From: Gemmatimonadales bacterium
GTDB lineage: Bacteria > Gemmatimonadota > Gemmatimonadetes > Gemmatimonadales > GWC2-71-9
NCBI GenBank assembly: GCA_011772755.1
Contig: WVYX01000293.1
Span: forward strand, 58,949 to 122,948
Length of the DNA: 64,000 bases
Reading direction: 5' to 3'
Part shown: piece after piece, positions 1-64,000 of the stretch
Layout of the letters: each line of letters starts with the position of its first letter
How positions within the stretch are numbered: position 1 is the first letter of the stretch
Position numbers and translations under genes: made by a program
Notes under the pieces: model-generated
Seen by the model: only the letters and a program-made list of their open reading frames with translations
What the model was told of the DNA's origin: nothing
Databases searched by the model: none

Positions 1-66
1 GATTAGCCAGATGATCGCTGAGACGGCGGTAAGCCTGAAGGACAGGCCAGGAATGCTACGCCTCAT
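1..66 (-). CDS. 5' end (22 codons, MRRSIPGLSFRLTAVSAIIWLI...) of a gene running off the left edge
   Basis: ATG at 66 with GGAGGAGG (rc of 72-79) 5 nt upstream; hydrophobic N-terminus; too short to name. Confidence 0.35.
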   Translation of the reverse strand, partial: MRRSIPGLSFRLTAVSAIIWLI

Positions 67-177
67 TTGAACCTCCTCCCCAGCGCCACCGCCCTCAGGC
101 GTCCGGGTGGGGGCCTTCAGGGCGGCCGTGGGACCAACAGGCCAGCGATGCTATCTGCCCTGCTCATGCCGCCGGCT

Positions 178-260
178 CGGCGGTCTCGGGGTCGGAGGGG
201 CGTGGGACTGAAGCGTCTCTTCGGCAGCGGGATCGCCGTCGCAATCGGCGAGCGGGCAAT
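178..260. repeat. Conserved non-coding block X, copy 1 (partner 16079-16160)
   Basis: ~83 nt aligns by eye at roughly 85% identity with 16079-16160; both copies lie upstream of minus-strand gene starts (66 and 16046). Confidence 0.7.
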
Positions 261-295
261 TGTGCCGTGTTAAACCTGCAGCGAAGCAGCCGGGA

Positions 296-342
296 CCGTT
301 AGGCCCTTTTGGGGGCACGAGGTGCCAGGATTGGGACATTGG
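296..342. repeat. Conserved non-coding block Y, copy 1 (partner 2071-2117)
   Basis: 47 nt, 43/47 identical to 2071-2117 (CCGKTAGGCCCTTTTGGGGGCACRAGGTGYCRGGATTGGGACATTGG). Confidence 0.75.
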
Positions 343-536
343 CACAGGGTCTGCAGATGAGCGTGGCTGGCTGTCTTGCGAGGGGTCTTGTCGGGTTTTG
401 AGGTCAGCGTAGCCCGGAGGCCGGCGGCTCGGAGCAAGGAGGGCAGGTCCGCTATGCAAGGAACACCTCGTGCTGCGCACACCCGCCTGCGTGGCGGGTG
501 TATCGCAGCTTCATCGTCGCCGCCGATCCGCCCCCA

Positions 537-1844
537 TTAGAACCCAAAGAAGATCATGCCCCCACCGCCGCCCATGCGTGGGTTGACGACATTCGCGAAC
601 TTGGAGCCGAACCGATAGCTGAAGCTGATGTTGGCGAAATAGTAGAAGGCGGTTTCGAACTGCCGGGTGCGGAGCAGACGTTCTTCCGGAGTCAAGCCGG
701 CTCCCGAAAGGAACAGTTGGTCTTTGATGCGGGATGCCCCGCCGAACATGTGGAAGTTGAGCCCGCGGAACAGGCGAATGGTGAACCCGCCGAACAGGTC
801 GATACGGTGCCTTTCTAGGTCGTGGAGGAATTGAGATGCGTCGAGCGAGGCGTTGATGTCGCCCCAGGGCTGTTGGATGCCGACGCTGACCTGAGCATTG
901 TGTATTGGCCGGACCTCCGAAGTCTTGTCGAATACCGTTACCTCCGTGTAGTTGAACGCTGCCACCCCGACCCGGTATTGGAACGTAAGCTGGCGCCGGG
1001 TCGACTCCGCATACGGATAGAGGTTGTACTCGAGCGCTGGGCCCGCTCGGACCGCTAGATCCTGGTTCACGAAGGTGTGCTTCAGCGCCGATGCCCGAAT
1101 GCCGGCAGCCCAATGGTCGCCAATGCTCCACACGGCCAGCCCCGAGAAGCTGTACCGCTGCTGCTCGTTGACGAACGTGGTGTCCAGCTCCGGAACATCG
1201 GTTGCATCCCGGCTATATCGGCCGGAAATGGAGAAGTCGAGCTTGAGGTCCTCGGCCGTACGGTTTGCCGATATCGATCCGTTTCCCGAGAAGTAACGCC
1301 ACTCGCTCTCACCGTTGAGGTTGCTGCCCACGCGGACCGTAAACACCCACAGGTTCCACGGATCCTCTACCGGGCCGGCCGGAGCTGCGACGGCGGGCGC
1401 CTCATACAGGATCCTGAGGCGCTCAGCGATGGGTGTCCCGGCCAGGTAGGGGATGAGCCCTAGTGTTACGGTTCGTACGAGGCCGGCGCGAACCTCCGTC
1501 TGTGTGTCCGTGTTGCTCGATACGTATACCAGGGTATCGACCCGCCCCGCGAACTGCTCCAGGCCGATGAAGGTTAGCGTGTGCTCCATTCCCCCGCCGC
1601 CGGTGCGCTGTGCCGTGCCCAGGATGTGCAGCTGTGCGTCCTGTCGGTCCCGCATCCAGTTCACGTACGGTATCTCGCGTCGGAAGTGGTCGAAGTCGCA
1701 GTGGAAGGTCTGGCAATCCAGGAACACCCGCAGGGCCTCTGTCGCTTGGGCTTGCTGCTGTGCCGGTTCTTGGGCCGCCGTCGCGGTCAGAGGTAGTGCG
1801 CACGCAATGCAGGCCGCGCTGAGCCGGAGAGCGTGTCGTTTCAT
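537..1844 (-). CDS. Putative outer-membrane beta-barrel protein (family not recognised)
   Basis: ORF 537..1985 trimmed to ATG 1844 (MKRHALRLSAACIACALPLTATAAQ signal peptide); C-terminal ...MIFFGF aromatic terminus typical of OM barrels. Confidence 0.7.
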   Translation of the reverse strand: MKRHALRLSAACIACALPLTATAAQEPAQQQAQATEALRVFLDCQTFHCDFDHFRREIPYVNWMRDRQDAQLHILGTAQRTGGGGMEHTLTFIGLEQFAGRVDTLVYVSSNTDTQTEVRAGLVRTVTLGLIPYLAGTPIAERLRILYEAPAVAAPAGPVEDPWNLWVFTVRVGSNLNGESEWRYFSGNGSISANRTAEDLKLDFSISGRYSRDATDVPELDTTFVNEQQRYSFSGLAVWSIGDHWAAGIRASALKHTFVNQDLAVRAGPALEYNLYPYAESTRRQLTFQYRVGVAAFNYTEVTVFDKTSEVRPIHNAQVSVGIQQPWGDINASLDASQFLHDLERHRIDLFGGFTIRLFRGLNFHMFGGASRIKDQLFLSGAGLTPEERLLRTRQFETAFYYFANISFSYRFGSKFANVVNPRMGGGGGMIFFGF

Positions 1845-2070
1845 GGGATCCTCGCCTGGTAGCGTCGAGCGGACGTTGTCGGTCCTTGAATGCCCGCGAA
1901 CGGCCAAACCCCTGGGGCCGTGACGGGCAACGGCTTCCGTGGTCCCGGTCCGGTCGTCGGCGTAGACGGTGGGAGGCGGCGTCACCCGGGCGGCGCGCCG
2001 TAGAAGCGATCAGGTGACGCTGGAGAGCTACGTCCGGCGCACTGCCCAAGATGCCCGAGGGGCTATAACA

Positions 2071-2117
2071 CCGGTAGGCCCTTTTGGGGGCACAAGGTGT
2101 CGGGATTGGGACATTGG
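2071..2117. repeat. Conserved non-coding block Y, copy 2
   Basis: See 296-342; lies ~227 nt upstream of the OMP ATG (1844) and ~140 nt downstream of the propeller stop (2257). Confidence 0.75.
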
Positions 2118-2256
2118 GTGTCCCGAGATCTCAGCCCATCACCGCCGCGGGCCCGACTGAGCGTGTACGCCTGGGTGTGGGCTGCCGCCGAGCGGCTGGC
2201 AACCGGACGGTCAGCGCGTAGGGCGGGGTGCTTCACGAACCCTCAACCCGGCCCTC

Positions 2257-3441
2257 TCACTCACCGTCCGGCTCACCACCAGATTCGGCTTGATCAGCTA
2301 CCCGGTATACGTCTATCGAGGACTGTCCTTCAAAGGTGGGCTCCTCACGTTGCACGAGGGCCGCCAGCAGAGGTAGCCGGATCGCCAGAGCCCGCACCTG
2401 GTGCGCCACTGCCACAGTACCGAGGAACGAGCCGCCGGAGGCGAACACGTCTAATTCCGTGCTGTCCCTCCCCCCACGCAGGGTGGCAATCCACAACCTG
2501 CCGAGTTCATCAGACGCGAAAGATGGAATGAGGAAGTGCGGCTTCGGTGCACGCAGGGCCTCGTTCATCATGTCCCGCACTTCTGGTGGTGGGGTGTACC
2601 CCGCCTGGGATAGCATGCGCTTGAACGCCGCCTCCATCTCGCGAATCTCGTCAGGCGTTCGCAACTGGCGCTCCACATCAGACCGGCCGAACGTGCGTCT
2701 GACAACACCGTCCATATCGATCTCTACGATGCGATACTCGTTCGGCTGGGCGAACACGTAGGTGTGCCAGCCCACGCGGGCCGCTGCGAGATAGGGCGAC
2801 GGCGCGGGCGAGCCAGGCAACCGGGCCGCGAGGCCCGAATCGGCCCCAAAGACCGTGAAAGCCGGGGCTGCGGTCCCTGTCTCGAGATCAACGTACCCTA
2901 CTGTGGGGTCTGCCAAGCCTGGTCCCAGGCCCGCCCACATTGCGACGACTCCGTGTCCTTCCCATCCGAGCAGATGAAGCGGAGAGCCCGGCAGACGAAC
3001 GGAGCGCAGGAACCGGAGGTCGGGTCCGAAATGAGACACGCGGGATAGCAGCACGTCTCCCACCGCGAGTTCGCCCCGCTCGTTGCTCAGCAAGGTCAGG
3101 GCACCCCCGAATTCACCCGGACCGCCGCCCTTCCTGCCCACCCGGCGTAGCTCAGTGCCATCCAGATCAAAGATGACCGCTTGCTGATCATCGATGTCGA
3201 GGATCGCCAATGTCGAATCGCTGAGCCACGCCATGGCTGGCGCCGCCCTGAAGTCCACAGGACCGACGACGGTGGCACCGGCGCTTCGCAGGGGCTGGAG
3301 CAGCACGCTTGTCTGGTCTGTCGCCCGGCTCTCCCTATTCCCCCCATCTCCGTTTCCCGTAAAGCCTAGCGCCGCCACTGCCGCGAGGGAGACCAGCCAA
3401 CGGCTCACCTCGCGCCTCGGTAGACACATACAGGGGAACAT
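2257..3441 (-). CDS. 6-bladed beta-propeller family protein (signal-anchored)
   Basis: 394 aa; GRKGGGPGEF motif and repeated hydrophobic-D-x-x-G blades; paralogous to 14075..15385 and 43551..44417; GAGGAA SD 8 nt upstream of ATG 3441. Confidence 0.8.
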   Translation of the reverse strand: MFPCMCLPRREVSRWLVSLAAVAALGFTGNGDGGNRESRATDQTSVLLQPLRSAGATVVGPVDFRAAPAMAWLSDSTLAILDIDDQQAVIFDLDGTELRRVGRKGGGPGEFGGALTLLSNERGELAVGDVLLSRVSHFGPDLRFLRSVRLPGSPLHLLGWEGHGVVAMWAGLGPGLADPTVGYVDLETGTAAPAFTVFGADSGLAARLPGSPAPSPYLAAARVGWHTYVFAQPNEYRIVEIDMDGVVRRTFGRSDVERQLRTPDEIREMEAAFKRMLSQAGYTPPPEVRDMMNEALRAPKPHFLIPSFASDELGRLWIATLRGGRDSTELDVFASGGSFLGTVAVAHQVRALAIRLPLLAALVQREEPTFEGQSSIDVYRVADQAESGGEPDGE

Positions 3442-3459
3442 CCTATTCCTCGCAGCTAG

Positions 3460-3681
3460 TTACCTGGGGAACGACTTGGCAATCTCGCACCCTTTCAGGC
3501 AGCCCTCGAACGCGGGCACGCAGTAGCCGCCCCATCCCAGCAGGCCGCAGGCGACAAAGCCGGCCACGCAGGTAGCCTCGCATAGACCGGTCGCCGCCGC
3601 CGCCTCAGTGGGCCGAGGGTTGACAGCGGCCAACAACTGAAGCGTGACCGCAACCACAATGACTCGCAAGATCCGCCTCAC
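3460..3681 (-). CDS. Secreted six-cysteine mini-protein A (73 aa precursor, ~45 aa mature)
   Basis: GTG start with AAGGAGG 5 nt upstream; signal MRRILRVIVVAVTLQLLAAVNPRPTEA|A; mature part C-x3-C-x6-C-x8-C-x6-C-x3-C. Confidence 0.75.
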   Translation of the reverse strand: MRRILRVIVVAVTLQLLAAVNPRPTEAAAATGLCEATCVAGFVACGLLGWGGYCVPAFEGCLKGCEIAKSFPR

Positions 3682-3724
3682 TGTAACCTCCTTCGTGGAA
3701 TCGTTGCTCCCTCTCAGCAGGCGG

Positions 3725-3943
3725 TTAGGAGAAAGCTTTACACGAGAAGATGCATGACGCCTGATAGATACTGCACGCGATCACATCGTTGTACCTCGGC
3801 ATGCACTCGTAGGCCGTCGCTAGCGTGCAACCCACTAAGCAAAAGTCAATGATGGGGATTGCCTCGCTCCTCTTGACAGGTGTGCTGGCAAGCAGCAACA
3901 GCAATGCAGCCGAAACCCTAATGAAGTTCTTGAAACGAGCCAT
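3725..3943 (-). CDS. Secreted six-cysteine mini-protein B (72 aa precursor, ~44 aa mature)
   Basis: ATG with GAAGGAGG 5 nt upstream; signal MARFKNFIRVSAALLLLLASTPVKRSEA|I; mature part C-x3-C-x7-C-x9-C-x6-C-x3-C; visibly lower GC. Confidence 0.75.
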   Translation of the reverse strand: MARFKNFIRVSAALLLLLASTPVKRSEAIPIIDFCLVGCTLATAYECMPRYNDVIACSIYQASCIFSCKAFS

Positions 3944-3996
3944 CCGGCCCTCCTTCCGCGCTGTCCCAGCGCAGCTTGAAGTGGAACTCGTGGGTA

Positions 3997-4572
3997 CTAG
4001 TCCCCCTCTCTGCTTACGCGCTCCAGCGCGACTTGAGCCAAGGCGGCGGCTTCAGCGTGCAACAGCCCCATGTGGCGAAACCACACTCGGTCGTCTCGGC
4101 CGATCACGAGTGTCGTGGGCACGACCCGGGTTCCCAAGGAACTCCAAAGAGCCGTCGGTTCTTCGACCTTGAGCACAGGTATCGGTGCAGGTTCGAAGTA
4201 CTCCGCCACCGACCCGGTCAGTCTCTGAGGGGTGAGCGCCACGCTCTCGACACCGCGGGACCGGGCTGTGCTCGCCAGCGCAATCCAGCCCTCCTTCTGG
4301 GCGTCGCACACCGGACAGTCAGTTCGGAATACCATGACCAGGTAGGCGCCTGAGTCTGCATCGTCGAACAGGCGCGCCCGTGCTGACTGCTCATCCACCA
4401 CGTTCACGGGGACCACCGCAGGCTGTAGCTCCGGCAGGGATGCGCCTGCCTGCCGGGCGTTGTCGTCCCGAGAAATGAACATCCACACAGCGACAACGAG
4501 AGCGCCGAGCGTCGCCACGTCGATCACACGCCCGAGCTGTGCGCGGAGGCTGTGCGGGATTGTCCCAGTCAT
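3997..4572 (-). CDS. Membrane-anchored TlpA/ResA-like thiol-disulfide oxidoreductase (thioredoxin fold)
   Basis: N-terminal TM helix (VIDVATLGALVVAVWMFI), CPVC active-site motif, cis-Pro-type VPTTLVI; GAGGA SD upstream. Confidence 0.8.
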   Translation of the reverse strand: MTGTIPHSLRAQLGRVIDVATLGALVVAVWMFISRDDNARQAGASLPELQPAVVPVNVVDEQSARARLFDDADSGAYLVMVFRTDCPVCDAQKEGWIALASTARSRGVESVALTPQRLTGSVAEYFEPAPIPVLKVEEPTALWSSLGTRVVPTTLVIGRDDRVWFRHMGLLHAEAAALAQVALERVSREGD

Positions 4573-4595
4573 TGGTGGAGATCCTCAGTCCGCGA

Positions 4596-5114
4596 TCACC
4601 GCTTCGTGTCGCTCATGATGACAAACGCCTTTTCCGCCGGGCCGGCCCCAATGAGAATCCGCTTCTGGCCGCCGCGCTCCAGCTGGACCATCTGCAGCGG
4701 TGCAATCGGTGATATCTCAGGGGACGGAACCCGGCTCCAGCCCTCGGCGAGGCTTTTCTCGATCACCTGCTGCATCAGCACTGCCGCATCGTCCACATCC
4801 TGCCATTGGACCTGCGACAACGATTCCCCCTCATATGTCCACGATGTGACATAGACGGCCACATCCGGTATGAAGGGCGCATCCGCCGGATAGCCGTCGG
4901 GTCGCTCTCCCGCCGGCTCCCACAGCGTCATGTTCAGCCCAGCGGGATCGCCACTGCTCGGCTCGACCCGCAGCTCCACGCCGGGTTCCGGGTGCTTGGC
5001 GATGCGCAGGCGGCTTCCATCCGGTGCCGTGACCTCCCCTCCCTGGTCTGCGGCTTCCATGACGGCCTTCATGAACACTTGGAACCGCGTGAGCTGCTCT
5101 GGTGTCGCGTCCAT
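4596..5114 (-). CDS. Hypothetical cytoplasmic protein, first gene of the Cys-peptide operon
   Basis: 172-aa ORF with protein-like composition, AGGAAAG SD-like upstream, stop 23 nt before the next start; no family recognised. Confidence 0.6.
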   Translation of the reverse strand: MDATPEQLTRFQVFMKAVMEAADQGGEVTAPDGSRLRIAKHPEPGVELRVEPSSGDPAGLNMTLWEPAGERPDGYPADAPFIPDVAVYVTSWTYEGESLSQVQWQDVDDAAVLMQQVIEKSLAEGWSRVPSPEISPIAPLQMVQLERGGQKRILIGAGPAEKAFVIMSDTKR

Positions 5115-5504
5115 GGTTCACTTTCCTTTTCGGAGTGACGTACCGACTTCGCCTCCAGCTGCGTGTTTGTGTCGGAAGCGACAGAATGTTCCAGCCAATC
5201 TTGGTACGGCCTGATCCACCCTCGTGAATTCGGTTGTTGGATCGGCGACGTCTGCTCCGCTGATCATCGCAGCCATCGTGGCGTTCGGCTCACGGCATGA
5301 CCGCAGCACTGGCTTGGGTCGCTCTGGCCCTTGCTGGTTGGGCCTTCTTGGAGCTTCGTACGCCACCAAATCTTTTTCGAGGCCTCAACAATTCCTCAAC
5401 AGGTCGGCCCCTAACTTCAGCAGAGTCGTGCCGCTGGGGGAGTGGGTGCCGCCGCTGTGATGATTCCCGAATCTGCGTCGCGCACATCTGGGCGGCCGTG
5501 CAGC

Positions 5505-5524
5505 GGTGCGACAGGGGTCGCACC
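5505..5524 (-). terminator. Stem-loop downstream of the FN3 gene
   Basis: GGTGCGAC-AGGG-GTCGCACC, 8-bp perfect stem, 19 nt past stop 5543; no U-tract. Confidence 0.35.
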
Positions 5525-5542
5525 GGCGTATCTGCCGCTCTA

Positions 5543-6004
5543 TTAGTGGTATCCGTCGAACCGCTGTGGGCCTCGCCGACCCACCACCGCAGCGACGCCT
5601 ACAGTAAGTCCTGTAGGCGTCGCCGGCCTGGTTACACCTAATGCGTAACCAGACAGACTGCTTGAACCAGCGGAGTTGGTTGCCCTTACCTTGTAGTAAT
5701 ACGTCGTGCCGCTTGAAAGACCGGTATTCGTGTAGCTGGAATTACTTCCACTGTAAACCCGACTATATGTGCCCGTAGCACTGGTTGATCTATAGAGCTG
5801 ATAACTCGTGGCCCCCTTGGAAGGATTCCAGTCAATGAACAACGATGATGTTGTCGCTTTCCCTACTGTAAGACCCGTAGGTGTCGGTGGAGCAGTTCCA
5901 TCTGAAGTGATTGGCGGTTCTGCTATGGGACTGTCCTTACACCCATACAAAGTGGCGAGTCCTAATGCACCGGCCGCCGCAATTGCATGAAGCCCAGTTC
6001 TCAT
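5543..6004 (-). CDS. Fibronectin type III domain lipoprotein (second FN3 repeat truncated)
   Basis: MRTGLHAIAAAGALGLATLYGC lipobox; PPTPTGLTV...YYYKVRATNSAGSS is a classic FN3; alternative start at 6031; lower GC than flanks. Confidence 0.7.
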   Translation of the reverse strand: MRTGLHAIAAAGALGLATLYGCKDSPIAEPPITSDGTAPPTPTGLTVGKATTSSLFIDWNPSKGATSYQLYRSTSATGTYSRVYSGSNSSYTNTGLSSGTTYYYKVRATNSAGSSSLSGYALGVTRPATPTGLTVGVAAVVGRRGPQRFDGYH

Positions 6005-6151
6005 TCTCGCGGCCCAACCATGTCTGACCATACTTCTATTCGAGCTCTGTGTGTCTATCAGCTTTTGTTCCGCGGGACGGTCTCGGAATCGACCCCCCCA
6101 CACAGCCGGCGTCAACACCTGTTGTCATCGGTTCATGACTCCGCCCACCAA

Positions 6152-6919
6152 CTACCGATCCCCTGTTGCCCGTTGGCGGGCCGCCTCCAGCACTTCAGTG
6201 GCGTCCGTGAATAGGGAGTTGGGGAGATCCACGCGGTATGCCCTGAGAGTTATCAGGTCGGTAGTGGGATCCCGAGTCAGAGCATAGACCACTCCATTGT
6301 CTAGGGTGAAATCTCTCCAGGCGGCCGGGAAGACCGCCTTGGCCAGATAGACTCCGTCCTGGGAAAGAAAATGGAGCGTGGCGTTTCCAGAACCGAATTC
6401 ATCGGGATTTTGCTCGAGAAGCGCTGCGAGGCGACCGGAGGGATCGAACCGTAGTGGTCCGAAGCGGCACTTCACGCGCCATCTCTCCTCCATGACGATT
6501 ACGTACTGCTGCTCCAGTTCGGATATGCCCCCGCTGGTGGCCAGCCTGCGTCGCAGCTCAGAAAGGGCACGGTCTCGCTCAGTTTCCGATACTGCCTCAA
6601 CGGGGAGATCAATCCTACTATCCATCATGAGGCCGCCAGCCCGGTCGAAGACCTGGATCTGGGGAGTCGTCAACCGTAGACGAGCGGCACCCCCCGCCCA
6701 TGAGAAGAGATCGGGAGCGAGCGTGAGGGTAAACGTGGTTGTCTGTCCCGCTCCGGACTCGCCCGAGAAGACCGTGCGCTCCATGGAGGCCGTCCAGGTA
6801 CCGGACACGTCCACGGGAGCCGTGTCGTGCAACAGGTTGAGCTCCTCGCAACCGCACAGGGCGGCGGCGACCAAGGCGAGGAGTCCTGTCACGCTCCATC
6901 GTTGAAGTGAATGTCGCAT
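6152..6919 (-). CDS. Hypothetical lipoprotein
   Basis: MRHSLQRWSVTGLLALVAAALCGC lipobox; 255 aa; the C-terminal part resembles propeller blades (GVVYALTRD...). Confidence 0.65.
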   Translation of the reverse strand: MRHSLQRWSVTGLLALVAAALCGCEELNLLHDTAPVDVSGTWTASMERTVFSGESGAGQTTTFTLTLAPDLFSWAGGAARLRLTTPQIQVFDRAGGLMMDSRIDLPVEAVSETERDRALSELRRRLATSGGISELEQQYVIVMEERWRVKCRFGPLRFDPSGRLAALLEQNPDEFGSGNATLHFLSQDGVYLAKAVFPAAWRDFTLDNGVVYALTRDPTTDLITLRAYRVDLPNSLFTDATEVLEAARQRATGDR

Positions 6920-7302
6920 GACGCGCTCCCCTGCAAGCAGAAGGTACCGGATTCAATTCCGGCGGCTCTGGGATCGTCGTCGGGGTATGGCGTCCTACGG
7001 GGCGTCGTACAGCGGCGGCAGGCCGGGAAGGACCACCGGATTCTGTTGTTGGAACCATCTCCTTACACCGTTCATGAAATCCCATTGAACTGAGTATGAA
7101 GTCGGGTGCGCTTCACCATCTGCGACGGAACCGCAGTCCCAGCGCGTGCGACGCACCAAGAACGAGCCGTAACCCGTTGTCACCCTCAGATGAAGCGTAC
7201 ATCGTGACGATGTGACCGACTTCGGCCGGCCGTGAGACCCACGTGACGTCCTGTCACACAGATCGCCTTGGAATTCTCCGTGGCTGGAGCGGCCCTCCCG
7301 TC

Positions 7303-9492
7303 CTACAGCCTGGTGAGATATGTCAGCTTCGCCACCAACCCCCTGTTCGACAGCTGCCAGAGTTCGTTCCCAACCCCCCGCTGCTCCGTCAGCACGATGA
7401 AGAGATCGCTTCCGGGCCGATGGATGAAGTTGAGCCGCAGGTTGACGGAGAAGTCCTTGTCCAGGGAGTTGTACTGCAGCAACGCGTTGGTGGTGAACTT
7501 GGTGGAGAATGCATAGCCCAATCGGAGTGAGGTGATGTGAGACGTCAACTTCCCGCCCGGCACGTCGACTCGATTCCACTCGTGCGACAGTTCCATTGAC
7601 ACCTGTGGACTCGGCGACAGTCCGACGCTGGGTTCGACGGACCAGAGCGTGCCTCCAAAGAACTGCTCCAAGCCGCCTCGCACACGGCCGACCACTGCCC
7701 GTTGGCGGCCGCTGTGGAGGAACAGCCGAAGCGCCCGAGTATCGTATCGTCCGCTTGGTATCGGAATCGAATCGGCCAACATAAAGCCTTCGTCCAACTG
7801 CGTCTCCCCAACGTCGAACATGGCCCTAAAGCTATCCCCGGACTCGAACTCGGGGTCCACGGCGAAGCTCACCCCCCAATCCTGCATCCTCCCATCGGTG
7901 GTGGAGATGTACTCCCCCTCCACGCTGGTCTCGATGACGCGGATCCCCCAGCGGCCCGGCCGGGGAGAGAGCCGGAACTCCGCTCGGGTCTGGCGAATGT
8001 CGCTGCGTGTGATAAAGCCGAGGTCGGCCCGGGCCTGTGACCCGACTGTGAGATGCTGGAGCAATGCTCCCACGAGGTCGGTCGAGTAGTCTGCAGTGAC
8101 GGAATACGTGTGGTCATTCCCGCCCGCACCGCTGGTGAAGCTCCGGTTGTAGAACCCCTTTACGTTCAATGTGGGATGGGGCCAGAATGAACCGTCCACC
8201 GCCGCTACCGTATTTGATCCATCGCCGTTCCGCCGGTCCGTTACCATCAACCCGAGAAAGTTGTTCTCCCCAATGTCCCGTTTTATTCGAGCCACCGAGT
8301 GGCCGGTTATCGGCACGTCGCCGGATTCCGCGGTGAGGACGCTCATCAACCCCACGGTCTGGCCACCGACCCTGCCGGTGAGGCGCGCGCCTCCGAGGAT
8401 CGGTATTTCGCCTTCCCATCCGATTCCAATACGGCGGGAGAAAAAGAGCTGGTATGGCGGAGGACCGAATCCGCCGCGGAACCCCACGTCGAATACCCCC
8501 GCGTTCTCGAGAAAGAAGTCCCGCTTCTCGGGATAGAAGAGCGAGAAACGGGTGAGGTTCACCTGCTCGTCGTCCACCTCGACCTGCGCGAAGTCGGTGT
8601 TCAACGTCAAATCGAGGACCAACCCCGGTAGGAGCTCCGACTTGAGATCCAGACCGATATCGGTCTGACGCTCGACGGGCGTCTGTCCGTCGGCATCGAG
8701 CTCCTGCCGAGTGCCTGCCAGAGCGAAGGGCTTCAGCTCCACGTTGATCCCGTACCGTGGCAGGTTCTCCATGCCAATCAGATGCCCCGCCCGACTCACC
8801 CGCTCGAACCCTTCGTTATCCCGCGACCACGACTGCCACAGCACCATCTCGCTCTTGCGCCGGATGGTCCTGTACACGTTGAATCCCCACGGTTCTCCTT
8901 GGCCGTCTTCCGGATATCTCAGCGTACGAAATGGAATGGCGAATTCCGCCGACCAGCCCTGGGCGTGCCGGACTGCGGCTGCCTGCCATACCGCCCTCCA
9001 GTCCACGTTGATCTCGGCTCCCTCGTCGGTGATGAGGGCCTCGAACTCCGCACCGTTGGGGTTCGTGGCGAACACGAAGGCGTTGCGGCTGTCGTGGAAG
9101 GTGTCGAACAGAATAGCTACGGCATCGTCGCCGGCGAACTGGAAGTCGTGCCGGGCCTCCATGATCTGGTCTCTCGCAAGGATTCGGCTTACCACTCGGT
9201 CCGGCTCCCGATCGAAGGCCATCACCGCCACGTAAATGTTCCTATCGTCGATCGCGATCCTGACTTCCGTGGCTTCCGTAGCCGGGGCTCCCTCATCGGG
9301 TTCCTGCTGCCGGAAATCCCGGATCACCGCTGCCCGCTGCCAGAATGCTTCTTCGATCACACCGTCCAGGTGCAGGGCCTGCCCAGGGGTCAGCCGAAGG
9401 GCCTGGATCTGGTCGGCGCGGGAATCCTGAGCCGCCAAGTGGCTCGTGGCACATCCAACAAGTAGAAGAAGAGCGAACGACTGTCTTACCAT
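7303..9492 (-). CDS. DUF5916/CBM9-like large secreted or outer-membrane protein
   Basis: ORF trimmed to ATG 9492 (MVRQSFALLLLVGCATSHLAAQ signal); N-terminal LDGVIEEAFWQRAA...DFRQQEPDEG resembles CBM9-like/DUF5916 proteins as I remember them. Confidence 0.65.
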   Translation of the reverse strand: MVRQSFALLLLVGCATSHLAAQDSRADQIQALRLTPGQALHLDGVIEEAFWQRAAVIRDFRQQEPDEGAPATEATEVRIAIDDRNIYVAVMAFDREPDRVVSRILARDQIMEARHDFQFAGDDAVAILFDTFHDSRNAFVFATNPNGAEFEALITDEGAEINVDWRAVWQAAAVRHAQGWSAEFAIPFRTLRYPEDGQGEPWGFNVYRTIRRKSEMVLWQSWSRDNEGFERVSRAGHLIGMENLPRYGINVELKPFALAGTRQELDADGQTPVERQTDIGLDLKSELLPGLVLDLTLNTDFAQVEVDDEQVNLTRFSLFYPEKRDFFLENAGVFDVGFRGGFGPPPYQLFFSRRIGIGWEGEIPILGGARLTGRVGGQTVGLMSVLTAESGDVPITGHSVARIKRDIGENNFLGLMVTDRRNGDGSNTVAAVDGSFWPHPTLNVKGFYNRSFTSGAGGNDHTYSVTADYSTDLVGALLQHLTVGSQARADLGFITRSDIRQTRAEFRLSPRPGRWGIRVIETSVEGEYISTTDGRMQDWGVSFAVDPEFESGDSFRAMFDVGETQLDEGFMLADSIPIPSGRYDTRALRLFLHSGRQRAVVGRVRGGLEQFFGGTLWSVEPSVGLSPSPQVSMELSHEWNRVDVPGGKLTSHITSLRLGYAFSTKFTTNALLQYNSLDKDFSVNLRLNFIHRPGSDLFIVLTEQRGVGNELWQLSNRGLVAKLTYLTRL

Positions 9493-9759
9493 GTTTCTCA
9501 ATGTTTCTGCTCTGCACAGCTTGATGTTTGCGTCGTTGAGGCCGCTCGCCGCGAGCGTGTCCACCTCTACAGTCTACGGCCGGGCCGCCCCAGACGTTGA
9601 GATGCCGACTGGTCACAGAACTGTCGGAGACGAGCGGCTTGGCCCGGTTGCAACGCTTCGCACATCGTGACAGTTGTATTACGATGCGCTACGAGGCGGA
9701 GGGACGTCATCCCGATCTGGCCGCCTCCCTCGGAGGCTCTGCTTTTTCACAAGGTCGTG

Positions 9760-10038
9760 TTAGGCGTCACCACGCTCTGCGCGAATGGCGAGGATTCTGT
9801 TGACATGATGCACGGCATGGTCAGCCTGCATCCGAACCACGGCGCTGACCGGGATCTGCTCAGTTTCCCCGTTCGGCCTCCGGAGTATCACGGAAAGGCG
9901 CCACCCGTCAGGCGCTTGTTCCAGGAATTGCGCTATGTGAGCTGTATTGGCCCTGAACAGAGCCAAAGACACATCTAGGGACCGCTCGGCGTAGGTCCAG
10001 CGCTCTGCCCATACGTCTTGTGGTAGCGCCCATACCAC
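9760..10038 (-). pseudogene. DinB-like C-terminal fragment (5'-truncated?)
   Basis: 92 aa ending ...ADHAVHHVNRILAIRAE (His-rich DinB-type C-terminus); only about half the usual length; abuts the low-GC island. Confidence 0.3.
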
Positions 10039-10130
10039 TCAAGGGTGATTGGTGGCGACTCCAGATCGGGGCTTCACCACCACGGTGCGCCGGAACCCGG
10101 AGCCATGCACCAACGCCCCCTGACATGAGA

Positions 10131-10550
10131 TCATCTTGCATATCCGACTGGATGGTTCAGGAACACGTACTGGGTCTCTTTCAGCTCGAGTATTCCTTTG
10201 ATCCTCTCCTTATCCATGGAGGATCGCGGACGTGTTTTCAAACCGGTCGCGGCACAAGACAGGGAGATATTCTGCGATATGATGCCCGCACCGATAGCTC
10301 CCCATTCGTATTTCAATTCGTTCGTTCCTGCTCGGAAGCCATCGGAATCTGATATCAAGACAATCTGAATCGCTGCCTCAGCGGGGGGCGGCGGCGCGGG
10401 AGGAGCATCAGTTGTAACAGTGGCATTTCCAGAACCTTCAGGCCTTGGTGCCGGTCTAGGTGGCCGCTGCATCATGATGGCCGATCTGAAATCACCGCCA
10501 AGCACAGGGACCAGCTCACGGCTTCTGTAATAGTAGACGGAAGACGCCAT
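10131..10550 (-). CDS. Hypothetical protein (island)
   Basis: 139-aa ORF in the lower-GC region; Pro/Ala-rich linker; no family recognised. Confidence 0.3.
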   Translation of the reverse strand: MASSVYYYRSRELVPVLGGDFRSAIMMQRPPRPAPRPEGSGNATVTTDAPPAPPPPAEAAIQIVLISDSDGFRAGTNELKYEWGAIGAGIISQNISLSCAATGLKTRPRSSMDKERIKGILELKETQYVFLNHPVGYAR

Positions 10551-10735
10551 TCTTCATGAACACATAAACATCAACATCGTGTGTGCGTTCATCGCTGATG
10601 ACGCCGTGGTCTTGTTTTCATCAGGACGGTTAAGGCCGTTGGCTGCCCACATCAAGTCCGACAGGTCCTGTATCGCTCCCGATGCTTGAAAACCGTACAC
10701 CAAAACCACTGGCGGAAAAGCGCACTGATTTCCCT

Positions 10736-11737
10736 TTATCGTGGTCGCATGGGGTTCTGTGGTTCCGGAGCATCAGCCAGTGCGTTTCTGCAGTACTCGA
10801 CACATCTTTTCACCTCGGCCACGGCATCTGAATCTTCGGGGATCTCATACTCAAGTTCAATGTCCGCCGGGAACGTGTATTTGTTCCTTTTCATTAGTTG
10901 CAGAATCAGCCCGAGCGGCGTATCGCCCTCACCAAACGGCATATTGGGACCGTTGTTCAGCTTACGGTCTTTGATGTGCAGGCTGAGAATGCGTCCGGCT
11001 TCGGCATACCTTTCGATGATGGGGATCGGAGACTCGTTCGTCCCGGCGACGTAGTGCCCGACATCGAGATTCATGCCGAGATACTCTCCATGGGAGAAAG
11101 GCGCTTCCCAACTCGAGGCGTTGACCTGCGTATGGTTATGAAAGCCGATCATGATCCTGTGCTCAGCGGCAAATGGAGCCAAGAACCTGGCCTTTTCTTC
11201 CGATATCTCCGTTGTGATGCCTTTGGCGCCGAGCGTCTTGGCGACATTGAAACAGTAGTTCAGCTCGGCTTGCGACATATTGGGGCCGATATCATTGAAC
11301 TTGATGATGTGAATGTTGACCCCCGCATCGTTGTACTTTCTCTTGAGCGCCTGGAATCGATCCATCGAGGCGGACGTGCGCCATTCTTTGATCGCCTCGG
11401 CTCGCGCTTGACGTGCTGCTCGAAATTGGGCGCGCTGTTCCTCTGTGATCTCCTCACCACGGCGCGGCCACCGTGGTTGTTCAAGAGTTGGGGCTCCTGC
11501 AAATTGTTCGGCCGGTTCACCCATGAGCTCAACTGAACTGATGCCGCACTGAATGACGTAGTTCAAAAGGTCATCCGCTGTGCCCGGCATGCTGCGGAAG
11601 CTGTAGGTGATCGTGCCTATCTGCACGCCATTGAATCTCGAATCGGGCTTGACTTTTTCCTGACCGAACAGAGAGCGGGGCACGAGAGGTGTTGCCGCCA
11701 CAGCTGCCGTGTATGCGACAAAATCACGTCTGGTCAT
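10736..11737 (-). CDS. Tat-exported sugar phosphate isomerase/epimerase (xylose isomerase-like TIM barrel)
   Basis: Twin-arginine signal MTRRDFVAYTAAVAATPLV; TIM-barrel family motifs (GFHNH, NLDVGH, LHIKD). Confidence 0.8.
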   Translation of the reverse strand: MTRRDFVAYTAAVAATPLVPRSLFGQEKVKPDSRFNGVQIGTITYSFRSMPGTADDLLNYVIQCGISSVELMGEPAEQFAGAPTLEQPRWPRRGEEITEEQRAQFRAARQARAEAIKEWRTSASMDRFQALKRKYNDAGVNIHIIKFNDIGPNMSQAELNYCFNVAKTLGAKGITTEISEEKARFLAPFAAEHRIMIGFHNHTQVNASSWEAPFSHGEYLGMNLDVGHYVAGTNESPIPIIERYAEAGRILSLHIKDRKLNNGPNMPFGEGDTPLGLILQLMKRNKYTFPADIELEYEIPEDSDAVAEVKRCVEYCRNALADAPEPQNPMRPR

Positions 11738-12269
11738 ATGGCTTTCGATTTGGCTTGGCTCTTCCATGAGTCGTCCCTCTGAGATCTGGTTCTTGCTGCT
11801 CTATCCGTTCACAACGATCGTTTCCGGCGACATATCGGCCGTGGACACAGCTCCCGGTTGGGCGAATGCACTAACCTACGTTTTGGGGTGGGAGTGGGCT
11901 AGATTGACGTGCGGACGGCTTGAGGAAGCCGCCACCACCCGGATGCTGCGGCCATCAGGGAACTCAATAACCACGCTGAACAGGGGGCTCATGTCCGTGA
12001 GCGCCTCCGTGCCATCAGGAAGGCGATAGGTGCTCAGGCCGGTGCCGTGCGTCACCGCCCGCCGTCAAACCTGAAGCCCTCAAGGTCCTTGCGGAGTCCT
12101 ATTGACGGCTGCCGCCAATGTGGTAGTTCGTCCGCGAGTCTGCAACGGAAAGCGCCAAGCCCAGCGAACCGTCCGCTGAGGCTTGCGGACTCATGTACCG
12201 AGGCGCAGGCTATTCTGTCGCTCCCCCAGCCATGTTCTCTTCCGTGGCAAGTTGAAAGGAGTATGAATC

Positions 12270-13796
12270 ATGAGTGGAGGCAAGAAGAAGGAGCACCGAG
12301 ATAGCGGCAGCCTTTCACGGCGTGAGTTTCTGAGTACGACCGGCACGGCGGCCGCCGCATTCACGATCGTCCCGCGCCATGTGCTGGGCGGAGCCGGTTA
12401 CCAGGCTCCCAGTGATATGGTCAATGTCGCGGGGATAGGTGTGGGAGCTCAAGGCGGTTTGGACATACAAGGTATAGCTGATCCTGATGTGCCGATTGAA
12501 AGGCCGCAGCGTTCCAACACGGGCCAGCCGCTCACTCCAGAGCAGATCGCCGAGCGGGAGGCTAGGCGAGCTGCCTGGCTTGCTCGGCGGGCTGCTGAAC
12601 GGCAGCGGCCAGGTGTGCAGCGGCAGCAGCCTCAAGAGGAAGCCGGGCCAAGGAAGCTCGCCAACATCTATGCCTTGTGTGATGTAGACACGGAGTTTGC
12701 GGCTCATGTCTTCAAGGGCTATCCCAAGGCGAAAGTGTATCAGGACTTCCGCAAGATGCTGGACAATGAGAAGGAGATCGATGCAGTCGTCATCGCCACG
12801 CCGGATCATACACACGCTGTTATTGCAGCGTACGCCATGAGAATGGGGAAACATGTATACGTCGAAAAGCCCATGTGCAAGACGGTATACGAATGCCGCA
12901 AACTCACTGAGATTGCCAAAGAGATGAACGTGGTGACCCATATGGGAAATCAGGGACACGCAACTGAAGGTAGTCGATTGACAGTTGAATGGATTCAGTC
13001 TGGTGCCATCGGTCTTGTTCGAGAAGTGCATCTTTCCACAAACCGACCGATCTGGCCGCAAGGCGACATTCCCCGTCCGGAAGGGGTACCTGTACCCAGC
13101 TCGTTGGATTGGGATGTTTGGCTGGGTCCTGGTCCGGAGAAACCCTATCATCCGGACACTTGCCATTTCAACTGGCGTGGTTTGTGGGACTATGGTACCG
13201 GTGCTATGGGCGACATGGGTGCGCACATACTCGATGCGGCAGTCTGGGCCCTCAACCTTGGCCTGCCAACCAAGATTCAGGCCAGCTCCACCAGATACAA
13301 CGAAGAATTCATGCCGCTCGCGGAGATGCTGACCTATGAGTTTCCGGCACGTGGTCACATGCCGCCGGTGAAGCTGACATGGGTTGACGGTGGACTCAGA
13401 CCTGCTCGCCCGGTGGAATTGGAGGCGGGTCGCCCAGTCGAGGATGCGATCTATCTTGGTGAAAAAGGTGCCATGATGCATAGAAGTCACGGCGCAGAAC
13501 CGCGAATCATACCCGAAACGGCCATGGAAGGATATGAGCCTCCAGAGCCATGGATACCGCGCACCGGCGATATATACGAGGATTTCATCGATGCAATCAA
13601 GAATGGCAAGAAATCTTCAAATGACTTTTCTGTTGCGGGCCATCTAACCGAGATCATGTTGCTAGGGAACCTTGCGGTATTGACGGCAAGTGAGAATACC
13701 GTATTGGAGTATGATGGCGTGGAGGGACGGTTCACCAATCTTCCTGAGGCCAATGATCTTCTGCACTATGAATACCGAACTGGTTGGACTCTATGA
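12270..13796 (+). CDS. Tat-exported Gfo/Idh/MocA family oxidoreductase
   Basis: SRREFLSTTGTAAAAF twin-arginine signal; Rossmann-type segment DAVVIATPDHTHA and a family-typical C-terminal domain. Confidence 0.85.
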   Translation: MSGGKKKEHRDSGSLSRREFLSTTGTAAAAFTIVPRHVLGGAGYQAPSDMVNVAGIGVGAQGGLDIQGIADPDVPIERPQRSNTGQPLTPEQIAEREARRAAWLARRAAERQRPGVQRQQPQEEAGPRKLANIYALCDVDTEFAAHVFKGYPKAKVYQDFRKMLDNEKEIDAVVIATPDHTHAVIAAYAMRMGKHVYVEKPMCKTVYECRKLTEIAKEMNVVTHMGNQGHATEGSRLTVEWIQSGAIGLVREVHLSTNRPIWPQGDIPRPEGVPVPSSLDWDVWLGPGPEKPYHPDTCHFNWRGLWDYGTGAMGDMGAHILDAAVWALNLGLPTKIQASSTRYNEEFMPLAEMLTYEFPARGHMPPVKLTWVDGGLRPARPVELEAGRPVEDAIYLGEKGAMMHRSHGAEPRIIPETAMEGYEPPEPWIPRTGDIYEDFIDAIKNGKKSSNDFSVAGHLTEIMLLGNLAVLTASENTVLEYDGVEGRFTNLPEANDLLHYEYRTGWTL

Positions 13797-14074
13797 CAGT
13801 AGATGAGGAAGAGAAATCATATGATCGCTAGTACGGCCAATTTTCCGTGTCCTTCAAGAGGTGAGGAGAAGAGCAGCTCGGGGCCGTCCATATCAACCAC
13901 GTAGAGGCTGCCGTCGTCCCCTCCGTGGACCATTGGGGGCACGGCGGTAACGTAGAGGCTCCTGCCACTCCGGCTGACAGCGAGCTCCCTAACGGTCAGC
14001 GCATGACCTGCGAGCATCATGCTCGCTGGCCACGCGTTTCTCTGTTCGTACTCGTGTCAACGTCAGGCGCACCA

Positions 14075-15385
14075 TCAAACGACTTCCTTTGAAAACGTCG
14101 CACGATCACCGCTCGGGGTTCCGCCGGTTGCCTGGCTGGGGCGATTACCGCTCCCCAGCCCGGCGCGTACCCAAACCATGGTGCGCGTGCCGCTCTCCCA
14201 AGAGGTTCGAGCGAACCACGAAGGCGTCGCAAGCCTCGTCCGGCGGCTGGACAGCTCCGAGGCCAAGCGACATACTGCGCAGGGGCGAAAGCAGATTCCT
14301 GTCCAGAGGAGGTTGCACATGCGAGGGTCACTCTTCCTGCTGGCTGGACTGTTGACGGCGCTCAGCGCGCTCGGTTGCCGAGGCGCGCGATCATCAACGA
14401 GGAACCACCTCAAGATCGGCGCGGAGCGCGGGATCATGCTGCCGCGAACATCGACCCGGAATTCTGCTTCAAGTCGGCGCACGTACCGCCGTACCGAATC
14501 TTGCTGAGCGCTCGTGAGCGCCGGTGGGGCGTAGTCCCGAGTGACAATCGTGACGGTATCCCCACGCAGGGACATATTGACGAGCCGGTACTCATGGGTG
14601 ACGGCGGTCCAGACAAAGCCGCGGGGGTCGAACGTGCGAAGGACTCTGGGTGCGTACGGGAGCGGGAAAGTCATGCTCCCGCGCCGTGGTACATCCAGCT
14701 CCGGTGTTGCGATCGGGAGTGTGTCAGTCACGGCGCCCGCCGGGCCCACCCGGAGGAGAGACTCACCGGCACGGCCCTGGCCGGGAAGCACCACCGCATC
14801 GTACAGGACTCCTTCTGCGGTGAACCCACCTACCCACGGCAGACGATACAGTGGGGCGTCACGCCGATGCATCTCGAAGTCGTCGCCCTGGATTGCGGCG
14901 TACCGGGCATTCTCGGGGTCAACCAGCCAGATTGCGCCGTCGGGTGAAAGGCTCATGCCGACCACCCCTTCGAATTCACCAGGACCTGCCCCGCGGCGCC
15001 CGACGCTAGTCACGAAATCACCGTCAGGTCCAAACACCCGGAGTTCTCTGGCGAACCCATCGAAAACATAGATTCGCCCAGCCGTGTCGACCTCGATTGC
15101 GGTGATGCGGCCGAAGACGTCGGGACCCTGTCCTTCCGGGGACCCGATCCGGAGCGTTTCCTCGATCCTCCAGCCGGCCTGGCTGTGCCACACCCCAGCG
15201 GCAGGGTTCGAGACGAGAACAGCACCACCAGGTAAGCGCTGCACTTCACCAGCCCAGGTCGATTCCTCTGTACTGGCGTCCGATCCGCATGAAACGGTCA
15301 ACGTGGCAATCAGCACGACAAGCGCGTTGACGATTGCCGTTGGCGGAAGGCCCAACCTGGTCACAAGCTGCTCACCATTCATCAT
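14075..15385 (-). CDS. 6-bladed beta-propeller lipoprotein, 3' end possibly frameshifted
   Basis: Trimmed to ATG 15385 (…LIATLTVSCG lipobox); GRRGAGPGEFEGV motif; the last ~130 codons are R/S/P/C/W-rich and unlike the paralogues. Confidence 0.65.
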   Translation of the reverse strand: MMNGEQLVTRLGLPPTAIVNALVVLIATLTVSCGSDASTEESTWAGEVQRLPGGAVLVSNPAAGVWHSQAGWRIEETLRIGSPEGQGPDVFGRITAIEVDTAGRIYVFDGFARELRVFGPDGDFVTSVGRRGAGPGEFEGVVGMSLSPDGAIWLVDPENARYAAIQGDDFEMHRRDAPLYRLPWVGGFTAEGVLYDAVVLPGQGRAGESLLRVGPAGAVTDTLPIATPELDVPRRGSMTFPLPYAPRVLRTFDPRGFVWTAVTHEYRLVNMSLRGDTVTIVTRDYAPPALTSAQQDSVRRYVRRLEAEFRVDVRGSMIPRSAPILRWFLVDDRAPRQPSALSAVNSPASRKSDPRMCNLLWTGICFRPCAVCRLASELSSRRTRLATPSWFARTSWESGTRTMVWVRAGLGSGNRPSQATGGTPSGDRATFSKEVV

Positions 15386-15686
15386 CTCGCACGTACCGAT
15401 CGCCGCGGCGCACCCGCCTTGCCGCGAGCGCGGCTCGTGCTCCGCGGCGATGCGGTACCTGAGCGCGTATTGCACGCCGAGCTCGTCGCGCTCGGTGGCC
15501 CACACATGGTTGTCCCTGAGGATGAGACGCGGCTGCGTTGGGCCGTGCCTCGCCGGAGACGGCCCATGTGCTATTCAGAATGGCGCACGCCCCCAATCTG
15601 GCCTGAGGATCTGCCCCTCATCAGGCCGCTGCTGACGCCCAGGAAGTACGACGAGTTGCTACGATCGCTCGAGGCGCGTCGACCGC

Positions 15687-16046
15687 CTAAGGATTTGCCG
15701 GGCCAGCACCCCCGGACGCGCTAGCGGGCGCCTGCTCACCCTTCCAAATCCAGCCAACCGTCTTCACCACATCCACGGCGAGTACCACGAGGGCCAACGA
15801 GCCCAGGATCGCCGGGATGAAATACAACTGGTATCCCTGGCCCTCCGGTGCGTAGCGCAGGCCGCCGAACCAGTGGCCTAGCACGGGCGAGCCCAGCCAG
15901 GCACCGAGCCAGCCAATCACGACCTTTGAACAGTACGAGGCCAATCCGGGGATCACGTAGTACCTCAGCCCGAAGTGCATGATCGCGGAAACCACGACGC
16001 TGACAACGAGCAGGATGAGGAAGCTGATGAAGTCCATTCCTGTCAT
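15687..16046 (-). CDS. GlsB/YeaQ/YmgE family stress-response membrane protein
   Basis: Trimmed to ATG 16046 with AGGAGG upstream; MTGMDFISFLILLVVSVVVSAI..., multi-TM with Gly-rich helices. Confidence 0.75.
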   Translation of the reverse strand: MTGMDFISFLILLVVSVVVSAIMHFGLRYYVIPGLASYCSKVVIGWLGAWLGSPVLGHWFGGLRYAPEGQGYQLYFIPAILGSLALVVLAVDVVKTVGWIWKGEQAPASASGGAGPANP

Positions 16047-16078
16047 TTTGGTCCTCCTGTGAGTGTTGCGCGGTGGTC

Positions 16079-16160
16079 CGGCGGTCTCGTGGTCGGAGCG
16101 GCGTGGGAGGCGACGTCTCTTCGAGAGCGGGATCGCCGTCGCCATCGCGGCACGGCGAAT
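16079..16160. repeat. Conserved non-coding block X, copy 2
   Basis: See 178-260; begins 33 nt upstream of the GlsB-like start. Confidence 0.7.
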
Positions 16161-16475
16161 GCCCACTAAGGTTCACGCGTTTCGTCGCCTCGCAAGGGTG
16201 ATCCTGGACAGCGTTTGTCGGAGTTGACGGGTGCACGGGAGAGCGCCGCGCCAAACCTCGCGCATCACCCGATAGGGAATTATGAGATTCAGGATCGGGA
16301 CAAAGAACCCGCCCCGGCGGGTCGCAGCCCTGTGGCGAGGTGCTACGGCGGGTTTGGGGAGCAGACATGGGCGTGCGTCGGGCGGAGGTAGCCGCGGACC
16401 GGTGCGAGGTCTCTCCAGCAGGGACCTTCCACCACTGCGCAGCAACGAGGGATCTCTTCCGGGAGGAAAGGCCTA

Positions 16476-16631
16476 GTGACGAGTCCAGAGGAAAAGGCCA
16501 AGCCCGGCGCTAAGCCCGACCATCTCAAAATCGAGGGGAAGGACTGGAAGCAGGCGGTCAAGAGGGCGCTAGAGAAGGAGGGCCCGAAGGAGGGTTGGCC
16601 TAAGGGCGAGGAACCCAAGAGGGACGAATGA
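16476..16631 (+). CDS. Small Lys/Glu-rich protein (51 aa)
   Basis: GTG start with GGAGG 9 nt upstream; VTSPEEKAKPGAKPDHLKIEGKDWKQAVKRALEKEGPKEGWPKGEEPKRDE; below the 60-aa cutoff of the ORF track. Confidence 0.35.
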   Translation: MTSPEEKAKPGAKPDHLKIEGKDWKQAVKRALEKEGPKEGWPKGEEPKRDE

Positions 16632-16657
16632 CCGCGATTCTGAGTCTATTCGTTGCC

Positions 16658-16999
16658 CTACGGCCGTTCGGTGGGTCCGAAAAATCGTCTAAGAACTAGC
16701 TCGAGACTGGTAAAGAAGCGCTTCCTGAGGCTAGCTGAGGTGACAAGCTTGAAGAGGATTAGTGCGTTCAGAACGGCTGCCGCGCCTAAGACGGCAACAG
16801 TGACGAACGGATTGTCGAGTAGCCTAGGAGCGACAGCATCGAGAGCGAAGGTCGCCACGAAACTCCAGGGGACGGTTAGCAAGACAACTGGGAGGAATGC
16901 AAATGCGTCCTTAACGCTGAACCCCGCCACAAGGAAGAAGATGACGACGGCCAGGTACGTGCCCGCTACCAACACCGCCCATCGCTTGCTATCCGCCAT
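16658..16999 (-). CDS. Small integral membrane protein (3 predicted TM helices)
   Basis: 113 aa, MADSKRWAVLVAGTYLAVVIFFLVAGF..., hydrophobic segments, lower GC. Confidence 0.6.
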   Translation of the reverse strand: MADSKRWAVLVAGTYLAVVIFFLVAGFSVKDAFAFLPVVLLTVPWSFVATFALDAVAPRLLDNPFVTVAVLGAAAVLNALILFKLVTSASLRKRFFTSLELVLRRFFGPTERP

Positions 17000-17093
17000 G
17001 CGCTATAGTACCTGCGACAGCAACACCCGGGAAAGGTGCTCCACTTTCCGCGCATTTGCGTCAAGTACATACTCCCGTAGAAATTCCTATCGC

Positions 17094-17139
17094 GATCGGC
17101 GACTGTCGATCTACGATTGCTGATCTGCAATCGCCGATC
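17094..17139. repeat. Four GATC sites at exact 14-nt spacing forming an imperfect hairpin
   Basis: GATC at 17094, 17108, 17122 and 17136; arms 17093-17111 and 17122-17139 match 15/18; divergent intergenic region. Confidence 0.8.
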
Positions 17140-17288
17140 TCCAGCCCACCCCAGCCGTCTCTCGAACCCCGGCGCACTATATGGAAGGTCCGGGCGGCTG
17201 GAGCCGCCTTCCACCGCCCTGGACCGGCAGCTGAGGTCTGCCGTCTCCACCAGTTCCGAGGGCTGGCTACGCCAGCCGGGAGGTTGCC

Positions 17289-17810
17289 ATGCGACACCCC
17301 TGCAAGCCCAGCGGGCTTGCCTTTCTGCCCCTGATCGTTGCGTTAGTTACGATCACGGGCTGTCAGCCGCCGGACCCGGCGGCCGAACTCAAACCGATCA
17401 CCGACGCCTATGTCGAAGCGTGGAACAGCGGGAACCTAGACGGCCTGGACGCCATCATGGATCCGCAGTTTGAGAGACGTGTCAGTCCCGCAAGCGGGAC
17501 AGGCGCTATCGGCATCGACGCCTTGAAAGAGGTCATCGCGGCGTTCCGGACCCAGTTTCCGGATTTCCGCGTGGTGCTCGACGAGGAGATCTTCGCCGCT
17601 GACCGAGCCATTGCTCGTTGGACGTTCACCGGAACCAACACCGGCCCAGGGGATTTCCCTCCCACCGGTCGGGCGGTGACGCTGTCGGGAACCTCAATAA
17701 TCCATCTGAGCGAAGGCCGGATGGTTACCGAGTGGGTTCAATCTGACAATCTCCACTTGTTCCAGCAGCTGGGCTTTACGCTCTCGCCACCGGAGGGAGA
17801 AACCGAGTAG
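17289..17810 (+). CDS. SnoaL-like/ester cyclase (NTF2 fold) lipoprotein
   Basis: LIVALVTITGC lipobox; AYVEAWNSGNLDGLDAIMDP... and GRMVTEWVQSD are typical of SnoaL-like proteins. Confidence 0.75.
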   Translation: MRHPCKPSGLAFLPLIVALVTITGCQPPDPAAELKPITDAYVEAWNSGNLDGLDAIMDPQFERRVSPASGTGAIGIDALKEVIAAFRTQFPDFRVVLDEEIFAADRAIARWTFTGTNTGPGDFPPTGRAVTLSGTSIIHLSEGRMVTEWVQSDNLHLFQQLGFTLSPPEGETE

Positions 17811-17846
17811 CGAGGGAAGCCCTTCCGAGCGTCACGAAGGACCATG

Positions 17847-17879
17847 GGAATCCCACGGCGCGGGTTGCTGTGGGATTCC
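17847..17879 (+). terminator. Stem-loop after the SnoaL-like gene
   Basis: GGAATCCCAC-13 nt-GTGGGATTCC, perfect 10-bp stem 37 nt past the stop; followed only by TT. Confidence 0.4.
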
Positions 17880-18242
17880 TTCACGTCGTGCCCTGTGGTG
17901 TCTCCCACTGCGTCGCGGTGCGATAGTCATCGGCTGATCATCTCCAGGGCTTCATGGTAGGAGATATCGAGGTCGGCGAGCAAGGCCCTGATGGCACCGG
18001 CAGCGGCGGCACTGGTGGTTGTGAGGCGGCCGAGTCACGTGCCCGCCGGGAAACCGACCAAACCCGCTTCAGTTTCACACTTGCGAGACGTACCCGCAAA
18101 GGCACATTGCCGACAATCCGTCGAACCGCCGATGGCCTCGACGGCCCACCGGCGCGGCGCAGCGTGACGACGTGAGCGGCCGGCTGCTGGCCCCACCGGT
18201 GACGGGGTCGTATTGTATAGTGTCCCCCCGAGCGAGTGTTGC

Positions 18243-21122
18243 ATGGCGGATGAACGCGAACGCCTCACGGCGGCGCTAGCCGAGCGGTATCGAGTCGAGC
18301 GCGAGCTGGGTCGCGGCGGGATGGCGACCGTCTACCTGGCCGAAGACCTGAAGCACCACCGCCACGTCGCTATCAAGGTTCTCAAGCCGGAGCTCGCCGC
18401 CGCGCTGGGTCCGGAGCGCTTCCTGCGCGAGATCGAGATCGCCGCCCGGCTCGATCACCCGCACATCCTGCCGCTCTACGACTCGGGCGAAGCGGCTACT
18501 TTCCTGTTCTACGTGATGCCCTACGTCGAGGGCGAGTCCTTGCGTGACCGTCTCGATCGCGAAAAGCAGCTTCCCCTGGACGAGGCATTGCAGACCGCGC
18601 GTGAAGTGGCGGACGCGCTGTCGTACGCGCACAGCCGCGACGTGATCCACCGGGACATCAAGCCCGAGAACATCATGCTGGCGGGCGGGCATGCGCGCGT
18701 CGCGGACTTTGGGATCGCGCGCGCCATCACGGCGGCCGGCGGGGCGCGGCTCACGGAAACCGGACTGGCGATCGGGACGCCGGCATACATGAGCCCTGAG
18801 CAGGCTGCGGGGAGCGCAGACCTGGACGGCCGCAGCGATCTCTATAGCCTCGGCTGCGTGCTGTACGAGATGCTGGCGGGCGAGCCGCCCTTCACCGGCC
18901 CGACTCTCGAGAACGTGATCCACCAGCACCTCACCGCGGAGCCCCCCAGCATCACCATCGTGAGGCCCGTGGTGCCCGCGTCGGTCGCTGCGGCGCTTAC
19001 GCGCGTGCTGGCGAAGACGCCGGCCGACCGGTTCAGTCCGGCCGCGCAGTTCGCCGAAGCGCTCGCAGTGAGCGCGGCGGCCGCATCCCACGCCGCGCCG
19101 GTGGCGGCCGCACCAGCACCTGTGGCACGGCACTGGACGCGCCGGCCCGGGGTCGTGGCCGCCCTAGCAATCGCCCTCGTGGTCGTCGGCTACCTGGCAC
19201 TCCGGGCCATTGGCGTGGGACAGACGGCCACGCTCATTTCCACCGGCGCTATAGAAGAGCGCGAGCGGCTCATCCTCGCCGACTTCGAGAACCGCACGTC
19301 GGATACGACACAGGGCGCGACGGTCACCGAGCTGATGCGGATCGGCTTGTCTCAGTCCCAGGCCGTGTCGGTCATGGATCCCCTCCAGCTCTCCCGCACG
19401 CTCGAGCTCATGCGGCGCGATCCGTCGGAGGGCGTGCCCAGCGCCGTCGCGCTCGAGGCGGCCGAGCGGGAGGGGATGAAGGGCGTGATCACGGGTGAGG
19501 TCGTCGCCGTGGGGAGCGGGCTCGCGATCTCGGCTCGGCTCATCACCACCGCAGGCGAGGTACTCGTTGCGGAGACCGAGAACGCCCGGAGCGCGGACGA
19601 TCTCGTCGCCGCCGTCGATCGGCTCTCGGACCGCCTCCGGGCGCGGTTCGGGGAATCGTTGCGGCTCATTCGCGGCAGCCAGCCGCTGGAGGCGGTCACA
19701 ACTGGATCGATGCGCGCGCTGCGCGTCTTCTCCCAAGGGCTCCAGGCGTGGAATCAGGGCGACAACGCCCGCGCGCTCCAGTTGCTCAAGGAGGCGATCG
19801 CCGAGGACTCGACGTTTGCCATGGCGTGGCGCAAGCTCGCGATCATTCTGTGGAACAACCAGGCGCAACGGTCGCTCGCGGTCGAGGCGGCGACGAGGGC
19901 GCACGAGCTGCGCGACCGGCTCACCGCCAGAGAGCGCTACCTCGTCACGGCGGCATACCACACCGTCGTAACCGGCAACCGCGATCAACAGATCAGCGCG
20001 TACCGGACCGTGCTCGACATGCACCCCAACGACGCGTACGCGCTCAACAACATCGGTGTCGTGTACAGTCAGCTGCGGGACCCGGAACGCTCCGCGGAGT
20101 ACTACGCGCGGGCGCTCGGCGTGGACTCGACCCTTCGGTTGCACTACAGCAATCTCTCGGGCGCGCTGGCGCGCCTTCGATTGTTCGACTCAGCGGCGGT
20201 GATCGCACGGCGCTTCGAGGAACGCTTCCCGGAGAACCCCGAGGTCAAGCTGGCGTACGTGTTGAACGCGGCATACCGCCAGGATTACGACAGCGCCCGC
20301 GTGCTGGTGCAGGCTCTGCTCGACGATCAGCGCGGCACGGTGTGGTGGGAGGCCATCGCCTACGAATGGTGGGGACATCTCGACGCCCTTAGCGGGCGCT
20401 TCGAGTCGGCCCAGCGGCTGTGGCGCCGGGCGTTCGGTCTCACCTCCGAGCAGGGGCTGCGGGGTCAGTACCTGCTGCGCATAGCCCGTCGCGCCATCCT
20501 CGAGCGCCTCTTGTTGAACGACTCGGTTCGTGCCCTCCGTCTCCTCGATGAAGCGCTGCGGCTCCATCCGCTTGAGGAGCTGGCGCCGCTCGACCGGCCG
20601 TACGGCCATCTCGCGGTCGCGTTCGCCGCCGCCGGGGAGACCGATCGCGCCCGAAGCCTGCTCGCCGAGTACGAAGCCACGCCCGAGGCGGACCGGAGCG
20701 AGAACGCCATTCTATGGACTCACGGCGCTCGGGGCGTGATCGCACTCGCTGAAGGCCGACCCGAGGAAGCGATCGAGCAGCTGCGGCAGTTCGATGACGG
20801 CAACGAGTGCTGGACCTGCGCGTACCCCTGGCTGGCGCGTGCCTACGACCGACTCGGCGTGGAAGACTCGGTGCGAGTGCTGTACGAACGGTTCGCCGAG
20901 ATTCCATCGGCCGACCTGTGGTACGACGGGGCGCACCTGGCCCACGGCTACATGCGGCTCGGCGAGCTGTACGAGAAACGGGGCGAGCGGGAGAAGGCCG
21001 CGCACTACTACGGCCGCTTCGTCAGCCTGTGGGAGCAGGCGGATCCGGCGCTGCAGGACTGGGTCCGCCAGGCCCGTGAGGCCCTCTCGCGCGTGACGGC
21101 CGAGGCGAGCGGCACCGACTGA
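18243..21122 (+). CDS. Ser/Thr protein kinase with TM helix and C-terminal TPR region
   Basis: Trimmed to ATG 18243; RYRVERELGRGGMATVYLAEDLKHHRHVAIK, HRDIKPEN, DFG, SPEQ motifs; VVAALAIALVVVGYLAL TM; TPR-like repeats. Confidence 0.9.
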   Translation: MADERERLTAALAERYRVERELGRGGMATVYLAEDLKHHRHVAIKVLKPELAAALGPERFLREIEIAARLDHPHILPLYDSGEAATFLFYVMPYVEGESLRDRLDREKQLPLDEALQTAREVADALSYAHSRDVIHRDIKPENIMLAGGHARVADFGIARAITAAGGARLTETGLAIGTPAYMSPEQAAGSADLDGRSDLYSLGCVLYEMLAGEPPFTGPTLENVIHQHLTAEPPSITIVRPVVPASVAAALTRVLAKTPADRFSPAAQFAEALAVSAAAASHAAPVAAAPAPVARHWTRRPGVVAALAIALVVVGYLALRAIGVGQTATLISTGAIEERERLILADFENRTSDTTQGATVTELMRIGLSQSQAVSVMDPLQLSRTLELMRRDPSEGVPSAVALEAAEREGMKGVITGEVVAVGSGLAISARLITTAGEVLVAETENARSADDLVAAVDRLSDRLRARFGESLRLIRGSQPLEAVTTGSMRALRVFSQGLQAWNQGDNARALQLLKEAIAEDSTFAMAWRKLAIILWNNQAQRSLAVEAATRAHELRDRLTARERYLVTAAYHTVVTGNRDQQISAYRTVLDMHPNDAYALNNIGVVYSQLRDPERSAEYYARALGVDSTLRLHYSNLSGALARLRLFDSAAVIARRFEERFPENPEVKLAYVLNAAYRQDYDSARVLVQALLDDQRGTVWWEAIAYEWWGHLDALSGRFESAQRLWRRAFGLTSEQGLRGQYLLRIARRAILERLLLNDSVRALRLLDEALRLHPLEELAPLDRPYGHLAVAFAAAGETDRARSLLAEYEATPEADRSENAILWTHGARGVIALAEGRPEEAIEQLRQFDDGNECWTCAYPWLARAYDRLGVEDSVRVLYERFAEIPSADLWYDGAHLAHGYMRLGELYEKRGEREKAAHYYGRFVSLWEQADPALQDWVRQAREALSRVTAEASGTD

Positions 21123-21175
21123 TCGTTAGCGCTTCAGCATCGGTCCAAACCACAGGCAGAGCCTCCGGAGCAATC

Positions 21176-21562
21176 ATGTCCCACGAGATGGGAACGTGCC
21201 GCGTCGATATCGAGATCGAGAACCCAATGCGCCCCGGGAAGTTGTGCGCGTTGAGGTCAGTGCTGGTGCACACCGGCGCCGAACTCTCCTGGATCCCCGC
21301 CGAGTTGCTCGAATCACTCGGCATCGAGCGCTACAGCCGGTGGCGGTTTCGACAAGCGGACGGTACGATCCTGGAGCGATGGACCGGATCCGCGTTTGTG
21401 CACCTTGGGGGGAAGCGGGCCACCGATGACGTGGTGTTCGGTGAGCCGGGCGACCTGGCAGTGTTGGGTGCGCGCTCGCTGGAAGGGCTCAATCTGCGCA
21501 TTGACCCGGTGAGCAGGCGACTGGTGGACGCCGGCCCGGCTCCGGCCGCCGCAACGGCATAG
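21176..21562 (+). CDS. Retropepsin-like (clan AA) aspartyl-protease-fold protein, with His at the catalytic-Asp position
   Basis: Matches the bacterial 'predicted aspartyl protease' pattern (…LV-D-[ST]-G-A…LLGxxxLExLGLxxDP) but reads LVHTGAE. Confidence 0.6.
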   Translation: MSHEMGTCRVDIEIENPMRPGKLCALRSVLVHTGAELSWIPAELLESLGIERYSRWRFRQADGTILERWTGSAFVHLGGKRATDDVVFGEPGDLAVLGARSLEGLNLRIDPVSRRLVDAGPAPAAATA

Positions 21563-21577
21563 GCGTGACGCGCTCCC

Positions 21578-21775
21578 TCACTGCGCGCCACTACCGACCC
21601 CATGTTCCCGCTCGATCATGACCTCTCGAATGATCACGCGGAGATTCCGGGGCGTCTCGGATGTCGGCACGACGAAATCCCGGTAGTACGTGCCGGTGCC
21701 ATCTTCGTAGGCATCCCCGATGAACTGTGCGTTGTCGATTCCAAAGGCGACGTGGTCCCCACGGAACGGCCCCAT
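21578..21775 (-). CDS. Hypothetical small protein (65 aa)
   Basis: ATG with GGGGA upstream; plausible composition; no family recognised. Confidence 0.3.
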   Translation of the reverse strand: MGPFRGDHVAFGIDNAQFIGDAYEDGTGTYYRDFVVPTSETPRNLRVIIREVMIEREHGVGSGAQ

Positions 21776-21869
21776 CCGATCCCCGGCGGTGGACCGTGGA
21801 GTGACGGAGACCCGGAAGCGCCGATTCGCCCGCCACGTTTGGAGTTATGTCGCTCTAGAGGCGTCGAGC

Positions 21870-22763
21870 TCAACCCGCCACCGGCTCAGGTGCACTCGCC
21901 TCGCGGAACTCGAACCCCTCTATCGACACGGTGTGCTCACCAGTCTCCGGGTCGTGGCGGATGCAGGACTTGGTCGGGTAGAACCCACTCCGCCCGACGG
22001 CGGGTGGTGACTTTATGGGGTAGCACGCGTTCGGCAGGCTGAGCATGAACGCACGCGTCAGCATCTCCTCATAGAATATGACTTCGCCATCATACACGCC
22101 GAAGATCCAACTGCGCTTCCACTCCTCGCCAGCAAACTCAGGACCCGTCACGTCAATGAGGTGATTCCCCATTGCCGGGACCACCGCATCGACATCTTGA
22201 AAATCGGGGCTCATGTAGTTGGGAGGGAGCGGCTTCTTGGCCAACTCGTGCTGGTCGCAGCGAATGAACTCCAGACCACACGGTCCATCCTCCAGCGCAA
22301 AGACACTCGCGATCGGCACCATGTAGAAATGGACGTCAAAGTGCGGCACGTCGTAGATGCCGGGTGGGATATGCCCCGCTGGGTTCCAGTTGAACAGTGC
22401 CCACTTGAACGGAACATCTGACCGCTTGGACACGGCATCGGGCAACGGGATAACGAACTCATGCGTGGGGATACACTCGCTGTCCACTTCCACCCGACCG
22501 TCGCCGTCTCGATCGAAACAGTGATGTTGGTCGGACGGCTCGGTGGGCAGCCCCTCCAACGCGCCGGACGAGTAGACAACCCCGATCGCCGTCGGCAAAT
22601 CGCCGCCGTCGAACTCGGCATACGTGGACACGGTCCCGTTTCCGAGCTCGATACTCTGACCCACGACGCGTTCCGTGGCCTCACTGCTCGGGCTGCAGCC
22701 GACCACGACCACGGATGTAACCACCACGAACAAGCTCGATGCGACAATTGGGAGGGGTCTCAT
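21870..22763 (-). CDS. Hypothetical lipoprotein (possibly DUF5602-like)
   Basis: SVVVVGCSPSS lipobox; NWNPAGH...PHFDVHFY segment; the family name comes from memory and is uncertain. Confidence 0.6.
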   Translation of the reverse strand: MRPLPIVASSLFVVVTSVVVVGCSPSSEATERVVGQSIELGNGTVSTYAEFDGGDLPTAIGVVYSSGALEGLPTEPSDQHHCFDRDGDGRVEVDSECIPTHEFVIPLPDAVSKRSDVPFKWALFNWNPAGHIPPGIYDVPHFDVHFYMVPIASVFALEDGPCGLEFIRCDQHELAKKPLPPNYMSPDFQDVDAVVPAMGNHLIDVTGPEFAGEEWKRSWIFGVYDGEVIFYEEMLTRAFMLSLPNACYPIKSPPAVGRSGFYPTKSCIRHDPETGEHTVSIEGFEFREASAPEPVAG

Positions 22764-23006
22764 TGTTCTTTACCTCGCTCAGAGTCATCTACAACGCGCA
22801 CAGCGCTGGCTGCGGAACTGGCGCAAGCATTCAGATAGAGGGCGTCACGCCGGCGCCGGGCGTCGAGGCCATCGGCAGGCCGGACCAACCCGATAAAGAT
22901 GCTCGGATTACCGTAGGGTGCAAGGGGCGGGCGCTATTCCTTCATAGCAGCGGGCAGAACAACAGAATCCCGTCGCAGGGCAACAAGCCTCGATCTGTCC
23001 TTTCCC

Positions 23007-23036
23007 TTGACCCAACCCCACTCATATCGGTAGTCT
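23007..23036 (+). promoter_or_regulatory. Candidate sigma70-type promoter of the padR-permease pair
   Basis: TTGACC (23007-12), 18 nt, TAGTCT (23031-36); AT-rich imperfect palindromes follow (TATCGATA at 23056-63). Confidence 0.25.
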
Positions 23037-23072
23037 ATGCGAACGACATATAGATTATCGATAGGAATCGCC

Positions 23073-23405
23073 ATGGGCACCAGCCAGACCGATCTCGTCC
23101 GCGGTACCCTCGATATGCTCATATTGAAGACACTCTCCCTCCAACCGATGCACGGGTTGGGGATCTCGCGTCGCATGGCGCAGATCACGGACGGGGCGTT
23201 CAAGGTCAAACCCGGTTCGTTGTTCCCGGCGCTCCACCGCCTCGAACAGGAAGGGTGGATCGTAGGCGTGTGGGGCGAGTCGGAGAACAACCGGCGCGCC
23301 AAATATTACAAGCTGACGGCCTCAGGTCGTCGCCGGCTCGGGGAAGAGACGCGCAACTGGATGCAGGCGCTCACGGCGATAACCCGAATCCTCGAAACCA
23401 CCTAG
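23073..23405 (+). CDS. PadR family transcriptional regulator
   Basis: Trimmed to ATG 23073; LVRGTLDMLILKTLSLQPMHGLGI...GSLFPALHRLEQEGWI...YYKLT is the canonical PadR winged helix. Confidence 0.9.
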   Translation: MGTSQTDLVRGTLDMLILKTLSLQPMHGLGISRRMAQITDGAFKVKPGSLFPALHRLEQEGWIVGVWGESENNRRAKYYKLTASGRRRLGEETRNWMQALTAITRILETT

Positions 23406-23414
23406 GGGAAGGGC

Positions 23415-26105
23415 ATGCGGGCCTACACGCTACTGGTAAGCACGCTGCGAACACTCTTCCGAAAAAAGGAATTGGATAACGACCTGACGGAAGAGTTGCG
23501 GAGCTTCGTGGACATGGTGGCGGACGAGAAGATTCGAGCGGGCGCGAGTCCAGAGGATGCGTACCGCCAGGCCCGGATCGAACTAGGCGGCTTTACGCAG
23601 GTGACCGAACGAGTCCGAGAAGGGCGACTCGGGGCAAAGATCGGGACGTTCTTCCAAGATCTGCGATACGCCGCGCGCTCCCTGCGTCGCAGCCCGGGCT
23701 TCGCGATCGTGGCCATCCTGACGCTGGGCCTCGGGATAGGCGCCAACACCGCCATCTTCAGCCTGTACAACGCCCTGGTCCTCAGGACACTCCCGGTGCG
23801 GAATCCAGAGGAGTTGGTGCAGGTGACGTATGGGGACGGAAGAACGTACTTCACGAACCCGCTCTGGGAAGAGCTGAACTTGCAGCAGGATGCGCTATCG
23901 GGTGCGTTCGCCTTTGGGAGCGCCAACTTCAACCTGGCCGACGGCGGCGAGGTGAGGAACGTCCCAGGGTACTGGGTGAGCGGCGACTTCTTTCCTGTCC
24001 TCGGCGTCCGCCCCGTGCTAGGCCGCCTGCTTGCGAACAGCGATGACTACCGTGGCTGCCCGGCGGTTGCGGTGGTGAGTTATGGTTTTTGGCAGCGCGA
24101 GTTCGGTGGTGCGACCGACGTGGTCGGCACAACGTTGAGGCTGGACGGCAACGCCTTCGAGGTGGTAGGTGTCGTCCATGCTGCGTTCTCTGGTGTGGAT
24201 GTGGGAACAGCGATTGATGTATACACGCCGATCTGCACAGTACCGGTGATCTTTCGCGGAGACGGGCTGTTGGACCACAGGAGCTATTTGTTCCTCAACG
24301 TTCTCGGCCGCCTTGCCCCTGGTCTGACCGCCCTGCAGGCTGGGGCCCGCCTGGCTACGCTTTCGTCGCGCGTATTCGGCGCAACGGTCCCGCAAGACTA
24401 TGATGCCGAAGCCCAAGCCCGGTACCGCGCATACACGTTTGCAGTGCGGGCAGCCCCGAACGGCGTGTCCGAGTTGCGGGGACGATACCGCGCCGCGCTT
24501 CTGGTATTGCTGGCAGTGGTGGGTGTAGTGCTGCTTATCGCCTGCGGCAACGTGGCGAGCCTGTTGCTGGCCCGCGCAACGAGGCGACAACACGAGGTGG
24601 CGATCCGGCGAGCGATCGGCTCGGGACGTGGACGGCTCGTCCGGCTACTGGTGACCGAGAGCCTGCTGCTCTCACTCTTGAGCGCTGTCGTCGCCGTCGT
24701 TTTCGCACGCTGGGCAAGCATTCTTCTGGTCGGGATGCTCTCCACGCGCAGCAACCTGTGGCTCGATCTCACCCTGGATTTGAGGGTTCTGGGCTTTACG
24801 ATGGCCGTGGCCACACTCACCGGCGTACTGTTCGGGCTGGCTCCAGCGTGGCGCTCGACAGGTGTCGCACCGCAAGCTGCGCTGCGAACAGCCAGGCAAG
24901 CGGTCACCGCTCGGCGCGGTCGGTTCGCGACGGGCAAGCTGCTAGTGATCGCGCAGCTCGCAATGTCGTTGTCTTTGGTCGTGGTTGCCGGCTTGTTGAT
25001 CGGTACCCTGACACGGCTGCAGAGACTCAACCCGGGTTTCAACCGTGACGGCGTTCTGTTGGTCTCGATTGACAAACGCAATGCGAGGTTCTCACCGGAG
25101 GAATCCCGCCAGGTGAATCAGGAACTGCTCACGCGTATGCGTGCCCTGCCTGGCGTTTCATCCGCGAGTGCGTCCCTGCTCACACCGATCAGTGGCAGCT
25201 CAGCGAGCACTCTTGTAGAGGTCGATGGGTACACGCCGTCCGTCCGGCAGGACATGCGTGTACGGTTCAACAGAACCAGCGACGCATTCTTCGCGACGCT
25301 GGAGACGCCGCTCTTGGCCGGTCGTGACTTCGATTCCCGCGATACCCCGCAGTCTATTCAAGTCGCGGTGATCAACGAGACCATGGCACACAGGTTCTTC
25401 TCCGAGTCGCAGCCGCTGGGGCGGCAGTTCCACCAACCGCGGGCTAGTGGTGATGCTCAGGCCTACGAGGTGATTGGCGTGGTCGCGGACACGAAATACC
25501 GATCCATCGGGGAAGCGACACAGCTAATTGTGTACTTCCCCCTGAGCCAGGAGGGGGGCTTTCCGGGTCCGGCGCTCCAGTTTCAGGTCCGGACCGATGG
25601 CGCACCTACCACTCTCGTCCCGGCGGTGGTCAGCCTGATGGAGGAAGTGCATCCGAGAATCTCCGTTCGGTTCTCGACCTTGGAGGACGACGTGGCGGCA
25701 TCACTCGCGCAGCCGAGGGTACTTGCCGTGCTTTCCGGGTTCTTCGGTGCCGTCGCCCTGTTGCTCGCGATGATCGGGCTTTACGGAACGCTCTCGTATC
25801 GGGTTACCAGCCGGCGCAACGAGATCGGTGTGCGGCTGGCTCTGGGAGCCGCGCGGACGCACGTGCTCGGGATGGTGATCGGCGAGGTCTGTCGCTTGGC
25901 AGTCGCGGGTATTGCGCTCGGCGTGGTCGTTGCGCTCGCGAGCACGCGGCTCTTGGCGACGTTCCTCTTCGGCGTGACAGCCACCGATCCAACAACGCTC
26001 GTTATGTCGGTAGTGGTGCTCGCAACGGTAGCCGTAGCGGCCGGCGCGCTACCAGCATGGCACGCGACTCGGCTCGATCCCATGGAGGCACTCAGGGAAG
26101 AGTAG
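23415..26105 (+). CDS. ADOP-family duplicated ABC permease (two MacB-like periplasmic + FtsX domains)
   Basis: 896 aa; FtsX-type 4-TM modules twice; C-terminal ...RATRLDPMEALREE; padR-linked as is typical. Confidence 0.85.
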   Translation: MRAYTLLVSTLRTLFRKKELDNDLTEELRSFVDMVADEKIRAGASPEDAYRQARIELGGFTQVTERVREGRLGAKIGTFFQDLRYAARSLRRSPGFAIVAILTLGLGIGANTAIFSLYNALVLRTLPVRNPEELVQVTYGDGRTYFTNPLWEELNLQQDALSGAFAFGSANFNLADGGEVRNVPGYWVSGDFFPVLGVRPVLGRLLANSDDYRGCPAVAVVSYGFWQREFGGATDVVGTTLRLDGNAFEVVGVVHAAFSGVDVGTAIDVYTPICTVPVIFRGDGLLDHRSYLFLNVLGRLAPGLTALQAGARLATLSSRVFGATVPQDYDAEAQARYRAYTFAVRAAPNGVSELRGRYRAALLVLLAVVGVVLLIACGNVASLLLARATRRQHEVAIRRAIGSGRGRLVRLLVTESLLLSLLSAVVAVVFARWASILLVGMLSTRSNLWLDLTLDLRVLGFTMAVATLTGVLFGLAPAWRSTGVAPQAALRTARQAVTARRGRFATGKLLVIAQLAMSLSLVVVAGLLIGTLTRLQRLNPGFNRDGVLLVSIDKRNARFSPEESRQVNQELLTRMRALPGVSSASASLLTPISGSSASTLVEVDGYTPSVRQDMRVRFNRTSDAFFATLETPLLAGRDFDSRDTPQSIQVAVINETMAHRFFSESQPLGRQFHQPRASGDAQAYEVIGVVADTKYRSIGEATQLIVYFPLSQEGGFPGPALQFQVRTDGAPTTLVPAVVSLMEEVHPRISVRFSTLEDDVAASLAQPRVLAVLSGFFGAVALLLAMIGLYGTLSYRVTSRRNEIGVRLALGAARTHVLGMVIGEVCRLAVAGIALGVVVALASTRLLATFLFGVTATDPTTLVMSVVVLATVAVAAGALPAWHATRLDPMEALREE

Positions 26106-26298
26106 GCAGGGAGACGCGTCGTTGCACGGCTCGAAGACCACCAGCGAGCCGTCACCCGTTCATACCACACGGGCACCCGTTCATCGGATGCCCCTTCCGT
26201 CATCTACGACCATCGCCCCTAGCCCCCCGCCGCCCCCGGTGGTTACCGTACCTGACGCCGAACCAAACAGGAGACTTCAACACGCATGTTGAGAGCGC

Positions 26299-27093
26299 GT
26301 GTGGACGGATTGTGGGAACGTGAGTAACGAGTGCAAACAGGCAGTGGAGCTTCTCTCCGGGGCGCGGCGGGTGGTTGCCTTGACCGGCGCCGGGATGTCG
26401 CAGGAATCTGGCGTCCCTACCTTCCGGGATGCGCAAACGGGTCTGTGGGAGCGCTACGACCCCACTGAGCTGGCCACCGCGGCGGCCTTCCAGCAGAACC
26501 CGGCCCGGGTGTTCGGCTGGTACCTGTGGCGCTGGCGACTGGTTCAAAGGGTCAGCCCCCACGCCGGACACTACGCGCTGGTAGCGCTGGTCAGGGGGTT
26601 CGACGAGCTGGTGGTGGTGACGCAGAACGTGGACGGACTGCATCGACGCGCGGGTAGCCCCGACGTCCTTGAGCTGCACGGCTCCATCGACGCGTTTCGC
26701 TGCTTCGACCAGGGACATCCGTACGACCCCGCCGGCCTGGAATCACTGGAGCTACCTGAGAGCGGTGAGGTCCAGCCTCCCGAGTGCCGGGTGTGCGGCA
26801 GCCCTGTCCGGCCCGGCGTCGTGTGGTACGGGGAATTCCTGCCTCAGGATGCCCTGGAGCGTGCCTGCCGGGTAGTCGCTGAATGCGATGCGCTCCTGGT
26901 CATCGGCACGTCGGCCCTGGTCTATCCCGCCGCCGATCTGCCCAACCTGGGCCTCGCCGGCGGGGCCAGCGTCATCGAGATCAACCCGGAGAGCACCCCC
27001 CTCACGCCCCGGGTTCATCTCTGGTGGCCTGAATCGGCCGGGGCAGCGCTTCCCGCCCTCTCCGCGGCCCTGGGCCAGCCTGTGGCGCCGTAA
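26299..27093 (+). CDS. cobB: NAD-dependent protein deacylase (Sir2/CobB family)
   Basis: ALTGAGMSQESGVPTFRD, TQNVDGLH, CxxC...CxxC zinc ribbon, GTS...YP; start uncertain (GTG 26299 or 26320). Confidence 0.85.
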   Translation: MWTDCGNVSNECKQAVELLSGARRVVALTGAGMSQESGVPTFRDAQTGLWERYDPTELATAAAFQQNPARVFGWYLWRWRLVQRVSPHAGHYALVALVRGFDELVVVTQNVDGLHRRAGSPDVLELHGSIDAFRCFDQGHPYDPAGLESLELPESGEVQPPECRVCGSPVRPGVVWYGEFLPQDALERACRVVAECDALLVIGTSALVYPAADLPNLGLAGGASVIEINPESTPLTPRVHLWWPESAGAALPALSAALGQPVAP

Positions 27094-28524
27094 GTGCCCC
27101 AGGGTCAAGGGTTTCGCCGCACCAAGATCGTCGCGACCCTGGGACCGGCATCGACTAGCGAGCGAGTGCTCACTGACATCATTCGTGCCGGCGTGGACGT
27201 GGTCCGGATCAACAGCTCACACGGCCAGCCCGCCTCCTGGGCGCCGTGGATGGACCAGGTCCGGGAGATCGCGGCTCAGCAGGGCAGGTACGTGGCGATC
27301 CTGGTGGACCTCCAGGGGCCCCGCATCAGGGTCGGGGCACTCCCTGAGCCCCTGGAGCTGCTCAAGGGCGCCTCCGTGGTGTTCGCCCCGGAGGGTGAGG
27401 CGCAGCCCGGGGAGATCCCCACCACCTACGGGGCGCTGGCCCAGGATCTCCAGCCTGACTCCTGCATTCTGCTGGACGACGGCCTCATCGCCGTGGACGT
27501 GACCGGGGTCGCCGAGAATCGGGCCCACGGGGTGGTGCTGCACGGCGGGGTGCTCCGGAGCCACAAGGGGATCAACCTCCCAGGGGTGCAGGTGAGTGCG
27601 CCCGCAGTCACCGAGACCGACCGGCGGAGCCTTGCGGTGGCACTGGAGCACGGGGCGGACATGATCGGCGTGTCCTTCGTCCGCCGGGCCGACGACCTGG
27701 AGGCGGTGCGGGCCCTGGTTCAGTCCCACGTGCAGGTAGTGGCCAAGATCGAGAAGGCCGCCGCCCTCGATGACCTGGAGCGGATCCTGGAGGCCTCGGA
27801 CGCCCTCATGGTCGCCCGGGGGGATCTCGGCGTAGAGCTTCCCTATGAGGAGGTCCCCCTGGCGCAGAAGCGGGTCATAGCCCTGGCCAACCGGCGCGCC
27901 CGACCGGTGATTACGGCCACCCAGATGCTCGAGTCCATGGTGCACAAGCCACGGCCGACCCGCGCGGAGGCTTCCGACGTTGCCAATGCCATCCTGGATG
28001 GCACCGATGCCGTGATGCTCTCGGCTGAGACCGCCGTGGGCGAGTATCCGGTGGAGGCGGTGCAGGCCATGGCCCGGATCATCAGCGAGATGGAACGGTC
28101 GGTATCCATTGAACGGCAGCCCCAGCGCCGCCGATCGGACGCGCAGGCGGCGCTGGGCACCCCGACGGTGGCTGACGCCATCGCATTTGCCACCAGCGTG
28201 GCGGCCGAGCTGCTGGCGGTGCCGGTCATCGTGTGCTTCACCAAGAGTGGGTTCACTGCCCGGCGGATCGCTGCGCACCGGCCGGCAGTTCCCATCGTGG
28301 GACTCTCCACCGAGGTCGCGACCTGCCGCTACCTGTCTCTGGTGTGGGGCACCATACCGCTTCTGGCCGAGCGCGCTCCAACGTATGAGGCGATGCTGGG
28401 CAAGGCGCGGGAGCTACTGGCGGCCGAGGGGCTGGTTGAGCCCGGCGATCGGATCGTGGTCACTGCCGGCGTGCCGTTCGATGTTCCTGGCACCACCAAC
28501 CTGCTCAAGGTCGAGACGATCTAG
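27094..28524 (+). CDS. pyk: Pyruvate kinase
   Basis: RRTKIVATLGPAS, NSSHG, MVARGDLGVE, TQMLESM motifs; GTG start abuts the cobB stop. Confidence 0.92.
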   Translation: MPQGQGFRRTKIVATLGPASTSERVLTDIIRAGVDVVRINSSHGQPASWAPWMDQVREIAAQQGRYVAILVDLQGPRIRVGALPEPLELLKGASVVFAPEGEAQPGEIPTTYGALAQDLQPDSCILLDDGLIAVDVTGVAENRAHGVVLHGGVLRSHKGINLPGVQVSAPAVTETDRRSLAVALEHGADMIGVSFVRRADDLEAVRALVQSHVQVVAKIEKAAALDDLERILEASDALMVARGDLGVELPYEEVPLAQKRVIALANRRARPVITATQMLESMVHKPRPTRAEASDVANAILDGTDAVMLSAETAVGEYPVEAVQAMARIISEMERSVSIERQPQRRRSDAQAALGTPTVADAIAFATSVAAELLAVPVIVCFTKSGFTARRIAAHRPAVPIVGLSTEVATCRYLSLVWGTIPLLAERAPTYEAMLGKARELLAAEGLVEPGDRIVVTAGVPFDVPGTTNLLKVETI

Positions 28525-28527
28525 CGT

Positions 28528-28703
28528 GGGCGGACCGGCGGGTCGGCGGGTCGGCGGACCGGCGGATCGGCGGTCCGGAGGTCTCGGCGGACTCCGTGGC
28601 CTTGAGGTGTGAGGTTCGAGGTTCGAGGTGCGAGGTGATGGAGGGGAGCACCGTTGCCTCCCTGCGGCCCTCGAACCTCAAACCCCGGACCTCGTACCTC
28701 GTA
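28528..28703. repeat. Octamer array (GGCGGNYC x ~8, 28528-28595) followed by a heptamer-unit inverted repeat (NNGAGGT x5; 28602-28637 / 28668-28703)
   Basis: Read directly; starts 4 nt after the pyk stop. Confidence 0.85.
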
Positions 28704-28795
28704 CTTAGCGTCGTGACCGCCGCTACGTACGCGCCTTTCGGGACCCGCCGATGCGTGCCGAGCAGGCAACGAACTTCTGACTCAGTGGACTAGCG

Positions 28796-29569
28796 ATGCG
28801 CCTCATCATTCTTGGTTCAGGAACGTCATTTGGCGTGCCCGTCATCGGGTGCCGCTGCCGGGTCTGCACCTCGGACGATCCCCGCGACCGGCGCACGCGA
28901 ACGGCAGCCGTGGTGGAAGCCGAAGATGGAAGCCGGCTGCTGATTGACACCCCGCCCGAGCTGCGCCTCCAGCTAGTTCAAGCTGGGGTCGGTACGGTGG
29001 ACGCCGTGCTGTACACCCACGAGCACGCCGACCACATCCACGGCATCGACGATCTTCGGGCGGTGTCGGTGAGACATGGGCAGCTCCCGGTTTATGGTCC
29101 GCCGGAGACGATTGACCTGCTGCTCGATCGGTTCGGCTACATCTTCGATGCCAGCGTGGCGCCGCCGCCTGGCAGTTGCCTCCCGGAGCTCACGCCGATT
29201 CCGCTGGAGCCGTACCGCGAGATCACCGTGGCCGGGATGCCGGTGCTGCCGCTCGAGTTCGACCACGGTGGTCCCCGGGTGTTCGGCTACCGGATTGGCG
29301 CCCTCGCCTATCTCACCGATGTAAAGGCCGCAGCGGAAGCGGCGCTGCGGGAGTTAGGCGGCGTAAAGGTCCTCGTGGTCAATGCATTGTTCGAGCAACC
29401 GCACCCCACCCACCTGTCCATCCCAGAGGCGGTTGAGCTGTCGCATACCGTCAGTGCCGAGCGCACGTACCTGACCCATCTCACCCACCGGTACTCCCAC
29501 GCCGACCTCGAGGCGCGGCTTCCTGCAGGCGTGTCGCCGGCGTATGACGGCTTGGCCGTGTCGTTTTGA
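28796..29569 (+). CDS. MBL-fold metallo-hydrolase (PhnP/GPD-like)
   Basis: THEHADHIHG metal motif; 257 aa. Confidence 0.8.
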   Translation: MRLIILGSGTSFGVPVIGCRCRVCTSDDPRDRRTRTAAVVEAEDGSRLLIDTPPELRLQLVQAGVGTVDAVLYTHEHADHIHGIDDLRAVSVRHGQLPVYGPPETIDLLLDRFGYIFDASVAPPPGSCLPELTPIPLEPYREITVAGMPVLPLEFDHGGPRVFGYRIGALAYLTDVKAAAEAALRELGGVKVLVVNALFEQPHPTHLSIPEAVELSHTVSAERTYLTHLTHRYSHADLEARLPAGVSPAYDGLAVSF

Positions 29570-29618
29570 CGGGCTCTCAGTGGGGTGGTAATTTCAAGAT
29601 CGAGAGGAAGGAGATCCT

Positions 29619-30044
29619 ATGCCCCACGTGCGGGATGACAGACCGGTTGTCATCGTAGAGAAGTCCAGCGGAGGCCTTGGAGGGTTTCTGCTTGGGCTCA
29701 TCGTCGGCGCCGGAGCAGCGCTGTTGCTGGCTCCCCAGAGCGGGGAGGAAACCCGGGAAGTGCTGCGCACGCGAGGCCGGCGCTTGCGGGCGGATATCGG
29801 GGCCAAGGCGGGCGAGTTGCAGGACCGTGTCGAGCATGGCTTCGAGAAGGCCAAAGAACGCGTCGAGGAGGAGTTCGAGTCGGCTCGGCAGACCCTCAAG
29901 GACAAGCGAGCCGGGGCCCAGGATGCGCTGGAAGCCGGCAAGTCAGCCGTTCATTCGGCCCGGGACGAGTTGGAACGGAAGCTGGCAGAGTCTCGGTCGG
30001 CCCGAAGTAAGGCCCGCCCCTCGGACGACGAGACGAACGCCTAG
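29619..30044 (+). CDS. YtxH domain protein
   Basis: GGFLLGLIVGAGAALLLAPQSGEETRE motif followed by a charged coiled region. Confidence 0.8.
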   Translation: MPHVRDDRPVVIVEKSSGGLGGFLLGLIVGAGAALLLAPQSGEETREVLRTRGRRLRADIGAKAGELQDRVEHGFEKAKERVEEEFESARQTLKDKRAGAQDALEAGKSAVHSARDELERKLAESRSARSKARPSDDETNA

Positions 30045-30064
30045 CGGCACCGATCATCACCGCC

Positions 30065-30925
30065 GTGCGTAGCCCGCCGCCTCGGGGGTGGGCGTTCTCG
30101 CCCTTCGGCTTCGTGCGCCGCGTGTTCATCGGCGCATATGAAGACAACATCTTCTTTCTCGGCAGTGCGCTGGCGTTCAACGCGCTGCTTGCGGTCGTTC
30201 CCTTCATCCTGCTTGCCCTCGCCGCCCTCGGCTACTTTGTGCACTCCGGTGAGGACGCCATGGCCGACGTCCTCAACTTGCTCGATCGCTTGCTTCCCAT
30301 TGCTGAGGAAAGTGACGATGGGCCTCTGCGGCGAGCCGAGGGGCTGATCACCGGCGTCGTGGAGAGCCGGGCCCAGCTGTCCATTTTCGGTCTGCCACTG
30401 TTCTTCTGGTTCGCGATTCGGTTCTTCAGCGGCGCCCGGGCGGCCCTCAACGAGGTGTTCGATACGCCGGAGTCGCGTCCCTACTTGGTCGGGAAGGCCA
30501 TCGACCTGTTCCAGGTGATCGTGACCCTGGTGCTGATCGTGGCCAACGCCTTCCTCACGTTGCTGGTGGCGGACTACCCCTTCTTTGGACGGTTCGCGGT
30601 GGGGATGTCGACCTTCAGCATCGGGGTGTTCCTGTTCTTCATCGTGTACAGTATCGCCCCCGCCAGGAAGATGCGATGGGACACCGCCGTGGTGGCGGCG
30701 GCCGTGGCCTCCCTCGGGTTCGAGGTCGTAAAGAAGCTGTACAGCCTCTACCTGGCAGAGTTCGCCACGATTGACCGGCTCGTTTCCAATGCCAACGCCA
30801 TCGCGCTGCTGCTGTTCGTGGTGTGGATGTATCTGATTGCGTGCGTGTTTCTCCTGGGTGGCGAGGTGGCCGAGACATACGACCTGGCCCGGCGGCAGCG
30901 CGAGCAGCGGGCGATACTGGGGTGA
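30065..30925 (+). CDS. YihY/BrkB family membrane protein
   Basis: FFLGSALAFNALLAVVPFILL and a multi-TM profile typical of YihY/BrkB. Confidence 0.8.
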   Translation: MRSPPPRGWAFSPFGFVRRVFIGAYEDNIFFLGSALAFNALLAVVPFILLALAALGYFVHSGEDAMADVLNLLDRLLPIAEESDDGPLRRAEGLITGVVESRAQLSIFGLPLFFWFAIRFFSGARAALNEVFDTPESRPYLVGKAIDLFQVIVTLVLIVANAFLTLLVADYPFFGRFAVGMSTFSIGVFLFFIVYSIAPARKMRWDTAVVAAAVASLGFEVVKKLYSLYLAEFATIDRLVSNANAIALLLFVVWMYLIACVFLLGGEVAETYDLARRQREQRAILG

Positions 30926-30926
30926 C

Positions 30927-31009
30927 GGGCGGTCCGGCGGTTCGGCGGTCCGGCGGTCGGAAGCACGCCGTCCAGTGCGACCGCCTGTCCGCCTGTCCGT
31001 CCGTCCGCC
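30927..31009. repeat. GGCGGTYC octamer arm (30927-60) with an imperfect complementary arm (30979-31009)
   Basis: Same octamer family as 28528-28595; starts 2 nt after the stop, ends 11 nt before the next start. Confidence 0.8.
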
Positions 31010-31019
31010 AGGGGTGGTG

Positions 31020-32060
31020 ATGCGCGGCGGCGGCATCATCGATCTCCGGAGTGACACCGTCACGCAGCCGTCTGCCGCAATGCGTAGGGCGATGATGGGG
31101 GCGGAGGTGGGCGACGACGTGCTCGACGGTGATCCCACCACACATCGGCTGGAACAGCGGATCGCCGATCTCCTGGGTATGGAGGCGGCACTGTTCTTTC
31201 CCTCTGGGATTCAGGCCAACCAGTGCGCCATCTGGCTGCATGCGGAGCGCGGAACGGAGGTGATCCTCGAGGCCAATGCGCACCTGGTGGACTACGAGAT
31301 GGCAGGCGCAGCGGCGCTCTCGGGTGCGCAGATTCGGCCTGTGCCCACGCCGGACGGCGTGCTCACGGCCGAGTTGGCTCGGGCAGCGTGGCGCCCGGAC
31401 TCCCCCTACATGCCCCGGGTGAGCGCCGTGGCAGCGGAAAACACCCACAACGCCGCCGGTGGCAAGGTGATGCCCCTGGGCGTATGGGATGGACTGGTCG
31501 CCCTCGCAGCGGAACGTGGTGTTCCGCTCCATCTGGATGGCGCTCGTCTGTGGCATGCGGCCGTTGCCCTCGGCGTCCCTGCCGCTAGGGTCGCCCAAGG
31601 CGCGACCACGGTGATGGTCTCCCTGTCCAAGGGGCTCGGCTGCCCGGTGGGGAGCTGCCTGGCGGGAGGGCGGGAACTGATGAGTCGGGCGGTGGAAGTG
31701 CGAAGACGGCTGGGAGGTGGCATGCGGCAGTCCGGCATCCTGGCTGCCGCTGGGCTGTACTCGCTGGAGAACAACCTGGAGCGGATCGCGGAGGACCACG
31801 CCAACGCCGCCCTGCTCACCGAGCGGCTCGATGGACATCCGGCGGTGAGACCGCTGCGGCCGGAGACGAACATCGTCATGCTGGATCTGCTACGTCCGGA
31901 GGACACCTGCGACGCGGCGCTTCCCCGGCTCGCCGAGGCCGGTGTGCTGCTCGTGCGGTTCGGTGCGAAGCGCTTGCGAGCCGTGACCCATTTGGATCTC
32001 TCCCGCGATGACGTGGTCCACGCTGCAGATGTCATCGGCCGGGTCATGGGGGGGGAGTAG
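31020..32060 (+). CDS. ltaE: Low-specificity L-threonine aldolase
   Basis: Trimmed to ATG 31020; IDLRSDTVTQPSAAMRRAM...GDDV..DP and SLSKGLG (PLP lysine). Confidence 0.85.
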   Translation: MRGGGIIDLRSDTVTQPSAAMRRAMMGAEVGDDVLDGDPTTHRLEQRIADLLGMEAALFFPSGIQANQCAIWLHAERGTEVILEANAHLVDYEMAGAAALSGAQIRPVPTPDGVLTAELARAAWRPDSPYMPRVSAVAAENTHNAAGGKVMPLGVWDGLVALAAERGVPLHLDGARLWHAAVALGVPAARVAQGATTVMVSLSKGLGCPVGSCLAGGRELMSRAVEVRRRLGGGMRQSGILAAAGLYSLENNLERIAEDHANAALLTERLDGHPAVRPLRPETNIVMLDLLRPEDTCDAALPRLAEAGVLLVRFGAKRLRAVTHLDLSRDDVVHAADVIGRVMGGE

Positions 32061-32357
32061 TGGGGGTAACCGAGCAGTGTCCGGCCCTGAAGCGGCGGCT
32101 CGGCCGCGTTGCGGTGGGCGCGTGCTGAAGCACTTTGTCCCAGGGAGGCGCCGCTTACCGCGCATCGGCGCATCGGACCCCGGAGCCGCCTTGGATCGCG
32201 AGGTCACCTTTGACACGCCGGTGTGAGCCTGCCATCGTCAGACGGATCACAGGGGCCTCAGAGTCTGGGGGCGTCATGCTCCGTTGCGTTTATGCAGAGG
32301 GCTGATTGATGCATCAGCTGTCGAAACAACCATTCTCGGATCGGGGCTAGCTTCGAT

Positions 32358-33704
32358 ATGCACATTGTCGTGGTGGGCGCTGGCGAGGTTGGCTATTACG
32401 TCGCCGAACGCCTCTCGAACGAGCAACATGACGTGGTGGTTGTCGACGTGGAGGCCCACCGCCTGGAATACGTCGCCGCCCACCTCGACGTTGCGGTCGT
32501 CGAGGGGAGCGGGACCAGTGCGGCGGTGCTGGAACGGGCAGGAATCCAGCGAGCGGGGCTCTTGCTCGCGGTGACCAACGTGGACGAGGTCAACCTCGTC
32601 TGCTGCATGAGCGCTCGGGGAACGATGGGGATGGTCCGGGTGGCCCGCGTATCCAATCCCGATTTCTACGGCGACGCCCGGAATCTCAAGCCCGACCTGT
32701 TCGGGGTGGACGTGCTGATCAACCCGGAGCGCGAGCTCGCGCTCGAGACGGTGCGTCTGCTCCAGTCCACCGCGGCCACCGACATCGCCGTTTTCGCCGG
32801 GGGAGCCGTGCAGCTGTTGGGCTTCACTGTGCCCGAGCAGGCTCCCGTCGCCGGCCGGCGCCTGGCCGACATCGCCGCCGAGGAAGGTGATCGTGCTCTT
32901 CTGGCCGTCGCACTGGAGCGCGATGGCCGGACCATCGTTCCCAGTGGCGCCACGGAGATTCGACCGCAGGATCACGTCTACCTCGCTGCCAAGGCCGAGG
33001 AGATCCCCCGGGCCCTCGAGCTGCTGGGGTACGAGCCGTCGTCGGTAAAGCGGGTCATGATCACGGGTGGGAGTACCGAGGCATTCTACCTCGCCGAATT
33101 CCTGCCGCAGCACGGTGTGCAGACCACCCTCCTCATCGCCGACCGTGCCCGGGCGCAGGAGCTGGCGGAGAGGTTAGACCGAGTCCTGATCCTCCACGGT
33201 GACGCCACCGACGTCGAGTTGCTCGAGCTGGAGGGTGTCGGTGGAGTGGATGGCTTCGTTGCCCTGTCAGAAGAGGACGACACCAACATCCTCGCCTCCT
33301 TGGTGGCCAAGCAGGCTGGAGCGAGGCAGGTCATCACGCTGGTGAACAAGAAGGACTACATCCCCCTGGCCCGCCGCATCGGCCTGGACGCGGCAGTCAG
33401 CCCACGGCTCTCCGCGGCGAATGCGATCCTCAGCTACGTGCGCCGTGGGAGCGTGACCCGGGTGGCCACCTTCAAGGGGTGCGACGCGGAAGCGATTGCG
33501 TTTGAGGTGTCGGCGGAGTCGCCCCTGGTGGGCCGCCGCCTCGCGGACGTGGGATTCCCCGACGGCGCCATCGTGGCGGCGATCATTCGGGGCACGGAGG
33601 TCACCGTACCCCGGGGCAAAGACGGGCTCCAACCCGGCGACACGGCCATCGTGTTCGCCCTCCCGGATGCGGTGGCAACCGTCAGCGCGCTCTTTCCTTC
33701 GTGA
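32358..33704 (+). CDS. trkA: Trk potassium uptake protein TrkA (two RCK modules)
   Basis: MHIVVVGAGEVG Rossmann motif twice; 448 aa; overlaps the trkH start. Confidence 0.9.
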   Translation: MHIVVVGAGEVGYYVAERLSNEQHDVVVVDVEAHRLEYVAAHLDVAVVEGSGTSAAVLERAGIQRAGLLLAVTNVDEVNLVCCMSARGTMGMVRVARVSNPDFYGDARNLKPDLFGVDVLINPERELALETVRLLQSTAATDIAVFAGGAVQLLGFTVPEQAPVAGRRLADIAAEEGDRALLAVALERDGRTIVPSGATEIRPQDHVYLAAKAEEIPRALELLGYEPSSVKRVMITGGSTEAFYLAEFLPQHGVQTTLLIADRARAQELAERLDRVLILHGDATDVELLELEGVGGVDGFVALSEEDDTNILASLVAKQAGARQVITLVNKKDYIPLARRIGLDAAVSPRLSAANAILSYVRRGSVTRVATFKGCDAEAIAFEVSAESPLVGRRLADVGFPDGAIVAAIIRGTEVTVPRGKDGLQPGDTAIVFALPDAVATVSALFPS

Positions 33705-35149
33705 ACATTCTCGAAGTCCTGCACATCGTCGGCGCGCTACTCATCTGGATAGCCGGCGCCATGCTGCTGCCCACACTCCTGGGGATCTCGGACGGTCTGA
33801 TCGTCCCGTGGGTCGGAGCCACGTTGGTCACCGCGGCAGTCGGTGGAGTGCTCTGGGCCGCCACGCCGAGGCGCATCTCGATCAATCCCCGGGAAGGATT
33901 GGCGGTGGTGGGCCTCGGCTGGATCGCGGTGGTTCTCGCCGGCAGTCTCCCCTTCATCTTCACCGGGGTCGCCCCCACGCCGGCGGGAGGACTGTTCGAG
34001 TCGGTGTCGGGGTTCACCACCACGGGAGCAACGGTGTTCGCCGCCATGGAGGAGCTGCCCCGGAGTATCCTCCTGTGGCGCAGCATCACCCATTGGCTCG
34101 GAGGAATGGGAATCATCGTGCTGGGCGTGGCGATCCTCCCGTTGTTGGGCATGGGTGGCGCCCAGCTGTTCCGGGCTGAAGCACCGGGGATTCCCTCAGA
34201 CCGACTGCGACCGCGCATTGCGTCTACGGCTCGCCTGCTGTGGGGGGTATACGCCCTCTTTACCGCCGTGCTGATGGGTATCTACCTGCTGCTGGGCATG
34301 TCGTTGTTCGACGCCGTGAACCATGCCATGAGTTGCCTCGCCACCGGCGGCTTTTCCACCCGCACCGGGTCGCTGGGTGCGTTCTCCGGCTCCATCCAGT
34401 GGGTGACGGTGCTGTTCATGTTGGTGGCCGGCACGAACTTCACGCTCCACTATCGGTTCCTCACCGGCAAGTGGAACGTGCACTGGCGTGACCATGAGTG
34501 GCGCTGGTTTGCCGGAATGGCTCTCGGCTGTGCCGTGGCGGCGTGGCTGGTGCTGGGATCCACTGGAGGCGACTGGGGAGCATCGGTGGTGCGGCGCGCC
34601 GTGTTCAACGTCACCGCCATCATCACGACCACGGGTTTCGCCACCGCGGACTTTGCCGTGTGGCCGGCATTCTGCCAGGTCGTCCTGCTCGGCCTCATGT
34701 TCATGGGGGCAATGGGCGGGTCGACCGGTGGTGGGTTCAAAGTGGTGCGGGCGGCCGTAGTGCTGAAGCACGTGGCGGGTGAACTCCGGAAAGTACTGCA
34801 CCCGAAAGCCATCGTAGTGACGAAGCTGGGCGGACGGGCGATTCGCTCCGACGTGCTCCTCAATGTGCTGGCGTATCTCGCCCTGTATATGGTCACTCAC
34901 GGAATAGGCACGGTTCTCATTGCCGCCCTTGGTAATGACCTGGTCACCTCGATGAGCGCGGCCCTGGCCGCGATGTCGAGCATCGGTCCGGGACTGGGTG
35001 CAGTCGGTCCCGCAGCCAACTACGGGGAGCTCGGCCCGGCGGCCCACCTAGTGCTGGCGGTGCTCATGCTCCTCGGGCGACTGGAGTTCTACACCCTGTT
35101 GGTTCTCGTCATTCCCGGCACGTGGGCACGGTGGGGGGGGAATCGGTAA
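33701..35149 (+). CDS. trkH: TrkH family potassium uptake protein
   Basis: 482 aa polytopic; SGFTTTGATV and TTTGFAT selectivity-filter-like motifs. Confidence 0.9.
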   Translation: MNILEVLHIVGALLIWIAGAMLLPTLLGISDGLIVPWVGATLVTAAVGGVLWAATPRRISINPREGLAVVGLGWIAVVLAGSLPFIFTGVAPTPAGGLFESVSGFTTTGATVFAAMEELPRSILLWRSITHWLGGMGIIVLGVAILPLLGMGGAQLFRAEAPGIPSDRLRPRIASTARLLWGVYALFTAVLMGIYLLLGMSLFDAVNHAMSCLATGGFSTRTGSLGAFSGSIQWVTVLFMLVAGTNFTLHYRFLTGKWNVHWRDHEWRWFAGMALGCAVAAWLVLGSTGGDWGASVVRRAVFNVTAIITTTGFATADFAVWPAFCQVVLLGLMFMGAMGGSTGGGFKVVRAAVVLKHVAGELRKVLHPKAIVVTKLGGRAIRSDVLLNVLAYLALYMVTHGIGTVLIAALGNDLVTSMSAALAAMSSIGPGLGAVGPAANYGELGPAAHLVLAVLMLLGRLEFYTLLVLVIPGTWARWGGNR

Positions 35150-35175
35150 CCCCGGTGCCGCCGCCCCGGATCCCG

Positions 35176-35254
35176 TCTGTGGTTGTGTGGTTGGTGGTCG
35201 CGTCCGCCCATTGGAGACCACCGCCAGACGATGGCCCAACCACTCACCACAGAC
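35176..35254 (+). terminator. Long imperfect repeat-built hairpin after trkH
   Basis: GTCTGTGGTTGTGTGGTTGGTGGTC ... CCAACCACTCACCACAGAC; shares the 16-nt core TGTGGTGAGTGGTTGG with 54094-54222. Confidence 0.5.
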
Positions 35255-35273
35255 CACGAACCCGAACCCGCTC

Positions 35274-35310
35274 TTGCCGTCATGCCGTCATGCCGTGTTG
35301 CCGTGATGCA
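35274..35310. repeat. TGCCGTSW octamer tandem array (x4-5)
   Basis: TTGCCGTCA TGCCGTCA TGCCGTGT TGCCGTGA TGC; same family as 52746-52844. Confidence 0.8.
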
Positions 35311-35383
35311 GTGCAGGGGTGCGGAGCGCTGAGGCGTCCCCGTGGGGTGGCAAACAGCAGGGCGAAGAGAGTAGCTTACAGTT

Positions 35384-35480
35384 GCCCCAGGTCCGGGGGG
35401 CGCGTGCGCGCGAACCGCGTCAGGACCGTGAAGGTAGCAGCGCTAAGCGATGACACGCGTCGCTTCGGGTAGCCTGGGGC
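35384..35480 (+). ncRNA. ffs: Small (4.5S-type) signal recognition particle RNA
   Basis: GTCAGGACCGTGAAGGTAGCAGCGCTAAGCGATGAC matches conserved domain IV of E. coli 4.5S (GUCAGGUCCGGAAGGAAGCAGCCAAGGCAGAUGAC, from memory); terminal stem GCCCCAGG/CCTGGGGC then GATTTT; sits just upstream of dnaX as in the B. subtilis scr-dnaX-yaaK-recR arrangement; ends approximate. Confidence 0.8.
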
Positions 35481-35496
35481 GATTTTCGAGTCTCCT

Positions 35497-37152
35497 ATGG
35501 TTCATACCGCACTGGCCCGGAAGTACCGACCCACTCATTTCTCGGATCTCGTCGCCCAGGCCCACGTCGCCGCAGGGCTCGCCGGCGCGGTGGCGAAGAA
35601 TCGGGTTGCGCACGCGTACTTGCTGACAGGTCCCCGCGGGGTCGGCAAGACGAGTGCTGCCCGGATTCTCGCCATGGCCCTCAACTGCGAGCGGCGTGAG
35701 GATGGTGGCGGAGAGCCGTGCGGCACCTGCGACTCGTGCCAGCGAATCTGGTCCGGCGCCGCCAACCTCGATGTCGTGGAGATCGACGCCGCCAGCAACC
35801 GGGGTGTGGACGATGCTCGGGAGCTGCGCGAGCGGGCTATGTACGCCGCCAGCGCACCTGACCGCCACAAGGTCTACATCATCGACGAAGCGCACATGCT
35901 CACCCGCGAGGCGTGGAACGCGCTGCTCAAGATCCTGGAGGAGCCCCCGCCCCGGGTGGTCTTCGTGTTCGCCACGACCGAGCCGCAGAAGATCGCCAAC
36001 ACCGCAGCGCCGGTATTGAGCCGGCTCCAGCGGTTTGACTTCCGGCGCATCGGCCCCCGCATGATCGTCGACCGGTTGAAGTTTGTCGCGGAGCAGGAAG
36101 GGGTCGCGGTCGACGACGACGCCCTGCTGCTCATCGCTCGTGTCGCGCATGGAGCCATGCGTGATGCCCTCTCTCTAGTCGATCAAGCGCTTGCCTTCGG
36201 GGAGGGACCCGTCACGGCGGCCAGGGTGCGTGAGGCCCTGGGTCTCATTGACGACGAGATGTACGCCGAGCTGCTGGACATCGTGGCCCAGCGTCGTACT
36301 CAGGATGTGTTCCCACTCGTGGCGCGCTTGGTCGAAGGGGGAGCTGACCTGGCGGAGTTTGTGGGTGGGGCAGGCGAGGCACTCCGGGCGCTGCTGGTTC
36401 GGATTCTGGGCGGCCAGTCGGAGGGGTTGACCGACACGTTGCGGGCGGCGGTTGAGCGGCACGCTGCCGGGTATACCGAGGGCGACATCTTGCGAATGCT
36501 GAAGCTGCTGGGTGAGGCGGAAGGGGCTATTCGGCGGAGCCCTCACGCTCGGCTCCACGTGGAGACCCTGCTGCTACAGTGGACCCTACTTGACCGGACG
36601 GTCGAGCTGGCCGAGGTGCTCCAGTCCCTGGGTGGTGGGGCTGGAGGGCCCGCGCCGCCCGGGAATCCCCCGGATCCGCGCCGGAGCGCGCCGCCCATGG
36701 CAGGCCAGAAGCCGACAGCAGCGAGAGCCCGTCGGGCTGCGGCCCGCCCCCAAGAAGGCCCGCTCACCCTCGACGGGCTCACCGAGGCCTGGCCCGCTAT
36801 CCTGGCGACGGTGGGTGAGCAGCGCCGGGTGGTGCGGGAGGCCCTCGGTCACGCCGCCCCGGCGTCGGTTGCCGGGAACGACGTTACCCTTGAGGTATCC
36901 GACAGCGAAGTGCATCTGGAAGGTCTCGAACGGAGCCGGGCGCTCGTGGCGGAGGCGATCGCCACGGTCACGGGTCAGCCAGTGCGGATCAGTTACCGAG
37001 CTGCGTCCGGGAGTGGGGAGCCCGAGCCTCCGGCGAACTCCGCCCGGCTCGACCGGGAGGCGGATCGGGAGGAGCGGCTCAGGCAATATCGCGCCACGGA
37101 TCCTACTCTCGATGCAGTGGCCGAGGCGCTCGATCTCGAGCTACTGGAGTAG
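35497..37152 (+). CDS. dnaX: DNA polymerase III subunit gamma/tau
   Basis: GPRGVGKTS Walker A, zinc module CGTCDSC, IIDEAHML, SRLQRF. Confidence 0.92.
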   Translation: MVHTALARKYRPTHFSDLVAQAHVAAGLAGAVAKNRVAHAYLLTGPRGVGKTSAARILAMALNCERREDGGGEPCGTCDSCQRIWSGAANLDVVEIDAASNRGVDDARELRERAMYAASAPDRHKVYIIDEAHMLTREAWNALLKILEEPPPRVVFVFATTEPQKIANTAAPVLSRLQRFDFRRIGPRMIVDRLKFVAEQEGVAVDDDALLLIARVAHGAMRDALSLVDQALAFGEGPVTAARVREALGLIDDEMYAELLDIVAQRRTQDVFPLVARLVEGGADLAEFVGGAGEALRALLVRILGGQSEGLTDTLRAAVERHAAGYTEGDILRMLKLLGEAEGAIRRSPHARLHVETLLLQWTLLDRTVELAEVLQSLGGGAGGPAPPGNPPDPRRSAPPMAGQKPTAARARRAAARPQEGPLTLDGLTEAWPAILATVGEQRRVVREALGHAAPASVAGNDVTLEVSDSEVHLEGLERSRALVAEAIATVTGQPVRISYRAASGSGEPEPPANSARLDREADREERLRQYRATDPTLDAVAEALDLELLE

Positions 37153-37227
37153 CTTGCCATGCTATCCTGGCCGGGGTAGGTTGCAGCCAAGCGGCGTTAG
37201 ACTCGTATCTGATTGACATTCATAGGT

Positions 37228-37545
37228 ATGGCTGATCTTTCTCAACTGTTTCAGCTTGGCCAGCAGGTCCAGGGTCGCCTGACCCAGATGCAGACGGAAC
37301 TCGCCCAGCGCAGCGTGGTGGGTTCCGCCGGCGGTGGTATGGTCAAGGTGACCGCCGATGGGCGGGGGCAGATCCGCTCCGTCGAGATCGATCCCGCGGT
37401 GGCAGCCGAGGGCGACGTCGAGATGCTCGAGGACCTCGTCCTCGCAGCGGTGACCGACGCTCAACGCAAGGCAGAGGAACTCTACCGTAGCGAATTGAAC
37501 AAGCTCACCGGCGGACTACCGCTACCGTTCCAGTTTCCGCTCTAG
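37228..37545 (+). CDS. ybaB: YbaB/EbfC nucleoid-associated protein
   Basis: Trimmed to ATG 37228; GGGMVKVTADGRGQIRSVEIDP; dnaX-ybaB-recR synteny. Confidence 0.88.
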   Translation: MADLSQLFQLGQQVQGRLTQMQTELAQRSVVGSAGGGMVKVTADGRGQIRSVEIDPAVAAEGDVEMLEDLVLAAVTDAQRKAEELYRSELNKLTGGLPLPFQFPL

Positions 37546-37549
37546 GGCC

Positions 37550-38146
37550 GTGTCGGCGATTGAGGAGCTGATCGGGGAGTTTGCCAAGCTCCCTGGCATC
37601 GGAAGAAAGACGGCGACACGCCTCACCTATTTCCTGCTCAAGCAGCCAGGCGACGCGGCGCGCCGCCTCGCCGACGCGGTTCACGGCATCGCCGATCGGG
37701 TCCGTCCCTGCTCCGTGTGCGGCAATCTCGGTGAGGTCGATCCCTGTGCCATCTGCGCGGATCCGCGCCGCGACACCAGTGTAATCTGTGTGGTGGAAGA
37801 GGCATCGGACATCGGCGCGATCGAGCGCACCGGCGAGTATCGCGGGCTGTACCACGTCCTGGGCGGCCACCTGTCGCCCCTCGACGGCGTAGGGCCGGAC
37901 GACCTGCGCATCGAGGGGCTGCGTGTGCGGCTGGAGAACGGCACCACGATTCGGGAGATCATCGTCGCCACGAACCCGTCGATGGAGGGTGAGGTAACCG
38001 CCACCTACGTTCGGGGCGTGGTGGAGCGGCCTGGCGTCCGTGTGACGCGCATCGCATTGGGGTTGCCCGTAGGAGGCGATCTTGAATACGCGGACAGTGT
38101 GACTATCGCCCGGGCGCTTGCCGCCCGTCGGGAGATGGCGACATGA
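37550..38146 (+). CDS. recR: Recombination protein RecR
   Basis: LPGIGRKTATRL HhH, C4 zinc finger CSVCGNL...CAIC, Toprim segment. Confidence 0.92.
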   Translation: MSAIEELIGEFAKLPGIGRKTATRLTYFLLKQPGDAARRLADAVHGIADRVRPCSVCGNLGEVDPCAICADPRRDTSVICVVEEASDIGAIERTGEYRGLYHVLGGHLSPLDGVGPDDLRIEGLRVRLENGTTIREIIVATNPSMEGEVTATYVRGVVERPGVRVTRIALGLPVGGDLEYADSVTIARALAARREMAT

Positions 38147-38415
38147 TGGGACCGAGGACGCGTGCCTTGTTGTTGGCACTGGGGGTTGGCACCGCTCTGG
38201 GTGCTGTGCTAGCGCAGCATTCCATGGGACGGCACCGCCGAGATCTGTTCAGCGCACACCCCTTGCGCCGACTGTCCGCGCTGGGCTATCTCAACGGGCA
38301 TCCGAGCGTCGAGGCGGTGCGGTTGCTGCGGGACTACCTCAGCTGGGAGCAGCACCCCATGTTGCGGCGCCGTGCCGAAGGCATCGTCCGACGCATGGAA
38401 GCAAGGCTAGGCTAG
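38143..38415 (+). CDS. Hypothetical membrane-anchored protein
   Basis: 90 aa, ATGA overlap with recR, N-terminal TM (ALLLALGVGTALGAVLA). Confidence 0.5.
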   Translation: MMGPRTRALLLALGVGTALGAVLAQHSMGRHRRDLFSAHPLRRLSALGYLNGHPSVEAVRLLRDYLSWEQHPMLRRRAEGIVRRMEARLG

Positions 38416-38427
38416 GGCGAGGAGCCA

Positions 38428-38928
38428 ATGACTGGTGCCGGCACCTGGTCGCTGGATGAGGGCGACCACCAGAGGATCACCGAGCACTTGACCGACCTGC
38501 TAAAGGAGTCCAGTGCTCGCTGCGCGCTCTTGGTGGACCGGACGGGCCAGTTGCTGGCGAATGCCGGCGAGCAACTCTCGTTTGACACTTCGGCCTTCGC
38601 GTCCCTCACCGCCGCCGACTTCAGCGCCAACGACCAGTTGGCCAAGATGATCGGGGAGCCCGAGTTTGCCTCGCTGTTCCACCAGGGTGAGAAGGAGTCC
38701 ATGTACCTCGCCGACGTCGCCCGGCGAGTGATCCTGGTGGTGCTGTTCGACCAACGAACTACCGTTGGCATGGTGCGACTTCGGGTCAAGCAGACGGTGG
38801 CTGATCTGGGCAACCTGTTCGAGGAGATGTTCGCTCGGGCTGCGTCGGCGGAGGCCGGAGGCGCTGAGAAGAAGCCTGGACTGCTGGAAGGTGCCGAGGA
38901 CGAAATCGACAGACTGTTTGGGGACTAG
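38428..38928 (+). CDS. mglB: Roadblock/LC7 domain protein, MglB-like GTPase-activating protein
   Basis: Roadblock-like core (ARCALLVDRTGQLLANAG...), immediately upstream of mglA as in Myxococcus mglBA. Confidence 0.75.
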   Translation: MTGAGTWSLDEGDHQRITEHLTDLLKESSARCALLVDRTGQLLANAGEQLSFDTSAFASLTAADFSANDQLAKMIGEPEFASLFHQGEKESMYLADVARRVILVVLFDQRTTVGMVRLRVKQTVADLGNLFEEMFARAASAEAGGAEKKPGLLEGAEDEIDRLFGD

Positions 38929-38946
38929 GGGGAGGCGGCGTCGACG

Positions 38947-39621
38947 ATGTCGATGATCAACTACGCTTCCCGTGAGATCAACTGCAAGCTCGTCTACTAC
39001 GGCCCGGGGTTGGGCGGGAAGACGACCAACTTGGAGCACGTCTTCAACAAGGTCGCACCCGACACCCGTGGCAAGATGGTATCCCTCGCGACAGAGACCG
39101 AGCGGACGCTGTTCTTCGACTTCCTGCCAGTCGATCTGGGAACGATCCGGGGTTTCAAGACGCGGTTTCACCTCTACACCGTTCCGGGTCAGGTGTACTA
39201 CAACGCGTCGCGGAAGCTCATCCTCAAAGGTGTGGACGGCGTGGTCTTCGTGGCCGATAGCCAGCTCGAGCGGATGGAAGCGAACGTGGAGTCCATGCAG
39301 AACCTGTACGACAACATGGCAGAGTACGGGTACGATCTGACCCAGATTCCCTTCGTGTTACAGTACAACAAGCGCGATCTCCCCAATGCCGCGCCCGTCA
39401 AGGAGTTGGAGGCGCAGCTGAATCCCGGCTGGCCGGTGGACGATCCGGCCAGGCAGAAGGCGGCGGCCGACCCCTGGCATCAGGGGGAGATGCTCATCAA
39501 GCAGGTCGACGGCACCTGGGTCGAGAAGGCGCCGTATTTCGAGTCGGTTGCCGTCACGGGCGACGGGGTCTTCGACACGCTCAGGGCGGTCGCGAAGCTG
39601 GTGCTCAGGACTCTGAGCTAG
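38947..39621 (+). CDS. mglA: MglA-type Ras-like GTPase (with ~30-aa insertion)
   Basis: [50 protein letters not shown] nearly identical to M. xanthus MglA as I recall it. Confidence 0.88.
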
Positions 39622-39629
39622 GGGCGGCA

Positions 39630-40295
39630 ATGGTCTGGACCATCGCGAACATCTTGACGGTTGCGCGGATCGCGCTGGCTCCCGTAATCGCGCTGTTGCC
39701 CTTCATCAGCGGTTGGGTCCCCAAGCTCATTGCGTTCGTGGTCTTCGTGGCCGCCGCGATCAGCGACATCTACGACGGGAGACTGGCGCGGAGCCGGGGC
39801 GAGACGACCGATCTCGGCAAGATGCTAGACCCGTTGGCCGACAAGCTGCTGCTGATAGCCACACTCATCCCGATCTACGTAATCACGCGCAAGATGGCGC
39901 AGTACGAGATCCCGTGGTGGGGTAGCCTGCCGGCCTGGGTCGCGATCCTGCTGATCGGGCGCGAGGTGGCGATGACCGTGTTCCGCCACGTGGCGAAGAA
40001 GCGCGGCGTGGTGATCGCCGCCGGGGGCGCCGGGAAGGTCAAGACCATCGTGCAGGATATCTTCATCGGTGCCACGATCGCCTGGTTCGCCTGGCAAGAC
40101 ATGCGGGCCTCGTTCGGGTGGGAGCGGGGGTGGATGGGCTCCTTCTGGGAACGCTTCCACGGCACCGTGGTGGCGACCACATTGGCCGTTGCCATCCTGC
40201 TGACCGCCTACTCGCTCGCCGTGTACATCTACCGGTACCGGGCGCTCTTCCGGGGGACGCCGGCGGCCCACGGCGCCTCCGGCGATGGATCTTGA
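39630..40295 (+). CDS. pgsA: CDP-alcohol phosphatidyltransferase (PgsA-like)
   Basis: DIYDGRLAR...G...DPLADK signature. Confidence 0.8.
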   Translation: MVWTIANILTVARIALAPVIALLPFISGWVPKLIAFVVFVAAAISDIYDGRLARSRGETTDLGKMLDPLADKLLLIATLIPIYVITRKMAQYEIPWWGSLPAWVAILLIGREVAMTVFRHVAKKRGVVIAAGGAGKVKTIVQDIFIGATIAWFAWQDMRASFGWERGWMGSFWERFHGTVVATTLAVAILLTAYSLAVYIYRYRALFRGTPAAHGASGDGS

Positions 40296-41556
40296 GCTCG
40301 TCACAGTAGGCAGCGAACTCCTGCTGGGGTTCACCCTCGACACCAACGCGGCAGAGATTGCACGCGCCCTGGCTTCGGTTGGGGCGCGTGTCACGACGAG
40401 AACCACCGTCGGCGACAGCGAGCCGGCGATCCGGGACGCGGTCGCTGGTGCCCTGCGCCGCACCGGCTTAGTCGTGGTTACCGGTGGGCTGGGACCCACG
40501 AGCGACGACGTGACGAAGAAGGCTGTGGCTGGACTGTTCGACGCCCCGCTAGAGCTGGATCAGCAGTACCTCCGGAGGCTCGAACAGCGGTTCGCCCGGC
40601 TGGGACGGGGTCCCATGCCGCCGAGCAACCGCACGCAGGCAGAGTTTCCCCGCGGGGCGACCGTGCTCCCGAACCGCCGCGGCACAGCACCGGCATTGTG
40701 GTTGGACGGGGCACCTGGAACGGCCGTCCTGCTCCCTGGGGTGCCTCACGAAATGCGCGCCCTGCTCCGTGAGGAACTGATTCCGCGGGTCCGGAGCCTC
40801 GTCGAAGCCCGCCATGAGACCCCGGTGACCACCCGTTGGCGAACCCTCCGGACCACTGGGACCACCGAGTCGGCGATCGCGAGCGCTCTGGCCGATCTGG
40901 AGGCCGGGCTCGCACCTGTCACCGTTGCATACTTGCCGGGGTTCAGCGGTGTGGATCTGCGCCTGATGGTGTCGGGACTTCGCGAACCTGAGGCCGACGC
41001 AGCCCTCCACCGGGCGGCGGAACGTGTGCTGCCGGTCCTGGACGCCCACTACTACGGGGAGGGGGACACCGATCTCGCGATGGTGGTGCTGGATCAGCTT
41101 AGAGCCCGGCGTATGAGGCTCGCGGTGGCTGAATCCTGCACCGGGGGGTTGATTGGCGCCCGCATCACCGCCATCCCCGGCTCGTCGGAGGTGTTCGCCG
41201 GGGGTGTGGTCAGCTACGCGGATGACTCCAAGGTGAGGGACCTCGAGGTGCCGGGGTCGCTGCTGGAGGCCCACGGAGCGGTGAGCGAGCCGGTAGTTCG
41301 GGCAATGATGGCGGGGGCAGCGCGCCGGTTCGGCGTCGAGGCCAGTGTGGCCGTCACGGGGATTGCGGGGCCGGCTGGGGGGAGCGAGGGAAAGCCGGTG
41401 GGAACGGTGTGGCTCGCGGCCAGGGCCGGGGGGCGGGATAGAGCCGTCCTACGGCGCTTCCCGGGGGGCAGGGAAGCCGTCCGCCAGCGCAGCGCCCAGG
41501 CAGCGCTGGACCTCCTGCGACGCCTGCTGAGCGGCGTCAGGGCGGAGCGGCGGTAG
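40285..41556 (+). CDS. cinA: CinA family competence/damage-inducible protein (MoCF + nicotinamide-nucleotide amidase)
   Basis: N-terminal MoCF-binding (VVVTGGLGPTSDD) and C-terminal PncC-like (AESCTGG) domains. Confidence 0.88.
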   Translation: MDLELVTVGSELLLGFTLDTNAAEIARALASVGARVTTRTTVGDSEPAIRDAVAGALRRTGLVVVTGGLGPTSDDVTKKAVAGLFDAPLELDQQYLRRLEQRFARLGRGPMPPSNRTQAEFPRGATVLPNRRGTAPALWLDGAPGTAVLLPGVPHEMRALLREELIPRVRSLVEARHETPVTTRWRTLRTTGTTESAIASALADLEAGLAPVTVAYLPGFSGVDLRLMVSGLREPEADAALHRAAERVLPVLDAHYYGEGDTDLAMVVLDQLRARRMRLAVAESCTGGLIGARITAIPGSSEVFAGGVVSYADDSKVRDLEVPGSLLEAHGAVSEPVVRAMMAGAARRFGVEASVAVTGIAGPAGGSEGKPVGTVWLAARAGGRDRAVLRRFPGGREAVRQRSAQAALDLLRRLLSGVRAERR

Positions 41557-41580
41557 CACATGGCGATTCGGCAGCGCCCG

Positions 41581-41611
41581 TTGCTGCGGTTCTTGTTTCG
41601 TGAGCTATAAT
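41581..41611 (+). promoter_or_regulatory. Candidate promoter of grpE-dnaJ
   Basis: Perfect TATAAT at 41606-11 in a GC-rich genome, TTGCTG 19 nt upstream; no CIRCE element seen. Confidence 0.3.
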
Positions 41612-41666
41612 TCGATGGCGCCGGCGGGATCCGTCGGGCCCTGAGCATCCTGATAACCGAGTGAGT

Positions 41667-42377
41667 ATGGCGAAGAGAAAGAAGTCCAGACGCAAGCCGC
41701 GGGCCGCTACCGGCGATGTGGCACAGATGGCCGATCCCGAAGCGACGGCTGAATCGGCGGTGGAGCACGATTTCGACTCTGCAACCGAGACGGTTGAACC
41801 GGATTCGGCGCTGCCGACCTCAGGCGAGGCGGAGGCCGGGCTGGGGACTGGTGTCGGGCTGGTCGAGCTGCCGGAGGAGGCGGTACGCCGACTTACTGGT
41901 GAGCTCGAGGAGCTGAACGATAAGTACCTCCGTCTGGCGGCCGAGTTTGACAACTATCGCAAGCGGATGGCTCGGGAGCGGTCCGAAACCTGGGGACGGG
42001 CCCAGGCCGAGCTTGTCAAGAACGTGCTGGATGCCCTGGACGATCTCGGGCGGGTTGTGAGTCTCGACGTGGCTCAGGCCAACGTCGAGGATGTGGTTGC
42101 CGGAGTGGATCTGGTGGAGCGCAAGCTCATGCGCCAGCTGGAGGCCGCCGGACTCGGGCGGCTGGGGGTGGAGGGGGAGACGTTTGACCCCAACTACCAT
42201 GAGGCCGTCGGAGCTATGCCGGCCGCTTCGATGGAGCAGGATGGCACTGTGGCGGCTGTGCTTCAGCCGGGGTATCGTCTCGGCAGCATGCTCGTCCGAC
42301 CGGCGCGGGTTCGGGTCTTTCTGGCCAGTGAGGCTCCAGTGGAAGAGACGGCTTCGGAGGATGGACACGAGGCGTAA
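41667..42377 (+). CDS. grpE: Nucleotide exchange factor GrpE
   Basis: YLRLAAEFDNYRKR and C-terminal beta domain; start ATG 41667 or GTG 41661. Confidence 0.9.
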   Translation: MAKRKKSRRKPRAATGDVAQMADPEATAESAVEHDFDSATETVEPDSALPTSGEAEAGLGTGVGLVELPEEAVRRLTGELEELNDKYLRLAAEFDNYRKRMARERSETWGRAQAELVKNVLDALDDLGRVVSLDVAQANVEDVVAGVDLVERKLMRQLEAAGLGRLGVEGETFDPNYHEAVGAMPAASMEQDGTVAAVLQPGYRLGSMLVRPARVRVFLASEAPVEETASEDGHEA

Positions 42378-42380
42378 GCG

Positions 42381-43466
42381 ATGCCTGCGGTAAAGGACTA
42401 CTACCAGGTGCTGGGCGTGCCGGACAAGGCGTCCTCAGGTGAGATCAAGAAGGCCTACCGGAGCCTCGCGAAGAAGTACCACCCGGACGCGAATCCCAAC
42501 AACAAGGCAGCGGCGGAGCGCTTCAAGGAGATCTCCGAGGCGTACACTGTGTTGAGCGATGCCGACAAGCGAAAGCAGTATGACACGATGCGCAAGTACG
42601 GCGCGTTCGGTGGCGGGGCGGGTGGGGCATGGTCGGGACGTCCCGGTGGTGTGCGTTTCGAAGATCTCGATTTTGGCGGCTTTCCCGGCTTCGGTGGCCT
42701 GGGTGATCTGTTCTCATCGATCTTCGGCAAGGGGAAGCGGACTGCGGCCCCCGAGCCCATCGAGGTGGTGGTGGACATCTCGTTCCGGGTCGCCGCCCTC
42801 GGTGGGAAGGTACCGGTGACCATCGGTGTGACCGAGGCCTGTCCCACATGTGGCGGGTCGGGGGCGGCCCCCGGTGCCCAGGTGAGCACCTGCCAGGAGT
42901 GTAAGGGGAGGGGAACCGTCACCTTTGGTCAGGGAGGCTTCGCCGTTACGCGGCCGTGTCCGGCGTGCCGCGGCCGCGGCAAGGTCGCCAGCGAAGCCTG
43001 CTCCCAGTGCGGCGGCCAGGCTGAGGTCTCGGTGAACAAGCGGCTCCTGGTGACGGTGCCACCTGGAACCGACTCCGGGCAGAAGGTGCGGCTCAAGGGC
43101 CAGGGCCAGCGGGGTCAGGACGGCCGGGCTGCGGGTGATCTGGTGGTGACCTTTCAGGTCCAGCCTGATCGGTTCTTCCGACGGGAAGGGTTGGACATCT
43201 ACTGCACCGTACCGGTGAACTTCGCCCAGGCGGCGCTGGGGACCAAGCTCAAGGTGCGCACGCTCGACGGCCGGCATGTGGTGGTGAAGATCCCGCGCGG
43301 TACGCAGCCGGGCCGCAAGTTTCGCATCAGAGGGCAGGGGATCGAGAAGAACCGCCGCCGCGGCGATCAGTTTGTCGAAATCGCCGTCACCATTCCCGAC
43401 AAGCTCACGGCGGAGCAGGAGGAGGTTCTGAAGCAGTTCGCCGATCAGGTGGGGCTGAAGTACTAG
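42381..43466 (+). CDS. dnaJ: Molecular chaperone DnaJ
   Basis: J domain with HPD, G/F region, four CxxCxGxG zinc motifs. Confidence 0.92.
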
Positions 43467-43474
43467 GACCGCAA

Positions 43475-43504
43475 GGGGAGGTGGGGGAGGAGGGGCAGTG
43501 GGGG
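43475..43504 (+). repeat. Canonical G-quadruplex motif (G4-5 x4, 4-nt loops) of the GGGGAGGTGGGGGAG family
   Basis: GGGGaggtGGGGGaggaGGGGcagtGGGGG, 9 nt after the dnaJ stop. Confidence 0.85.
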
Positions 43505-43550
43505 CAGACAGGATGCCCGGCAGGCTCCTGATCGCGCTCAGCTTCACTCG

Positions 43551-44417
43551 CTATGGCTGAATCCACCTCGCCGCGCTGTCCGGTTTAATCTCCCCCATAC
43601 GCTCTACCACGAAGGTCGCTGAGGGTCCGGGAGTCGACCAGCGGATCACTTCTCCGGTGATGTTGGACAGCGTGAAGGCGAAAAACTGCCCCGTGCCCTC
43701 CTCCCCGAGCAGCAGGTGCATGCGGCCCTGGGCGTCCGCCGCGAGATCGGTGAGGTACGCCGCTTCGCTGAATCTCCAGCGGTAACGCCACCGGATGTTC
43801 CCGTTTTGGTTGTACAGGGTCATCGCGCGGCCCGGGACGACATGGAGCACACCGCCTTGCGCCGCCACGACAAAGCCGGTTCGGGTGCTCTGCTCCACGA
43901 GGGCGAAGGTGGTAACGCTGTCGTCGCTGATGGCCGCCAGCCGCCCGCCCGGTGCCTCTACCACGATGCGTCCGTCCGTGAGCACCGCGAATTGGTGCGG
44001 AGCCGACGCAATCGTGTCCGTCGGTATGCGCCGCTCGACCTCCCACTGGGTAGAGAACACGACGATCGATGACCGGCCGGTCTCTACGTCTGACACGTAC
44101 CACTTGCCGGCGTTCTCTTGGATGTGGTGGGGACTGTGCAGCACGTTCCTCGCCCGCGTGTACACGGCGCCAGTGCGCCGGTCACGGACGATCACTTCGG
44201 GAGAGGCTTGGCGGGTGAAGGCGAGCAGCGTGTCGCCGGCGGCGGCAACTGCCCGTCCGTCGACGAAGACGAGGTCCTCCGCCCCCCCCGGCGCGCCGCA
44301 CGCTGCCACTAGGGCGACGGCGGCGACGCCGAGAGCGGGTCGTCGGATCCGTGACCTACAGATCGAAGAAGATACTGATCTGGAGCACCTTGAATGCGGG
44401 TGCGAGTAGGTCGTCAA
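43551..44417 (-). CDS. 6-bladed beta-propeller-like lipoprotein
   Basis: ALGVAAVALVAACG lipobox; blade-like repeats; the only in-frame start upstream of the signal is TTG 44417, overlapping the upstream gene by 62 nt, so the start is uncertain. Confidence 0.6.
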   Translation of the reverse strand: MTTYSHPHSRCSRSVSSSICRSRIRRPALGVAAVALVAACGAPGGAEDLVFVDGRAVAAAGDTLLAFTRQASPEVIVRDRRTGAVYTRARNVLHSPHHIQENAGKWYVSDVETGRSSIVVFSTQWEVERRIPTDTIASAPHQFAVLTDGRIVVEAPGGRLAAISDDSVTTFALVEQSTRTGFVVAAQGGVLHVVPGRAMTLYNQNGNIRWRYRWRFSEAAYLTDLAADAQGRMHLLLGEEGTGQFFAFTLSNITGEVIRWSTPGPSATFVVERMGEIKPDSAARWIQP

Positions 44418-45471
44418 ATGCGTCCAGTACCTCCCCAGCAGCTTCGAAGATTGCGCCCAGCGCTTGTAGCTGCGCTTGCGTCAGCGGGGTCCCCGAGACA
44501 TCCGTGAAGGTCGGTGCGTCTGGGTTGCCCGAGATCTCGATCACGGTATCGCCGTTGTACGTCACGCTACCGGTAATGGTCGTTTGCGTGCCGGTAACGT
44601 CGAACACGACGGTGTTGCCGTCGTAGGTGATGGTCAGCGTGACGCTGATGCTCTGCGCCTGAAGATCGGCGGTGAGCAACAGGCTGACGCCGGCATTTTC
44701 ACTCGGCACAGAGACATCGTAGTCCACCGTGATGCCCGTCGTCTCAGACAGCGAGAGGGACAGGTCGAAATCGACCTGAGTCGTGCCGTTCGAGACGTAG
44801 CCTGCGGCGCTGAGCGTCACGCTGCTCGTCGTGACAGTTGCGCTCGCGTCGTAATCGAGCACGGTGGTCCCGCTCACGACCGCAGTGATCCCCAGCATGT
44901 CCACTGACGGCGATGACTTGTCCTCGAGGTCGAGGTGGCCGATCTCGTTCAGTGGGATGACCGGCTGGTGCAGCACCGGATCGACGGCGTAGAGGATGAA
45001 CCGCACGCCGGCCGTCGGGGCGCCCGTCCGAGTGTCGTCGACTTCGTACATCCCCGTCTGGTCGTTATAGACCAGCGTCTTCCCGAGGAGGTCCGCCGGG
45101 AAGAGCACCGCTGGCTCAGCTGGGCTGTAGAATGCCGGTGGCTGGTCGAGCTGGCGCAGGCGCCTCAGGAGCCAGTGCTCGGCCTCGTCCGGTGTGGGGG
45201 TGTCGAGGGGCAGCTCGGCAGCCGCGGCTACCGGCCCTGCCGCAAACGAGGGGAATCCCTCGCTCAGCACCGCAACGCTCTGAACTGCCGGGTTGTCCGA
45301 GACGGCGAGGAAGACGTCTTCCGCAGCGCGTTGCGTCGTCACTGGGTCGAACTCGTCGCCCGGACCGGTGGAATCGCTGCAGGCGCCAAACGCGAGGGCG
45401 CCCAGGCACAGAAGTGCCGGTCCGATCAACCCCAGCTTGCGACGGCGCGATTTACCAGAATGGGTACGCAT
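44356..45471 (-). CDS. Hypothetical lipoprotein (Thr/Val-rich beta-rich C-terminal half)
   Basis: LLCLGALAFGAC lipobox; 371 aa. Confidence 0.65.
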   Translation of the reverse strand: MRTHSGKSRRRKLGLIGPALLCLGALAFGACSDSTGPGDEFDPVTTQRAAEDVFLAVSDNPAVQSVAVLSEGFPSFAAGPVAAAAELPLDTPTPDEAEHWLLRRLRQLDQPPAFYSPAEPAVLFPADLLGKTLVYNDQTGMYEVDDTRTGAPTAGVRFILYAVDPVLHQPVIPLNEIGHLDLEDKSSPSVDMLGITAVVSGTTVLDYDASATVTTSSVTLSAAGYVSNGTTQVDFDLSLSLSETTGITVDYDVSVPSENAGVSLLLTADLQAQSISVTLTITYDGNTVVFDVTGTQTTITGSVTYNGDTVIEISGNPDAPTFTDVSGTPLTQAQLQALGAIFEAAGEVLDAFDDLLAPAFKVLQISIFFDL

Positions 45472-45665
45472 GGCCTTCTCCTCACTTGGTCCGCGTTGGT
45501 GTGGTCCTGTGTCACAAGCGCGGCGCCGACCTCTGGTGTGTGACGTTCGTCACCAAGAGTGCGGCGCTCTTGGCGTCTAATGTAGGCTCCTTCGCCTCAC
45601 GCCGATGTGACGCCTGCCACGCGTTTTGTGGTCTTTTGGCACATTCCCACCCCAGCGCGCCACGG

Positions 45666-45974
45666 TCACCGCATGTCCGTGGCCGTGCGACCTCCGTGCA
45701 GCTCCTCCCGCATCCGATCGAAGTTCCACGCGATGGCGTGCAGAATCACGACCGCGATGGCACACAGCAGAGCGAAGACGGCTGCGATGCCGGTGGCAAA
45801 CCACAGCACGATCTCCAGCGAGAGCGAATTCAGGTTAGCTGCCATGAGGAGGAAGGCACAAGCCATGAGGTAGATCGCGTACCGCTGCATCCGATGGGCG
45901 ACGACCGCCGGCGGAATGACGAACTTGCGGGGGATCACGACCCCCGGTGCAGCTTCTAAACTCGGCCGTTCCAT
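45666..45974 (-). CDS. Small 2-TM membrane protein
   Basis: Trimmed to ATG 45974 (upstream part is repeat-derived); two hydrophobic helices. Confidence 0.5.
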   Translation of the reverse strand: MERPSLEAAPGVVIPRKFVIPPAVVAHRMQRYAIYLMACAFLLMAANLNSLSLEIVLWFATGIAAVFALLCAIAVVILHAIAWNFDRMREELHGGRTATDMR

Positions 45975-46068
45975 TACTGACCCCTGTGAGTCCCAGGGCG
46001 AAACGTCGGTTGGGCTCGTCGGCACGTCAAGAGCGAACTGGCGAGGCTGCTGCAGCGGGCAACTAGCC

Positions 46069-46212
46069 GTTCGCAATTCGCAATTCGTCTGGGGAAACGC
46101 GTCCACGAGCCAGTCCAATTGCTGAGCGTCGAGCCCCTCCGCTGAGGCTCAAACTCCTGGCGAAGGTGTTGGAGACGTTTGAGCCTCACGAATGGCGAAT
46201 TGCAAATTGCGA
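46069..46212. repeat. Nested inverted repeats: outer GCAATTC-heptamer arms, inner perfect 11-bp IR
   Basis: TCGCAATTCGCAATTCG (46071-87) vs CGAATTGCAAATTGCGA (46196-212), 16/17; inner GAGGCTCAAAC (46144-54) / GTTTGAGCCTC (46177-87). Confidence 0.85.
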
Positions 46213-46356
46213 GCTGCTATGTGGCGGCTCGCCGCGGAGCGCTCCTCTCTCGCCGTATCGCCGCGGAGCCGTAGATTTCCCTACAGCATCCGTTCTGTCC
46301 ACTCCGTCCGACTATCCGAATTGTCGATTGGACGCTGACCCGAGGGAGCTACTACG

Positions 46357-46773
46357 ATGGCGACATCGCGCCGCTGGACGTTTACGCTTGCCGAGGAATT
46401 CGGCCACCGGAACATCACGCCCGATGTAGAGGCGTTGGTGACGGAGGCCGGTTTTCAAACGGGGGTCGTGACCGTGCATCTGCCCGGCTCGACCGGGGCG
46501 GTCACCACGATCGAGTACGAGCCGGGGGCTCTCGAGGATCTCCGCCGGGCGCTCGATCAGATCGCGCCCGCCGACGAGAACTACGAGCACAACAAAGCGT
46601 GGCATGACGGCAACGGGTTCTCGCACGTGCGCTCGGCCTTGCTCAAGACGAGTATCTCTGTCCCGGTTATCGACGGCAAGCTTCAACTGGGGACCTGGCA
46701 GGAGATCCTGCTACTCAATCTCGACAATCGAAAGCGGACCAGGGATGTGGTGGCCGTGGTGGTGGGAACCTGA
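46357..46773 (+). CDS. YjbQ/UPF0047 family (secondary thiamine-phosphate synthase) protein
   Basis: TGAVTTIEYEPG...D..HN...DGNG.SH...L...S..VP...G.L.LGTWQ pattern. Confidence 0.85.
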   Translation: MATSRRWTFTLAEEFGHRNITPDVEALVTEAGFQTGVVTVHLPGSTGAVTTIEYEPGALEDLRRALDQIAPADENYEHNKAWHDGNGFSHVRSALLKTSISVPVIDGKLQLGTWQEILLLNLDNRKRTRDVVAVVVGT

Positions 46774-46793
46774 GGCCTGGTCAGCGAGCGTGC

Positions 46794-47180
46794 TTACCGG
46801 CCTCTCCTCGGCTTGACGTTCCACACCTCGACCTTCCCCTTGTTGCCCACGAACGCGTTGGCCATCCATCCCGTGAGGCCAACGATGATGGAGGCAAGGA
46901 TCGCCGAGCCCAGCCCATCGATGTGGAATGACCGCATCATCGATGCAACCAACATGAGCATCGCCCCGTTGATTACGAAGAGGAACAATCCCAACGTCAC
47001 CAGGGTGATGGGAAAGGTCAGGAAGATCACGATGGGCCGGATGAAGGCGTTGATCAGCCCCAGGAGCAACGCCGCGAGCCAGAGGGCCGCCAGACCATCG
47101 AAGCGAATCCCGCCGAGGATGGTGTCTGCCATCCACAGACCGAAGGCCGTGATGAACACTCGTGCTATGAAGCCGCGCAT
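46794..47180 (-). CDS. Phage holin family (YvlD-like, PF04020-type) membrane protein
   Basis: FITAFGLWMADTILGGI...LINAFIRPIVIFLTFPITLVTLGLFLFVINGAML. Confidence 0.75.
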   Translation of the reverse strand: MRGFIARVFITAFGLWMADTILGGIRFDGLAALWLAALLLGLINAFIRPIVIFLTFPITLVTLGLFLFVINGAMLMLVASMMRSFHIDGLGSAILASIIVGLTGWMANAFVGNKGKVEVWNVKPRRGR

Positions 47181-47334
47181 CTCTATGCATCCCTTCGGAC
47201 CGGCGCCCCAGAAGGTTTCAAGGCACCCTCCCGACGCGGCCGCTCACAGCAAGCTCTCATGGCTGCGAGAGGGCGTCAAGCGAAGCGTGAGTTCATTGCC
47301 CAGTACAGGCTCCACCCTGGCGACCGGCTGACCC

Positions 47335-48063
47335 ATGGCACAGGCCGCCATCGCCTTCACCGGCACACGATTCGCCCACGACGGGCGGCACATCCTTGGG
47401 CCCTTGGACCTCATGATCCCGCCAGGTGAGACACTGGTGCTGCTCGGCAAGAGTGGCTCGGGTAAGACCACGATGCTGCGGCTGATAAATGCGCTCCTGA
47501 TCCCCACGGGCGGTGAGGTGTTCGTCCTCGGCCGCAGCACGCGTGACTGGGACCCCGTTCGGCTGAGGCGCTCGATCGGCTACGTGATTCAAGAGGTCGG
47601 GCTGTTGCCCCACCTGTCCGTGGCGCGAAACGTCGGACTGGTGCCGGCTTTGGAGCGGTGGTCCGCTGACCGGATCGAGCGTCGCGTCGCGGAGCTCCTG
47701 GACCTGGTCGGTCTCCCAGTGAGGGACTTCGCGGCTCGGCTGCCCCACAAACTCTCGGGCGGTCAGCGCCAGCGGGTGGGAGTGGCCCGCGCCCTGGCGG
47801 CGGATCCGCCGATTCTCCTATGCGACGAGCCATTCGGCGCCGTAGATCCGGTGACGCGGGCCGAACTCCAGCGTGAGTTCAGGGATCTGGCGAAGCGACT
47901 GCGCAAGACGGTGGTCTTTGTGACCCATGACGTGCGTGAGGCGCTGGTGTTGGGGGACCGCGTGGCGCTCATTGAAGCCGGGCTGGTCAGCTTCCTGGGC
48001 TCGCCGAATGACTTCCGCCACAGCGACGACCCAGCCGTCGCCGCCTTCCGCACACTGCTATGA
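47335..48063 (+). CDS. Osmoprotectant-type ABC transporter ATP-binding protein
   Basis: GKSGSGKTT Walker A, LSGGQRQR signature, LLCDEP Walker B; linked to OpuC-like permease and SBP. Confidence 0.85.
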   Translation: MAQAAIAFTGTRFAHDGRHILGPLDLMIPPGETLVLLGKSGSGKTTMLRLINALLIPTGGEVFVLGRSTRDWDPVRLRRSIGYVIQEVGLLPHLSVARNVGLVPALERWSADRIERRVAELLDLVGLPVRDFAARLPHKLSGGQRQRVGVARALAADPPILLCDEPFGAVDPVTRAELQREFRDLAKRLRKTVVFVTHDVREALVLGDRVALIEAGLVSFLGSPNDFRHSDDPAVAAFRTLL

Positions 48064-48698
48064 GCTTCTTTGAGTTTGTGCTCCAGAATCGCGGAGATGT
48101 CTGGTTCCGCACGGTGGAACATCTGGTGCTGGTTGGGATCTCCACAGGCGCGGCGATCGCAATCGGCGTCCCCCTCGGCATCGGGATCTCACGCAGCGCA
48201 AGGCTCCGAGCGCCGGTGCTCGGCGTGGCGAACGTGTTTCAAACCATCCCGAGTCTTGCTCTGTTTGGCTTTCTGATCCCTGTTCCGTTTGTCGGCGGCA
48301 TCGGGGCCCGCACCGCCATTGTGGCCCTGGTACTGTACGCGCTGCTTCCGATCATACGAAACACCTATGCCGGCATCGTGGGTGTCGATCCCGCCGTTCG
48401 GGAAGCAGCCCGGGGGATGGGAATGACTGACGCAGAGCTGCTGCGCTTAGTGGAGCTCCCTCTGGCCGTTCCCGTCATGCTAGCAGGGATCCGCGTTGCG
48501 ACCGTCATCGGGGTGGGGATCGCCACCATTGCGGCCGCGATCGGTGCCGGTGGGCTCGGCGTGTTCATCTTCCAGGGCGTGGCGCTAGTGGACCACGCGG
48601 TGATCCTCGCCGGTGCGGTGCCAGCAGCCCTGTTGGCGTTGATGCTGGATGGAGGACTACATCTGGTGGAGCGGAAGTTGGACTGGAGGGCAAGGTGA
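48060..48698 (+). CDS. Osmoprotectant-type ABC transporter permease
   Basis: 212 aa, BPD-type permease with EAA-like loop (REAARGMGMT). Confidence 0.85.
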   Translation: MSFFEFVLQNRGDVWFRTVEHLVLVGISTGAAIAIGVPLGIGISRSARLRAPVLGVANVFQTIPSLALFGFLIPVPFVGGIGARTAIVALVLYALLPIIRNTYAGIVGVDPAVREAARGMGMTDAELLRLVELPLAVPVMLAGIRVATVIGVGIATIAAAIGAGGLGVFIFQGVALVDHAVILAGAVPAALLALMLDGGLHLVERKLDWRAR

Positions 48699-49678
48699 GG
48701 GGCAGGTGGGGCAGCGGGGGCAAAAGGGGTAGGAGATCTCCCACTCGGCTTGCTCTGCCCCATCTGCCACTCCTCCCCCTCCTCCTGGCGGCTGGTGCGT
48801 GTGGCAGGGGCGATGACACCCTCACCGTAGCCTCCAAGAACTTCACCGAATCAGTGCTCCTCGGCGAAATCGTGGCACAGCAGCTCGAGCGTCATGGGTT
48901 CCACGTGGATCGTCGGCTCAACTTGGGTGGGACGTTCATCTGCCACGAGGCGATGAAGGCGGGACAGGTCGACGTCTACGTCGAGTACACGGGCACGGCA
49001 CACTCGGCGATCTTGGGACTCCCCACCGTCCGTGATCCAGCCAGAGTCCGTCAGGAGGTGGACAGCATCTATCGCGAACGGTGGGGCCTCGTATGGACCG
49101 CGCCCCTGGGCTTCAACAACACGTTTGCCATGCTGGTCCGCCGTGAGGATGCCCGGCGGCTTGGCATCTCGACCTTGTCAGGTGCCGTGCCTCACGCCTC
49201 CGACTGGCGGCCAGGCTTCGGCTACGAGTTCATGCAGCGGGAAGACGGGTATCGTGGGCTGGTGGACACCTATGGGTTCAGCTTCCCGATGCAGCCGGCC
49301 GTGATGGACCTGGGGTTGACCTATCGGGCGCTTGCCGAAGGCCAAGTGGACATCATTGCCGGCAACTCCACCGATGGGCAGATCCAGGCCCTCGAGCTGG
49401 TCCACCTGAGGGACGACAAAGAGTACTTCCCGCCGTACGAAGCCGCACCGGTCGTTCGGTCCCAGGTGCTCACCGCCCGTCCGCAGGTTGGCGCAGCCCT
49501 TGCCGCGCTTGGCGGGACGATTGACCAGGAGACTATGCGACGGCTCAATCGCCTGGTCGATGTGGATCGAAGAGACGTGAAGGAGGTGGCGAGAGAGTTT
49601 CTCGATGGCCTGGGGCATCGGGGACGGGGAGAGGAGGAGGAGATGGGGGAGGTGGGGGAGGGGAGGGTTCGACGCTGA
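48695..49678 (+). CDS. Glycine betaine/choline-type substrate-binding lipoprotein (OpuCC/OsmX-like)
   Basis: GTGA start/stop overlap; LLLAAGAC lipobox; NFTESVLLGEI...YVEYTGT; both ends of the CDS are repeat-derived. Confidence 0.8.
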   Translation: MRGRWGSGGKRGRRSPTRLALPHLPLLPLLLAAGACGRGDDTLTVASKNFTESVLLGEIVAQQLERHGFHVDRRLNLGGTFICHEAMKAGQVDVYVEYTGTAHSAILGLPTVRDPARVRQEVDSIYRERWGLVWTAPLGFNNTFAMLVRREDARRLGISTLSGAVPHASDWRPGFGYEFMQREDGYRGLVDTYGFSFPMQPAVMDLGLTYRALAEGQVDIIAGNSTDGQIQALELVHLRDDKEYFPPYEAAPVVRSQVLTARPQVGAALAALGGTIDQETMRRLNRLVDVDRRDVKEVAREFLDGLGHRGRGEEEEMGEVGEGRVRR

Positions 49679-49717
49679 CTCCCCTCACTCCCCTCCCCCA
49701 CCTCCCCCATCTCCTCC
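49636..49717. repeat. Perfect 30-bp inverted repeat (G-rich / C-rich arms), 22-nt spacer
   Basis: 49636-65 is the exact reverse complement of 49688-717 (checked base by base); lies between convergent genes, with the left arm inside the SBP CDS. Confidence 0.95.
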
Positions 49718-49724
49718 CCTAATC

Positions 49725-50153
49725 TCACCCGAACTCCGCCTTGTCGATCATCTTGACGCCGTTGGCCAGCGTCTTGTGCACGGGGCACCGCTCCACGATC
49801 TGAGCCAGCCGCTTGCGCTGCGCGTCGTCGAAGTCACCGGAGATCCGTACGTGGCTCGTGATCTGGTCAATGAATCCCTTCTTGGGATCGACCGACACCT
49901 CGCGGTCCTCCGCATGGATACGCCCATGCTCATAGGTGGCACTGATGGACTTCAGTACGACGCCCTTGTGGCGACAATACAGCGCCAGGGTGATGAGGGT
50001 GCATGCTGCGAGCGACCCAACGAGAAGCTCGTAGGGGCTCGGTCCGGTGTCGTCGCCGCCGCTTTCCGGCGGCTCGTCGGAGCGCCACGTGTGGCGACCG
50101 TTGGAGAGCGTGACCTCGAGCCCCCTGCGGAGATCGGCAAAGATTCTAGCCAT
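49725..50153 (-). CDS. OsmC family peroxiredoxin-like protein
   Basis: GPSPYELLVGSLAACT and CPVHKTL motifs. Confidence 0.88.
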   Translation of the reverse strand: MARIFADLRRGLEVTLSNGRHTWRSDEPPESGGDDTGPSPYELLVGSLAACTLITLALYCRHKGVVLKSISATYEHGRIHAEDREVSVDPKKGFIDQITSHVRISGDFDDAQRKRLAQIVERCPVHKTLANGVKMIDKAEFG

Positions 50154-50368
50154 GTGGCCTTCTGTCGTTCGGTTTGAGGGTGACGCGCGAGTCAGCCGCC
50201 TTCTGGTTGTACCGGGTACACATGACGGAATGTCACACCACGAGTAGGAAGCCCGCTGCGATCATGGCGAGGCCCAGCCGAAGTGCGGCGCCCGTCCCGC
50301 CGTCGCGCCGGTCCCCCGCTGCCCGCTGCTCCCCGTAGCCGCCCATATGAACGGACATCGCACCGATG

Positions 50369-51130
50369 CTACAACACTGTGTCCAGGAAGCTCACGATGA
50401 TCGCCGCCGCCTGCTCAGCGTGCCGCTGCTGCCCGAATAGGTGGTCTGCATTGGGGATGGCCGCGAACCATCGGGGCTGCTGAGCTGCCGCGAAGATGCG
50501 CTCGCCCTCCTCGATCTCCACGGTGGCGTCCCGGGTGCCATGGACCACGAGAAGCGGACGGCCCAGTTGTCGGATCCGCTCCGGCGAGCAGTGCCGTTCC
50601 AGGTCCCGCAAGAACTGGGCCGAGATCTGGAAGGGTCGGCCCGCGATTCTCACTGTCGCCCGTCCTGCCGCGAGGGCTTGCTCGACGTCGTCTTCGGCGA
50701 AGAGGTGCCGCACGTGGTCAGGGGAAAAAGGGGCGGCGACGGCTACCACTGCCCGGGCACTCGGGGTATTGGCAGCCGCCAGGAGGGTCGCCGCTCCACC
50801 CAGCGAGTGTCCAACCAAGGCACACGGTCTCAACTGCCGAGCTTCCAGGTAACTCGCGGCTGCCTCGATGTCGCTCACGTTGGTGGTGACGTTGGTCTCG
50901 GCGAACTCCCCCTCGCTCTCGCCCAGGCCCGTGAAATCGAACCGGAGCACGGCGTATCCGCCGTCTTCGATCCCGGTGGCGAGGTTCCTGGTCACTTTGA
51001 GTGACCTGGAGCACGTGAAGCAATGGGCGAGAACCACCCCGCCCTTGGGGTGCTCCTCAGGTACCTGAAGGGTGCCGGAGAGCTGACCACCCGAGCCAGG
51101 GAAGGTGACGATCTCGTGGATGTGGGGCAT
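50369..51130 (-). CDS. Alpha/beta hydrolase
   Basis: Trimmed to ATG 51130; GHSLGG nucleophile elbow; 253 aa. Confidence 0.8.
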   Translation of the reverse strand: MPHIHEIVTFPGSGGQLSGTLQVPEEHPKGGVVLAHCFTCSRSLKVTRNLATGIEDGGYAVLRFDFTGLGESEGEFAETNVTTNVSDIEAAASYLEARQLRPCALVGHSLGGAATLLAAANTPSARAVVAVAAPFSPDHVRHLFAEDDVEQALAAGRATVRIAGRPFQISAQFLRDLERHCSPERIRQLGRPLLVVHGTRDATVEIEEGERIFAAAQQPRWFAAIPNADHLFGQQRHAEQAAAIIVSFLDTVL

Positions 51131-51141
51131 CGGAGCAACTG

Positions 51142-51162
51142 GCAATTCGCAATTCGCAATTA
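51142..51162. repeat. GCAATTC heptamer x3
   Basis: GCAATTCGCAATTCGCAATTA, 12 nt upstream of the hydrolase start; same family as 46071-46212. Confidence 0.85.
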
Positions 51163-51214
51163 GCGGTTCGGAGACAAGCATGCGGCGCGGTCCCGAACTG
51201 CCAAGTGTAAACTG

Positions 51215-51583
51215 CTAATCGCTCTCGGCTTTCAGCAATGGCAACTTCTTCAAGCTCTCTTCGTAGGCCTCTGGCGCAGCGTCTCGCAGGGCCGCGCCTG
51301 CGATAGTGCATAGCTTCATGATCTGTTCGTCGCTGAACCCGGCGAGCCTGAGGACGCGCTTCAGTGCCGCCGGAGTCGCCATGGCCAACATCTCGCCGGT
51401 TCGGCCGGCTGAGAACGGTGCCCGCTGCATCCAGGTGCCCGCATCAGGCATCGACCGGCTCACCTGGCTGAACGTCTTGGCGTCCGTAGCGATGCGTACG
51501 GCGATGAAGACGGCCCCCAGGCCCTGCTCCGCCCGGTTCTCGTCGGTACTCAGCTCGCTGGCAACGCGTTGAAGTACGTCCAC
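51215..51583 (-). CDS. Hypothetical protein (DUF2780-like)
   Basis: 122 aa; family assignment from memory only. Confidence 0.5.
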   Translation of the reverse strand: MDVLQRVASELSTDENRAEQGLGAVFIAVRIATDAKTFSQVSRSMPDAGTWMQRAPFSAGRTGEMLAMATPAALKRVLRLAGFSDEQIMKLCTIAGAALRDAAPEAYEESLKKLPLLKAESD

Positions 51584-51592
51584 CGCGGTCTC

Positions 51593-52753
51593 CTAATTGA
51601 TCACACCGCCACCCAGGAGGCGGGCGCCGTCGTACAGCGCCCCCGACTGGCCCGGGGTTATAGCGCGCACCGGTTCCGTCAGTTCGAGGGTCAGGTGACC
51701 GGTTCCATTGGCCGACTGGACGCGCGCCGGTGCCGCCTTGGCCCGGTGACGGACCTGCACCTGACACGCGTCGCCGGCCCCCAGAGGCTCGCCGAGCCAG
51801 TTGATCTCTTCTAGCACCACCTGGTGCCGAAACAGCTGGTCACCGGTGCCCACCACGACGGTCCGGCTTCGCGGCTCGATGGCGACCACGTATAGCGGCT
51901 CAGGAGAGCCGCCAGGGAGCCCTCGGCGCTGTCCCACGGTGTACCGGGCATACCCCCCGTGCTCGCCGATCACTTCGCCGGATGTGGCCCGAATGGGTCC
52001 CGGCGAAAGGGCCGGCGAGTCGGCTGGTAAGTATTTCGCCAGCACGGCGGCATAATCACCGTCCGGTACGAAACAGATCTCCACGGATTCCTGTTTCTCG
52101 GCTGTAACCAAGCCGAGGCGCCGCGCGATGCTGCGGGTCTCGTCCTTGGTCTTGGTGCCCACCGGCGTGAGCATCCGTGCCACCACACGCCGGTCGATGC
52201 CCCATAGAAAATACGACTGATCCTTGGCAGAGTCTCTGCCTCGGAACAGGGCGCCGTCACGAGTGATGGCGTAGTGACCGGTGGCGATGTAGTCGCAATC
52301 CATGGCGTCAGCATGCGCCAGGAGGTCTTTGAACTTGGTGAACGAGTTGCACCGGACACACGGGATGGGCGTGCGGCCGCGGGCGTATTCCGAGACGAAG
52401 TTCTCGATCACGTCAGACCGGAATCGGTCTTCGAGATTCAGGACGTAGTGGGGGATTCCCAGACGCGCTGCCACAGTTGCGGCGTCCCTGATGGAATCCA
52501 ACGAACAGCAGGGACGGTCCGGAACGGTATCGCCGTAGCAGAACAGCTTCATAGTCGCGCCGATGACATCGCGGCCTTCCTCAACCAGCAACGCAGCCGC
52601 CACTGAACTGTCGACACCGCCGGACATGGCGACCAACACGCGCCCCGTGCTCACGATGCTACCTTGAGACGCAGGAGCGGCAGCCGCAGCCCCGCCCAAC
52701 CGCGGCGGAAGGGGCGGCAGGGAACTTGAGACGGCAGCGCAGCACGACGGCAT
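51593..52753 (-). CDS. mnmA: tRNA 2-thiouridine(34) synthase MnmA
   Basis: [14 protein letters not shown]-loop, CC...D, RCN; ATG 52753 lies inside an octamer repeat, so GTG 52654 ([13 protein letters not shown]) is a plausible true start. Confidence 0.88.
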
Positions 52754-52844
52754 GACGGCATTCGCGTGGCTATCCCGTTGCCCGGTCCTGCCGTCCTGCC
52801 GTGGTCCTGTCAAGCTGTTGTGCCGTTGTCCCGTCAATGCCGTA
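52746..52844. repeat. GACGGCAT x2 plus complementary TGCCGTNN octamer units
   Basis: GACGGCATGACGGCAT (52746-61); CTGCCGTC CTGCCGTG ... TGCCGTTG TCCCGTCA ATGCCGTA to 52844. Confidence 0.8.
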
Positions 52845-52854
52845 GGCTCCCTTG

Positions 52855-54048
52855 TCATCGCCCCTCGAGCGCCGCGCTCAGCTTCCGCACCCGCTCCACC
52901 GCGTGCGGCATCACTTCGACGACCCGGGCCACGTCGTCCAGGGTGTTGTCCTTCGAGAAGGAGAACCGGACCGAGGCGGCCGCCAGCTCGGGCGGCAACC
53001 CCATGGCGGTGAGGACATGGGACGGTATTGCGCTGCCCGTGTCGCAGGCCGCACCAGACGAGCAGGCGATGCCGGCGAGGTCGAGCTGCATGAGCAGGGT
53101 CTCGCTGTTGGCCCCCGGGATCGAAATGTTGCTGACGTGCGGGGCCCGGGTCCCACCGGCGCCGTTGACCTGGGCATCCCCTACTTCTGCCAGGAGCCGA
53201 CGCTCCAGCTCGTCGCGCAACTGCCGGGTGGTCACCGCCGTCGCGTCGAGTTCCGCTGCGGCAAGCTGCGCGGCCGCCGCGAGTCCGATGGCACCGGGGA
53301 CGTTTTCGGTGCCTGGCCTGATCCCCAACTCTTGGCCGCCTCCGTGGAGCAGCGGCTCGAGCATCTGCCTGCTGCGGGCGATGAGGGCTCCGATGCCTTT
53401 CGGGGCGCCCATCTTGTGGCCCGATAGACAAAGCAGCGAGATGGGCTGGTCGGCGATGGAGCACGGCACCTTGCCGAGGGCTTGCACCGCGTCGGTGTGA
53501 AACGGCGTATTCGCCGCCGCCGCCCGGCGAGCCAGTTCCGGGATGTCCTGCACGATGCCCACTTCGTTGTTGACCCACATGACACTGAGGAGTGCCACGC
53601 CCTGCTCCAGCGCTGCGCCGACGGCGTCCAGGTCTACCTGACCGGTGTCCCCGACCGGGAGGATGATGGCTTCTCCACCCAGCCGTTCGACTGCCTTGGC
53701 TGACGCCAGCACCGCCTTGTGCTCGATGGCGCTGACCGCCACCGCAAACGGCCGGCCTGCGGAACGGGCTGCCAGCGCCGTGCCAAGCACGGCGAGGTTG
53801 TCCGCCTCGGTGCCTCCGGAGGTGAACAGCACGTCGCCCGGCTCGACGCCGATGACCTCGGCGATGCGTCGCCGAGCCTGTTCGACCGCCTCGCGGGCGG
53901 CCCGGCCCAGCCGGTGCGTGGAGCTGGGGTTCCCGAAGTTCCCCTCGCTGAGGAACGGCTCCATCGCTTCACGGACTTCCCTGCGGACCGGGGTCGTTGC
54001 GGCGCTGTCGAGATAGACGACTCGCTGAGCGGTTGGCGGCGTGTTCAT
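52855..54048 (-). CDS. Cysteine desulfurase (NifS/IscS class)
   Basis: [29 protein letters not shown] (PLP Lys), SSGAAC active-site loop. Confidence 0.9.
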
Positions 54049-54093
54049 GGGCGGGTTGTAAGGTAGGAACGCAAAGCTCTTGGGGAAAGGCCG

Positions 54094-54222
54094 GTGGGAT
54101 GTGGTGAGTGGTTGGCGGTCAGTGGTCGGTTGTCTTGGCAGTCTTGGACCACCGCTCCTGCCAACGGGATCGCTGGCCGATTGGCAACGACCTCAGACCA
54201 CCAACCACTCACCACATCCCAC
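54094..54222. repeat. 27-bp inverted repeat (26/27) with a 75-nt structured spacer
   Basis: GTGGGATGTGGTGAGTGGTTGGCGGTC (54094-120) vs GACCACCAACCACTCACCACATCCCAC (54196-222); inner TTGGCAG/CTGCCAA. Confidence 0.9.
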
Positions 54223-54252
54223 TGACCACGTCCCACACACCATTCAACCACG

Positions 54253-54981
54253 CTACATCGACACCACGCCCATCGTCACGACATCGTCCACTCGCACTGT
54301 CTCATACGTCATGTACGGCTCGCCGTAGCTCGTGCGGATCAGGCTTCCGTAGTGGGCGTTCTGCGTGCGGATGAGGTCGTACAGGTCCTGACCCGTGGGG
54401 AAGATCTCGCCGGCGGTCTTCACTCCGTCAAACTGTGAGCGGTAGCACCGGACCGCCTCCAGCTTGGCGTCGAACTCCGCCGAGATATCCACGACGAACG
54501 TTGGCTTGACAGGATCCTCGCGATAGGCGAGGGCGTAGAGGATCTTGCTCGGCCGATGCGCCTTGCCTCCCGCGGAGTAGTTGCGCAGCCCGGCCAGGAA
54601 ACAAGCGTCCCGGCAGAGTTCCGACGCGATACGATGGTCCGGATGCCGCCCGACGGGGAAGGGGAGAATGACGGTCCTCGGGCGCAATGAGCGGACCAAC
54701 TCCACCACGGTTCGCCGCATGTCATCGCTGTTATGGAGGTGACCGTCCGGCAGGCCGGCGTTCACCCGCTCAGTCACCCCCATTGCCCGCGCCGCCTCGG
54801 CAGCCTCTTCGGTCCGGGTGTGGGGTGTTCCTCGGGTCGCCGTCTCCCCACGAGTGAGGTCCACGATGCCCGTGACGTGTCCTTGCTTGGCGGCCTTGAT
54901 CAAGGTTCCACCACAGCTGAGCTCGACATCGTCGGGGTGAGCCCCGATGGCGAGGAGATCGACCGCCTTCGCCATGTGCAC
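54253..54981 (-). CDS. bshB1: PIG-L/LmbE family deacetylase, BshB1-like (bacillithiol biosynthesis)
   Basis: DLLAIGAHPDDVELSCGGTLIK...GIVDLTRGE...RG pattern. Confidence 0.7.
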   Translation of the reverse strand: MHMAKAVDLLAIGAHPDDVELSCGGTLIKAAKQGHVTGIVDLTRGETATRGTPHTRTEEAAEAARAMGVTERVNAGLPDGHLHNSDDMRRTVVELVRSLRPRTVILPFPVGRHPDHRIASELCRDACFLAGLRNYSAGGKAHRPSKILYALAYREDPVKPTFVVDISAEFDAKLEAVRCYRSQFDGVKTAGEIFPTGQDLYDLIRTQNAHYGSLIRTSYGEPYMTYETVRVDDVVTMGVVSM

Positions 54982-55025
54982 TTCCTCCTCGAGTCTGATG
55001 CGCTGTTGGCTGTGCGCCGTGCGTT

Positions 55026-55085
55026 GTGAAATGTGAAGGGTGAAACGTGAAGCGGCGGTTTCACATTTCGCGTTTCACACTTCAC
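55026..55085. repeat. GTGAA-unit hairpin (~28 pairs incl. 3 mismatches, 3 G-U; GGCG loop)
   Basis: GTGAAATGTGAAGGGTGAAACGTGAAGC / GTTTCACATTTCGCGTTTCACACTTCAC; 39 nt downstream of the last permease stop. Confidence 0.8.
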
Positions 55086-55123
55086 GATTCACAGCGCACC
55101 GCTCACCGCGCACCCAGACCGTG

Positions 55124-56422
55124 TCATTCGTACCGCAGCGCCTCCACCGGATCCAGCCGCGCTGCCCGGTTCGCCGGGAGGAGGCCGAATACCAGCCCGA
55201 TTCCGATCGAAATCCCGGTCGCCACCACGGCGCTCCAGATCGGCACGCCGGTGTCGAACCTGAGCACACCATTGAGTACCTGCCCTGCTCCGAGTCCAAC
55301 GGCTATCCCCACCGCGCCTCCGGCGAATGTGAGTGTCGCCGATTCAATCAAGAACTGCCAGAGGATCTCTCGTCGCGTAGCTCCCATCGCCTTGCGGACG
55401 CCGATCTCTCGAGTGCGGCTGGTCACGGATACCATCATGATGGCCATCACTCCGATACCGCCGACCATCAGCGCTACGCTCGAGAGCACGATCATTACCA
55501 GGAAGAACACACCCGTGAGCTGGTTGAACACGTTCAGAATCTGATCTGACGTGATCATGTCGAAGGTGTTCGGGTCTCCCGGTCTCAGACCCCGCATCCG
55601 GCGGAGCTGCAGCGTGGCCGCGTCCATGGCGGCATCGACGGTGACCCCGTCACGGGGCTTGACCAGGATGAGGAGGGATTGCGTCTCGTCGTACCGAAAC
55701 GCATGTCGCGCGGCCTCGAACGGGACGATGGCTGATATCTCCTGACCGGGGGGCTGGAAGATGTTTTCCGGCTTGCGATACAGCCCTATCACTCTGAACG
55801 CTCGTCCGCCCACCCGCATGACGCGGCGGAGGGGGTTCACTTGGCCGAATACCTTCTCCGCCGCTTCACGTTCGAGTATGACCACGCCGGTCCCGGTGCG
55901 TACCTCTGTGGGCGTGAAGGTCCGGCCCGAGATGATAGCGCCTCCCAGAACCTCCATGAAGCGCTCGTCCGCTCCGTAGACCACGGTGAGTTGGCTGCGC
56001 ACACCCTCGTATTCCAGGCGCTCGAACACACCCACCCAGATGGAGCTGTAGTGGATCTCGGGCAGCCGCTCGATGGCATCGGCTTCTCTCCGTCGGAGGA
56101 CGGGGCGGATGCGCACCTCCCGCGGCAGGGCGTCGGGGTTGAGGGGGGTGGATGAGAAGAACCGGAGGATCCGGAAGGTGGTGGGCCCAACCACCTCCAG
56201 CGTGTTGAAGATCTGGGACCGGATTCCGTGCACGATGGATGCCATGGCCATGACGGTGGCGACCCCGATGATGATGCCGAGGATCGTGAGGGCCGAGCGC
56301 AGCTTCTGCGATCGGATTGCGGCCACTGCCATGCCGGCGCCCTCGGCGAAGTTGACGAACTTCACTGCCCCGCCCCTGTCCCCTGCCACTCCCGGCGGTT
56401 CGGCGGACGGGCGGTCGAGCAT
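55124..56422 (-). CDS. MacB-like ABC permease 4 (FtsX + periplasmic core domain)
   Basis: KLRSALTILGIIIGVATV, C-terminal ...NRAARLDPVEALRYE; alternative GTG start at 56365. Confidence 0.88.
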   Translation of the reverse strand: MLDRPSAEPPGVAGDRGGAVKFVNFAEGAGMAVAAIRSQKLRSALTILGIIIGVATVMAMASIVHGIRSQIFNTLEVVGPTTFRILRFFSSTPLNPDALPREVRIRPVLRRREADAIERLPEIHYSSIWVGVFERLEYEGVRSQLTVVYGADERFMEVLGGAIISGRTFTPTEVRTGTGVVILEREAAEKVFGQVNPLRRVMRVGGRAFRVIGLYRKPENIFQPPGQEISAIVPFEAARHAFRYDETQSLLILVKPRDGVTVDAAMDAATLQLRRMRGLRPGDPNTFDMITSDQILNVFNQLTGVFFLVMIVLSSVALMVGGIGVMAIMMVSVTSRTREIGVRKAMGATRREILWQFLIESATLTFAGGAVGIAVGLGAGQVLNGVLRFDTGVPIWSAVVATGISIGIGLVFGLLPANRAARLDPVEALRYE

Positions 56423-56424
56423 TG

Positions 56425-56446
56425 CGCTTTCCGCTTCCCGCTTCCC
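56425..56446. repeat. GCTTYCC heptamer x3 in the intercistronic spacer
   Basis: GCTTTCC GCTTCCC GCTTCCC G. Confidence 0.7.
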
Positions 56447-56480
56447 GAAGCTCCGTGCAGCATGGGGATTCAGCTCCTCC

Positions 56481-57728
56481 TCACTGCTCGAAGCGAAGTG
56501 CTGCGATGGGGTCCAGCCGCGCCGCCCGAGATGCCGGGTAGACCCCGAAGATGAGCCCTATGCTTGCGCCGAGGCCGAGGGCCACCGAGACCGACCACCA
56601 TGTGATGCGTGCGGGTAGCGGAGAGACCACTGCCACCAGCTGCGCCAGCGCCCAGCCCGCCACGATCCCCAGCAGGCCTCCCAGCGTGGCCAGGGCCACG
56701 GATTCCGCCAAGAACTGTTGCTGGATGTCCGTCCGTCGGGCGCCCACTGATTTGCGGATGCCGATCTCCCGGGTGCGTTCGTGCACGCTCATCAGCATGA
56801 TGTTCATGATGACGATTCCGCCCACCACGATCCCAATCGCCACCACCGCCGGAACCACGGTGAAGATGATCCGGGTGAGGTTTTGCCAGAACGTGATCAA
56901 GCCTTCCGCCGTGTCCACGGTGAAGTCATTGGCCTGGCCCGGACGCAGCTGGCGGGCGATGCGCATGGCTTCCTCCGCCCGCAGCATGGCGTCAGCCACC
57001 TGCGCAGCCTCGGGCATCTTCACCGAGATCACGGTGGTCTGGCGGCGGCCGTACATCGCCTCGAAGAGGGTGAGCGGGAGCATCACGAACCCGTCCATGG
57101 ACTGTCCCAGGACGGTGCCCTTCTTCTCGACGATGCCCTTGACGGCCACCTGAAAGCCTCGGACGCGGATCCTCCTGCCGATGGCGGCGTCGAAGTTGTC
57201 GAACAGCTTGTCGGCTACGTCGAAGCCGAGGATGGCCACACGCCGCCGCTCGCGGACGTCGATTTCCGTCAGCGGCTCGCCAGCCGCGGTCTCGTAGTCC
57301 TGGACAACCTGATAGGGCGCCGTCACGCCCACCACGAGGACGTCCCCCACCGTGCGATTCCGCCAGCTGACGTCCGCCATCGGCGTCGGCCACCCGGACT
57401 GCAGGGCGATAGCTTCGGCGTCAGGGATAGCCCGCGAAACGTAGTCGGCTTCCTCAGGGCGGATGACGGGCCGACGCTGCAGCTCGCGCCACTCCTCGTC
57501 GTCGATCAGCCCAACGGAAATCGGTATGCGCCGGATCTGAAACGCGTTCCGGCCCACGATTGCCCCGGCGAGGTTCTCCCGCACGTAGGCGTTCATTCCC
57601 TGGATGATGGCCACCACGGCAACGAGGAAGGCTACCGAGACGATGATGCCGAGCAGGGTGAAGAACGACCGCAACTTGTGGTTGGCGATCTCTCGGAGGG
57701 CGAGACGGAGTCCTTCGAGAAGAGGCAT
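56481..57728 (-). CDS. MacB-like ABC permease 3
   Basis: HKLRSFFTLLGIIVSVA..., ...SRAARLDPIAALRFEQ. Confidence 0.88.
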   Translation of the reverse strand: MPLLEGLRLALREIANHKLRSFFTLLGIIVSVAFLVAVVAIIQGMNAYVRENLAGAIVGRNAFQIRRIPISVGLIDDEEWRELQRRPVIRPEEADYVSRAIPDAEAIALQSGWPTPMADVSWRNRTVGDVLVVGVTAPYQVVQDYETAAGEPLTEIDVRERRRVAILGFDVADKLFDNFDAAIGRRIRVRGFQVAVKGIVEKKGTVLGQSMDGFVMLPLTLFEAMYGRRQTTVISVKMPEAAQVADAMLRAEEAMRIARQLRPGQANDFTVDTAEGLITFWQNLTRIIFTVVPAVVAIGIVVGGIVIMNIMLMSVHERTREIGIRKSVGARRTDIQQQFLAESVALATLGGLLGIVAGWALAQLVAVVSPLPARITWWSVSVALGLGASIGLIFGVYPASRAARLDPIAALRFEQ

Positions 57729-57750
57729 GGAGGCAATCTACTCAAGGGGG

Positions 57751-57816
57751 AGGTGGGGGAGATGGGGGAGGTGATCAATCATGTCTTCTCTCCCTCCTCC
57801 CCCATCTCCCCCACCT
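57751..57816. repeat. Perfect 21-bp inverted repeat, 24-nt spacer, between two permease genes
   Basis: 57751-71 is the exact reverse complement of 57796-816 (checked); contains the GGGGAGGTGGGGGAG core. Confidence 0.95.
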
Positions 57817-57818
57817 AA

Positions 57819-59051
57819 TCACTCATACCGTAGTGCCTCTACCGGATCCAGTCTCGCCGCCCGGGCGGCGGGATAGAGGCCAAAAGCGACACCCGTCAGG
57901 ATCGACATTCCCAGGGCCGCAACCACGGAGAACATGGGCACCTTGGCTGGCAGCGGCGTCGCGTTGGCGACGATGAAACTGATGCCGCCGCCCAGGAGCA
58001 TGCCGATGGCGCCGCCCACGGCGGTGAGCGTGGCTGCCTCAACCAGGAACTGCCACAGGATCTCCCGGCGCTTTGCACCCAGTGCCTTGCGCACGCCGAT
58101 CTCTCGGGTGCGCTCGGTGACCGAGATCATCATGATGGCCACGACGCCCACGCCACCCACCATGAGCCCAACGCTGGAGAGGGCAATCATCACCAGGAAG
58201 AACATGCCGGTCACCTGGTTCCAGCTGTCCAGCAGTTTGTCCTGCGTCACGATGGCGAAGTTGTTCTCCTCGGCTGGGCGGAGCTCGCGCATCGAGCGCA
58301 TGACGGCCGTGACATCCTCGATGGCAGCCTGAACCGTGGTGTTTTCCTTCGGCGTGACCAGAAAGTCCATCCAACCCCGCCAGTGGGGGATGTACTTCGA
58401 GAAGGCGGAGTGCGGTATGACCGCTTCAGGCCGGTTGCCCTCGCCGAAGATGTCGGGGGGCGGGATATACACGCCGATCACCTCGAACGGCACGCCTGAG
58501 ATCTTGATCCATTTGCCGATAGGATCCAGCAGGCCGAACATCTCGCTCGCCAGCTTCTCGTTCACCACCACGACGCGGGAACTCGCCGCGTACTCCAGGT
58601 TGGTGAACGAACGACCCGGCATGATGTCCCCGGACACTTCGGCCCACCGGGCGCCCCGCCCCCGGATGCTGACCGACTCGAGCTTGCGATTGCCGTGCTC
58701 CACCTCGCGGCCTGCCCCCTCATCCACCACGACGCGGTGAATGGTGGGCAGCTGGGCGATCCGGTCAGCCTCCTCGACTGTCAGGGGTGGGTTGCGGCGC
58801 CATGGGCTCATCTCGTCAGACCCGTCGGAGACCTGGATTCCCGCCTGGAAAAAACGGAACACGAAGAACGTGCGGGGTCCCAGCTGGTTGAAGATGTCCT
58901 CCACGCCCCGGTTGATGCCGGTGATCATGGAGCCGATCACCATGACCACCATGACGCCGATGGCGACGCCGAGGATGGTGAGGGCCGCTCGCACCTTGCT
59001 GGCCCGGAGTGAAGCGAGCGCGATGCCGACGCCTTCAAACAGCTGAGTCAT
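57819..59051 (-). CDS. MacB-like ABC permease 2
   Basis: SKVRAALTILGVAIGV..., ...ARAARLDPVEALRYE. Confidence 0.88.
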   Translation of the reverse strand: MTQLFEGVGIALASLRASKVRAALTILGVAIGVMVVMVIGSMITGINRGVEDIFNQLGPRTFFVFRFFQAGIQVSDGSDEMSPWRRNPPLTVEEADRIAQLPTIHRVVVDEGAGREVEHGNRKLESVSIRGRGARWAEVSGDIMPGRSFTNLEYAASSRVVVVNEKLASEMFGLLDPIGKWIKISGVPFEVIGVYIPPPDIFGEGNRPEAVIPHSAFSKYIPHWRGWMDFLVTPKENTTVQAAIEDVTAVMRSMRELRPAEENNFAIVTQDKLLDSWNQVTGMFFLVMIALSSVGLMVGGVGVVAIMMISVTERTREIGVRKALGAKRREILWQFLVEAATLTAVGGAIGMLLGGGISFIVANATPLPAKVPMFSVVAALGMSILTGVAFGLYPAARAARLDPVEALRYE

Positions 59052-59054
59052 GAG

Positions 59055-60296
<1,242 letters not shown>

Positions 60297-60300
60297 GGAC

Positions 60301-61002
60301 CTACGCGGCCTCTCTGACCGTGTCGCTGTGGACGCGGCCGTCCAGTAGCGTGATCACTCGCCGGGCGCGGGCCGCGATGTCGCGTTCATGGGTCACCATC
60401 ACGACGGTCTGGCCTTGCTGGTGCAACCCGTCGAACACCCCCATGATCTCCGCGCTGGTCGTCGAGTCCAGGTTTCCCGTGGGCTCGTCGGCCAACAGGA
60501 TGCTGGGCTCGTTGACTAGTCCCCGAGCGATGGCCACCCGCTGGCGCTGACCCCCCGAGAGCTCGTTGGGCCTGTGTTGCATGCGGTCTGCCAACCCCAC
60601 GCGCTCCAGGGCCTGGGCGGCGCACCGCCGTCGGATCTTGGCACTCACGCCAGCGTAGATGAGGGGGAGTTCCACGTTGTGCAGCGCGGTCGCCCGTGGT
60701 AGGAGGTTGAACGTCTGGAACACGAATCCGATCTCCTGGTTTCGTATCCGGGCCAGCTCGTCGTCGCCCACCCCGGAGACTTCCACCCCGTTGAGCCAGT
60801 ACTCCCCAACCGTGCAGGTGTCCAGGCAGCCGATGATGTTCATCAGCGTCGACTTGCCCGAGCCCGACGGTCCCATGATCGCCACGTACTCGTTGCGGTA
60901 GATCTCCATGTCCACACCCCGGAGAGCGTGCACCGTCTCGGCTCCCATGCGGTACTCCCGGGTGAGGCCGGAGACGCGAATCAGGGACCCGTCACGCGTC
61001 AT
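60301..61002 (-). CDS. ABC transporter ATP-binding protein (MacB/LolD-type)
   Basis: [28 protein letters not shown]. Confidence 0.92.
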
Positions 61003-62249
61003 CGCTCCTCCCGCTCACTGCGGTCTGCGGTTGGGCGGACGGGAGTGCCGTCCCGCAGATCGCGGATGGTCTGGTAAGGGCCCCCCACGATGGAGTCGCC
61101 CTCGACCAGGCCCTCGAGCACCTCGAAGTACTCCTCGCCCGCGATGCCGACCTTCACCGGCCGGAACTCGGCGATGCCGTTGACCACCACGAACACCCCT
61201 TCGGTCTCCTCTTTTCCCCCGGCGGTGTCCTGGGGAACGGTTTCGGTCGAGATAGGCTCATGCTCCCGTATCGTGAGGGCGATGATGGGGATGCTGAGGG
61301 AGCTGTCGCGGGTCGCAGTGACGATCTTGGCGGTGGCCGAAAGGTCGGGTCGGATGCCGGGGGGCGGGTCATTGAGGGTAACCTCGACGTCGTAGTCCAC
61401 CGCCTGATTGGTGCCGCCGGCGGTCGCCGCCGCGGCCCGGACCGCACTCTTGGAGATCTTGGTGACCTGCCCCGCGAAGGTGGTGTCGGGGAACGCATCG
61501 ATCGTCACTTCCGCCGAGTCCTCCAGGTGGAGCCGCACCACATCGGTCTCATCCACTCGGACGTTCACCTGAATGACCGAGAGGTCCGCCACGGTCATCA
61601 GCAGGCCGACTTCGCGGGAGAAGTTGCTGGGGACTGCCACTTCGCCCTCCTCGACGGCGAGGCGCGTGATTTCGCCGCTCATGGGGGCGCGCAACACGGT
61701 CTTGGCCAGCTGCTCCTCAGCTTCTTGGAGGCTGGCCCGTGACTGGGCCACCTGGTGTTCTGCCGACGTGGCCAGGGCTTCGGCCACATCGTACCCGGTC
61801 TGCGCCTGCTCCAGCTGCTCGTCCGAGACCAGGTTGGGATCCTGACGCCTGAGTTCCTGGGCCCGTTCCAGCGCCCGCTTCGCCTGGTCGCGATTGGCGC
61901 GAGCCTGTAGTGCCGATGCTTCCGCCGAGGCTAACAGGGCCCGCGCCCGGGCGACACCCGCCTCGTACTGCGAGGGGTCGATGCGGAGGACGAGGTCACC
62001 TTTCTGGACGGTGTCCCCTTCCTCGACCGGGATGTAGGTGATACGGCCCGTGATGTCCGCGCTGATATCCACGGAGCGCTGCGGTTCGATCTGGCCGCTC
62101 GCGGTTACCGTGGCGACCAGGTCGCGCCGCTCCACCTCCTCAATGCGCACCGACTCGCCCCGATCTCCCTGGGACGCGGCATTGAAGGCGATCAGGGCAA
62201 CGACGGCGACTCCCAGGCCTCCGAATATGATGAGCTTCTTACGAGACAT
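60999..62249 (-). CDS. Efflux periplasmic adaptor (MacA/HlyD-type membrane fusion protein)
   Basis: N-terminal anchor, lipoyl/barrel-sandwich halves flanking a coiled-coil hairpin. Confidence 0.88.
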
Positions 62250-62264
62250 TGCGATCCTGTCTTT

Positions 62265-63761
62265 CTAACGCAGCGGTCGTCCCACAGCGGCCTCGAGGGT
62301 GGCGATGGCCCGGTGGTAAGCATAGATAGCATTAATGTAGTCGGCTTCCGCTCGCTGCGCGGCTACCTGTGCGTCCAACAGCTCGAAGAAGGTGCCGGAC
62401 CCCACCCGATACCGTTCGGTGGCGAGGCGGAGTTGCTCTCCGGCGGCCGTGCGGTTGTTCTCCTGAATGCCGATCGTCTCGTAGGCGGTGAGCAACGAGT
62501 AGTACGCCTGGCTCACCTCGGTGCGTACCAGCAGCTCCCGGGCCCGGACAGCTTCCCGTGCATCGTCTGTCAAGACCGACGCCTCCGCGATCTGGAGCTG
62601 CCGGCTGAACTGCGTGAAGATCGGCAGCGAGATCCCAAGGGTGGCTCGAAACGGCTGGCCGGTGAAGTCGAAGGGGAAGACCTCGTTCCGCTCCCGGATG
62701 TCCTGCGCCCGATCGGGCGTGAGGGCAAACGATGTGCAGTCCACGGGCGGGCTCAGCCCCGGGTTGAGCCAGTACTGATCCGCGAACTGGCACTGTTGCA
62801 CGGCGGCCAGAGCACCCTGCTCGGCCTGGTTCACGGGGAAGTCTGAGTTGGTGAACTCCTGCGTGAAGCCCGACCAGCCGGCTGAGAAGGACAGCGTGGG
62901 CAGCCAAGACGACTTGGCCGCACGCTCGCTCGCCCGGGCGGCCGACTCCCGAGCCCGCAGGGAGTTCAGATCGGGGTTCTCCACGTCGGCCTCGCCCAGG
63001 AGCGAGGCCAGCTCCCACTGCGGCTCGATGATGGGGAACGTGTCGGGGAGGGTCACGAATGACGGATCGTCCGGTGCCGGGACACCGAGCAGCTGGAACA
63101 GCCGCAGCTTCTCCACCGTCACGGTCTGGCGAGCCTCGAGGAGGGCAACCTCCGACTGCCCCTTCGCGACCTCCGCCTGCCGCACATCCAGCATGGTGTT
63201 CTGGCCCACGTCGAACCGCGCCTGAGCGAGACGCAGGAATTCGTCGTTGCGAGTGACCTGCAGCTCCGCGAGTTCGACCTGTGCCTCCGCCTGCAGGACA
63301 GCCAGGTACTGCTGCCGCACATTCGACTCCAGGTTGATTTCCGCCCCGGCGATGGACGCCTCCGTTGCCCGGCGCTGGGCCTTCGCCAGGCCTGGCTGCA
63401 TGAGGGTTCTGCCCGAGAGCGACATCGAGAGGCTGATGTTATAGCTGGAGCCGATCGTGGACGAGGTGAGCACGAACTCATCCGCCAGGAACGCCTGGGT
63501 GCCGGCGCCCTGGTAGCCGATCCCGCCACTCAGGTCCAGGCGGGGGAGGAAGGCGGCATAGGCATTCCGGACTCCCCACGCCGCTGGGCCCCGGTCGTTC
63601 GCCGTCTGGCGGAAGATCGGGTTGTACTGCCGTGCCAGCTCAACGGCTTCGGCCAGCGACAGGGATTGGGGGACTGACGGGAGGGCCGGCTGCTGCGCGT
63701 TGCCCGATGCGGGTAGCGCAAGCGCCAGGGCCGCGAGAAGGACGGTGGCTCTGCGTGTCAT
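62265..63761 (-). CDS. TolC family outer-membrane efflux protein
   Basis: Trimmed to ATG 63761 (GGTGGAG SD; MTRRATVLLAALALALPASGNAQQ signal); duplicated TolC repeat architecture. Confidence 0.88.
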   Translation of the reverse strand: MTRRATVLLAALALALPASGNAQQPALPSVPQSLSLAEAVELARQYNPIFRQTANDRGPAAWGVRNAYAAFLPRLDLSGGIGYQGAGTQAFLADEFVLTSSTIGSSYNISLSMSLSGRTLMQPGLAKAQRRATEASIAGAEINLESNVRQQYLAVLQAEAQVELAELQVTRNDEFLRLAQARFDVGQNTMLDVRQAEVAKGQSEVALLEARQTVTVEKLRLFQLLGVPAPDDPSFVTLPDTFPIIEPQWELASLLGEADVENPDLNSLRARESAARASERAAKSSWLPTLSFSAGWSGFTQEFTNSDFPVNQAEQGALAAVQQCQFADQYWLNPGLSPPVDCTSFALTPDRAQDIRERNEVFPFDFTGQPFRATLGISLPIFTQFSRQLQIAEASVLTDDAREAVRARELLVRTEVSQAYYSLLTAYETIGIQENNRTAAGEQLRLATERYRVGSGTFFELLDAQVAAQRAEADYINAIYAYHRAIATLEAAVGRPLR

Positions 63762-64000
63762 AGCTCCACCTTCATTTTTCGTGGTGATTGCCCAACCACC
63801 AGTACGGCGGGGTACCTGGGAAGTTTCAACCCGAGACATCCCGCAGATGCTCGGCCAAACCTAGCCCCGGGCGGGTACGGTTCCAAGGTGCGGAACCCGC
63901 ATCCCAGGGCGGAGTTGCGTCGTCGCTACCGGCCCGCGGCGACGGCTCGCACGGCTACCAGCCGGCGACTGGGAATGGCCAGCTTGGTGAGCCGGCCCCG

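Follow-up and report, generated by a model that had tools for sequence, protein, structure and literature searches.

Gene organization

Two short adjacent open reading frames (ORFs), designated here peptides A and B, lie on the minus strand of the window (the whole 64,000-nt stretch of Gemmatimonadales DNA that was analysed), with B preceding A. The predicted precursors are MRRILRVIVVAVTLQLLAAVNPRPTEAAAATGLCEATCVAGFVACGLLGWGGYCVPAFEGCLKGCEIAKSFPR for A and MARFKNFIRVSAALLLLLASTPVKRSEAIPIIDFCLVGCTLATAYECMPRYNDVIACSIYQASCIFSCKAFS for B. Both have a typical Sec signal peptide, with a basic N-region followed by a hydrophobic core; its small-x-small cleavage site is predicted to fall between SEA and IP in B. 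Together with strong Shine-Dalgarno sequences (Table 1) and coding-type GC3 values (0.80 for the A gene, 0.68 for B), these signal peptides are the grounds on which A and B are regarded as real genes. Once mature, both peptides are hydrophobic (GRAVY 0.76-0.89) and carry few charges, for a net charge of 0 to -3, or neutral to acidic.

Table 1. Features of the peptide A/B locus, by position in the window
Feature	Position	Strand	Description
Exported protein	537..1985	-	Outer-membrane-barrel-like C-terminus; likely start 1844 (MKRHALRL...), ends ...MIFFGF
Propeller	2257..3441	-	394 aa; exported; predicted six-bladed, NHL-repeat/DUF5128-like
Peptide A precursor	3460..3681	-	73 aa; GTG start
Peptide A, signal peptide		-	Residues ~1-28/30
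Peptide A, mature	3463..3597	-	~43-45 aa
Peptide A, six-Cys scaffold	3487..3582	-	C-x3-C-x6-C-x8-C-x6-C-x3-C; mirror-symmetric
Peptide A, Shine-Dalgarno	3687..3694	-	GAAGGAGG; strong; 5 nt before GTG
Peptide B precursor	3725..3943	-	72 aa; ATG start
Peptide B, signal peptide	3860..3943	-	Residues 1-28
Peptide B, mature	3728..3859	-	44 aa
Peptide B, six-Cys scaffold	3740..3841	-	C-x3-C-x7-C-x9-C-x6-C-x3-C
Peptide B, Shine-Dalgarno	3948..3957	-	GGAAGGAGGG; strong; 4 nt before ATG
Trx-like protein	3997..4572	-	191 aa; N-terminal TM helix; predicted periplasmic TlpA/DsbE-like domain
Trx-like protein, CPVC motif	4306..4317	-	Residues 86-89; active site; CPAC in orthologue
172-aa protein	4596..5114	-	Acidic; without signal peptide or TM segment

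Judged from gene content and order, A and B are part of a conserved module that also includes a thioredoxin (Trx)-like protein, an NHL/DUF5128-type propeller, and a 172-aa protein. The order Trx-like, B, A, propeller is shared with a second lineage, at 39-45% identity. The Trx-like protein, whose only two cysteines are those of its CPVC motif, has weak matches to the Redoxin, Thioredoxin_2, and DsbE models, and its nearest solved structure is a putative DsbE (3gl3, E 0.001). Its orthologue in the second lineage is 39% identical and is directly upstream of B, with its stop codon overlapping the B start.

The propeller gene starts 18 nt past the stop codon of A, and the exported part of its product contains no cysteine. 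Among PDB sequences, this product matches 4raa and, at E 9e-11 to 1e-7, the NHL domains of Thin and TRIM71; the NHL matches, including the best (E 9e-11), span one to two blades. The score against PF17170 is 15.3 bits, under the cut-off of 22.9, with weak DUF5128 and ScyF-NHL matches; two relatives (P0005 and P0006) have precomputed PF17170 matches. The second-lineage orthologue (P0004), 45% identical, is directly downstream of B and A. On one contig (L011) the propeller gene looks split, owing to a run of N in the assembly.

The 172-aa protein has no match in Pfam, NCBIfam, PADLOC, or the PDB. A homologue on contig L001 (33% identical, E 6e-10) follows the propeller gene, which suggests that this protein travels with the module in a differing position. 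That place is taken at the source locus by the exported protein at 537..1985, which has no family or PDB match and, on sequence, is a neighbour of the module by adjacency only; the second-lineage contigs are short. Genes for a glycosyltransferase, a radical-SAM or MNIO enzyme, or an ABC/C39 exporter are absent from the module, and no immunity gene, dedicated exporter, or conserved outer-membrane route is recognisable at the locus.

Cysteine pattern and predicted fold

The initial annotation had reported cysteine spacings of 3-6-8-6-3 (palindromic) in A and 3-7-9-6-3 in B. These are as it described, and both ORFs are on the minus strand. A six-frame scan of the whole window found the six-cysteine pattern at just these two adjacent sites. 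In 100 simulated windows (first-order Markov) it occurred on average 0.04 times per window and never twice. The cysteine pattern of A and B exceeds chance.

A helical hairpin had been proposed on the basis of this spacing, and AlphaFold2, run on single sequences without an alignment, confidently predicts helix-loop-helix structures for both mature peptides: helices at 3-19 and 23-42 in A (pLDDT 86.6), and at 2-23 and 26-43 in B (pLDDT 90.6). The central loops, GLLGWGGY in A and MPRYNDVIA in B, contain no Ser, Thr, or Cys. If the cysteines are paired in a nested fashion, the sum of the two positions (i+j) is the same for each pair, 43 throughout A and 44 throughout its orthologue, as is expected of facing residues in an antiparallel hairpin. 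Cysteines at i, i+4, and i+11 are on one face in three of the four helices (resultant 0.96). The third cysteine of B, which follows the x7 spacing and is itself followed by a conserved Pro, is some 100 degrees out of helical phase, which requires some irregularity in B's first helix close to the turn. The outer, non-cysteine faces of the hairpins are hydrophobic, especially on both helices of B. Taken together, the models suggest that A and B probably fold as two-helix hairpins pinned by three disulfides, for which we infer the connectivity C1-C6/C2-C5/C3-C4. If this structure is correct, it is a scaffold of about 44 residues with three staples that needs just the general Sec pathway and a single helper enzyme, and would offer peptide engineering a very stable, easily expressed helical hairpin.

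Distribution and conservation

The only relatives found are from one other lineage, represented by nine short contigs in metagenomes; these come from several independent samples. The family as sampled thus consists of two lineages, mutually very divergent and each internally near-uniform. All 12 cysteines are kept in the peptide homologues (L001, L007-L010, P0008). The second-lineage orthologues of A and B have 39-41% overall identity and retain six of six cysteines in each peptide; the chance of all six surviving at such identity is ~0.003 per peptide. Spacing is 3-6-7-6-3 in the A orthologue (L001), which keeps the mirror symmetry, and 3-7-10-6-3 in that of B (L001/P0008). Length differs between lineages in the central loop only, from 8 to 7 residues in A and from 9 to 10 in B. 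Invariant cysteine columns, with loop length changing only at the turn, are what the initial annotation had anticipated in homologues, and this holds for the one other lineage. Conserved cysteine columns and a confident hairpin model were the points on which that annotation's proposal could have failed, and on both the predicted hairpin came through. Acidic residues are conserved at E7, E31, and E38 in A and at D5 and D25 in B; the single W of peptide A is not conserved in the orthologue. Within-lineage variation amounts to four substitutions in 447 nt, two synonymous and two non-synonymous, all in B.

Wider searches returned little else. When A and B were each searched for by word index among 5.8 billion protein clusters, nothing but the queries came back, and an exhaustive phmmer search of 1.84 billion representatives with mature B found B itself and P0008. 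Scans of GTDB genomes, JGI metagenomes, and IMG/VR for degenerate patterns derived from the A and B alignments matched nothing, nor did tblastn find A or B among PLSDB plasmids. Neither peptide has a Pfam or NCBIfam match at E <= 1 or a PADLOC match at E <= 0.1, and PDB sequence matches are at chance level (P2X receptor, E 0.12; PsaC, E 1.1). In the searched protein collection, which holds both ORFs, A has the NCBI name "hypothetical protein" and B has none.

GC-rich genomes hold many spurious ORFs, and 9 kb of this one includes 119 of at least 30 aa, so that A and B might in principle be chance frames or unexpressed remnants. This explanation is effectively refuted by the ribosome-binding sites and signal peptides, by the doubled pattern missing from all 100 simulations, and by orthologues with invariant cysteines and conserved synteny from several independent samples; both ORFs are also present in the protein collection.

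Relationship between A and B

In BLAST and MAFFT alignments, A's C-terminal helix falls opposite the N-terminal one of B, and the two have a motif in common, P-h-h-[DE]-x-C-L-x-x-C (E 0.003 as a single comparison). By profile comparison (hhalign), mature A and mature B show no homology, and the signal peptides alone align. The gene order B then A is the same in both lineages, and the two peptides are co-conserved. The initial annotation had left a choice between an old duplication and an obligate pair. A duplication is not demonstrable with hhalign, and a duplication or circular permutation that would link A and B is unproven; co-conservation in the same order in both lineages favours a functional pair.

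Comparison with known peptides and folds

The closest parallel is with a subgroup of the class IIb two-peptide bacteriocins that includes gallocin A, brochocin C, and thermophilin 13, as well as ABP-118. The gallocin A peptides GllA1 and GllA2 are predicted helical hairpins of 42 and 60 aa with a disulfide that is essential for activity, and full killing depends on a locus-encoded thioredoxin-domain protein (PMC10100652). Peptides A and B share with these tandem genes, long mature peptides (45 and 44 aa) with few charges, predicted antiparallel helical hairpins with intramolecular disulfide stapling, and an extracytoplasmic Trx-domain protein at the locus, in this case a TM-anchored CPVC protein conserved just upstream of B. 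They differ in having three (predicted) disulfides per peptide rather than one, and a Sec signal peptide rather than a double-glycine leader with an ABC exporter. Gallocin A producers are Gram-positive, whereas the A/B host is a diderm. Nor does the A/B locus have a recognised counterpart of the small hairpin-like immunity peptide of gallocin A, while the gallocin A locus lacks an NHL propeller. No bacteriocin family in Pfam or NCBIfam matches A or B at E <= 1.

Glycocins (sublancin 168, glycocin F, and thermoglycocin were compared) are likewise helix-loop-helix peptides with nested disulfides, and the C-x6-C ... C-x6-C of sublancin corresponds to the x6 of the C2-C3 and C4-C5 intervals in peptide A. 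The spacing C-x6-C is found on both predicted helices of A, with x7 and x6 on those of B. In three-disulfide glycocins, however, the third bond closes a separate C-terminal loop and is not a third nested staple as predicted for A and B. Glycocin loops are S- or O-glycosylated by a SunS-type glycosyltransferase, whereas the A/B operon and its neighbours have no such gene and the A and B loops offer no Ser, Thr, or Cys; and glycocin leaders are cut by a C39-peptidase ABC transporter, whereas A and B have Sec signal peptides and their module no C39/ABC gene. Glycocin clusters do encode their own thiol-disulfide oxidoreductases or isomerases for the nested disulfides (PMC12457901).

Several other hairpin and disulfide-rich folds were considered. 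Plant alpha-hairpinins and the animal cystine-stabilised alpha/alpha toxins have CX3C...CX3C arrangements with antiparallel helices and nested disulfides (PMC11591084, PMC7191063). The outer four cysteines of A, B, and their orthologues follow the same arrangement, in what AlphaFold2 predicts to be a helix-loop-helix, but alpha-hairpinins have four cysteines and two disulfides, against six and (as predicted) three in A and B. They are also eukaryotic, usually cationic, and excised from larger (vicilin-type or multimodular) precursors, whereas A and B come from a bacterium and are made as 72-73-aa Sec pre-peptides; no homology was detected with Pfam or NCBIfam at E <= 1. The small Tim proteins too have twin CX3C motifs, a helix-loop-helix, and nested disulfides. 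Unlike the bacterial A and B, they are mitochondrial proteins of the intermembrane space, ~90 aa long, that are Mia40 substrates and form hexameric chaperones; neither A nor B matches Pfam Tim10/DDP at E <= 1. Crambin and the thionins (~45 aa), and saposin-like proteins, are hydrophobic and membrane-interacting, with antiparallel helices and nested C1-C6/C2-C5/C3-C4 disulfides. They are, however, eukaryotic, with other cysteine spacings; thionins add beta strands, and saposins have four to five helices in ~80 aa, unlike A and B. No sequence or Foldseek match to either group was found. Thuricin CD, a two-peptide sactibiotic, consists of hydrophobic helical hairpins with three nested cross-links and cysteines of the i, i+4, i+8 type. 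Radical-SAM enzymes install these cross-links, which are thioethers from sulfur to alpha-carbon, and the cysteines are on one arm only, whereas A and B have cysteines on both. No radical-SAM domain was found in the scanned window ORFs, which took in all genes within ~10 kb upstream of the peptides but not every ORF at 38.9-50.4 kb or in the 3.4 kb at the window start beyond the gene for the outer-membrane-barrel-like protein. Defining enzymes or residues are missing for each of the following candidate assignments: glycocin, sactipeptide, bufferin, methanobactin-like, SCIFF, and TTQ/CTQ light chain.

The initial annotation knew of no such fold among Sec-exported bacterial peptides. As a claim of novelty for the fold this was overstated, since nested-disulfide helical hairpins of the glycocin and gallocin A types are established in bacteria; those use double-glycine leaders and not Sec. 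What is new here is that the hairpins have three (predicted) staples, are exported by Sec, belong to a diderm, and have a propeller as partner. A and B are a new and very rare form of a kind of peptide that bacteria were already known to make, and they are confined to two uncultured lineages. To our knowledge, the secreted peptides of Gemmatimonadota have scarcely been studied, and disulfide-stapled two-peptide systems, if A and B are one, would extend from the Firmicutes to this diderm phylum.

Possible functions

The reading we favour, at somewhat short of even confidence, is that A and B are a pair of stapled hairpins acting as a two-peptide membrane-active agent. They would be synthesised as Sec pre-peptides and cut to hydrophobic chains of ~43-45 residues, each of which would form in the periplasm an antiparallel two-helix hairpin with three nested disulfides laddering its inner face. 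The staples would be C1-C6, C2-C5, and C3-C4, of which just the last links consecutive cysteines; periplasmic disulfides between non-consecutive cysteines usually require an isomerase, not DsbA alone. The Trx-like CPVC/CPAC protein may be devoted to these bonds, as an oxidase or isomerase that forms or corrects them, and the two hairpins would then act jointly on membranes in a bacteriocin-like manner, as do the gallocin A peptides with their helper BlpT. Binding, escort, or self-protection would fall to the propeller and the 172-aa protein as accessory factors. Bacteriocin-like activity in particular is doubtful. Most membrane-active bacteriocins are cationic, and the neutral to anionic character of A and B counts against such an agent. 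A Sec substrate in a diderm ends in the periplasm, and the lack of a recognised exporter, immunity gene, or outer-membrane route counts against a released one.

TlpA/DsbE-like thioredoxins are usually reductants, so the Trx-like protein could equally hold the cysteines reduced. The cysteines might then be thiolate metal ligands: A and B, kept reduced in the periplasm by this reductase, would form a four-helix bundle lined by 12 cysteines and storing or buffering Cu(I) or another soft metal. Cysteines at i, i+4, and i+11 on one helix face have the geometry of Cys-lined bundles as well, the usually reductive TlpA/DsbE class would suit such a role, the conserved acidic residues of A and B could aid metal binding, and periplasmic copper-binding peptides with cysteines and a Sec signal do exist (PMC11626156). 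Like bufferins, which are MNIO-modified metallophores of the periplasm, A and B carry a Sec signal peptide and conserved cysteines. Neither, though, matches DUF326/Csp, DUF2282, or bufferin models in Pfam or NCBIfam at E <= 1; the peptides have no DUF2282 or BUF_6/12Cys domain, the operon and scanned flanks no MNIO (DUF692) or DUF2063 gene, and the operon no copper-resistance or metal-sensor gene. The copper storage protein Csp1 is a Cys-lined helical bundle, but Csp proteins are ~120-aa four-helix bundles with at least 13 core cysteines and a DUF326 match, as against peptides of 44-45 aa and two helices without a Pfam match. A soluble bundle with a Cys core is also polar on the outside, unlike the hydrophobic non-cysteine faces of A and B; mirror spacing and constant i+j fit intramolecular cross-strand pairing and are not needed for a metal core; and facing, unprotected cysteine pairs in the periplasm are normally oxidised. 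Metal storage is accordingly very unlikely.

The hairpins could instead be small periplasmic subunits or ligands of the NHL propeller, matured by the Trx-like protein and bound by the propeller in a stable periplasmic complex, or else substrates of a split Trx-plus-NHL machine. This is rather unlikely, although several observations point to it: the propeller gene is 18 nt past the A stop codon and syntenic in both lineages, the hydrophobic outer faces of the hairpins, those of B especially, suit burial in a partner, and both an exporter and an immunity gene are absent. The layout is comparable to that of methylamine dehydrogenase, with its propeller heavy chain, disulfide-rich light chain, and thioredoxin-like MauD, but neither A nor B conserves a Trp or any other residue of the cofactor-forming kind. 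A Trx fold and an NHL six-bladed propeller are also paired, in an oxidising or extracytoplasmic setting, in NHLRC2 and SOQ1 (PMC6107167; bioRxiv 10.1101/2024.11.01.621559). There the domains are fused, whereas here they are encoded by separate genes flanking two Cys-rich peptides, and the resemblance extends no further than NHL repeats. That the Trx-like protein and propeller are a split bacterial counterpart of NHLRC2/SOQ1, with A and B as natural substrates or clients, is unlikely; if so, they would make up a periplasmic system dedicated to binding small six-cysteine proteins and folding them oxidatively, and would give a substrate-defined example of what Trx-NHL pairs do. In any case, the two proteins flanking the peptides are a testable handle on the function of such pairs, including human NHLRC2.

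Evidence from more distant propeller relatives bears on both the complex and the split machine. Their genes adjoin those for a Trx-fold protein and a small secreted six-cysteine protein unrelated to A and B: one locus (L005) has in sequence a 91-aa helical C-x10-C protein, a propeller, and a Trx with "FRSDCPACQ", and at two others (L002/L003) the propeller is accompanied by a DsbA-like protein and by a six-cysteine protein of 87 aa that is Gly/Thr-rich on L002. A split machine would thus recur with unrelated clients, the helical C-x10-C protein of L005 and the Gly/Thr-rich one of L002. Against this, the sample comprises three locus types, and the association does not hold everywhere: another DUF5128 propeller, at 14075-15505 of the window, stands with neither a Cys-rich peptide nor a Trx gene nearby.

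The peptide genes and their neighbors

The two six-cysteine peptide genes are part of a minus-strand string in the order 172-aa protein, thioredoxin-like protein, B, A, propeller, and barrel-like protein. Translation of the ORFs gives exactly the cysteine spacings read in the initial annotation: C-x3-C-x6-C-x8-C-x6-C-x3-C for A, and C-x3-C-x7-C-x9-C-x6-C-x3-C for B. Scanned in six frames, the full 64 kb contains the six-cysteine pattern nowhere else, and simulating the window 100 times with a first-order Markov model produced it at a rate of 0.04 per window, never twice. A and B look like real genes, given their strong Shine-Dalgarno sequences, their GC3 (A 0.80, B 0.68; window GC is 64%), their typical N-terminal Sec signal peptides (basic residues leading into a hydrophobic core and then a small-x-small site; predicted cleavage of B is likely between SEA and IP), and their presence in the protein collection searched, A as a hypothetical protein from a Gemmatimonadales metagenome-assembled genome and B as an unnamed entry. 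The GC content of B (51%) is a sharp local dip from the 64–66% of its neighbors and the whole window, due largely to a composition rich in Ile, Phe, Tyr, Lys, and Asn (GC1 0.38).

Features of the A/B locus, the rest of the window, and related propeller loci (window coordinates unless a contig is named)
Feature	Position	Strand	Remarks
Exported protein, outer-membrane-barrel-like C-terminus	537-1985	minus	no family match
Putative NHL propeller, exported	2257-3441	minus	394 aa; exported part without Cys
Peptide A ORF	3460-3681	minus	73 aa, GTG start
Shine-Dalgarno sequence of A	3687-3694		strong; GAAGGAGG
Peptide B ORF	3725-3943	minus	72 aa, ATG start
Shine-Dalgarno sequence of B	3948-3957		strong; GGAAGGAGGG
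TlpA/DsbE-like thioredoxin-fold protein	3997-4572	minus	191 aa; one N-terminal TM helix, CPVC
Acidic protein	4596-5114	minus	172 aa; no signal peptide, no family match
Secreted fibronectin-III-domain protein	within 5543-9564	minus	191 aa
Probable lipoprotein	within 5543-9564	minus	255 aa; no family match
DUF5916/CBM9 protein	within 5543-9564	minus	753 aa
Second propeller, DUF5128, six-bladed	14075-15505	minus	29.9 bits, above Pfam cut-off
Fused double-length permease	23415-26105		896 aa
Bacterial small SRP RNA	35385-35482	plus	Rfam RF00169, 49.6 bits
Four tandem MacB-type permease paralogues	55124-63839	minus	MacB_PCD and FtsX, 410-432 aa each
ABC ATPase (one), HlyD-type adaptor, OEP outer-membrane factor	55124-63839	minus	same MacAB-TolC-type cluster
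Six-Cys protein	146-421 (L005)		91 aa
Propeller	460-1506 (L005)
Thioredoxin-like protein	1558-1800 (L005)
Propeller regions	1404-3876 and 10001-11260 (L002/L003)

The thioredoxin-like protein has weak Redoxin and DsbE matches, its nearest solved structure being 3gl3; the propeller matches the NHL-repeat propellers of Thin and TRIM71 (E 9e-11) and, weakly, DUF5128. Envelope proteins of unknown function occupy the stretch upstream of the module. No glycosyltransferase, radical-SAM, MNIO, or C39 domain was found in the operon, its upstream neighbors, or most of the large window ORFs outside 38.9–50.4 kb.

Relatives

The family is extremely rare: among about 15 billion proteins, two lineages are known. 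When 5.8 billion protein clusters were searched by word index, the queries alone were recovered, and GTDB genomes, JGI metagenomes, IMG/VR, and PLSDB plasmids, scanned by pattern, yielded no relatives. When mature B was searched exhaustively with phmmer against 1.84 billion representatives, one relative emerged (P0008; 51% identity, E 1.4e-5), and its lineage was also reached independently through the adjoining propeller gene (P0004, 45% identity). This second lineage is represented on nine short contigs, which come from several sequencing runs and show a constant order: thioredoxin-like (212 aa, CPAC), B-like (71 aa), A-like (68 aa), and propeller (393 aa), followed on contig L001 by a homologue of the 172-aa gene. 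All five genes (172-aa, thioredoxin-like, B, A, and propeller) are conserved there.

The orthologues are 39–41% identical to A and B. They retain 12 of 12 cysteines, and, as the initial annotation predicted for a hairpin turn, length changes only in the central interval, which has 7 residues instead of 8 in A and 10 instead of 9 in B. Differences within each lineage are too few to permit a selection test.

Predicted structure

AlphaFold2, run on the mature peptides without an alignment, returned a helix-loop-helix for both A (pLDDT 86.6, helices 3–19 and 23–42) and B (pLDDT 90.6, helices 2–23 and 26–43). By helical wheel, the cysteine triplet falls inside a 40-degree arc (resultant 0.96) on both helices of A and on helix 2 of B. 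The third cysteine in helix 1 of B is ~100 degrees out of line and is directly followed by a conserved Met-Pro, so this helix must be irregular by the turn. Geometrically, residues that lie opposite one another in an antiparallel hairpin have to satisfy a constant residue-number sum; for C1-C6, C2-C5, and C3-C4 the sums are 43/43/43 (A), 44/44/44 (orthologue of A), and 47/47/48 and 48/48/49 (the B pair). Since intra-helix i/i+4 disulfides are sterically disfavored, the only pairing that remains self-consistent is by nested bonds between the helices, and this is the one we infer. The mature peptides are hydrophobic (GRAVY 0.76–0.89) and carry a net charge of 0 to −3 (neutral to acidic), with hydrophobic faces opposite the cysteines on both helices of B. 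As far as computation allows, the hairpin reading is supported.

All four peptides (A, B, and the pair at L001 73-519) contain the motif P-h-h-[D/E]-x-C-L-x-x-C, which A carries in its C-terminal helix (3487-3525) and B in its N-terminal helix (3811-3859). BLAST and MAFFT pair helix 2 of A with helix 1 of B (E 0.003, for that single comparison), an alignment that received no support from hhalign. The motif could have arisen by something like circular permutation, or it could mirror a pseudo-symmetric A-B complex.

Comparison with known systems

The cystine-stabilized alpha-helical hairpin with CX3C motifs is a known design. Small Tims are its mitochondrial form, and cystine-stabilized hairpins also occur among animal toxins; the plant form is the alpha-hairpinins (PMC11591084, PMC7191063). 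The impression of the initial annotation that the fold class was new for Sec-exported bacterial peptides does not hold for bacteria at large: glycocins and the gallocin A subgroup already have it. Glycocins have nested disulfides over two helices and cluster-encoded disulfide isomerases (PMC12457901); here there is neither a glycosyltransferase nor a glycosylatable loop residue. The closest working analogue found is gallocin A, a tandem pair of peptides (42 and 60 aa) that carry few charges. Each is a predicted helical hairpin whose disulfide is needed for activity, and full killing activity depends on a locus-encoded thioredoxin-domain surface protein (PMC10100652). Unlike that subgroup, A and B have no double-glycine leader or ABC exporter. 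Radical-SAM and MNIO enzymes are absent at the locus, as is any family-model match for A or B, and the locus misses the defining features of each family compared. New are the three predicted nested staples within about 44 residues, Sec export of such peptides in a diderm phylum, their occurrence as a pair, the conserved partnership of thioredoxin and NHL propeller, and a sequence family with two known lineages.

Possible functions

Once exported and freed of their signal peptides, A and B would be oxidized to hairpins with three nested disulfides. Vectorial oxidation by a general DsbA would tend to mispair non-consecutive cysteines; because only C3-C4 is consecutive, the operon's thioredoxin-like protein is plausibly an oxidase or isomerase dedicated to them. 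The resulting rigid, hydrophobic hairpins would work as a pair. The function we infer, tentatively, by analogy with gallocin A and with glycocins, is that of a two-peptide membrane-active agent. This reading is favored, but the peptides are not cationic, there is no recognizable immunity or export gene for them, and the endpoint of a Sec substrate in a diderm is the periplasm, hence our hesitation. A metal-thiolate role for the cysteines is improbable, being without any supporting gene and accounting less well for the hydrophobic exterior and mirror spacing.

In the main rival reading, the hairpins might be clients or subunits of the propeller and the thioredoxin their maturase, a possible but doubtful arrangement. 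Its layout resembles that of methylamine dehydrogenase with MauD. It also resembles NHLRC2 and SOQ1, in which Trx and NHL domains are fused (PMC6107167; bioRxiv 10.1101/2024.11.01.621559). That the locus is a split Trx-NHL folding/handling system together with its natural six-cysteine clients seems rather unlikely.

Other propeller loci

Distant relatives of the propeller repeat the theme of propeller, thioredoxin-fold protein, and small secreted protein, with small proteins unrelated to A and B. On contig L005, a 91-aa secreted six-cysteine protein (C-x10-C-x10-C-x9-C-x10-C-x4-C) lies 5′ of a propeller 32% identical to that of the window, with a thioredoxin (FRSDCPACQ) 3′; this is the same module with an unrelated cysteine-rich protein as its putative client. 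The i/i+11 spacing of that protein again puts the cysteines on a single helical face. Contigs L002/L003 have, 3′ of a sigma-54 activator, a row of propeller (412 aa), membrane-anchored DsbA-like protein (CPFC), and Gly/Thr/Ser-rich 87-aa secreted six-cysteine protein; an additional propeller homologue (P0007) lies between two RND transporter genes. The second propeller gene of the window has no thioredoxin gene or cysteine-rich small ORF beside it, and its final ~100 residues are low-complexity and apparently out of frame. On contig L011 (GCA_012975005.1), a propeller gene seems split into ORFs of 106 and 292 aa at ~10520-10545; mutation was ruled out as the cause, the break being a 20-base N run (scaffolding gap).

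Other features of the window

The MacAB-TolC-type efflux cluster is ~50 kb from the A/B locus, with no evident link to it. The small SRP RNA, the sole Rfam match in the window, lies directly 5′ of dnaX and recR.

Follow-up and report, generated by a model that had tools for sequence, protein, structure and literature searches.

The tandem-arm hairpins found in the window (the whole stretch of 64,000 nucleotides analysed here) are probably small palindromic repeats, non-coding and dispersed, of a class that is lineage-wide in Gemmatimonadales and evolves by slippage and copying. Each element consists of a purine/G-rich tandem array of 7–10-nt units, a spacer, and a complementary pyrimidine-rich array; the hairpin arms of the window are composed of tandem 7–9-nt units. 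They can be likened to cyanobacterial STRRs, REP elements, and the convergently arranged GGGAATC repeats of Xanthomonas. Several STRR-like families with the common plan of tandem arm, spacer, and complementary arm had been recognized in the initial annotation of this DNA and were seen again across the window loci; new here are the evidence of copying between loci and of nesting, and the strict polarity of the arms.

Every array listed in that annotation was recovered at the coordinates given there by Tandem Repeats Finder (TRF), an inverted-repeat scan, and direct reading (Table 1). The window contains eight true tandem-arm hairpin loci, together with a second full F1 copy at 57746–57816, six unpaired arrays of the same families, and an additional, polymorphic F3-type array (56378–56420) that was not among the loci listed earlier. 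Arrays with periods of 7, 8, or 10 nt number 15, versus 1.28 ± 1.21 in 100 dinucleotide shuffles (~12-fold excess); those with scores of at least 36 number 10 versus 0.24, and those with a complementary partner 9 versus one across all 100 shuffled windows (~0.01 per window), showing a clear excess over composition. None of the window arrays falls within coding sequence supported by Pfam, and elements occupy 14 of the 20 gaps of at least 25 nt in the housekeeping part of the window (27–64 kb). Several unit families co-occur in one 37-kb stretch, each recurring at 2–4 loci, and for F2, F3, and F5 the similarity between loci reaches past the units into flanks or loops. The RNA folds of the window hairpins (seven of the eight loci, all but 46054–46229) are very stable (dG, −42.8 to −93.8 kcal/mol; z, −2.2 to −10.1), and unpaired arrays folded as 28525–28600, 43470–43550, and 56420–56480 showed no excess of structure (z, ~0 to −1). 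The 14-nt GATC array (17094–17139), previously counted with this set, was rejected as a member: it lacks a complementary arm, 34% of shuffles contain four GATC within 50 nt, which puts it at the chance level, and arrays of period 11–16 with scores of at least 40 arise 1.8 times per shuffled window.

Table 1. Tandem arrays and tandem-arm hairpins of the window (dG in kcal/mol).
Feature	Positions	Basis and fold
F3 octamer array (GGCGGRYC)n, unpaired	28529–28592	TRF period 8, 5.6 copies; fold z −0.06
F4 tandem-arm hairpin (GAGGTKC)n / (CCTCGWA)n	28604–28703	TRF and inverted-repeat scan; dG −61.6, z −6.9
F3 tandem-arm hairpin (GGCGGTYC)n / (CCGCCTGT)n	30928–31009	TRF and inverted-repeat scan; dG −52.6, z −3.1
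F5 tandem-arm hairpin, units TGTGGTTG / CCAACCAC	35176–35254	TRF; dG −42.8, z −3.8
F6 octamer array (TGCCGTSW)n, unpaired	35275–35309	TRF period 8, 4.4 copies
F1 nonamer array (GGGGAGGTG-like), unpaired	43475–43507	TRF; fold z −1.0
F2 hairpin (TTCGCAA)n / (TTGCGAA)n	46054–46229	Inverted-repeat scan
F1-like G-rich nonamer array, unpaired	48699–48729	TRF period 9, 2.7 copies
F1 tandem-arm hairpin, GGGGGAGGT units	49626–49718	Inverted-repeat scan; dG −80.6, z −5.9
F2 heptamer array (GCAATTC)n, unpaired	51134–51164	TRF 100% matches, 2.9 copies; fold z −2.0
F6 tandem-arm hairpin (GACGGCAN)n / (CCTGCCGT)n (+ strand spelling)	52730–52844	TRF and inverted-repeat scan; dG −49.8, z −2.2
F5 tandem-arm hairpin, 40-nt arms	54089–54227	Inverted-repeat scan; dG −93.8, z −10.1
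F7 tandem-arm hairpin (GTGAAAN)n / (TTTCACN)n	55009–55109	TRF and inverted-repeat scan; dG −53.7, z −5.6
F3-type octamer array	56378–56420	Unit-number difference from L082; similarity to F3 hairpin
F8 heptamer array (CGCTTCC)n, unpaired	56425–56447	TRF 93% matches, 3.3 copies; fold z 0.0
F1 tandem-arm hairpin, 21 nt perfect complementarity	57746–57816	Inverted-repeat scan; dG −50.8, z −5.2

The F3 array at 28529–28592, variable in unit number, directly follows the pyruvate kinase stop (28524), and the F3 hairpin occupies a 94-nt gap between the stop of a BrkB-family gene (30925) and the start of an aminotransferase gene (31020; gene calls taken from contig L001), folding into 5-bp GGCGG/CCGCC helices with small internal loops between them. 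The F5 hairpin at 35176–35254, beginning 27 nt past the trkH stop, has a 16-mer and part of its loop in common with that at 54089–54227, which is located between the stop of a PIG-L-family gene and an iscS-like start. The F6 array lies upstream of the SRP RNA gene and is related to the 3′ arm of the F6 hairpin, itself located between an iscS-like stop (52855) and the start of mnmA (~52690; assigned by Pfam). The array at 43475–43507, 9 nt past the dnaJ stop, resembles the F1 arms, and that at 48699–48729 is found at the junction of an ABC permease gene and opuAC. The F1 hairpin at 49626–49718, with 30 nt of perfect complementarity, separates opuAC from a convergent osmC-like gene; its 5′ arm makes up the final ~20 codons of the opuAC ORF, and the Pfam OpuAC match stops at residue 304 of 327. 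The F2 hairpin, in a divergent gap, has a 108-nt loop containing an inner non-tandem hairpin (loop fold z, −1.9) and shows flank homology to the F2 array, which adjoins a small ordinary hairpin. The F7 hairpin begins 14 nt past a MacB/FtsX permease stop, and the second F1 hairpin, filling a 90-nt intercistronic gap, 2 nt past a MacB/FtsX stop (57819). The F8 array, G-rich on the sense strand, separates two MacB/FtsX genes, and the F3-type array falls within the first codons of MacB/FtsX ORF 55124–56422; the latter array is of the CCGCC type on the sense strand of the gene and of the GGCGG type on the + strand, and its similarity to the F3 hairpin extends into the beginning of the hairpin loop.

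Orthologous spacers, the comparison of which had been proposed in the initial annotation, are polymorphic in unit number. Contig L001 (99.88% identical) has one 8-nt unit fewer at 28529–28592, the sole indel in 8.3 kb, and contig L082 (99.5% identical) has exactly 24 nt (three units) more at 56378–56420, in frame; these octamer changes are the only indels relative to the assemblies of 99.5–99.9% identity. Orthologous hairpins of L067 and L075, which are 90% identical, also differ by single units in either arm, supporting the earlier suggestion that replication slippage contributes. At two L067 loci, GATTSMA hairpins lie inside arms of the GGGAGAC family, and L075 has other content at both; between genomes of 90% identity, whole hairpins thus nest in, or replace, the loops of other hairpins.

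The class extends well beyond the window, with 83 elements of the tandem-arm architecture in 43 of 82 Gemmatimonadales sequences. The unit period is 7 in 54 of the 83, the overall number of unit families is ~35 (periods 7–10), and a complementary partner is present for 63% of the intergenic arrays. On a crude gene map, arrays are 3.9 times as dense in intergenic as in coding DNA. The finished PacBio genome of a cultured strain, Gemmatirosa kalamazoonensis (PMC3974934), gave 20 detector matches in 100 kb of plasmid 1, ~15 of them convincing on inspection, and the same detector found no element in 200 kb of four high-GC replicons (Ralstonia, Sinorhizobium, Deinococcus, and Thermus). An 89-nt CGCAGAGGA element, searched for with a query derived from the L088 copy, occurs at no fewer than 79 places on the two Gemmatirosa megaplasmids and has no match in 72,554 other plasmid records. 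Its copies on different Gemmatirosa replicons show 96.5–98.9% identity to this element over 86–88 nt, loop included (96.5–97.7% over 86 nt for those on the second plasmid); three cases are nested or compound. Several MAGs carry copies of one unit family with unrelated loops, so that direct evidence of whole-element copying is confined to Gemmatirosa, such copying being suggested for F2, F3, and F5 of the window. The sharing of exact units within a genome does not reach significance (p = 0.16 and p = 0.14), becoming so solely after post hoc grouping (p = 0.0017).

The iscS–mnmA junction illustrates the patchiness of the elements. In most relatives the two genes overlap (ATGA/GTGA), and ~10 species scattered over the IscS tree have a 100–130-nt hairpin there, even close relatives differing in its presence. 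After insertion, only ~20 nt with a Shine-Dalgarno sequence are left before mnmA, and no target-site duplication is visible at these insertions. Unpaired G-rich arrays also occur at this junction. Element positions are reused across many species, with units differing.

Of the 80 skewed elements, 73 have the purine/G-rich arm on the 5′ side (p = 6e-15), a polarity that is the same on both DNA strands and absent from ordinary hairpins. As the initial annotation had described, elements are located after stop codons and in convergent, co-directional, and divergent gaps. In co-directional gaps they start at a median of 6 nt past the upstream stop codon; over the three gap types (co-directional, convergent, and divergent), however, the counts of 51/14/13 equal the background expectation of 52.3/14.0/11.6 (p = 0.91). 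Unpaired arrays of the same families occupy the same kinds of site. Selection for a function of the RNA could also account for the tight post-stop start and the 70% gap occupancy in the housekeeping region. No strand-specific G·U signature was detected on the sense strand (G·U, 27; A·C, 25). Hairpins followed by a T-tract are at shuffle level in the window (10 versus 8.9; 6 versus 7.8), none coinciding with a whole element and one minor match (54116–54128) lying inside an F5 element; read directly, the element tails are G-rich or mixed. Most units have no G3 tract (for example AATGCGG, ATTGCGG, GTGAAAC, GCAATTC, and TGCCGTCA), and only F1 (GGGGGAGGT) fits at least four tracts of at least three G.

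That the whole pattern is due to chance or assembly artefact is extremely improbable. L082 does have a run of N (an assembly gap) across the F5 hairpin at 54089–54227 and, next to the F1 hairpin at 57746–57816, two ambiguous bases (NN) together with a 5-nt gap, and a single-unit difference could be an assembly error; however, independent assemblies agree base for base on the remaining hairpins, the shuffle controls exclude chance, and the architecture is abundant in the finished Gemmatirosa genome as well as in dozens of MAGs that different studies obtained, by which this explanation is refuted for practical purposes. A more serious, though still doubtful, alternative regards the hairpins as selected RNA elements, namely U-tract-independent terminators or attenuators or mRNA-protecting 3′ stem-loops, with repetitive arms being an easy way of building a stem. 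The close post-stop start, the stable folds, the high gap occupancy, the element 49626–49718 between convergent genes, and the reuse of positions across species with different units are consistent with such a role, and because canonical terminators in the window do not exceed chance, another 3′-end structure may be needed. Against this, divergent gaps are occupied as often as the other two types, presence is patchy in close relatives, G·U does not exceed A·C, and unpaired arrays share the same kinds of site. Moreover, elements are inserted between iscS and mnmA, genes that overlap in most relatives, with only ~20 nt, including a Shine-Dalgarno sequence, left before mnmA; an efficient terminator there would silence mnmA. 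The proposal of U-tract-independent terminators in the initial annotation is weakened by the equal gap-type frequencies, this insertion, and the missing T-tract.

It is unlikely that the elements arose purely in situ, by local slippage of 7–10-mers and local inverted duplication or quasi-palindrome correction without transfer between loci, the resemblance within families then reflecting a common sequence preference of the slippage process. Unit-number changes as the sole indels between near-identical assemblies, the many different unit sequences, same-unit copies with unrelated loops, the G-rich arrays at the iscS–mnmA junction resembling proto-elements, and the dominance of period 7, which fits the polymerase-slippage idea cited in PMC4692102, would all agree with it. 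Local events, however, do not account for the near-identical Gemmatirosa copies on different replicons, loops included, for flank and loop sequence common to window loci past the units, or for the same new family at two L067 loci since the split from L075; nor does local inverted duplication predict the strict polarity. Action at the DNA level, through G-quadruplexes, cruciforms, or protein-binding arrays (nucleoid or regulatory) as considered for Xanthomonas GGGAATC, is highly unlikely. F1, with runs of five G, could form a G-quadruplex, and the polarity is symmetric on both strands with no strand-specific RNA signature, but most units are unable to form one, ~35 unrelated unit sequences speak against one sequence-specific binding protein, and what is conserved across families is arm complementarity, not sequence. 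With dozens of unit families, such sequence-specific explanations (G-quadruplex or single binding protein) can be set aside.

Among known systems, REP/BIME/REPIN elements of enterobacteria and pseudomonads are likewise short, dispersed, high-copy intergenic palindromes of genome-specific families, often located between operon cistrons just past stop codons and forming RNA stem-loops, whereas their arms are not built from short units in tandem and lack the purine-first polarity. REPs are tied to the RAYT transposase, and their stem-loops in RNA can stabilize upstream mRNA; a tblastn search of 1.47 Mb of Gemmatimonadales DNA (~20 kb per genome) with E. coli RayT gave chance matches only (E of 3 or more). 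In Nostoc, Elhai et al. reportedly described in 2008 small dispersed repeats that had inserted into hairpins. Such repeats and nested MITEs resemble the present elements, whose arms act as long inverted repeats, in their insertion into loops of older palindromes and their differing presence in close genomes, but have 21–27-nt non-tandem units, or target-site duplications around terminal inverted repeats; the Gemmatirosa copies are not bordered by a direct duplication, and their flanks just extend the palindrome. Intrinsic terminators, among them the U-tract-less ‘I-shaped’ type proposed for high-GC bacteria, share a GC-rich stem-loop a few nt past the stop, but the tandem-arm stems are 3–5 times longer than usual, have no T-tract, and are present in divergent gaps and conserved operon junctions.

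STRR sequences, reportedly described by Mazel et al. in 1990, have the canonical units CCCCAGT, TTGGTCA, and CAACAGT and heterocystous cyanobacteria as hosts; roles in transcript stability or termination have been suggested for them but never proven. They are likewise tandem heptanucleotides at many dispersed intergenic loci, with several families per genome and some hairpins, but belong to another phylum with other GC content and units (none of the canonical units matches the ~35 families), and few G-rich Nostoc arrays are paired (PMC4692102), versus 63% here. Hairpin-forming STRRs are ‘not unusual’ in filamentous cyanobacteria, some lying between co-transcribed genes such as hupS–hupL (PMC2670836). 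The closest precedent is the convergent GGGAATC pairs of Xanthomonas, so that the elements represent a variant of a known but unexplained kind of repeat; the earlier statement that no description of such hairpin-forming arrays was known from this kind of high-GC genome is not supported. For Xanthomonas, Rehm et al. (2015; PMC4692102) reported 183–186 GGGAATC arrays of ~4 units, 70–75 of them in convergent inverted pairs, 89–93% intergenic and on average 28 nt past the upstream ORF, at the same intergenic positions in related species with differing length and sequence. Both systems have tandem heptamers in high-GC DNA, a G-rich first arm, an intergenic position much nearer to the upstream ORF end than to the next ORF, and unexplained function. 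Xanthomonas, however, has essentially one G-quadruplex-capable unit family (the GGGNATC/GGGGAYT type; here only F1 has the G tracts required), whereas Gemmatimonadales have dozens with periods of 7–10, most of them incapable of G-quadruplexes; divergent gaps are depleted only in Xanthomonas, and nesting, replacement, and near-identical full-length copies are unreported for GGGAATC. We found no description of such repeats for Gemmatimonadales in the literature.

If the elements are indeed slipping and copied dispersed repeats, their arms would lengthen and shorten by slipped-strand mispairing, and whole elements or arms would be copied between loci, preferring existing hairpins and post-stop spacers, with a hairpin-recognizing single-strand transposase, or template switching or gene conversion, as candidate machinery; copies would be kept where harmless. 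Transcribed elements would end the upstream cistron, on its 3′ side, with very stable stem-loops, which probably block 3′-to-5′ exonucleases or pause RNA polymerase and may sometimes be exploited without being the reason for the existence of the elements. These stem-loops are best read as a consequence of the elements, not as dedicated terminators, and mRNA stabilization is a possible role. Whichever DNA strand is read, the G/purine-rich array points 5′ to 3′ toward the centre, as in a head-to-head telomere fusion. It is conceivable, though quite improbable, that the polarity is a footprint of manufacture, in which the two 3′ ends at a break or nicked hairpin loop were extended by repeated addition of short G-rich units and then joined; the adding enzyme may be a repair polymerase acting by slippage synthesis or a reverse-transcriptase-like enzyme. 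Units added at broken hairpin loops would let new hairpins arise inside old loops. If true, the elements would be self-writing repair scars, a generative mechanism undescribed for bacterial repeats, which might explain the Xanthomonas and cyanobacterial arrays too.

The hairpins have practical consequences: they cause breaks in short-read assemblies of a phylum abundant in soil, artificially extend ORFs (the C-terminus of opuAC and the N-terminus of MacB), and serve as hypervariable strain markers. Cultured strains with finished genomes (Gemmatirosa and Gemmatimonas) carry the elements, making experiments possible. Heptamer arrays, STRRs and Xanthomonas GGGAATC alike, have been known since 1990, and their function and origin are still not understood. 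Altogether, Gemmatimonadales provide a third, independent, and far more diverse heptamer-array system, in which the constant features are complementary arms, a purine-rich arm first, a post-stop start, loop nesting, and change by whole units.

Approximately 25 arrays of period 7–10 were located within 28.5–58 kb of the window by Tandem Repeats Finder, and an inverted-repeat scan showed that the longest inverted repeats of the entire window (I1–I8, I10, and I11) are tandem arrays and their complements. The element, hereafter called tandem-arm hairpin, consists of a purine/G-rich tandem array of 7–10-nt units, a spacer, and a complementary pyrimidine-rich array; unpaired arrays belong to the same unit-sequence families (F1–F8) and have no complementary arm nearby. 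The array coordinates of the initial annotation were reproduced by direct reading of the sequence, and the family links that it had drawn between loci are real; in F2, F3, and F5, the likeness between loci is not confined to the units but continues into flanking or loop sequence. Arrays of period 7, 8, or 10 number 15 in the window against 1.28 ± 1.21 in dinucleotide shuffles, and arrays with a complementary partner within 250 nt number 9 against 1 across 100 shuffled windows. RNA folds of seven window hairpins (46054–46229 excluded) range from −42.8 to −93.8 kcal/mol (z, −2.2 to −10.1), and none of three unpaired arrays folded as RNA was better than shuffles.

Tandem-arm hairpins and unpaired arrays of the window
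Feature	Position	Remark
Tandem-arm hairpin, both arms tandem arrays	28604–28703	
Tandem-arm hairpin, both arms tandem arrays	30928–31009	
Tandem-arm hairpin, both arms tandem arrays	35176–35254	
Tandem-arm hairpin, both arms tandem arrays	46054–46229	Not among RNA-folded loci
Tandem-arm hairpin, both arms tandem arrays	49626–49718	
Tandem-arm hairpin, both arms tandem arrays	52730–52844	F6, iscS–mnmA junction
Tandem-arm hairpin, both arms tandem arrays	54089–54227	
Tandem-arm hairpin, both arms tandem arrays	55009–55109	
Second full F1 hairpin copy	57746–57816	
Unpaired array	28529–28592	
Unpaired array	35275–35309	
Unpaired array	43475–43507	
Unpaired array	48699–48729	
Unpaired array	51134–51164	
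Unpaired array	56425–56447	

The GATC array at 17094–17139, which had been counted with the class, was rejected as a member, having no partner arm and a GATC density no higher than chance (4 sites/50 nt are attained in 34% of shuffles, a figure that concerns density only, not phasing). Its four GATC sites lie at exact 14-nt spacing in the divergent gap upstream of a SnoaL-like gene, and could be a regulator-binding or methylation-related array.

The window belongs to a member of the Gemmatimonadales; its iscS-like aminotransferase has matches only in Gemmatimonadales MAGs (best, 68% identity). In a sample of 80 related loci and the window (1.28 Mb), arrays were detected with TRF (period 6–10, ≥2.5 copies), followed by an ungapped complementary match within 250 nt. 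Both the intergenic enrichment and the occurrence beyond the window that the initial annotation implied were borne out: on a crude gene map, the density of the 464 arrays found is ~4 times higher in intergenic DNA than in coding DNA, a partner is present for 63% of the intergenic vs 14% of the ‘coding’ arrays (p = 8e-28), and 83 tandem-arm hairpins are spread over 43 of 82 sequences, with periods of 7 (54 hairpins), 8 (13), 9 (8), and 10 (7) and median arm and loop lengths of 25 and 30 nt. In 200 kb of replicons with comparable GC from Ralstonia, Sinorhizobium, Deinococcus, and Thermus, the detector found 0 tandem-arm hairpins; for Gemmatirosa kalamazoonensis KBS708, a cultured strain with a PacBio-finished genome (PMC3974934), it gave 20 matches in three 50-kb pieces of plasmid 1, of which ~15 were convincing on inspection. 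Given the positive relatives and Gemmatirosa and the four empty control genera, the class is therefore real, lineage-typical, and patchy along replicons. A metagenome scan with the F5 16-mer CCAACCACTCACCACA returned 120 stretches, nearly all chance matches in unrelated contigs, and no further copies from the window's own genome. The sole match with hairpin architecture, on a contig of 63% GC, carries (GGTGGTT)6 followed by CCAACCAC units; an F5-like family is therefore present in at least one other uncultured genome.

Along the window, the elements are unevenly distributed. On a gene map curated with Pfam, 14 of the 20 intergenic gaps ≥25 nt within 27–64 kb hold an element vs 1 of 18 within 1–27 kb, occupied by the weak GATC array (Fisher p = 5e-5). 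The 1–27000 region has lower GC (0.55–0.64), lower third-position GC, many ORFs with no Pfam match, and more loosely packed genes than 27001–64000 (coding, 80% vs 91%); it may be recently acquired DNA, or repeats may build up only in long-resident or highly expressed regions. Similar patchiness is seen on the Gemmatirosa plasmid pieces (0/11/9 per 50 kb).

Several genes adjoin the repeats. Between trkH and dnaX is a gene for bacterial small SRP RNA (35385–35482 (+); Rfam RF00169, 49.6 bits), with the F5 hairpin and an F6 array directly upstream. In the opuAC ORF for a glycine betaine-binding protein, the last ~20 codons (49607–49678 (+)) are read from the G-rich 5′ arm of an F1 hairpin, whose loop contains the stop codon; the Pfam match stops at residue 304 of 327, so that the C-terminus of the protein has been rewritten or extended by the repeat. 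Four paralogous MacB/FtsX-type permease genes stand in tandem at 55124–60296 (−), and in relatives the genes preceding many repeat-bearing gaps are permease paralogues with an …(L)RYE-stop end (TACGAATGA / TACGAGTAG), so that the apparent upstream ‘target’ similarity is partly gene paralogy. An identity look-up of a PIG-L-family protein gave no match.

The number of units changes between close relatives, in agreement with the replication slippage that had been proposed initially. One related sequence (L001) is 99.88% identical to the window over 8.3 kb, and the only indel is one 8-nt unit in the array at 28529; another (L082) is 99.5–99.85% identical over 7.2 kb, and the only true indel is three 8-nt units in an F3-type array (window 56378–56420 (−); L082 4316–4375). 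The latter array occupies the opening codons of a MacB/FtsX permease ORF, and the difference between these 99.5% identical assemblies is exactly 24 nt (8 codons, in frame), which makes either the N-terminal tail or the 5′ leader of the permease variable. In L082, the public contig JABAOC010016120.1 (GCA_012975005.1), a scaffold gap of 100 N (6478–6578) spans the F5 hairpin, NN (2907–2908) and a 5-nt gap lie beside the F1 hairpin, and an ORF next to an interrupted repeat is called as 423 aa, not 410; the repeats thus break short-read assemblies and mislead gene callers. At greater distance, L067 and L075, two relatives 90% identical over 21 kb, show single-unit differences between orthologous hairpins in either arm. 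Their alignment is broken only at nested sites: at two loci, L067 has a GATTSMA-family hairpin within GGGAGAC-family arms, and L075 carries instead either another inner hairpin or a long palindrome of non-tandem sequence. In L075 9850–9935, the loop of a GGGAGAC-family hairpin encloses a long non-tandem palindrome (CTGTCATTCCGAGGGAGCGAAGCGACCGAGGAATCCC...GGGATTCCTCGCTTTGCTCGGAATGACAG; loop fold z, −6.1) that resembles a separate, REP-like family of repeats nested at this site. Among long loops, a fold z < −2 was obtained in 9 of 36 vs 2 of 36 control segments, and nesting is therefore common, not universal.

The iscS–mnmA junction is occupied by an F6 hairpin in the window. The two genes overlap by ATGA or GTGA in most species; in ~10 species, a tandem-arm hairpin of 100–130 nt sits exactly after the TGA, followed by a G-rich Shine–Dalgarno sequence and a new GTG/ATG start, and in 4 species the junction has an unpaired G-rich octamer array, in frame with mnmA in both species checked. 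Carriers of the junction hairpin are interleaved with non-carriers in the IscS tree, and species with the same downstream junction sequence have different unit variants on both arms (AACGCGG, AGT/AATGCGG, and ATTGCGG). The hairpin splits the overlap in L004, L003, L044, L035, L051, L025, and L073, and the 3′ arms run within a few nt into a G-run (GGGGTGGGGGG, GGGCGGGGG, or GGGGAGGGG) and the new mnmA start; a strong ribosome-binding site seems either to have arrived with the insertion or to have been selected afterwards.

Evidence for copying between loci is clearest in Gemmatirosa. An 89-nt element with three CGCAGAGGA units in each arm, searched with a query built on the copy in the Gemmatirosa sequence L088, occurs at ≥40 and ≥39 places on two megaplasmids and in none of the 72,554 remaining plasmid records. 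On the second replicon, copies match the query at 96.5–97.7% over 86 nt, including the loop, which excludes a purely local origin of this family; other copies have divergent loops, and three have a compound or nested form, in which the loop of one element encloses another. The MAGs provide weaker support. Within one genome, the loops of copies from a single unit family are often unrelated, and permutation tests of within- vs between-genome unit sharing gave no significant result, whether ≤1 mismatch was allowed or only the exact dominant variant was counted; significance was reached only after post hoc pooling of AGT/AAT variants, a signal that is suggestive only. A search for Escherichia coli RayT found no homologue in the ~20 kb sampled from each Gemmatimonadales genome.

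The elements have a marked polarity and position. The 5′ arm is the G-rich one in 73 of 80 skewed elements (p = 6e-15), with 46% G, 24% A, and a median purine fraction of 0.72; since the element is palindromic, the polarity is valid on both strands. In the same DNA, ordinary hairpins with non-tandem arms have no arm bias (intergenic, 33 vs 41; coding, 109 vs 116). Candidate explanations are a generative mechanism that extends 3′ ends by further units, a need to keep C-rich RNA from lying exposed while its partner arm has yet to be synthesized, and descent from a single ancestral family. In co-directional gaps, the elements start a median of 6 nt (IQR, 0–11.5) after the upstream stop codon, and most Gemmatirosa copies lie at most a few tens of nt from a stop. 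Gap type is immaterial: 51, 14, and 13 elements are found in co-directional, convergent, and divergent gaps vs 52.3, 14.0, and 11.6 expected from gap numbers (p = 0.91).

This indifference, together with tolerance inside the iscS–mnmA operon junction, weakens the terminator role suggested in the initial annotation. Sites combining a hairpin and a T-tract are at shuffle level in the window, none being a whole element and one minor hit falling within an F5 element; the canonical terminator was rejected for want of a T-tract. A CRISPR was rejected for lack of constant-size spacers, and a riboswitch by the lack of an Rfam hit; only the SRP RNA matched at Rfam gathering thresholds, so that the elements lie outside every known RNA family. 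Arm mismatches in the sense orientation (27 G·U vs 25 A·C) have no strand-specific wobble signature, and the comparison therefore does not distinguish RNA-level from DNA-level constraint. The evidence as a whole best supports a REP/STRR-like class of dispersed palindromic repeats, whose arms evolve via slipped-strand mispairing and whose copies, or at least arms, have been shown in part to spread from locus to locus and into loops of hairpins already present. Because of their concentration after stop codons, indifference to gap type, and tolerance at the operon junction, persistence where harmless fits better than dedicated terminators.

The initial belief that nothing similar has been described in high-GC genomes is incorrect. 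Two Xanthomonas genomes contain 183–186 GGGAATC arrays, 70–75 in convergent inverted pairs and 89–93% intergenic, at a mean distance of 28 nt from the upstream ORF, with positions conserved between species, variable length, and no function found (Rehm et al. 2015; PMC4692102), and hairpin-forming STRRs between cyanobacterial genes are ‘not unusual’ (PMC2670836). Unlike these repeats, the present elements occur in a different phylum, comprise many unit families with periods of 7–10, most unable to form G-quadruplexes, are not depleted from divergent gaps, and show evidence of nesting, replacement, and near-identical full-length copies; the open-access literature, with subscription journals outside the scope, yielded no description of such repeats in Gemmatimonadota. 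When transcribed, they would have to give the upstream cistron a very stable 3′-terminal stem-loop, for which a putative role as decay barrier or pause site is plausible. The Gemmatimonadales elements belong to a known but unexplained kind of element.

Follow-up and report, generated by a model that had tools for sequence, protein, structure and literature searches.

A hairpin with tandem-repeat arms between convergent binding-protein and OsmC-family genes in a Gemmatimonadales genome

High-GC phyla have few U-tract terminators, hence the interest in how the ends of their genes are marked. The question is posed in a concrete form by a 64,000-nucleotide stretch of a metagenome-assembled Gemmatimonadales genome (the window), in which a gene encoding a glycine-betaine-type ABC substrate-binding protein and an OsmC-family gene converge upon a long inverted repeat: what is this element, how did it come about, and what could it do for the two genes that it separates? 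The explanation favoured here, with a confidence that is real but well short of firm, is a REP-like 3'-end hairpin grown by slippage, which would protect and insulate both transcripts; its position and stability are what suggest this function. The element is one local instance among others of a kind already known, and does not reveal a new molecular system.

The inverted repeat and its setting

The left arm (GGAGGAGATGGGGGAGGTGGGGGAGGGGAG) is the exact reverse complement of the right arm, from which it is separated by 22 nt (Table 1), and dinucleotide shuffles of the window yielded no such arm match. An earlier note on this DNA had described a perfect 30-bp inverted repeat with a 22-nt spacer and with one arm in the 3' end of the binding-protein gene, and the coordinates agree exactly. 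The element can be described as an extragenic palindrome: its two arms are arrays of one G-rich simple-sequence repeat of 9 nt, GGGGGAGRT, in mirror image. Tandem Repeats Finder assigns to the left arm a period of 9 and 3.9 copies, gives the right arm as the complementary array, and also identifies two perfect copies of the unit ACTCCCCTC at 49678-49695. By the same program, units inside one arm match each other at only ~76%, while between the arms 30 of 30 positions are complementary, and the variant units GAT, GGT and GGG are mirrored in order from one arm to the other. Independent slippage in each arm would not produce such a pattern; the mirrored variants imply that one arm was copied from the other, or that pairing is strongly selected.

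The structure is exceptionally stable. As RNA, the extended stem reaches a minimum free energy of -92.1 kcal/mol for the + strand (z = -7.2 relative to shuffles) and of -93.2 for the - strand (z = -6.6), and as DNA it folds at -48.7 kcal/mol (z = -7.6). No other 110-nt segment of the 64 kb is as stable: this one folds at -87.7, where the mean is -39.4 and the sd 8.1. Canonical G-quadruplex (G4) motifs are present in the 5' arm of both strands, at 49645-49667 (+) and 49690-49719 (-). When G-quadruplexes are allowed in the folding, the full hairpin is still preferred (-92 kcal/mol): a G4 is predicted for the nascent 5' arm by itself, and the hairpin takes over once both arms exist. On both transcripts, the right arm and the 3' flank together form ~50 nt of G-free, C-rich sequence. 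At the gathering threshold of Rfam 15 the site has no match, the sole match in the window being an SRP RNA at 35385-35482.

Upstream of the binding-protein gene lie ABC ATPase and permease genes, assigned with a Pfam scan that took in 15 of the ~50 ORFs of the window. The GTG start of the binding-protein gene overlaps the permease stop codon (GTGA), and an ATGA overlap is found likewise in the related loci L001 and L204. The left arm is inside the binding-protein ORF, which ends in ...GEEEEMGEVGEGRVRR, with its TGA (49676-78) in the loop. Neither the G-rich nor the C-rich arm contains stop codons, so that an ORF entering an arm stays open up to the loop. After the OpuAC domain the protein continues for 23 residues, where in ~80 orthologous loci the usual number is 4 and rarely exceeds 13; none of the orthologues at these loci conserves the EEEEMGEVGEG tail. 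The earlier proposal that the repeat has lengthened the ORF is borne out by this difference. Among the orthologues compared the tail is lineage-specific, and no tail conserved in the absence of the palindrome was found. This acidic, glycine-rich segment is probably a tolerated by-product of the stop-free G-rich arm and not a functional module. The C-terminus of the OsmC-family protein carries no extension, and 7 nt (CCTAATC) separate the end of the right arm at 49717 from the OsmC stop at 49725-27.

An assembly artefact was considered and is ruled out. An independently assembled sequence, L205 (Logan ERR2564004), is 99.6% identical over 9.2 kb (window positions 47596-56813) and also has the 30-bp perfect stem, and an identical protein with the tail is found under four NCBI accessions (NIM50108.1, NIN11286.1, NIN49885.1 and NIP07349.1). 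Across these 9.2 kb, 1 SNP and 2 indels tell the two sequences apart, each indel amounting to a whole number of repeat units. The one in the hairpin measures 9 nt, a single ACTCCCCTC unit that is present in two copies in the window and in one in L205, the loops being 22 and 13 nt long, respectively. The other measures 24 nt (three 8-nt units) and is located in frame at 56402, in the 5' end of a MacB-like gene. A difference of one unit between near-identical strains indicates that slippage is still under way, and in this two-sequence sample repeat-unit slippage is at least as frequent as point substitution.

Table 1. Positions of the inverted repeat, its flanking genes and other repeat-armed features in the window.
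Feature	Position	Strand	Basis or remark
Glycine-betaine-type ABC substrate-binding protein gene	48695..49678	+	Pfam OpuAC, residues 41-304 of 327
Codons of the 23-residue tail GLGHRGRGEEEEMGEVGEGRVRR beyond the Pfam domain	49607..49675	+	Ortholog comparison; tail not conserved
Extended imperfect stem-loop, ~41 pairs	49625..49732		RNA folding, either strand
Left G-rich arm of the perfect 30-bp inverted repeat	49636..49665		In 9-nt array GGGGGAGGT x3.9, 49627-49661
Spacer/loop, 22 nt	49666..49687		Holds binding-protein TGA 49676-78 and one ACTCCCCTC unit
Right C-rich, G-free arm of the perfect inverted repeat	49688..49717		9-nt array CCTCCCCCA x2.6, 49692-49714
CTAATC motif beside the C-rich arm	49719..49724	+	GATTAG on the OsmC sense strand, between OsmC stop and G-rich arm
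Convergent OsmC-family gene	49725..50153	-	Pfam; stop 49725-27 at the base of the extended stem
Hairpin, GAGGTKC units	28604-28701
Hairpin, GGCGGTCC units	30928-31009
Single-arm G-rich 9-nt array, G-quadruplex motif	43475..43507	+	Begins 8 nt past the DnaJ stop codon
Imperfect hairpin, units GGGGCAGNN, permease/binding-protein junction	48697..48772	+	Folding, repeat units
Hairpin, GGTNAGT units	54094-54251
Hairpin, GTGAAAN units	55018-55095
Hairpin, GGGGGAGRT units	57746..57816		21-bp perfect stem, -55 kcal/mol, z = -4.8

Repeat-armed hairpins in the window and in related loci

The element belongs to a class of repeat-armed hairpins found just 3' of stop codons in this genome and its relatives. 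The window harbours ~9 further hairpins with arms of 7-9-nt tandem repeats, nearly all of them directly 3' of stop codons. Long gapless inverted repeats number 6 in the window against 0.43 expected from Markov simulations, in which the longest match was 19 as compared with the 32 observed; several bulged hairpins were added by a folding scan. The genes whose stop codons precede these hairpins are unrelated housekeeping genes, encoding a pyruvate kinase, a BrkB-like protein, three MacB/FtsX permeases and a PIG-L deacetylase. For instance, 2 nt separate the second GGGGGAGRT hairpin, which is followed by CTAATC, from the stop codon of a MacB/FtsX-like gene. In-frame translation of the hairpin at the permease/binding-protein junction yields the N-terminal portion of the binding protein's signal peptide; L001 lacks this hairpin. 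For the G-rich array beyond the DnaJ gene a distant hairpin partner was sought and rejected: the fold of 43460-43625 is like that of shuffles (z = -0.17), and the array is thus taken as a single-arm repeat.

Among related metagenome contigs carrying orthologous transporter loci (750 kb), 47 long inverted repeats were found, many with arms made of their own 7-9-nt units and most located -6 to +30 nt from a stop codon. With crude gene calls, 24 lie between tandem, 13 between convergent and 5 between divergent genes, against ~21, 11 and 10 expected by intergenic length, so that the enrichment of 3' regions over divergent regions is only modest. The G-rich arm comes first in all 6 gapless hairpins of the window and in the bulged ones inspected. 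This polarity was tried as a rule and did not hold in the related loci, where 13 hairpins are G-first, 7 C-first and 27 neutral, and where L203 has a C-first hairpin at the OsmC junction itself; it is a tendency.

CTAATC occurs at just 5 sites in the window, of which two adjoin the two GGGGGAGRT hairpins. The related locus L204 also has two hairpins of a similar unit, one of which is followed by CTAATC (L204 4303-4308). A common unit together with CTAATC at two hairpins hints at copying between loci and not purely at local growth. A general tag made of TTAG plus a G-rich stretch was considered and rejected; when the window was examined together with 84 related loci, no hairpins had it other than the two in the window, and a family with a conserved tag is therefore not established. 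A scan of the genome collection for the 16-mer common to both hairpins (GGAGRTGGGGGAGRTG) returned at least 120 loci. The matches listed are coding or chance occurrences (GAG ATG GGG GAG GTG, read as EMGEV) or cyanobacterial tandem arrays; among them none has an inverted G-first partner within 200 nt of the 16-mer, and L093 has a C-first partial partner. As a separate observation, a 95-nt palindromic repeat occurs twice in the window with ~81% identity, and dispersed palindromes thus exist in this genome.

The junction between the binding-protein and OsmC genes could be followed in several relatives, which keep the convergent gene pair but vary in the intervening sequence. The window and L205 share the GGGGGAGRT hairpin with the G-rich arm first. 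In L001, which at 76% protein identity is the nearest relative, the hairpin is shorter and degenerate, its right arm (GACTCCCGCTTCCCCCCATCTCCATCCTCAC) is recognizably similar, and the protein tail has 17 residues. Hairpins unrelated in sequence are found in L124 (purine-first, GTAGGAA units) and in L203 (CCGTNNN units, -65.6 kcal/mol), while L126 has a 20-nt spacer without structure (z = +0.5) and in L002 the two genes overlap, with no hairpin. The presence of unrelated hairpins at one junction indicates that strong hairpins arose there repeatedly, and since L126 and L002 keep the gene pair without one, the hairpin is dispensable. In the earlier note the extension of the ORF had been ascribed to insertion of the repeat; the extension stands, but the degenerate hairpin of L001, with its similar right arm, and the 9-nt difference between strains fit in-place growth by slippage better than a single insertion.

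Probable origin and possible action of the hairpin

Under the favoured explanation, the arms would lengthen by replication slippage of repeat units, and their complementarity would be upheld by template switching within the hairpin, whereby one arm is copied, by selection for pairing, or by both. Transcripts from either gene would then fold into a hairpin of ~41 bp, which would set the 3' ends of both mRNAs and shield them from 3'-to-5' exonucleases. The same hairpin may keep transcription of one gene from running on into the other and yielding its antisense; since the stem has no U-tract, it would probably do so in conjunction with factor-dependent termination. Because the binding-protein stop codon is in the loop, a ribosome terminating at 49676-78 would hold the left arm open in the + strand transcript.

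The most serious alternative, although an unlikely one, is that the hairpin has no function at all and is a mutational by-product of slippage and template switching, tolerated in short 3' spacers. Repeat indels do outnumber point changes between the window and L205 (2 versus 1 over 9.2 kb), the units vary from hairpin to hairpin, and some relatives with the same gene order have no hairpin. A pure by-product would, however, be difficult to reconcile with the tight placement of these structures beside stop codons, where they are not scattered across intergenic DNA, and with the recurrence of strong hairpins of unrelated sequence at the same junction in at least three lineages.

A mobile origin, in which a copy of a small REP/REPIN- or MITE-like palindrome landed where the binding-protein gene has its 3' end, is improbable. 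It would account for the sharing of the 9-mer and of the flanking CTAATC with the hairpin at 57746-57820 and for the similar pair in L204, and the 95-nt palindromic repeat shows that dispersed palindromes exist in this genome. The loops and outer flanks of the two GGGGGAGRT hairpins are, however, unrelated; neither a GTAG nor a CGTC tag is present, no target-site duplication is evident, and no direct repeat flanks the stem, the empty-site relatives being too diverged to place insertion boundaries. Among the matches listed from the at least 120 loci of the genome collection, hairpins are absent around the 16-mer, although this says little about a mobile family. Moreover, the degenerate homologue at the same site in L001 points to age and to change in place, and the strains differ by a repeat-unit indel and not by presence or absence.

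The earlier note had suggested a bidirectional terminator or a transcription-replication barrier. That the hairpin alone could halt RNA polymerase arriving from both genes, as a canonical bidirectional Rho-independent terminator, is quite doubtful. In its favour, the hairpin is GC-rich and very stable (-92 kcal/mol on both strands) and sits precisely where two convergent genes have their stop codons, and in bacteria the sequence downstream of transcription ends shows a strong enrichment of inverted repeats (PMC13155455). Against this, the 3' flanks CCUAAUCUCA (+) and UCCUCCUCUC (-) have no U-tract: a tract of 7-9 nt directly 3' of the stem is absent from CCTAATCTCA (+) and from TCCTCCTCTC (-), and an upstream A-tract is absent as well. 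The site is also missing from the output of a terminator and promoter consensus scan. Sister hairpins occur where neighbouring genes run in the same direction, and one is located within the 5' end of the binding-protein gene itself, hence not all of them can be efficient terminators. Hairpins without a U-tract, termed 'I-shaped', have been proposed as intrinsic terminators in high-GC Actinobacteria. In vitro, such hairpins did not stop mycobacterial RNA polymerase (PMC3993855). The present element resembles them as a strong, GC-rich, U-less hairpin after stop codons in a high-GC genome, and differs in that I-shaped terminators are not made of tandem repeats.

Equally hard to credit is a more elaborate proposal, namely a bidirectional factor-dependent terminator switch that would also serve as a self-renewing source of gene-end punctuation and coding sequence in Gemmatimonadota. 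Slippage and arm-to-arm copying would repeatedly make strong hairpins de novo at the same junctions. By the usual polarity of these hairpins in the window, the arm that is G-rich and G4-prone precedes the G-free, C-rich one on transcripts of both strands, and this order would provide the switch. Were the 5' arm held by a ribosome or by a G-quadruplex, the C-rich arm of ~50 nt would be exposed and might act as a Rho-loading site, which such a stretch would resemble. The hairpin would form afterwards and shield the trimmed 3' end. Translated hairpins, in turn, would supply Gly/Arg-rich and then Leu/Pro-rich segments, acting as the n- and h-regions of signal peptides.

An action at the level of DNA, with a G-quadruplex, i-motif or cruciform blocking or pausing replication or transcription, is very unlikely, for although the 5' arm of both strands has canonical G4 motifs, related G-rich repeats form G4 and i-motif in vitro (PMC4692102) and the DNA hairpin reaches -48.7 kcal/mol, the full hairpin outcompetes the G4, which is predicted for the nascent 5' arm alone, and sister arms such as GTGAAAN, GAGGTTC and CCGTNNN have no G4 potential.

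Relation to known systems

G-rich 7-nt repeats (GGGAATC and GGGGAYT, with four units preferred) have been described in Xanthomonas and Nostoc (Rehm et al. 2015, PMC4692102). In Xanthomonas they lie on the coding strand within 50 bp of stop codons or overlapping them, they form 70-75 convergent inverted pairs per genome, their length varies between close species, and they have no established function (PMC4692102). Judged by sequence, these inverted G-rich pairs are the closest published analogue of the present element, in which all of their sequence-level features are found. It consists of tandem G-rich units whose length is within the range of 6-9 nt and which together provide four or more G-tracts. 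At the binding-protein gene the G-rich arm overlaps the 3' end, and on the - strand it begins 7 nt past the OsmC stop. In both systems the repeats occur singly or as convergent pairs on plus and minus strands that can form stem-loops, and unit number varies between close relatives. Both kinds are under-represented between divergent genes. The differences are the 9-nt unit GGGGGAGRT, the phylum and the perfect complementarity of arms of 30 nt, and also that here one genome builds hairpins from many unrelated units, some of which have no G4 potential.

REP, BIME and REPIN elements are short palindromes just downstream of coding regions, sometimes inside genes, whose RNA hairpins have been proposed to act in termination and mRNA stabilization (PMC3733652, PMC3116915). 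REPs are defined by an unpaired GTAG or CGTC tag, and form high-copy families of shared sequence linked to RAYT transposases (PMC3733652). The likeness to the present hairpin is in the position 3' of genes and in the proposed roles; it is set apart by its GATTAG/CTAATC flank, by its tandem-repeat arms and by having only two unit-sharing copies in 64 kb.

Template switching is known to homogenize and expand the arms of inverted repeats (PMC13100816), and this form of quasi-palindrome correction has been described mainly in yeast and E. coli reporter systems (PMC13100816, PMC3820800). The perfect complementarity and the concerted growth of the arms would match such a process, to which the mirrored variant units alone point here. 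The locus is a clean, population-supported case of gene-end hairpins that arise and change by repeat slippage while their arms stay mirrored.

It is also a case in which hairpins extend into coding sequence, where they become a C-terminal tail and a segment of a signal peptide. The palindromic elements of Rickettsia (RPEs) offer a parallel, being conserved mobile families of ~150 bp that insert in frame within genes (reviewed in PMC10969869). In both, a palindrome is translated within a host protein without destroying it; unlike in RPEs, what is translated here is an arm of low complexity, and it is found at the extremities of the ORF. For annotation, this means that where ORFs in these genomes end in low-complexity extensions of Gly/Glu/Arg or Pro/Leu, the extensions can be translated hairpin arms and not functional domains.

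A recurrent hairpin and its CTAATC flank

The 30-bp perfect inverted repeat between the convergent genes for the OpuAC-type binding protein and OsmC (the target hairpin, window 49636-49717) has a counterpart at window 57746-57820, with a shorter stem of the same GGGGGAGRT 9-mers (see table). The loops and outer flanks of the two hairpins are unrelated, and both hairpins are followed by CTAATC. This hexamer, which reads GATTAG on the sense strand of the gene, directly adjoins the C-rich arm at window 49719-49724 and 57815-57820, and at 4303-4308 in L204, a related locus with orthologous transporter genes. In the window and L204 together it flanks all three of the G-rich 9-mer hairpins that adjoin a minus-strand stop codon (3/3). 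The whole window contains only five CTAATC sites. The flank could be the tag of a dispersed element, or else a selected flank.

The order of the arms shows a tendency as well. In every long hairpin of the window the G-rich arm comes first, read from either strand; among hairpins of the related loci this preference is less marked, with 13 that are G-first, 7 that are C-first and 27 neutral, and the hairpin at the binding-protein/OsmC junction of the related locus L203 is C-first.

Hairpins at the two ends of the binding-protein gene

Other lineages carry unrelated repeat-armed hairpins at the binding-protein/OsmC junction (L124 and L203), and inspection of the same junction in L126 and L002 revealed no hairpin. 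A further hairpin is found at the other end of the gene, at the permease/binding-protein junction, where it is read in frame and yields the first part of the binding protein. Its G-rich arm encodes a Gly/Arg-rich stretch, RGRWGSGGKRGRR, at the N-terminal end, and its C-rich arm a Leu/Pro-rich hydrophobic stretch, LALPHLPLLPLLL, ahead of the lipobox cysteine. The start assigned by NCBI is a CTG within this hairpin (304 aa) and not the conserved GTGA overlap (327 aa). The equivalent hairpin of L204 is far stronger (-60.9 kcal/mol, z = -5.8) and includes the ATG in its stem. On inspection, the permease/binding-protein junction of the nearest relative, L001, was without the hairpin, and the signal peptide there has 14 residues. 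With hairpins at both gene ends, the binding-protein cistron of the window is therefore bracketed by two of them.

Other repeats in the window and beyond

Features of the window and of related loci
Feature	Position	Setting or property
Second GGGGGAGRT hairpin	57746-57820	21-bp perfect stem; between two MacB/FtsX-like genes; stop codon 2 nt away
Permease/binding-protein junction hairpin	48697-48772; L204 2498-2586; L203 2515-2620	
GTAGGAA-unit hairpin	L124 10885-10965	binding-protein/OsmC junction; unrelated to target
CCGTNNN-unit hairpin	L203 3470-3562	binding-protein/OsmC junction; unrelated to target
GAGGTKC-armed hairpin (7-8-nt tandem repeats)	28604-28701	shortly 3' of pyruvate kinase stop codon
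GGCGGTCC-armed hairpin (7-8-nt tandem repeats)	30928-31009	shortly 3' of BrkB-like stop codon
GGTNAGT-armed hairpin (7-8-nt tandem repeats)	54094-54251	shortly 3' of PIG-L stop codon
GTGAAAN-armed hairpin (7-8-nt tandem repeats)	55018-55095	shortly 3' of MacB-like stop codon
Non-palindromic tandem array, GGCGGATC x5.6	28529-28592	starts 5 nt past stop codon of pyruvate kinase; 28604 hairpin follows shortly after
Single-arm G-rich 9-mer array	43475-43507	four G-tracts; 8 nt past DnaJ stop codon
Two 8-nt tandem arrays, TGTGGTTG and TGCCGTCA	35178-35309	ahead of SRP RNA
Small bacterial SRP RNA	35385-35482	sole Rfam match in window
Imperfect palindrome, two copies	150-265; 16055-16170	-67 and -65 kcal/mol; unlike the repeat-armed hairpins

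The four hairpins armed with 7-8-nt repeats have unrelated units. The single-arm array past DnaJ, when folded with its downstream sequence, does no better than shuffles. The two imperfect palindromes share approximately 81% identity across approximately 95 nt and form a dispersed palindromic repeat family of the source genome. L137, a more distant metagenome contig (53% identity), harbours two hairpins (11388-11486 and 15384-15479), each just past a stop codon, with perfect arms of 33-35 bp and the common sequence GAATTTGGGGACAGAGACCAATTTCC...; this pair looks like a REP-like dispersed family within that contig.

In cyanobacteria such as Nostoc, Coleofasciculus, Laspinema and their relatives (L005, L011, L053, L118 and other loci), units of the GGGGGAGAT type form long one-stranded tandem arrays. 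Their unit is that of the target hairpin, and an inverted partner is absent among the matches listed.

Between the window and L205, an independently assembled contig from a near-identical strain, there are only three differences across 9.2 kb. One is a 24-nt indel (window 56402, L205 8798) of three GGCGGWYC units, equal to 8 codons in frame; it lies within the MacB-like gene 55124-56422 (-), at its 5' end.
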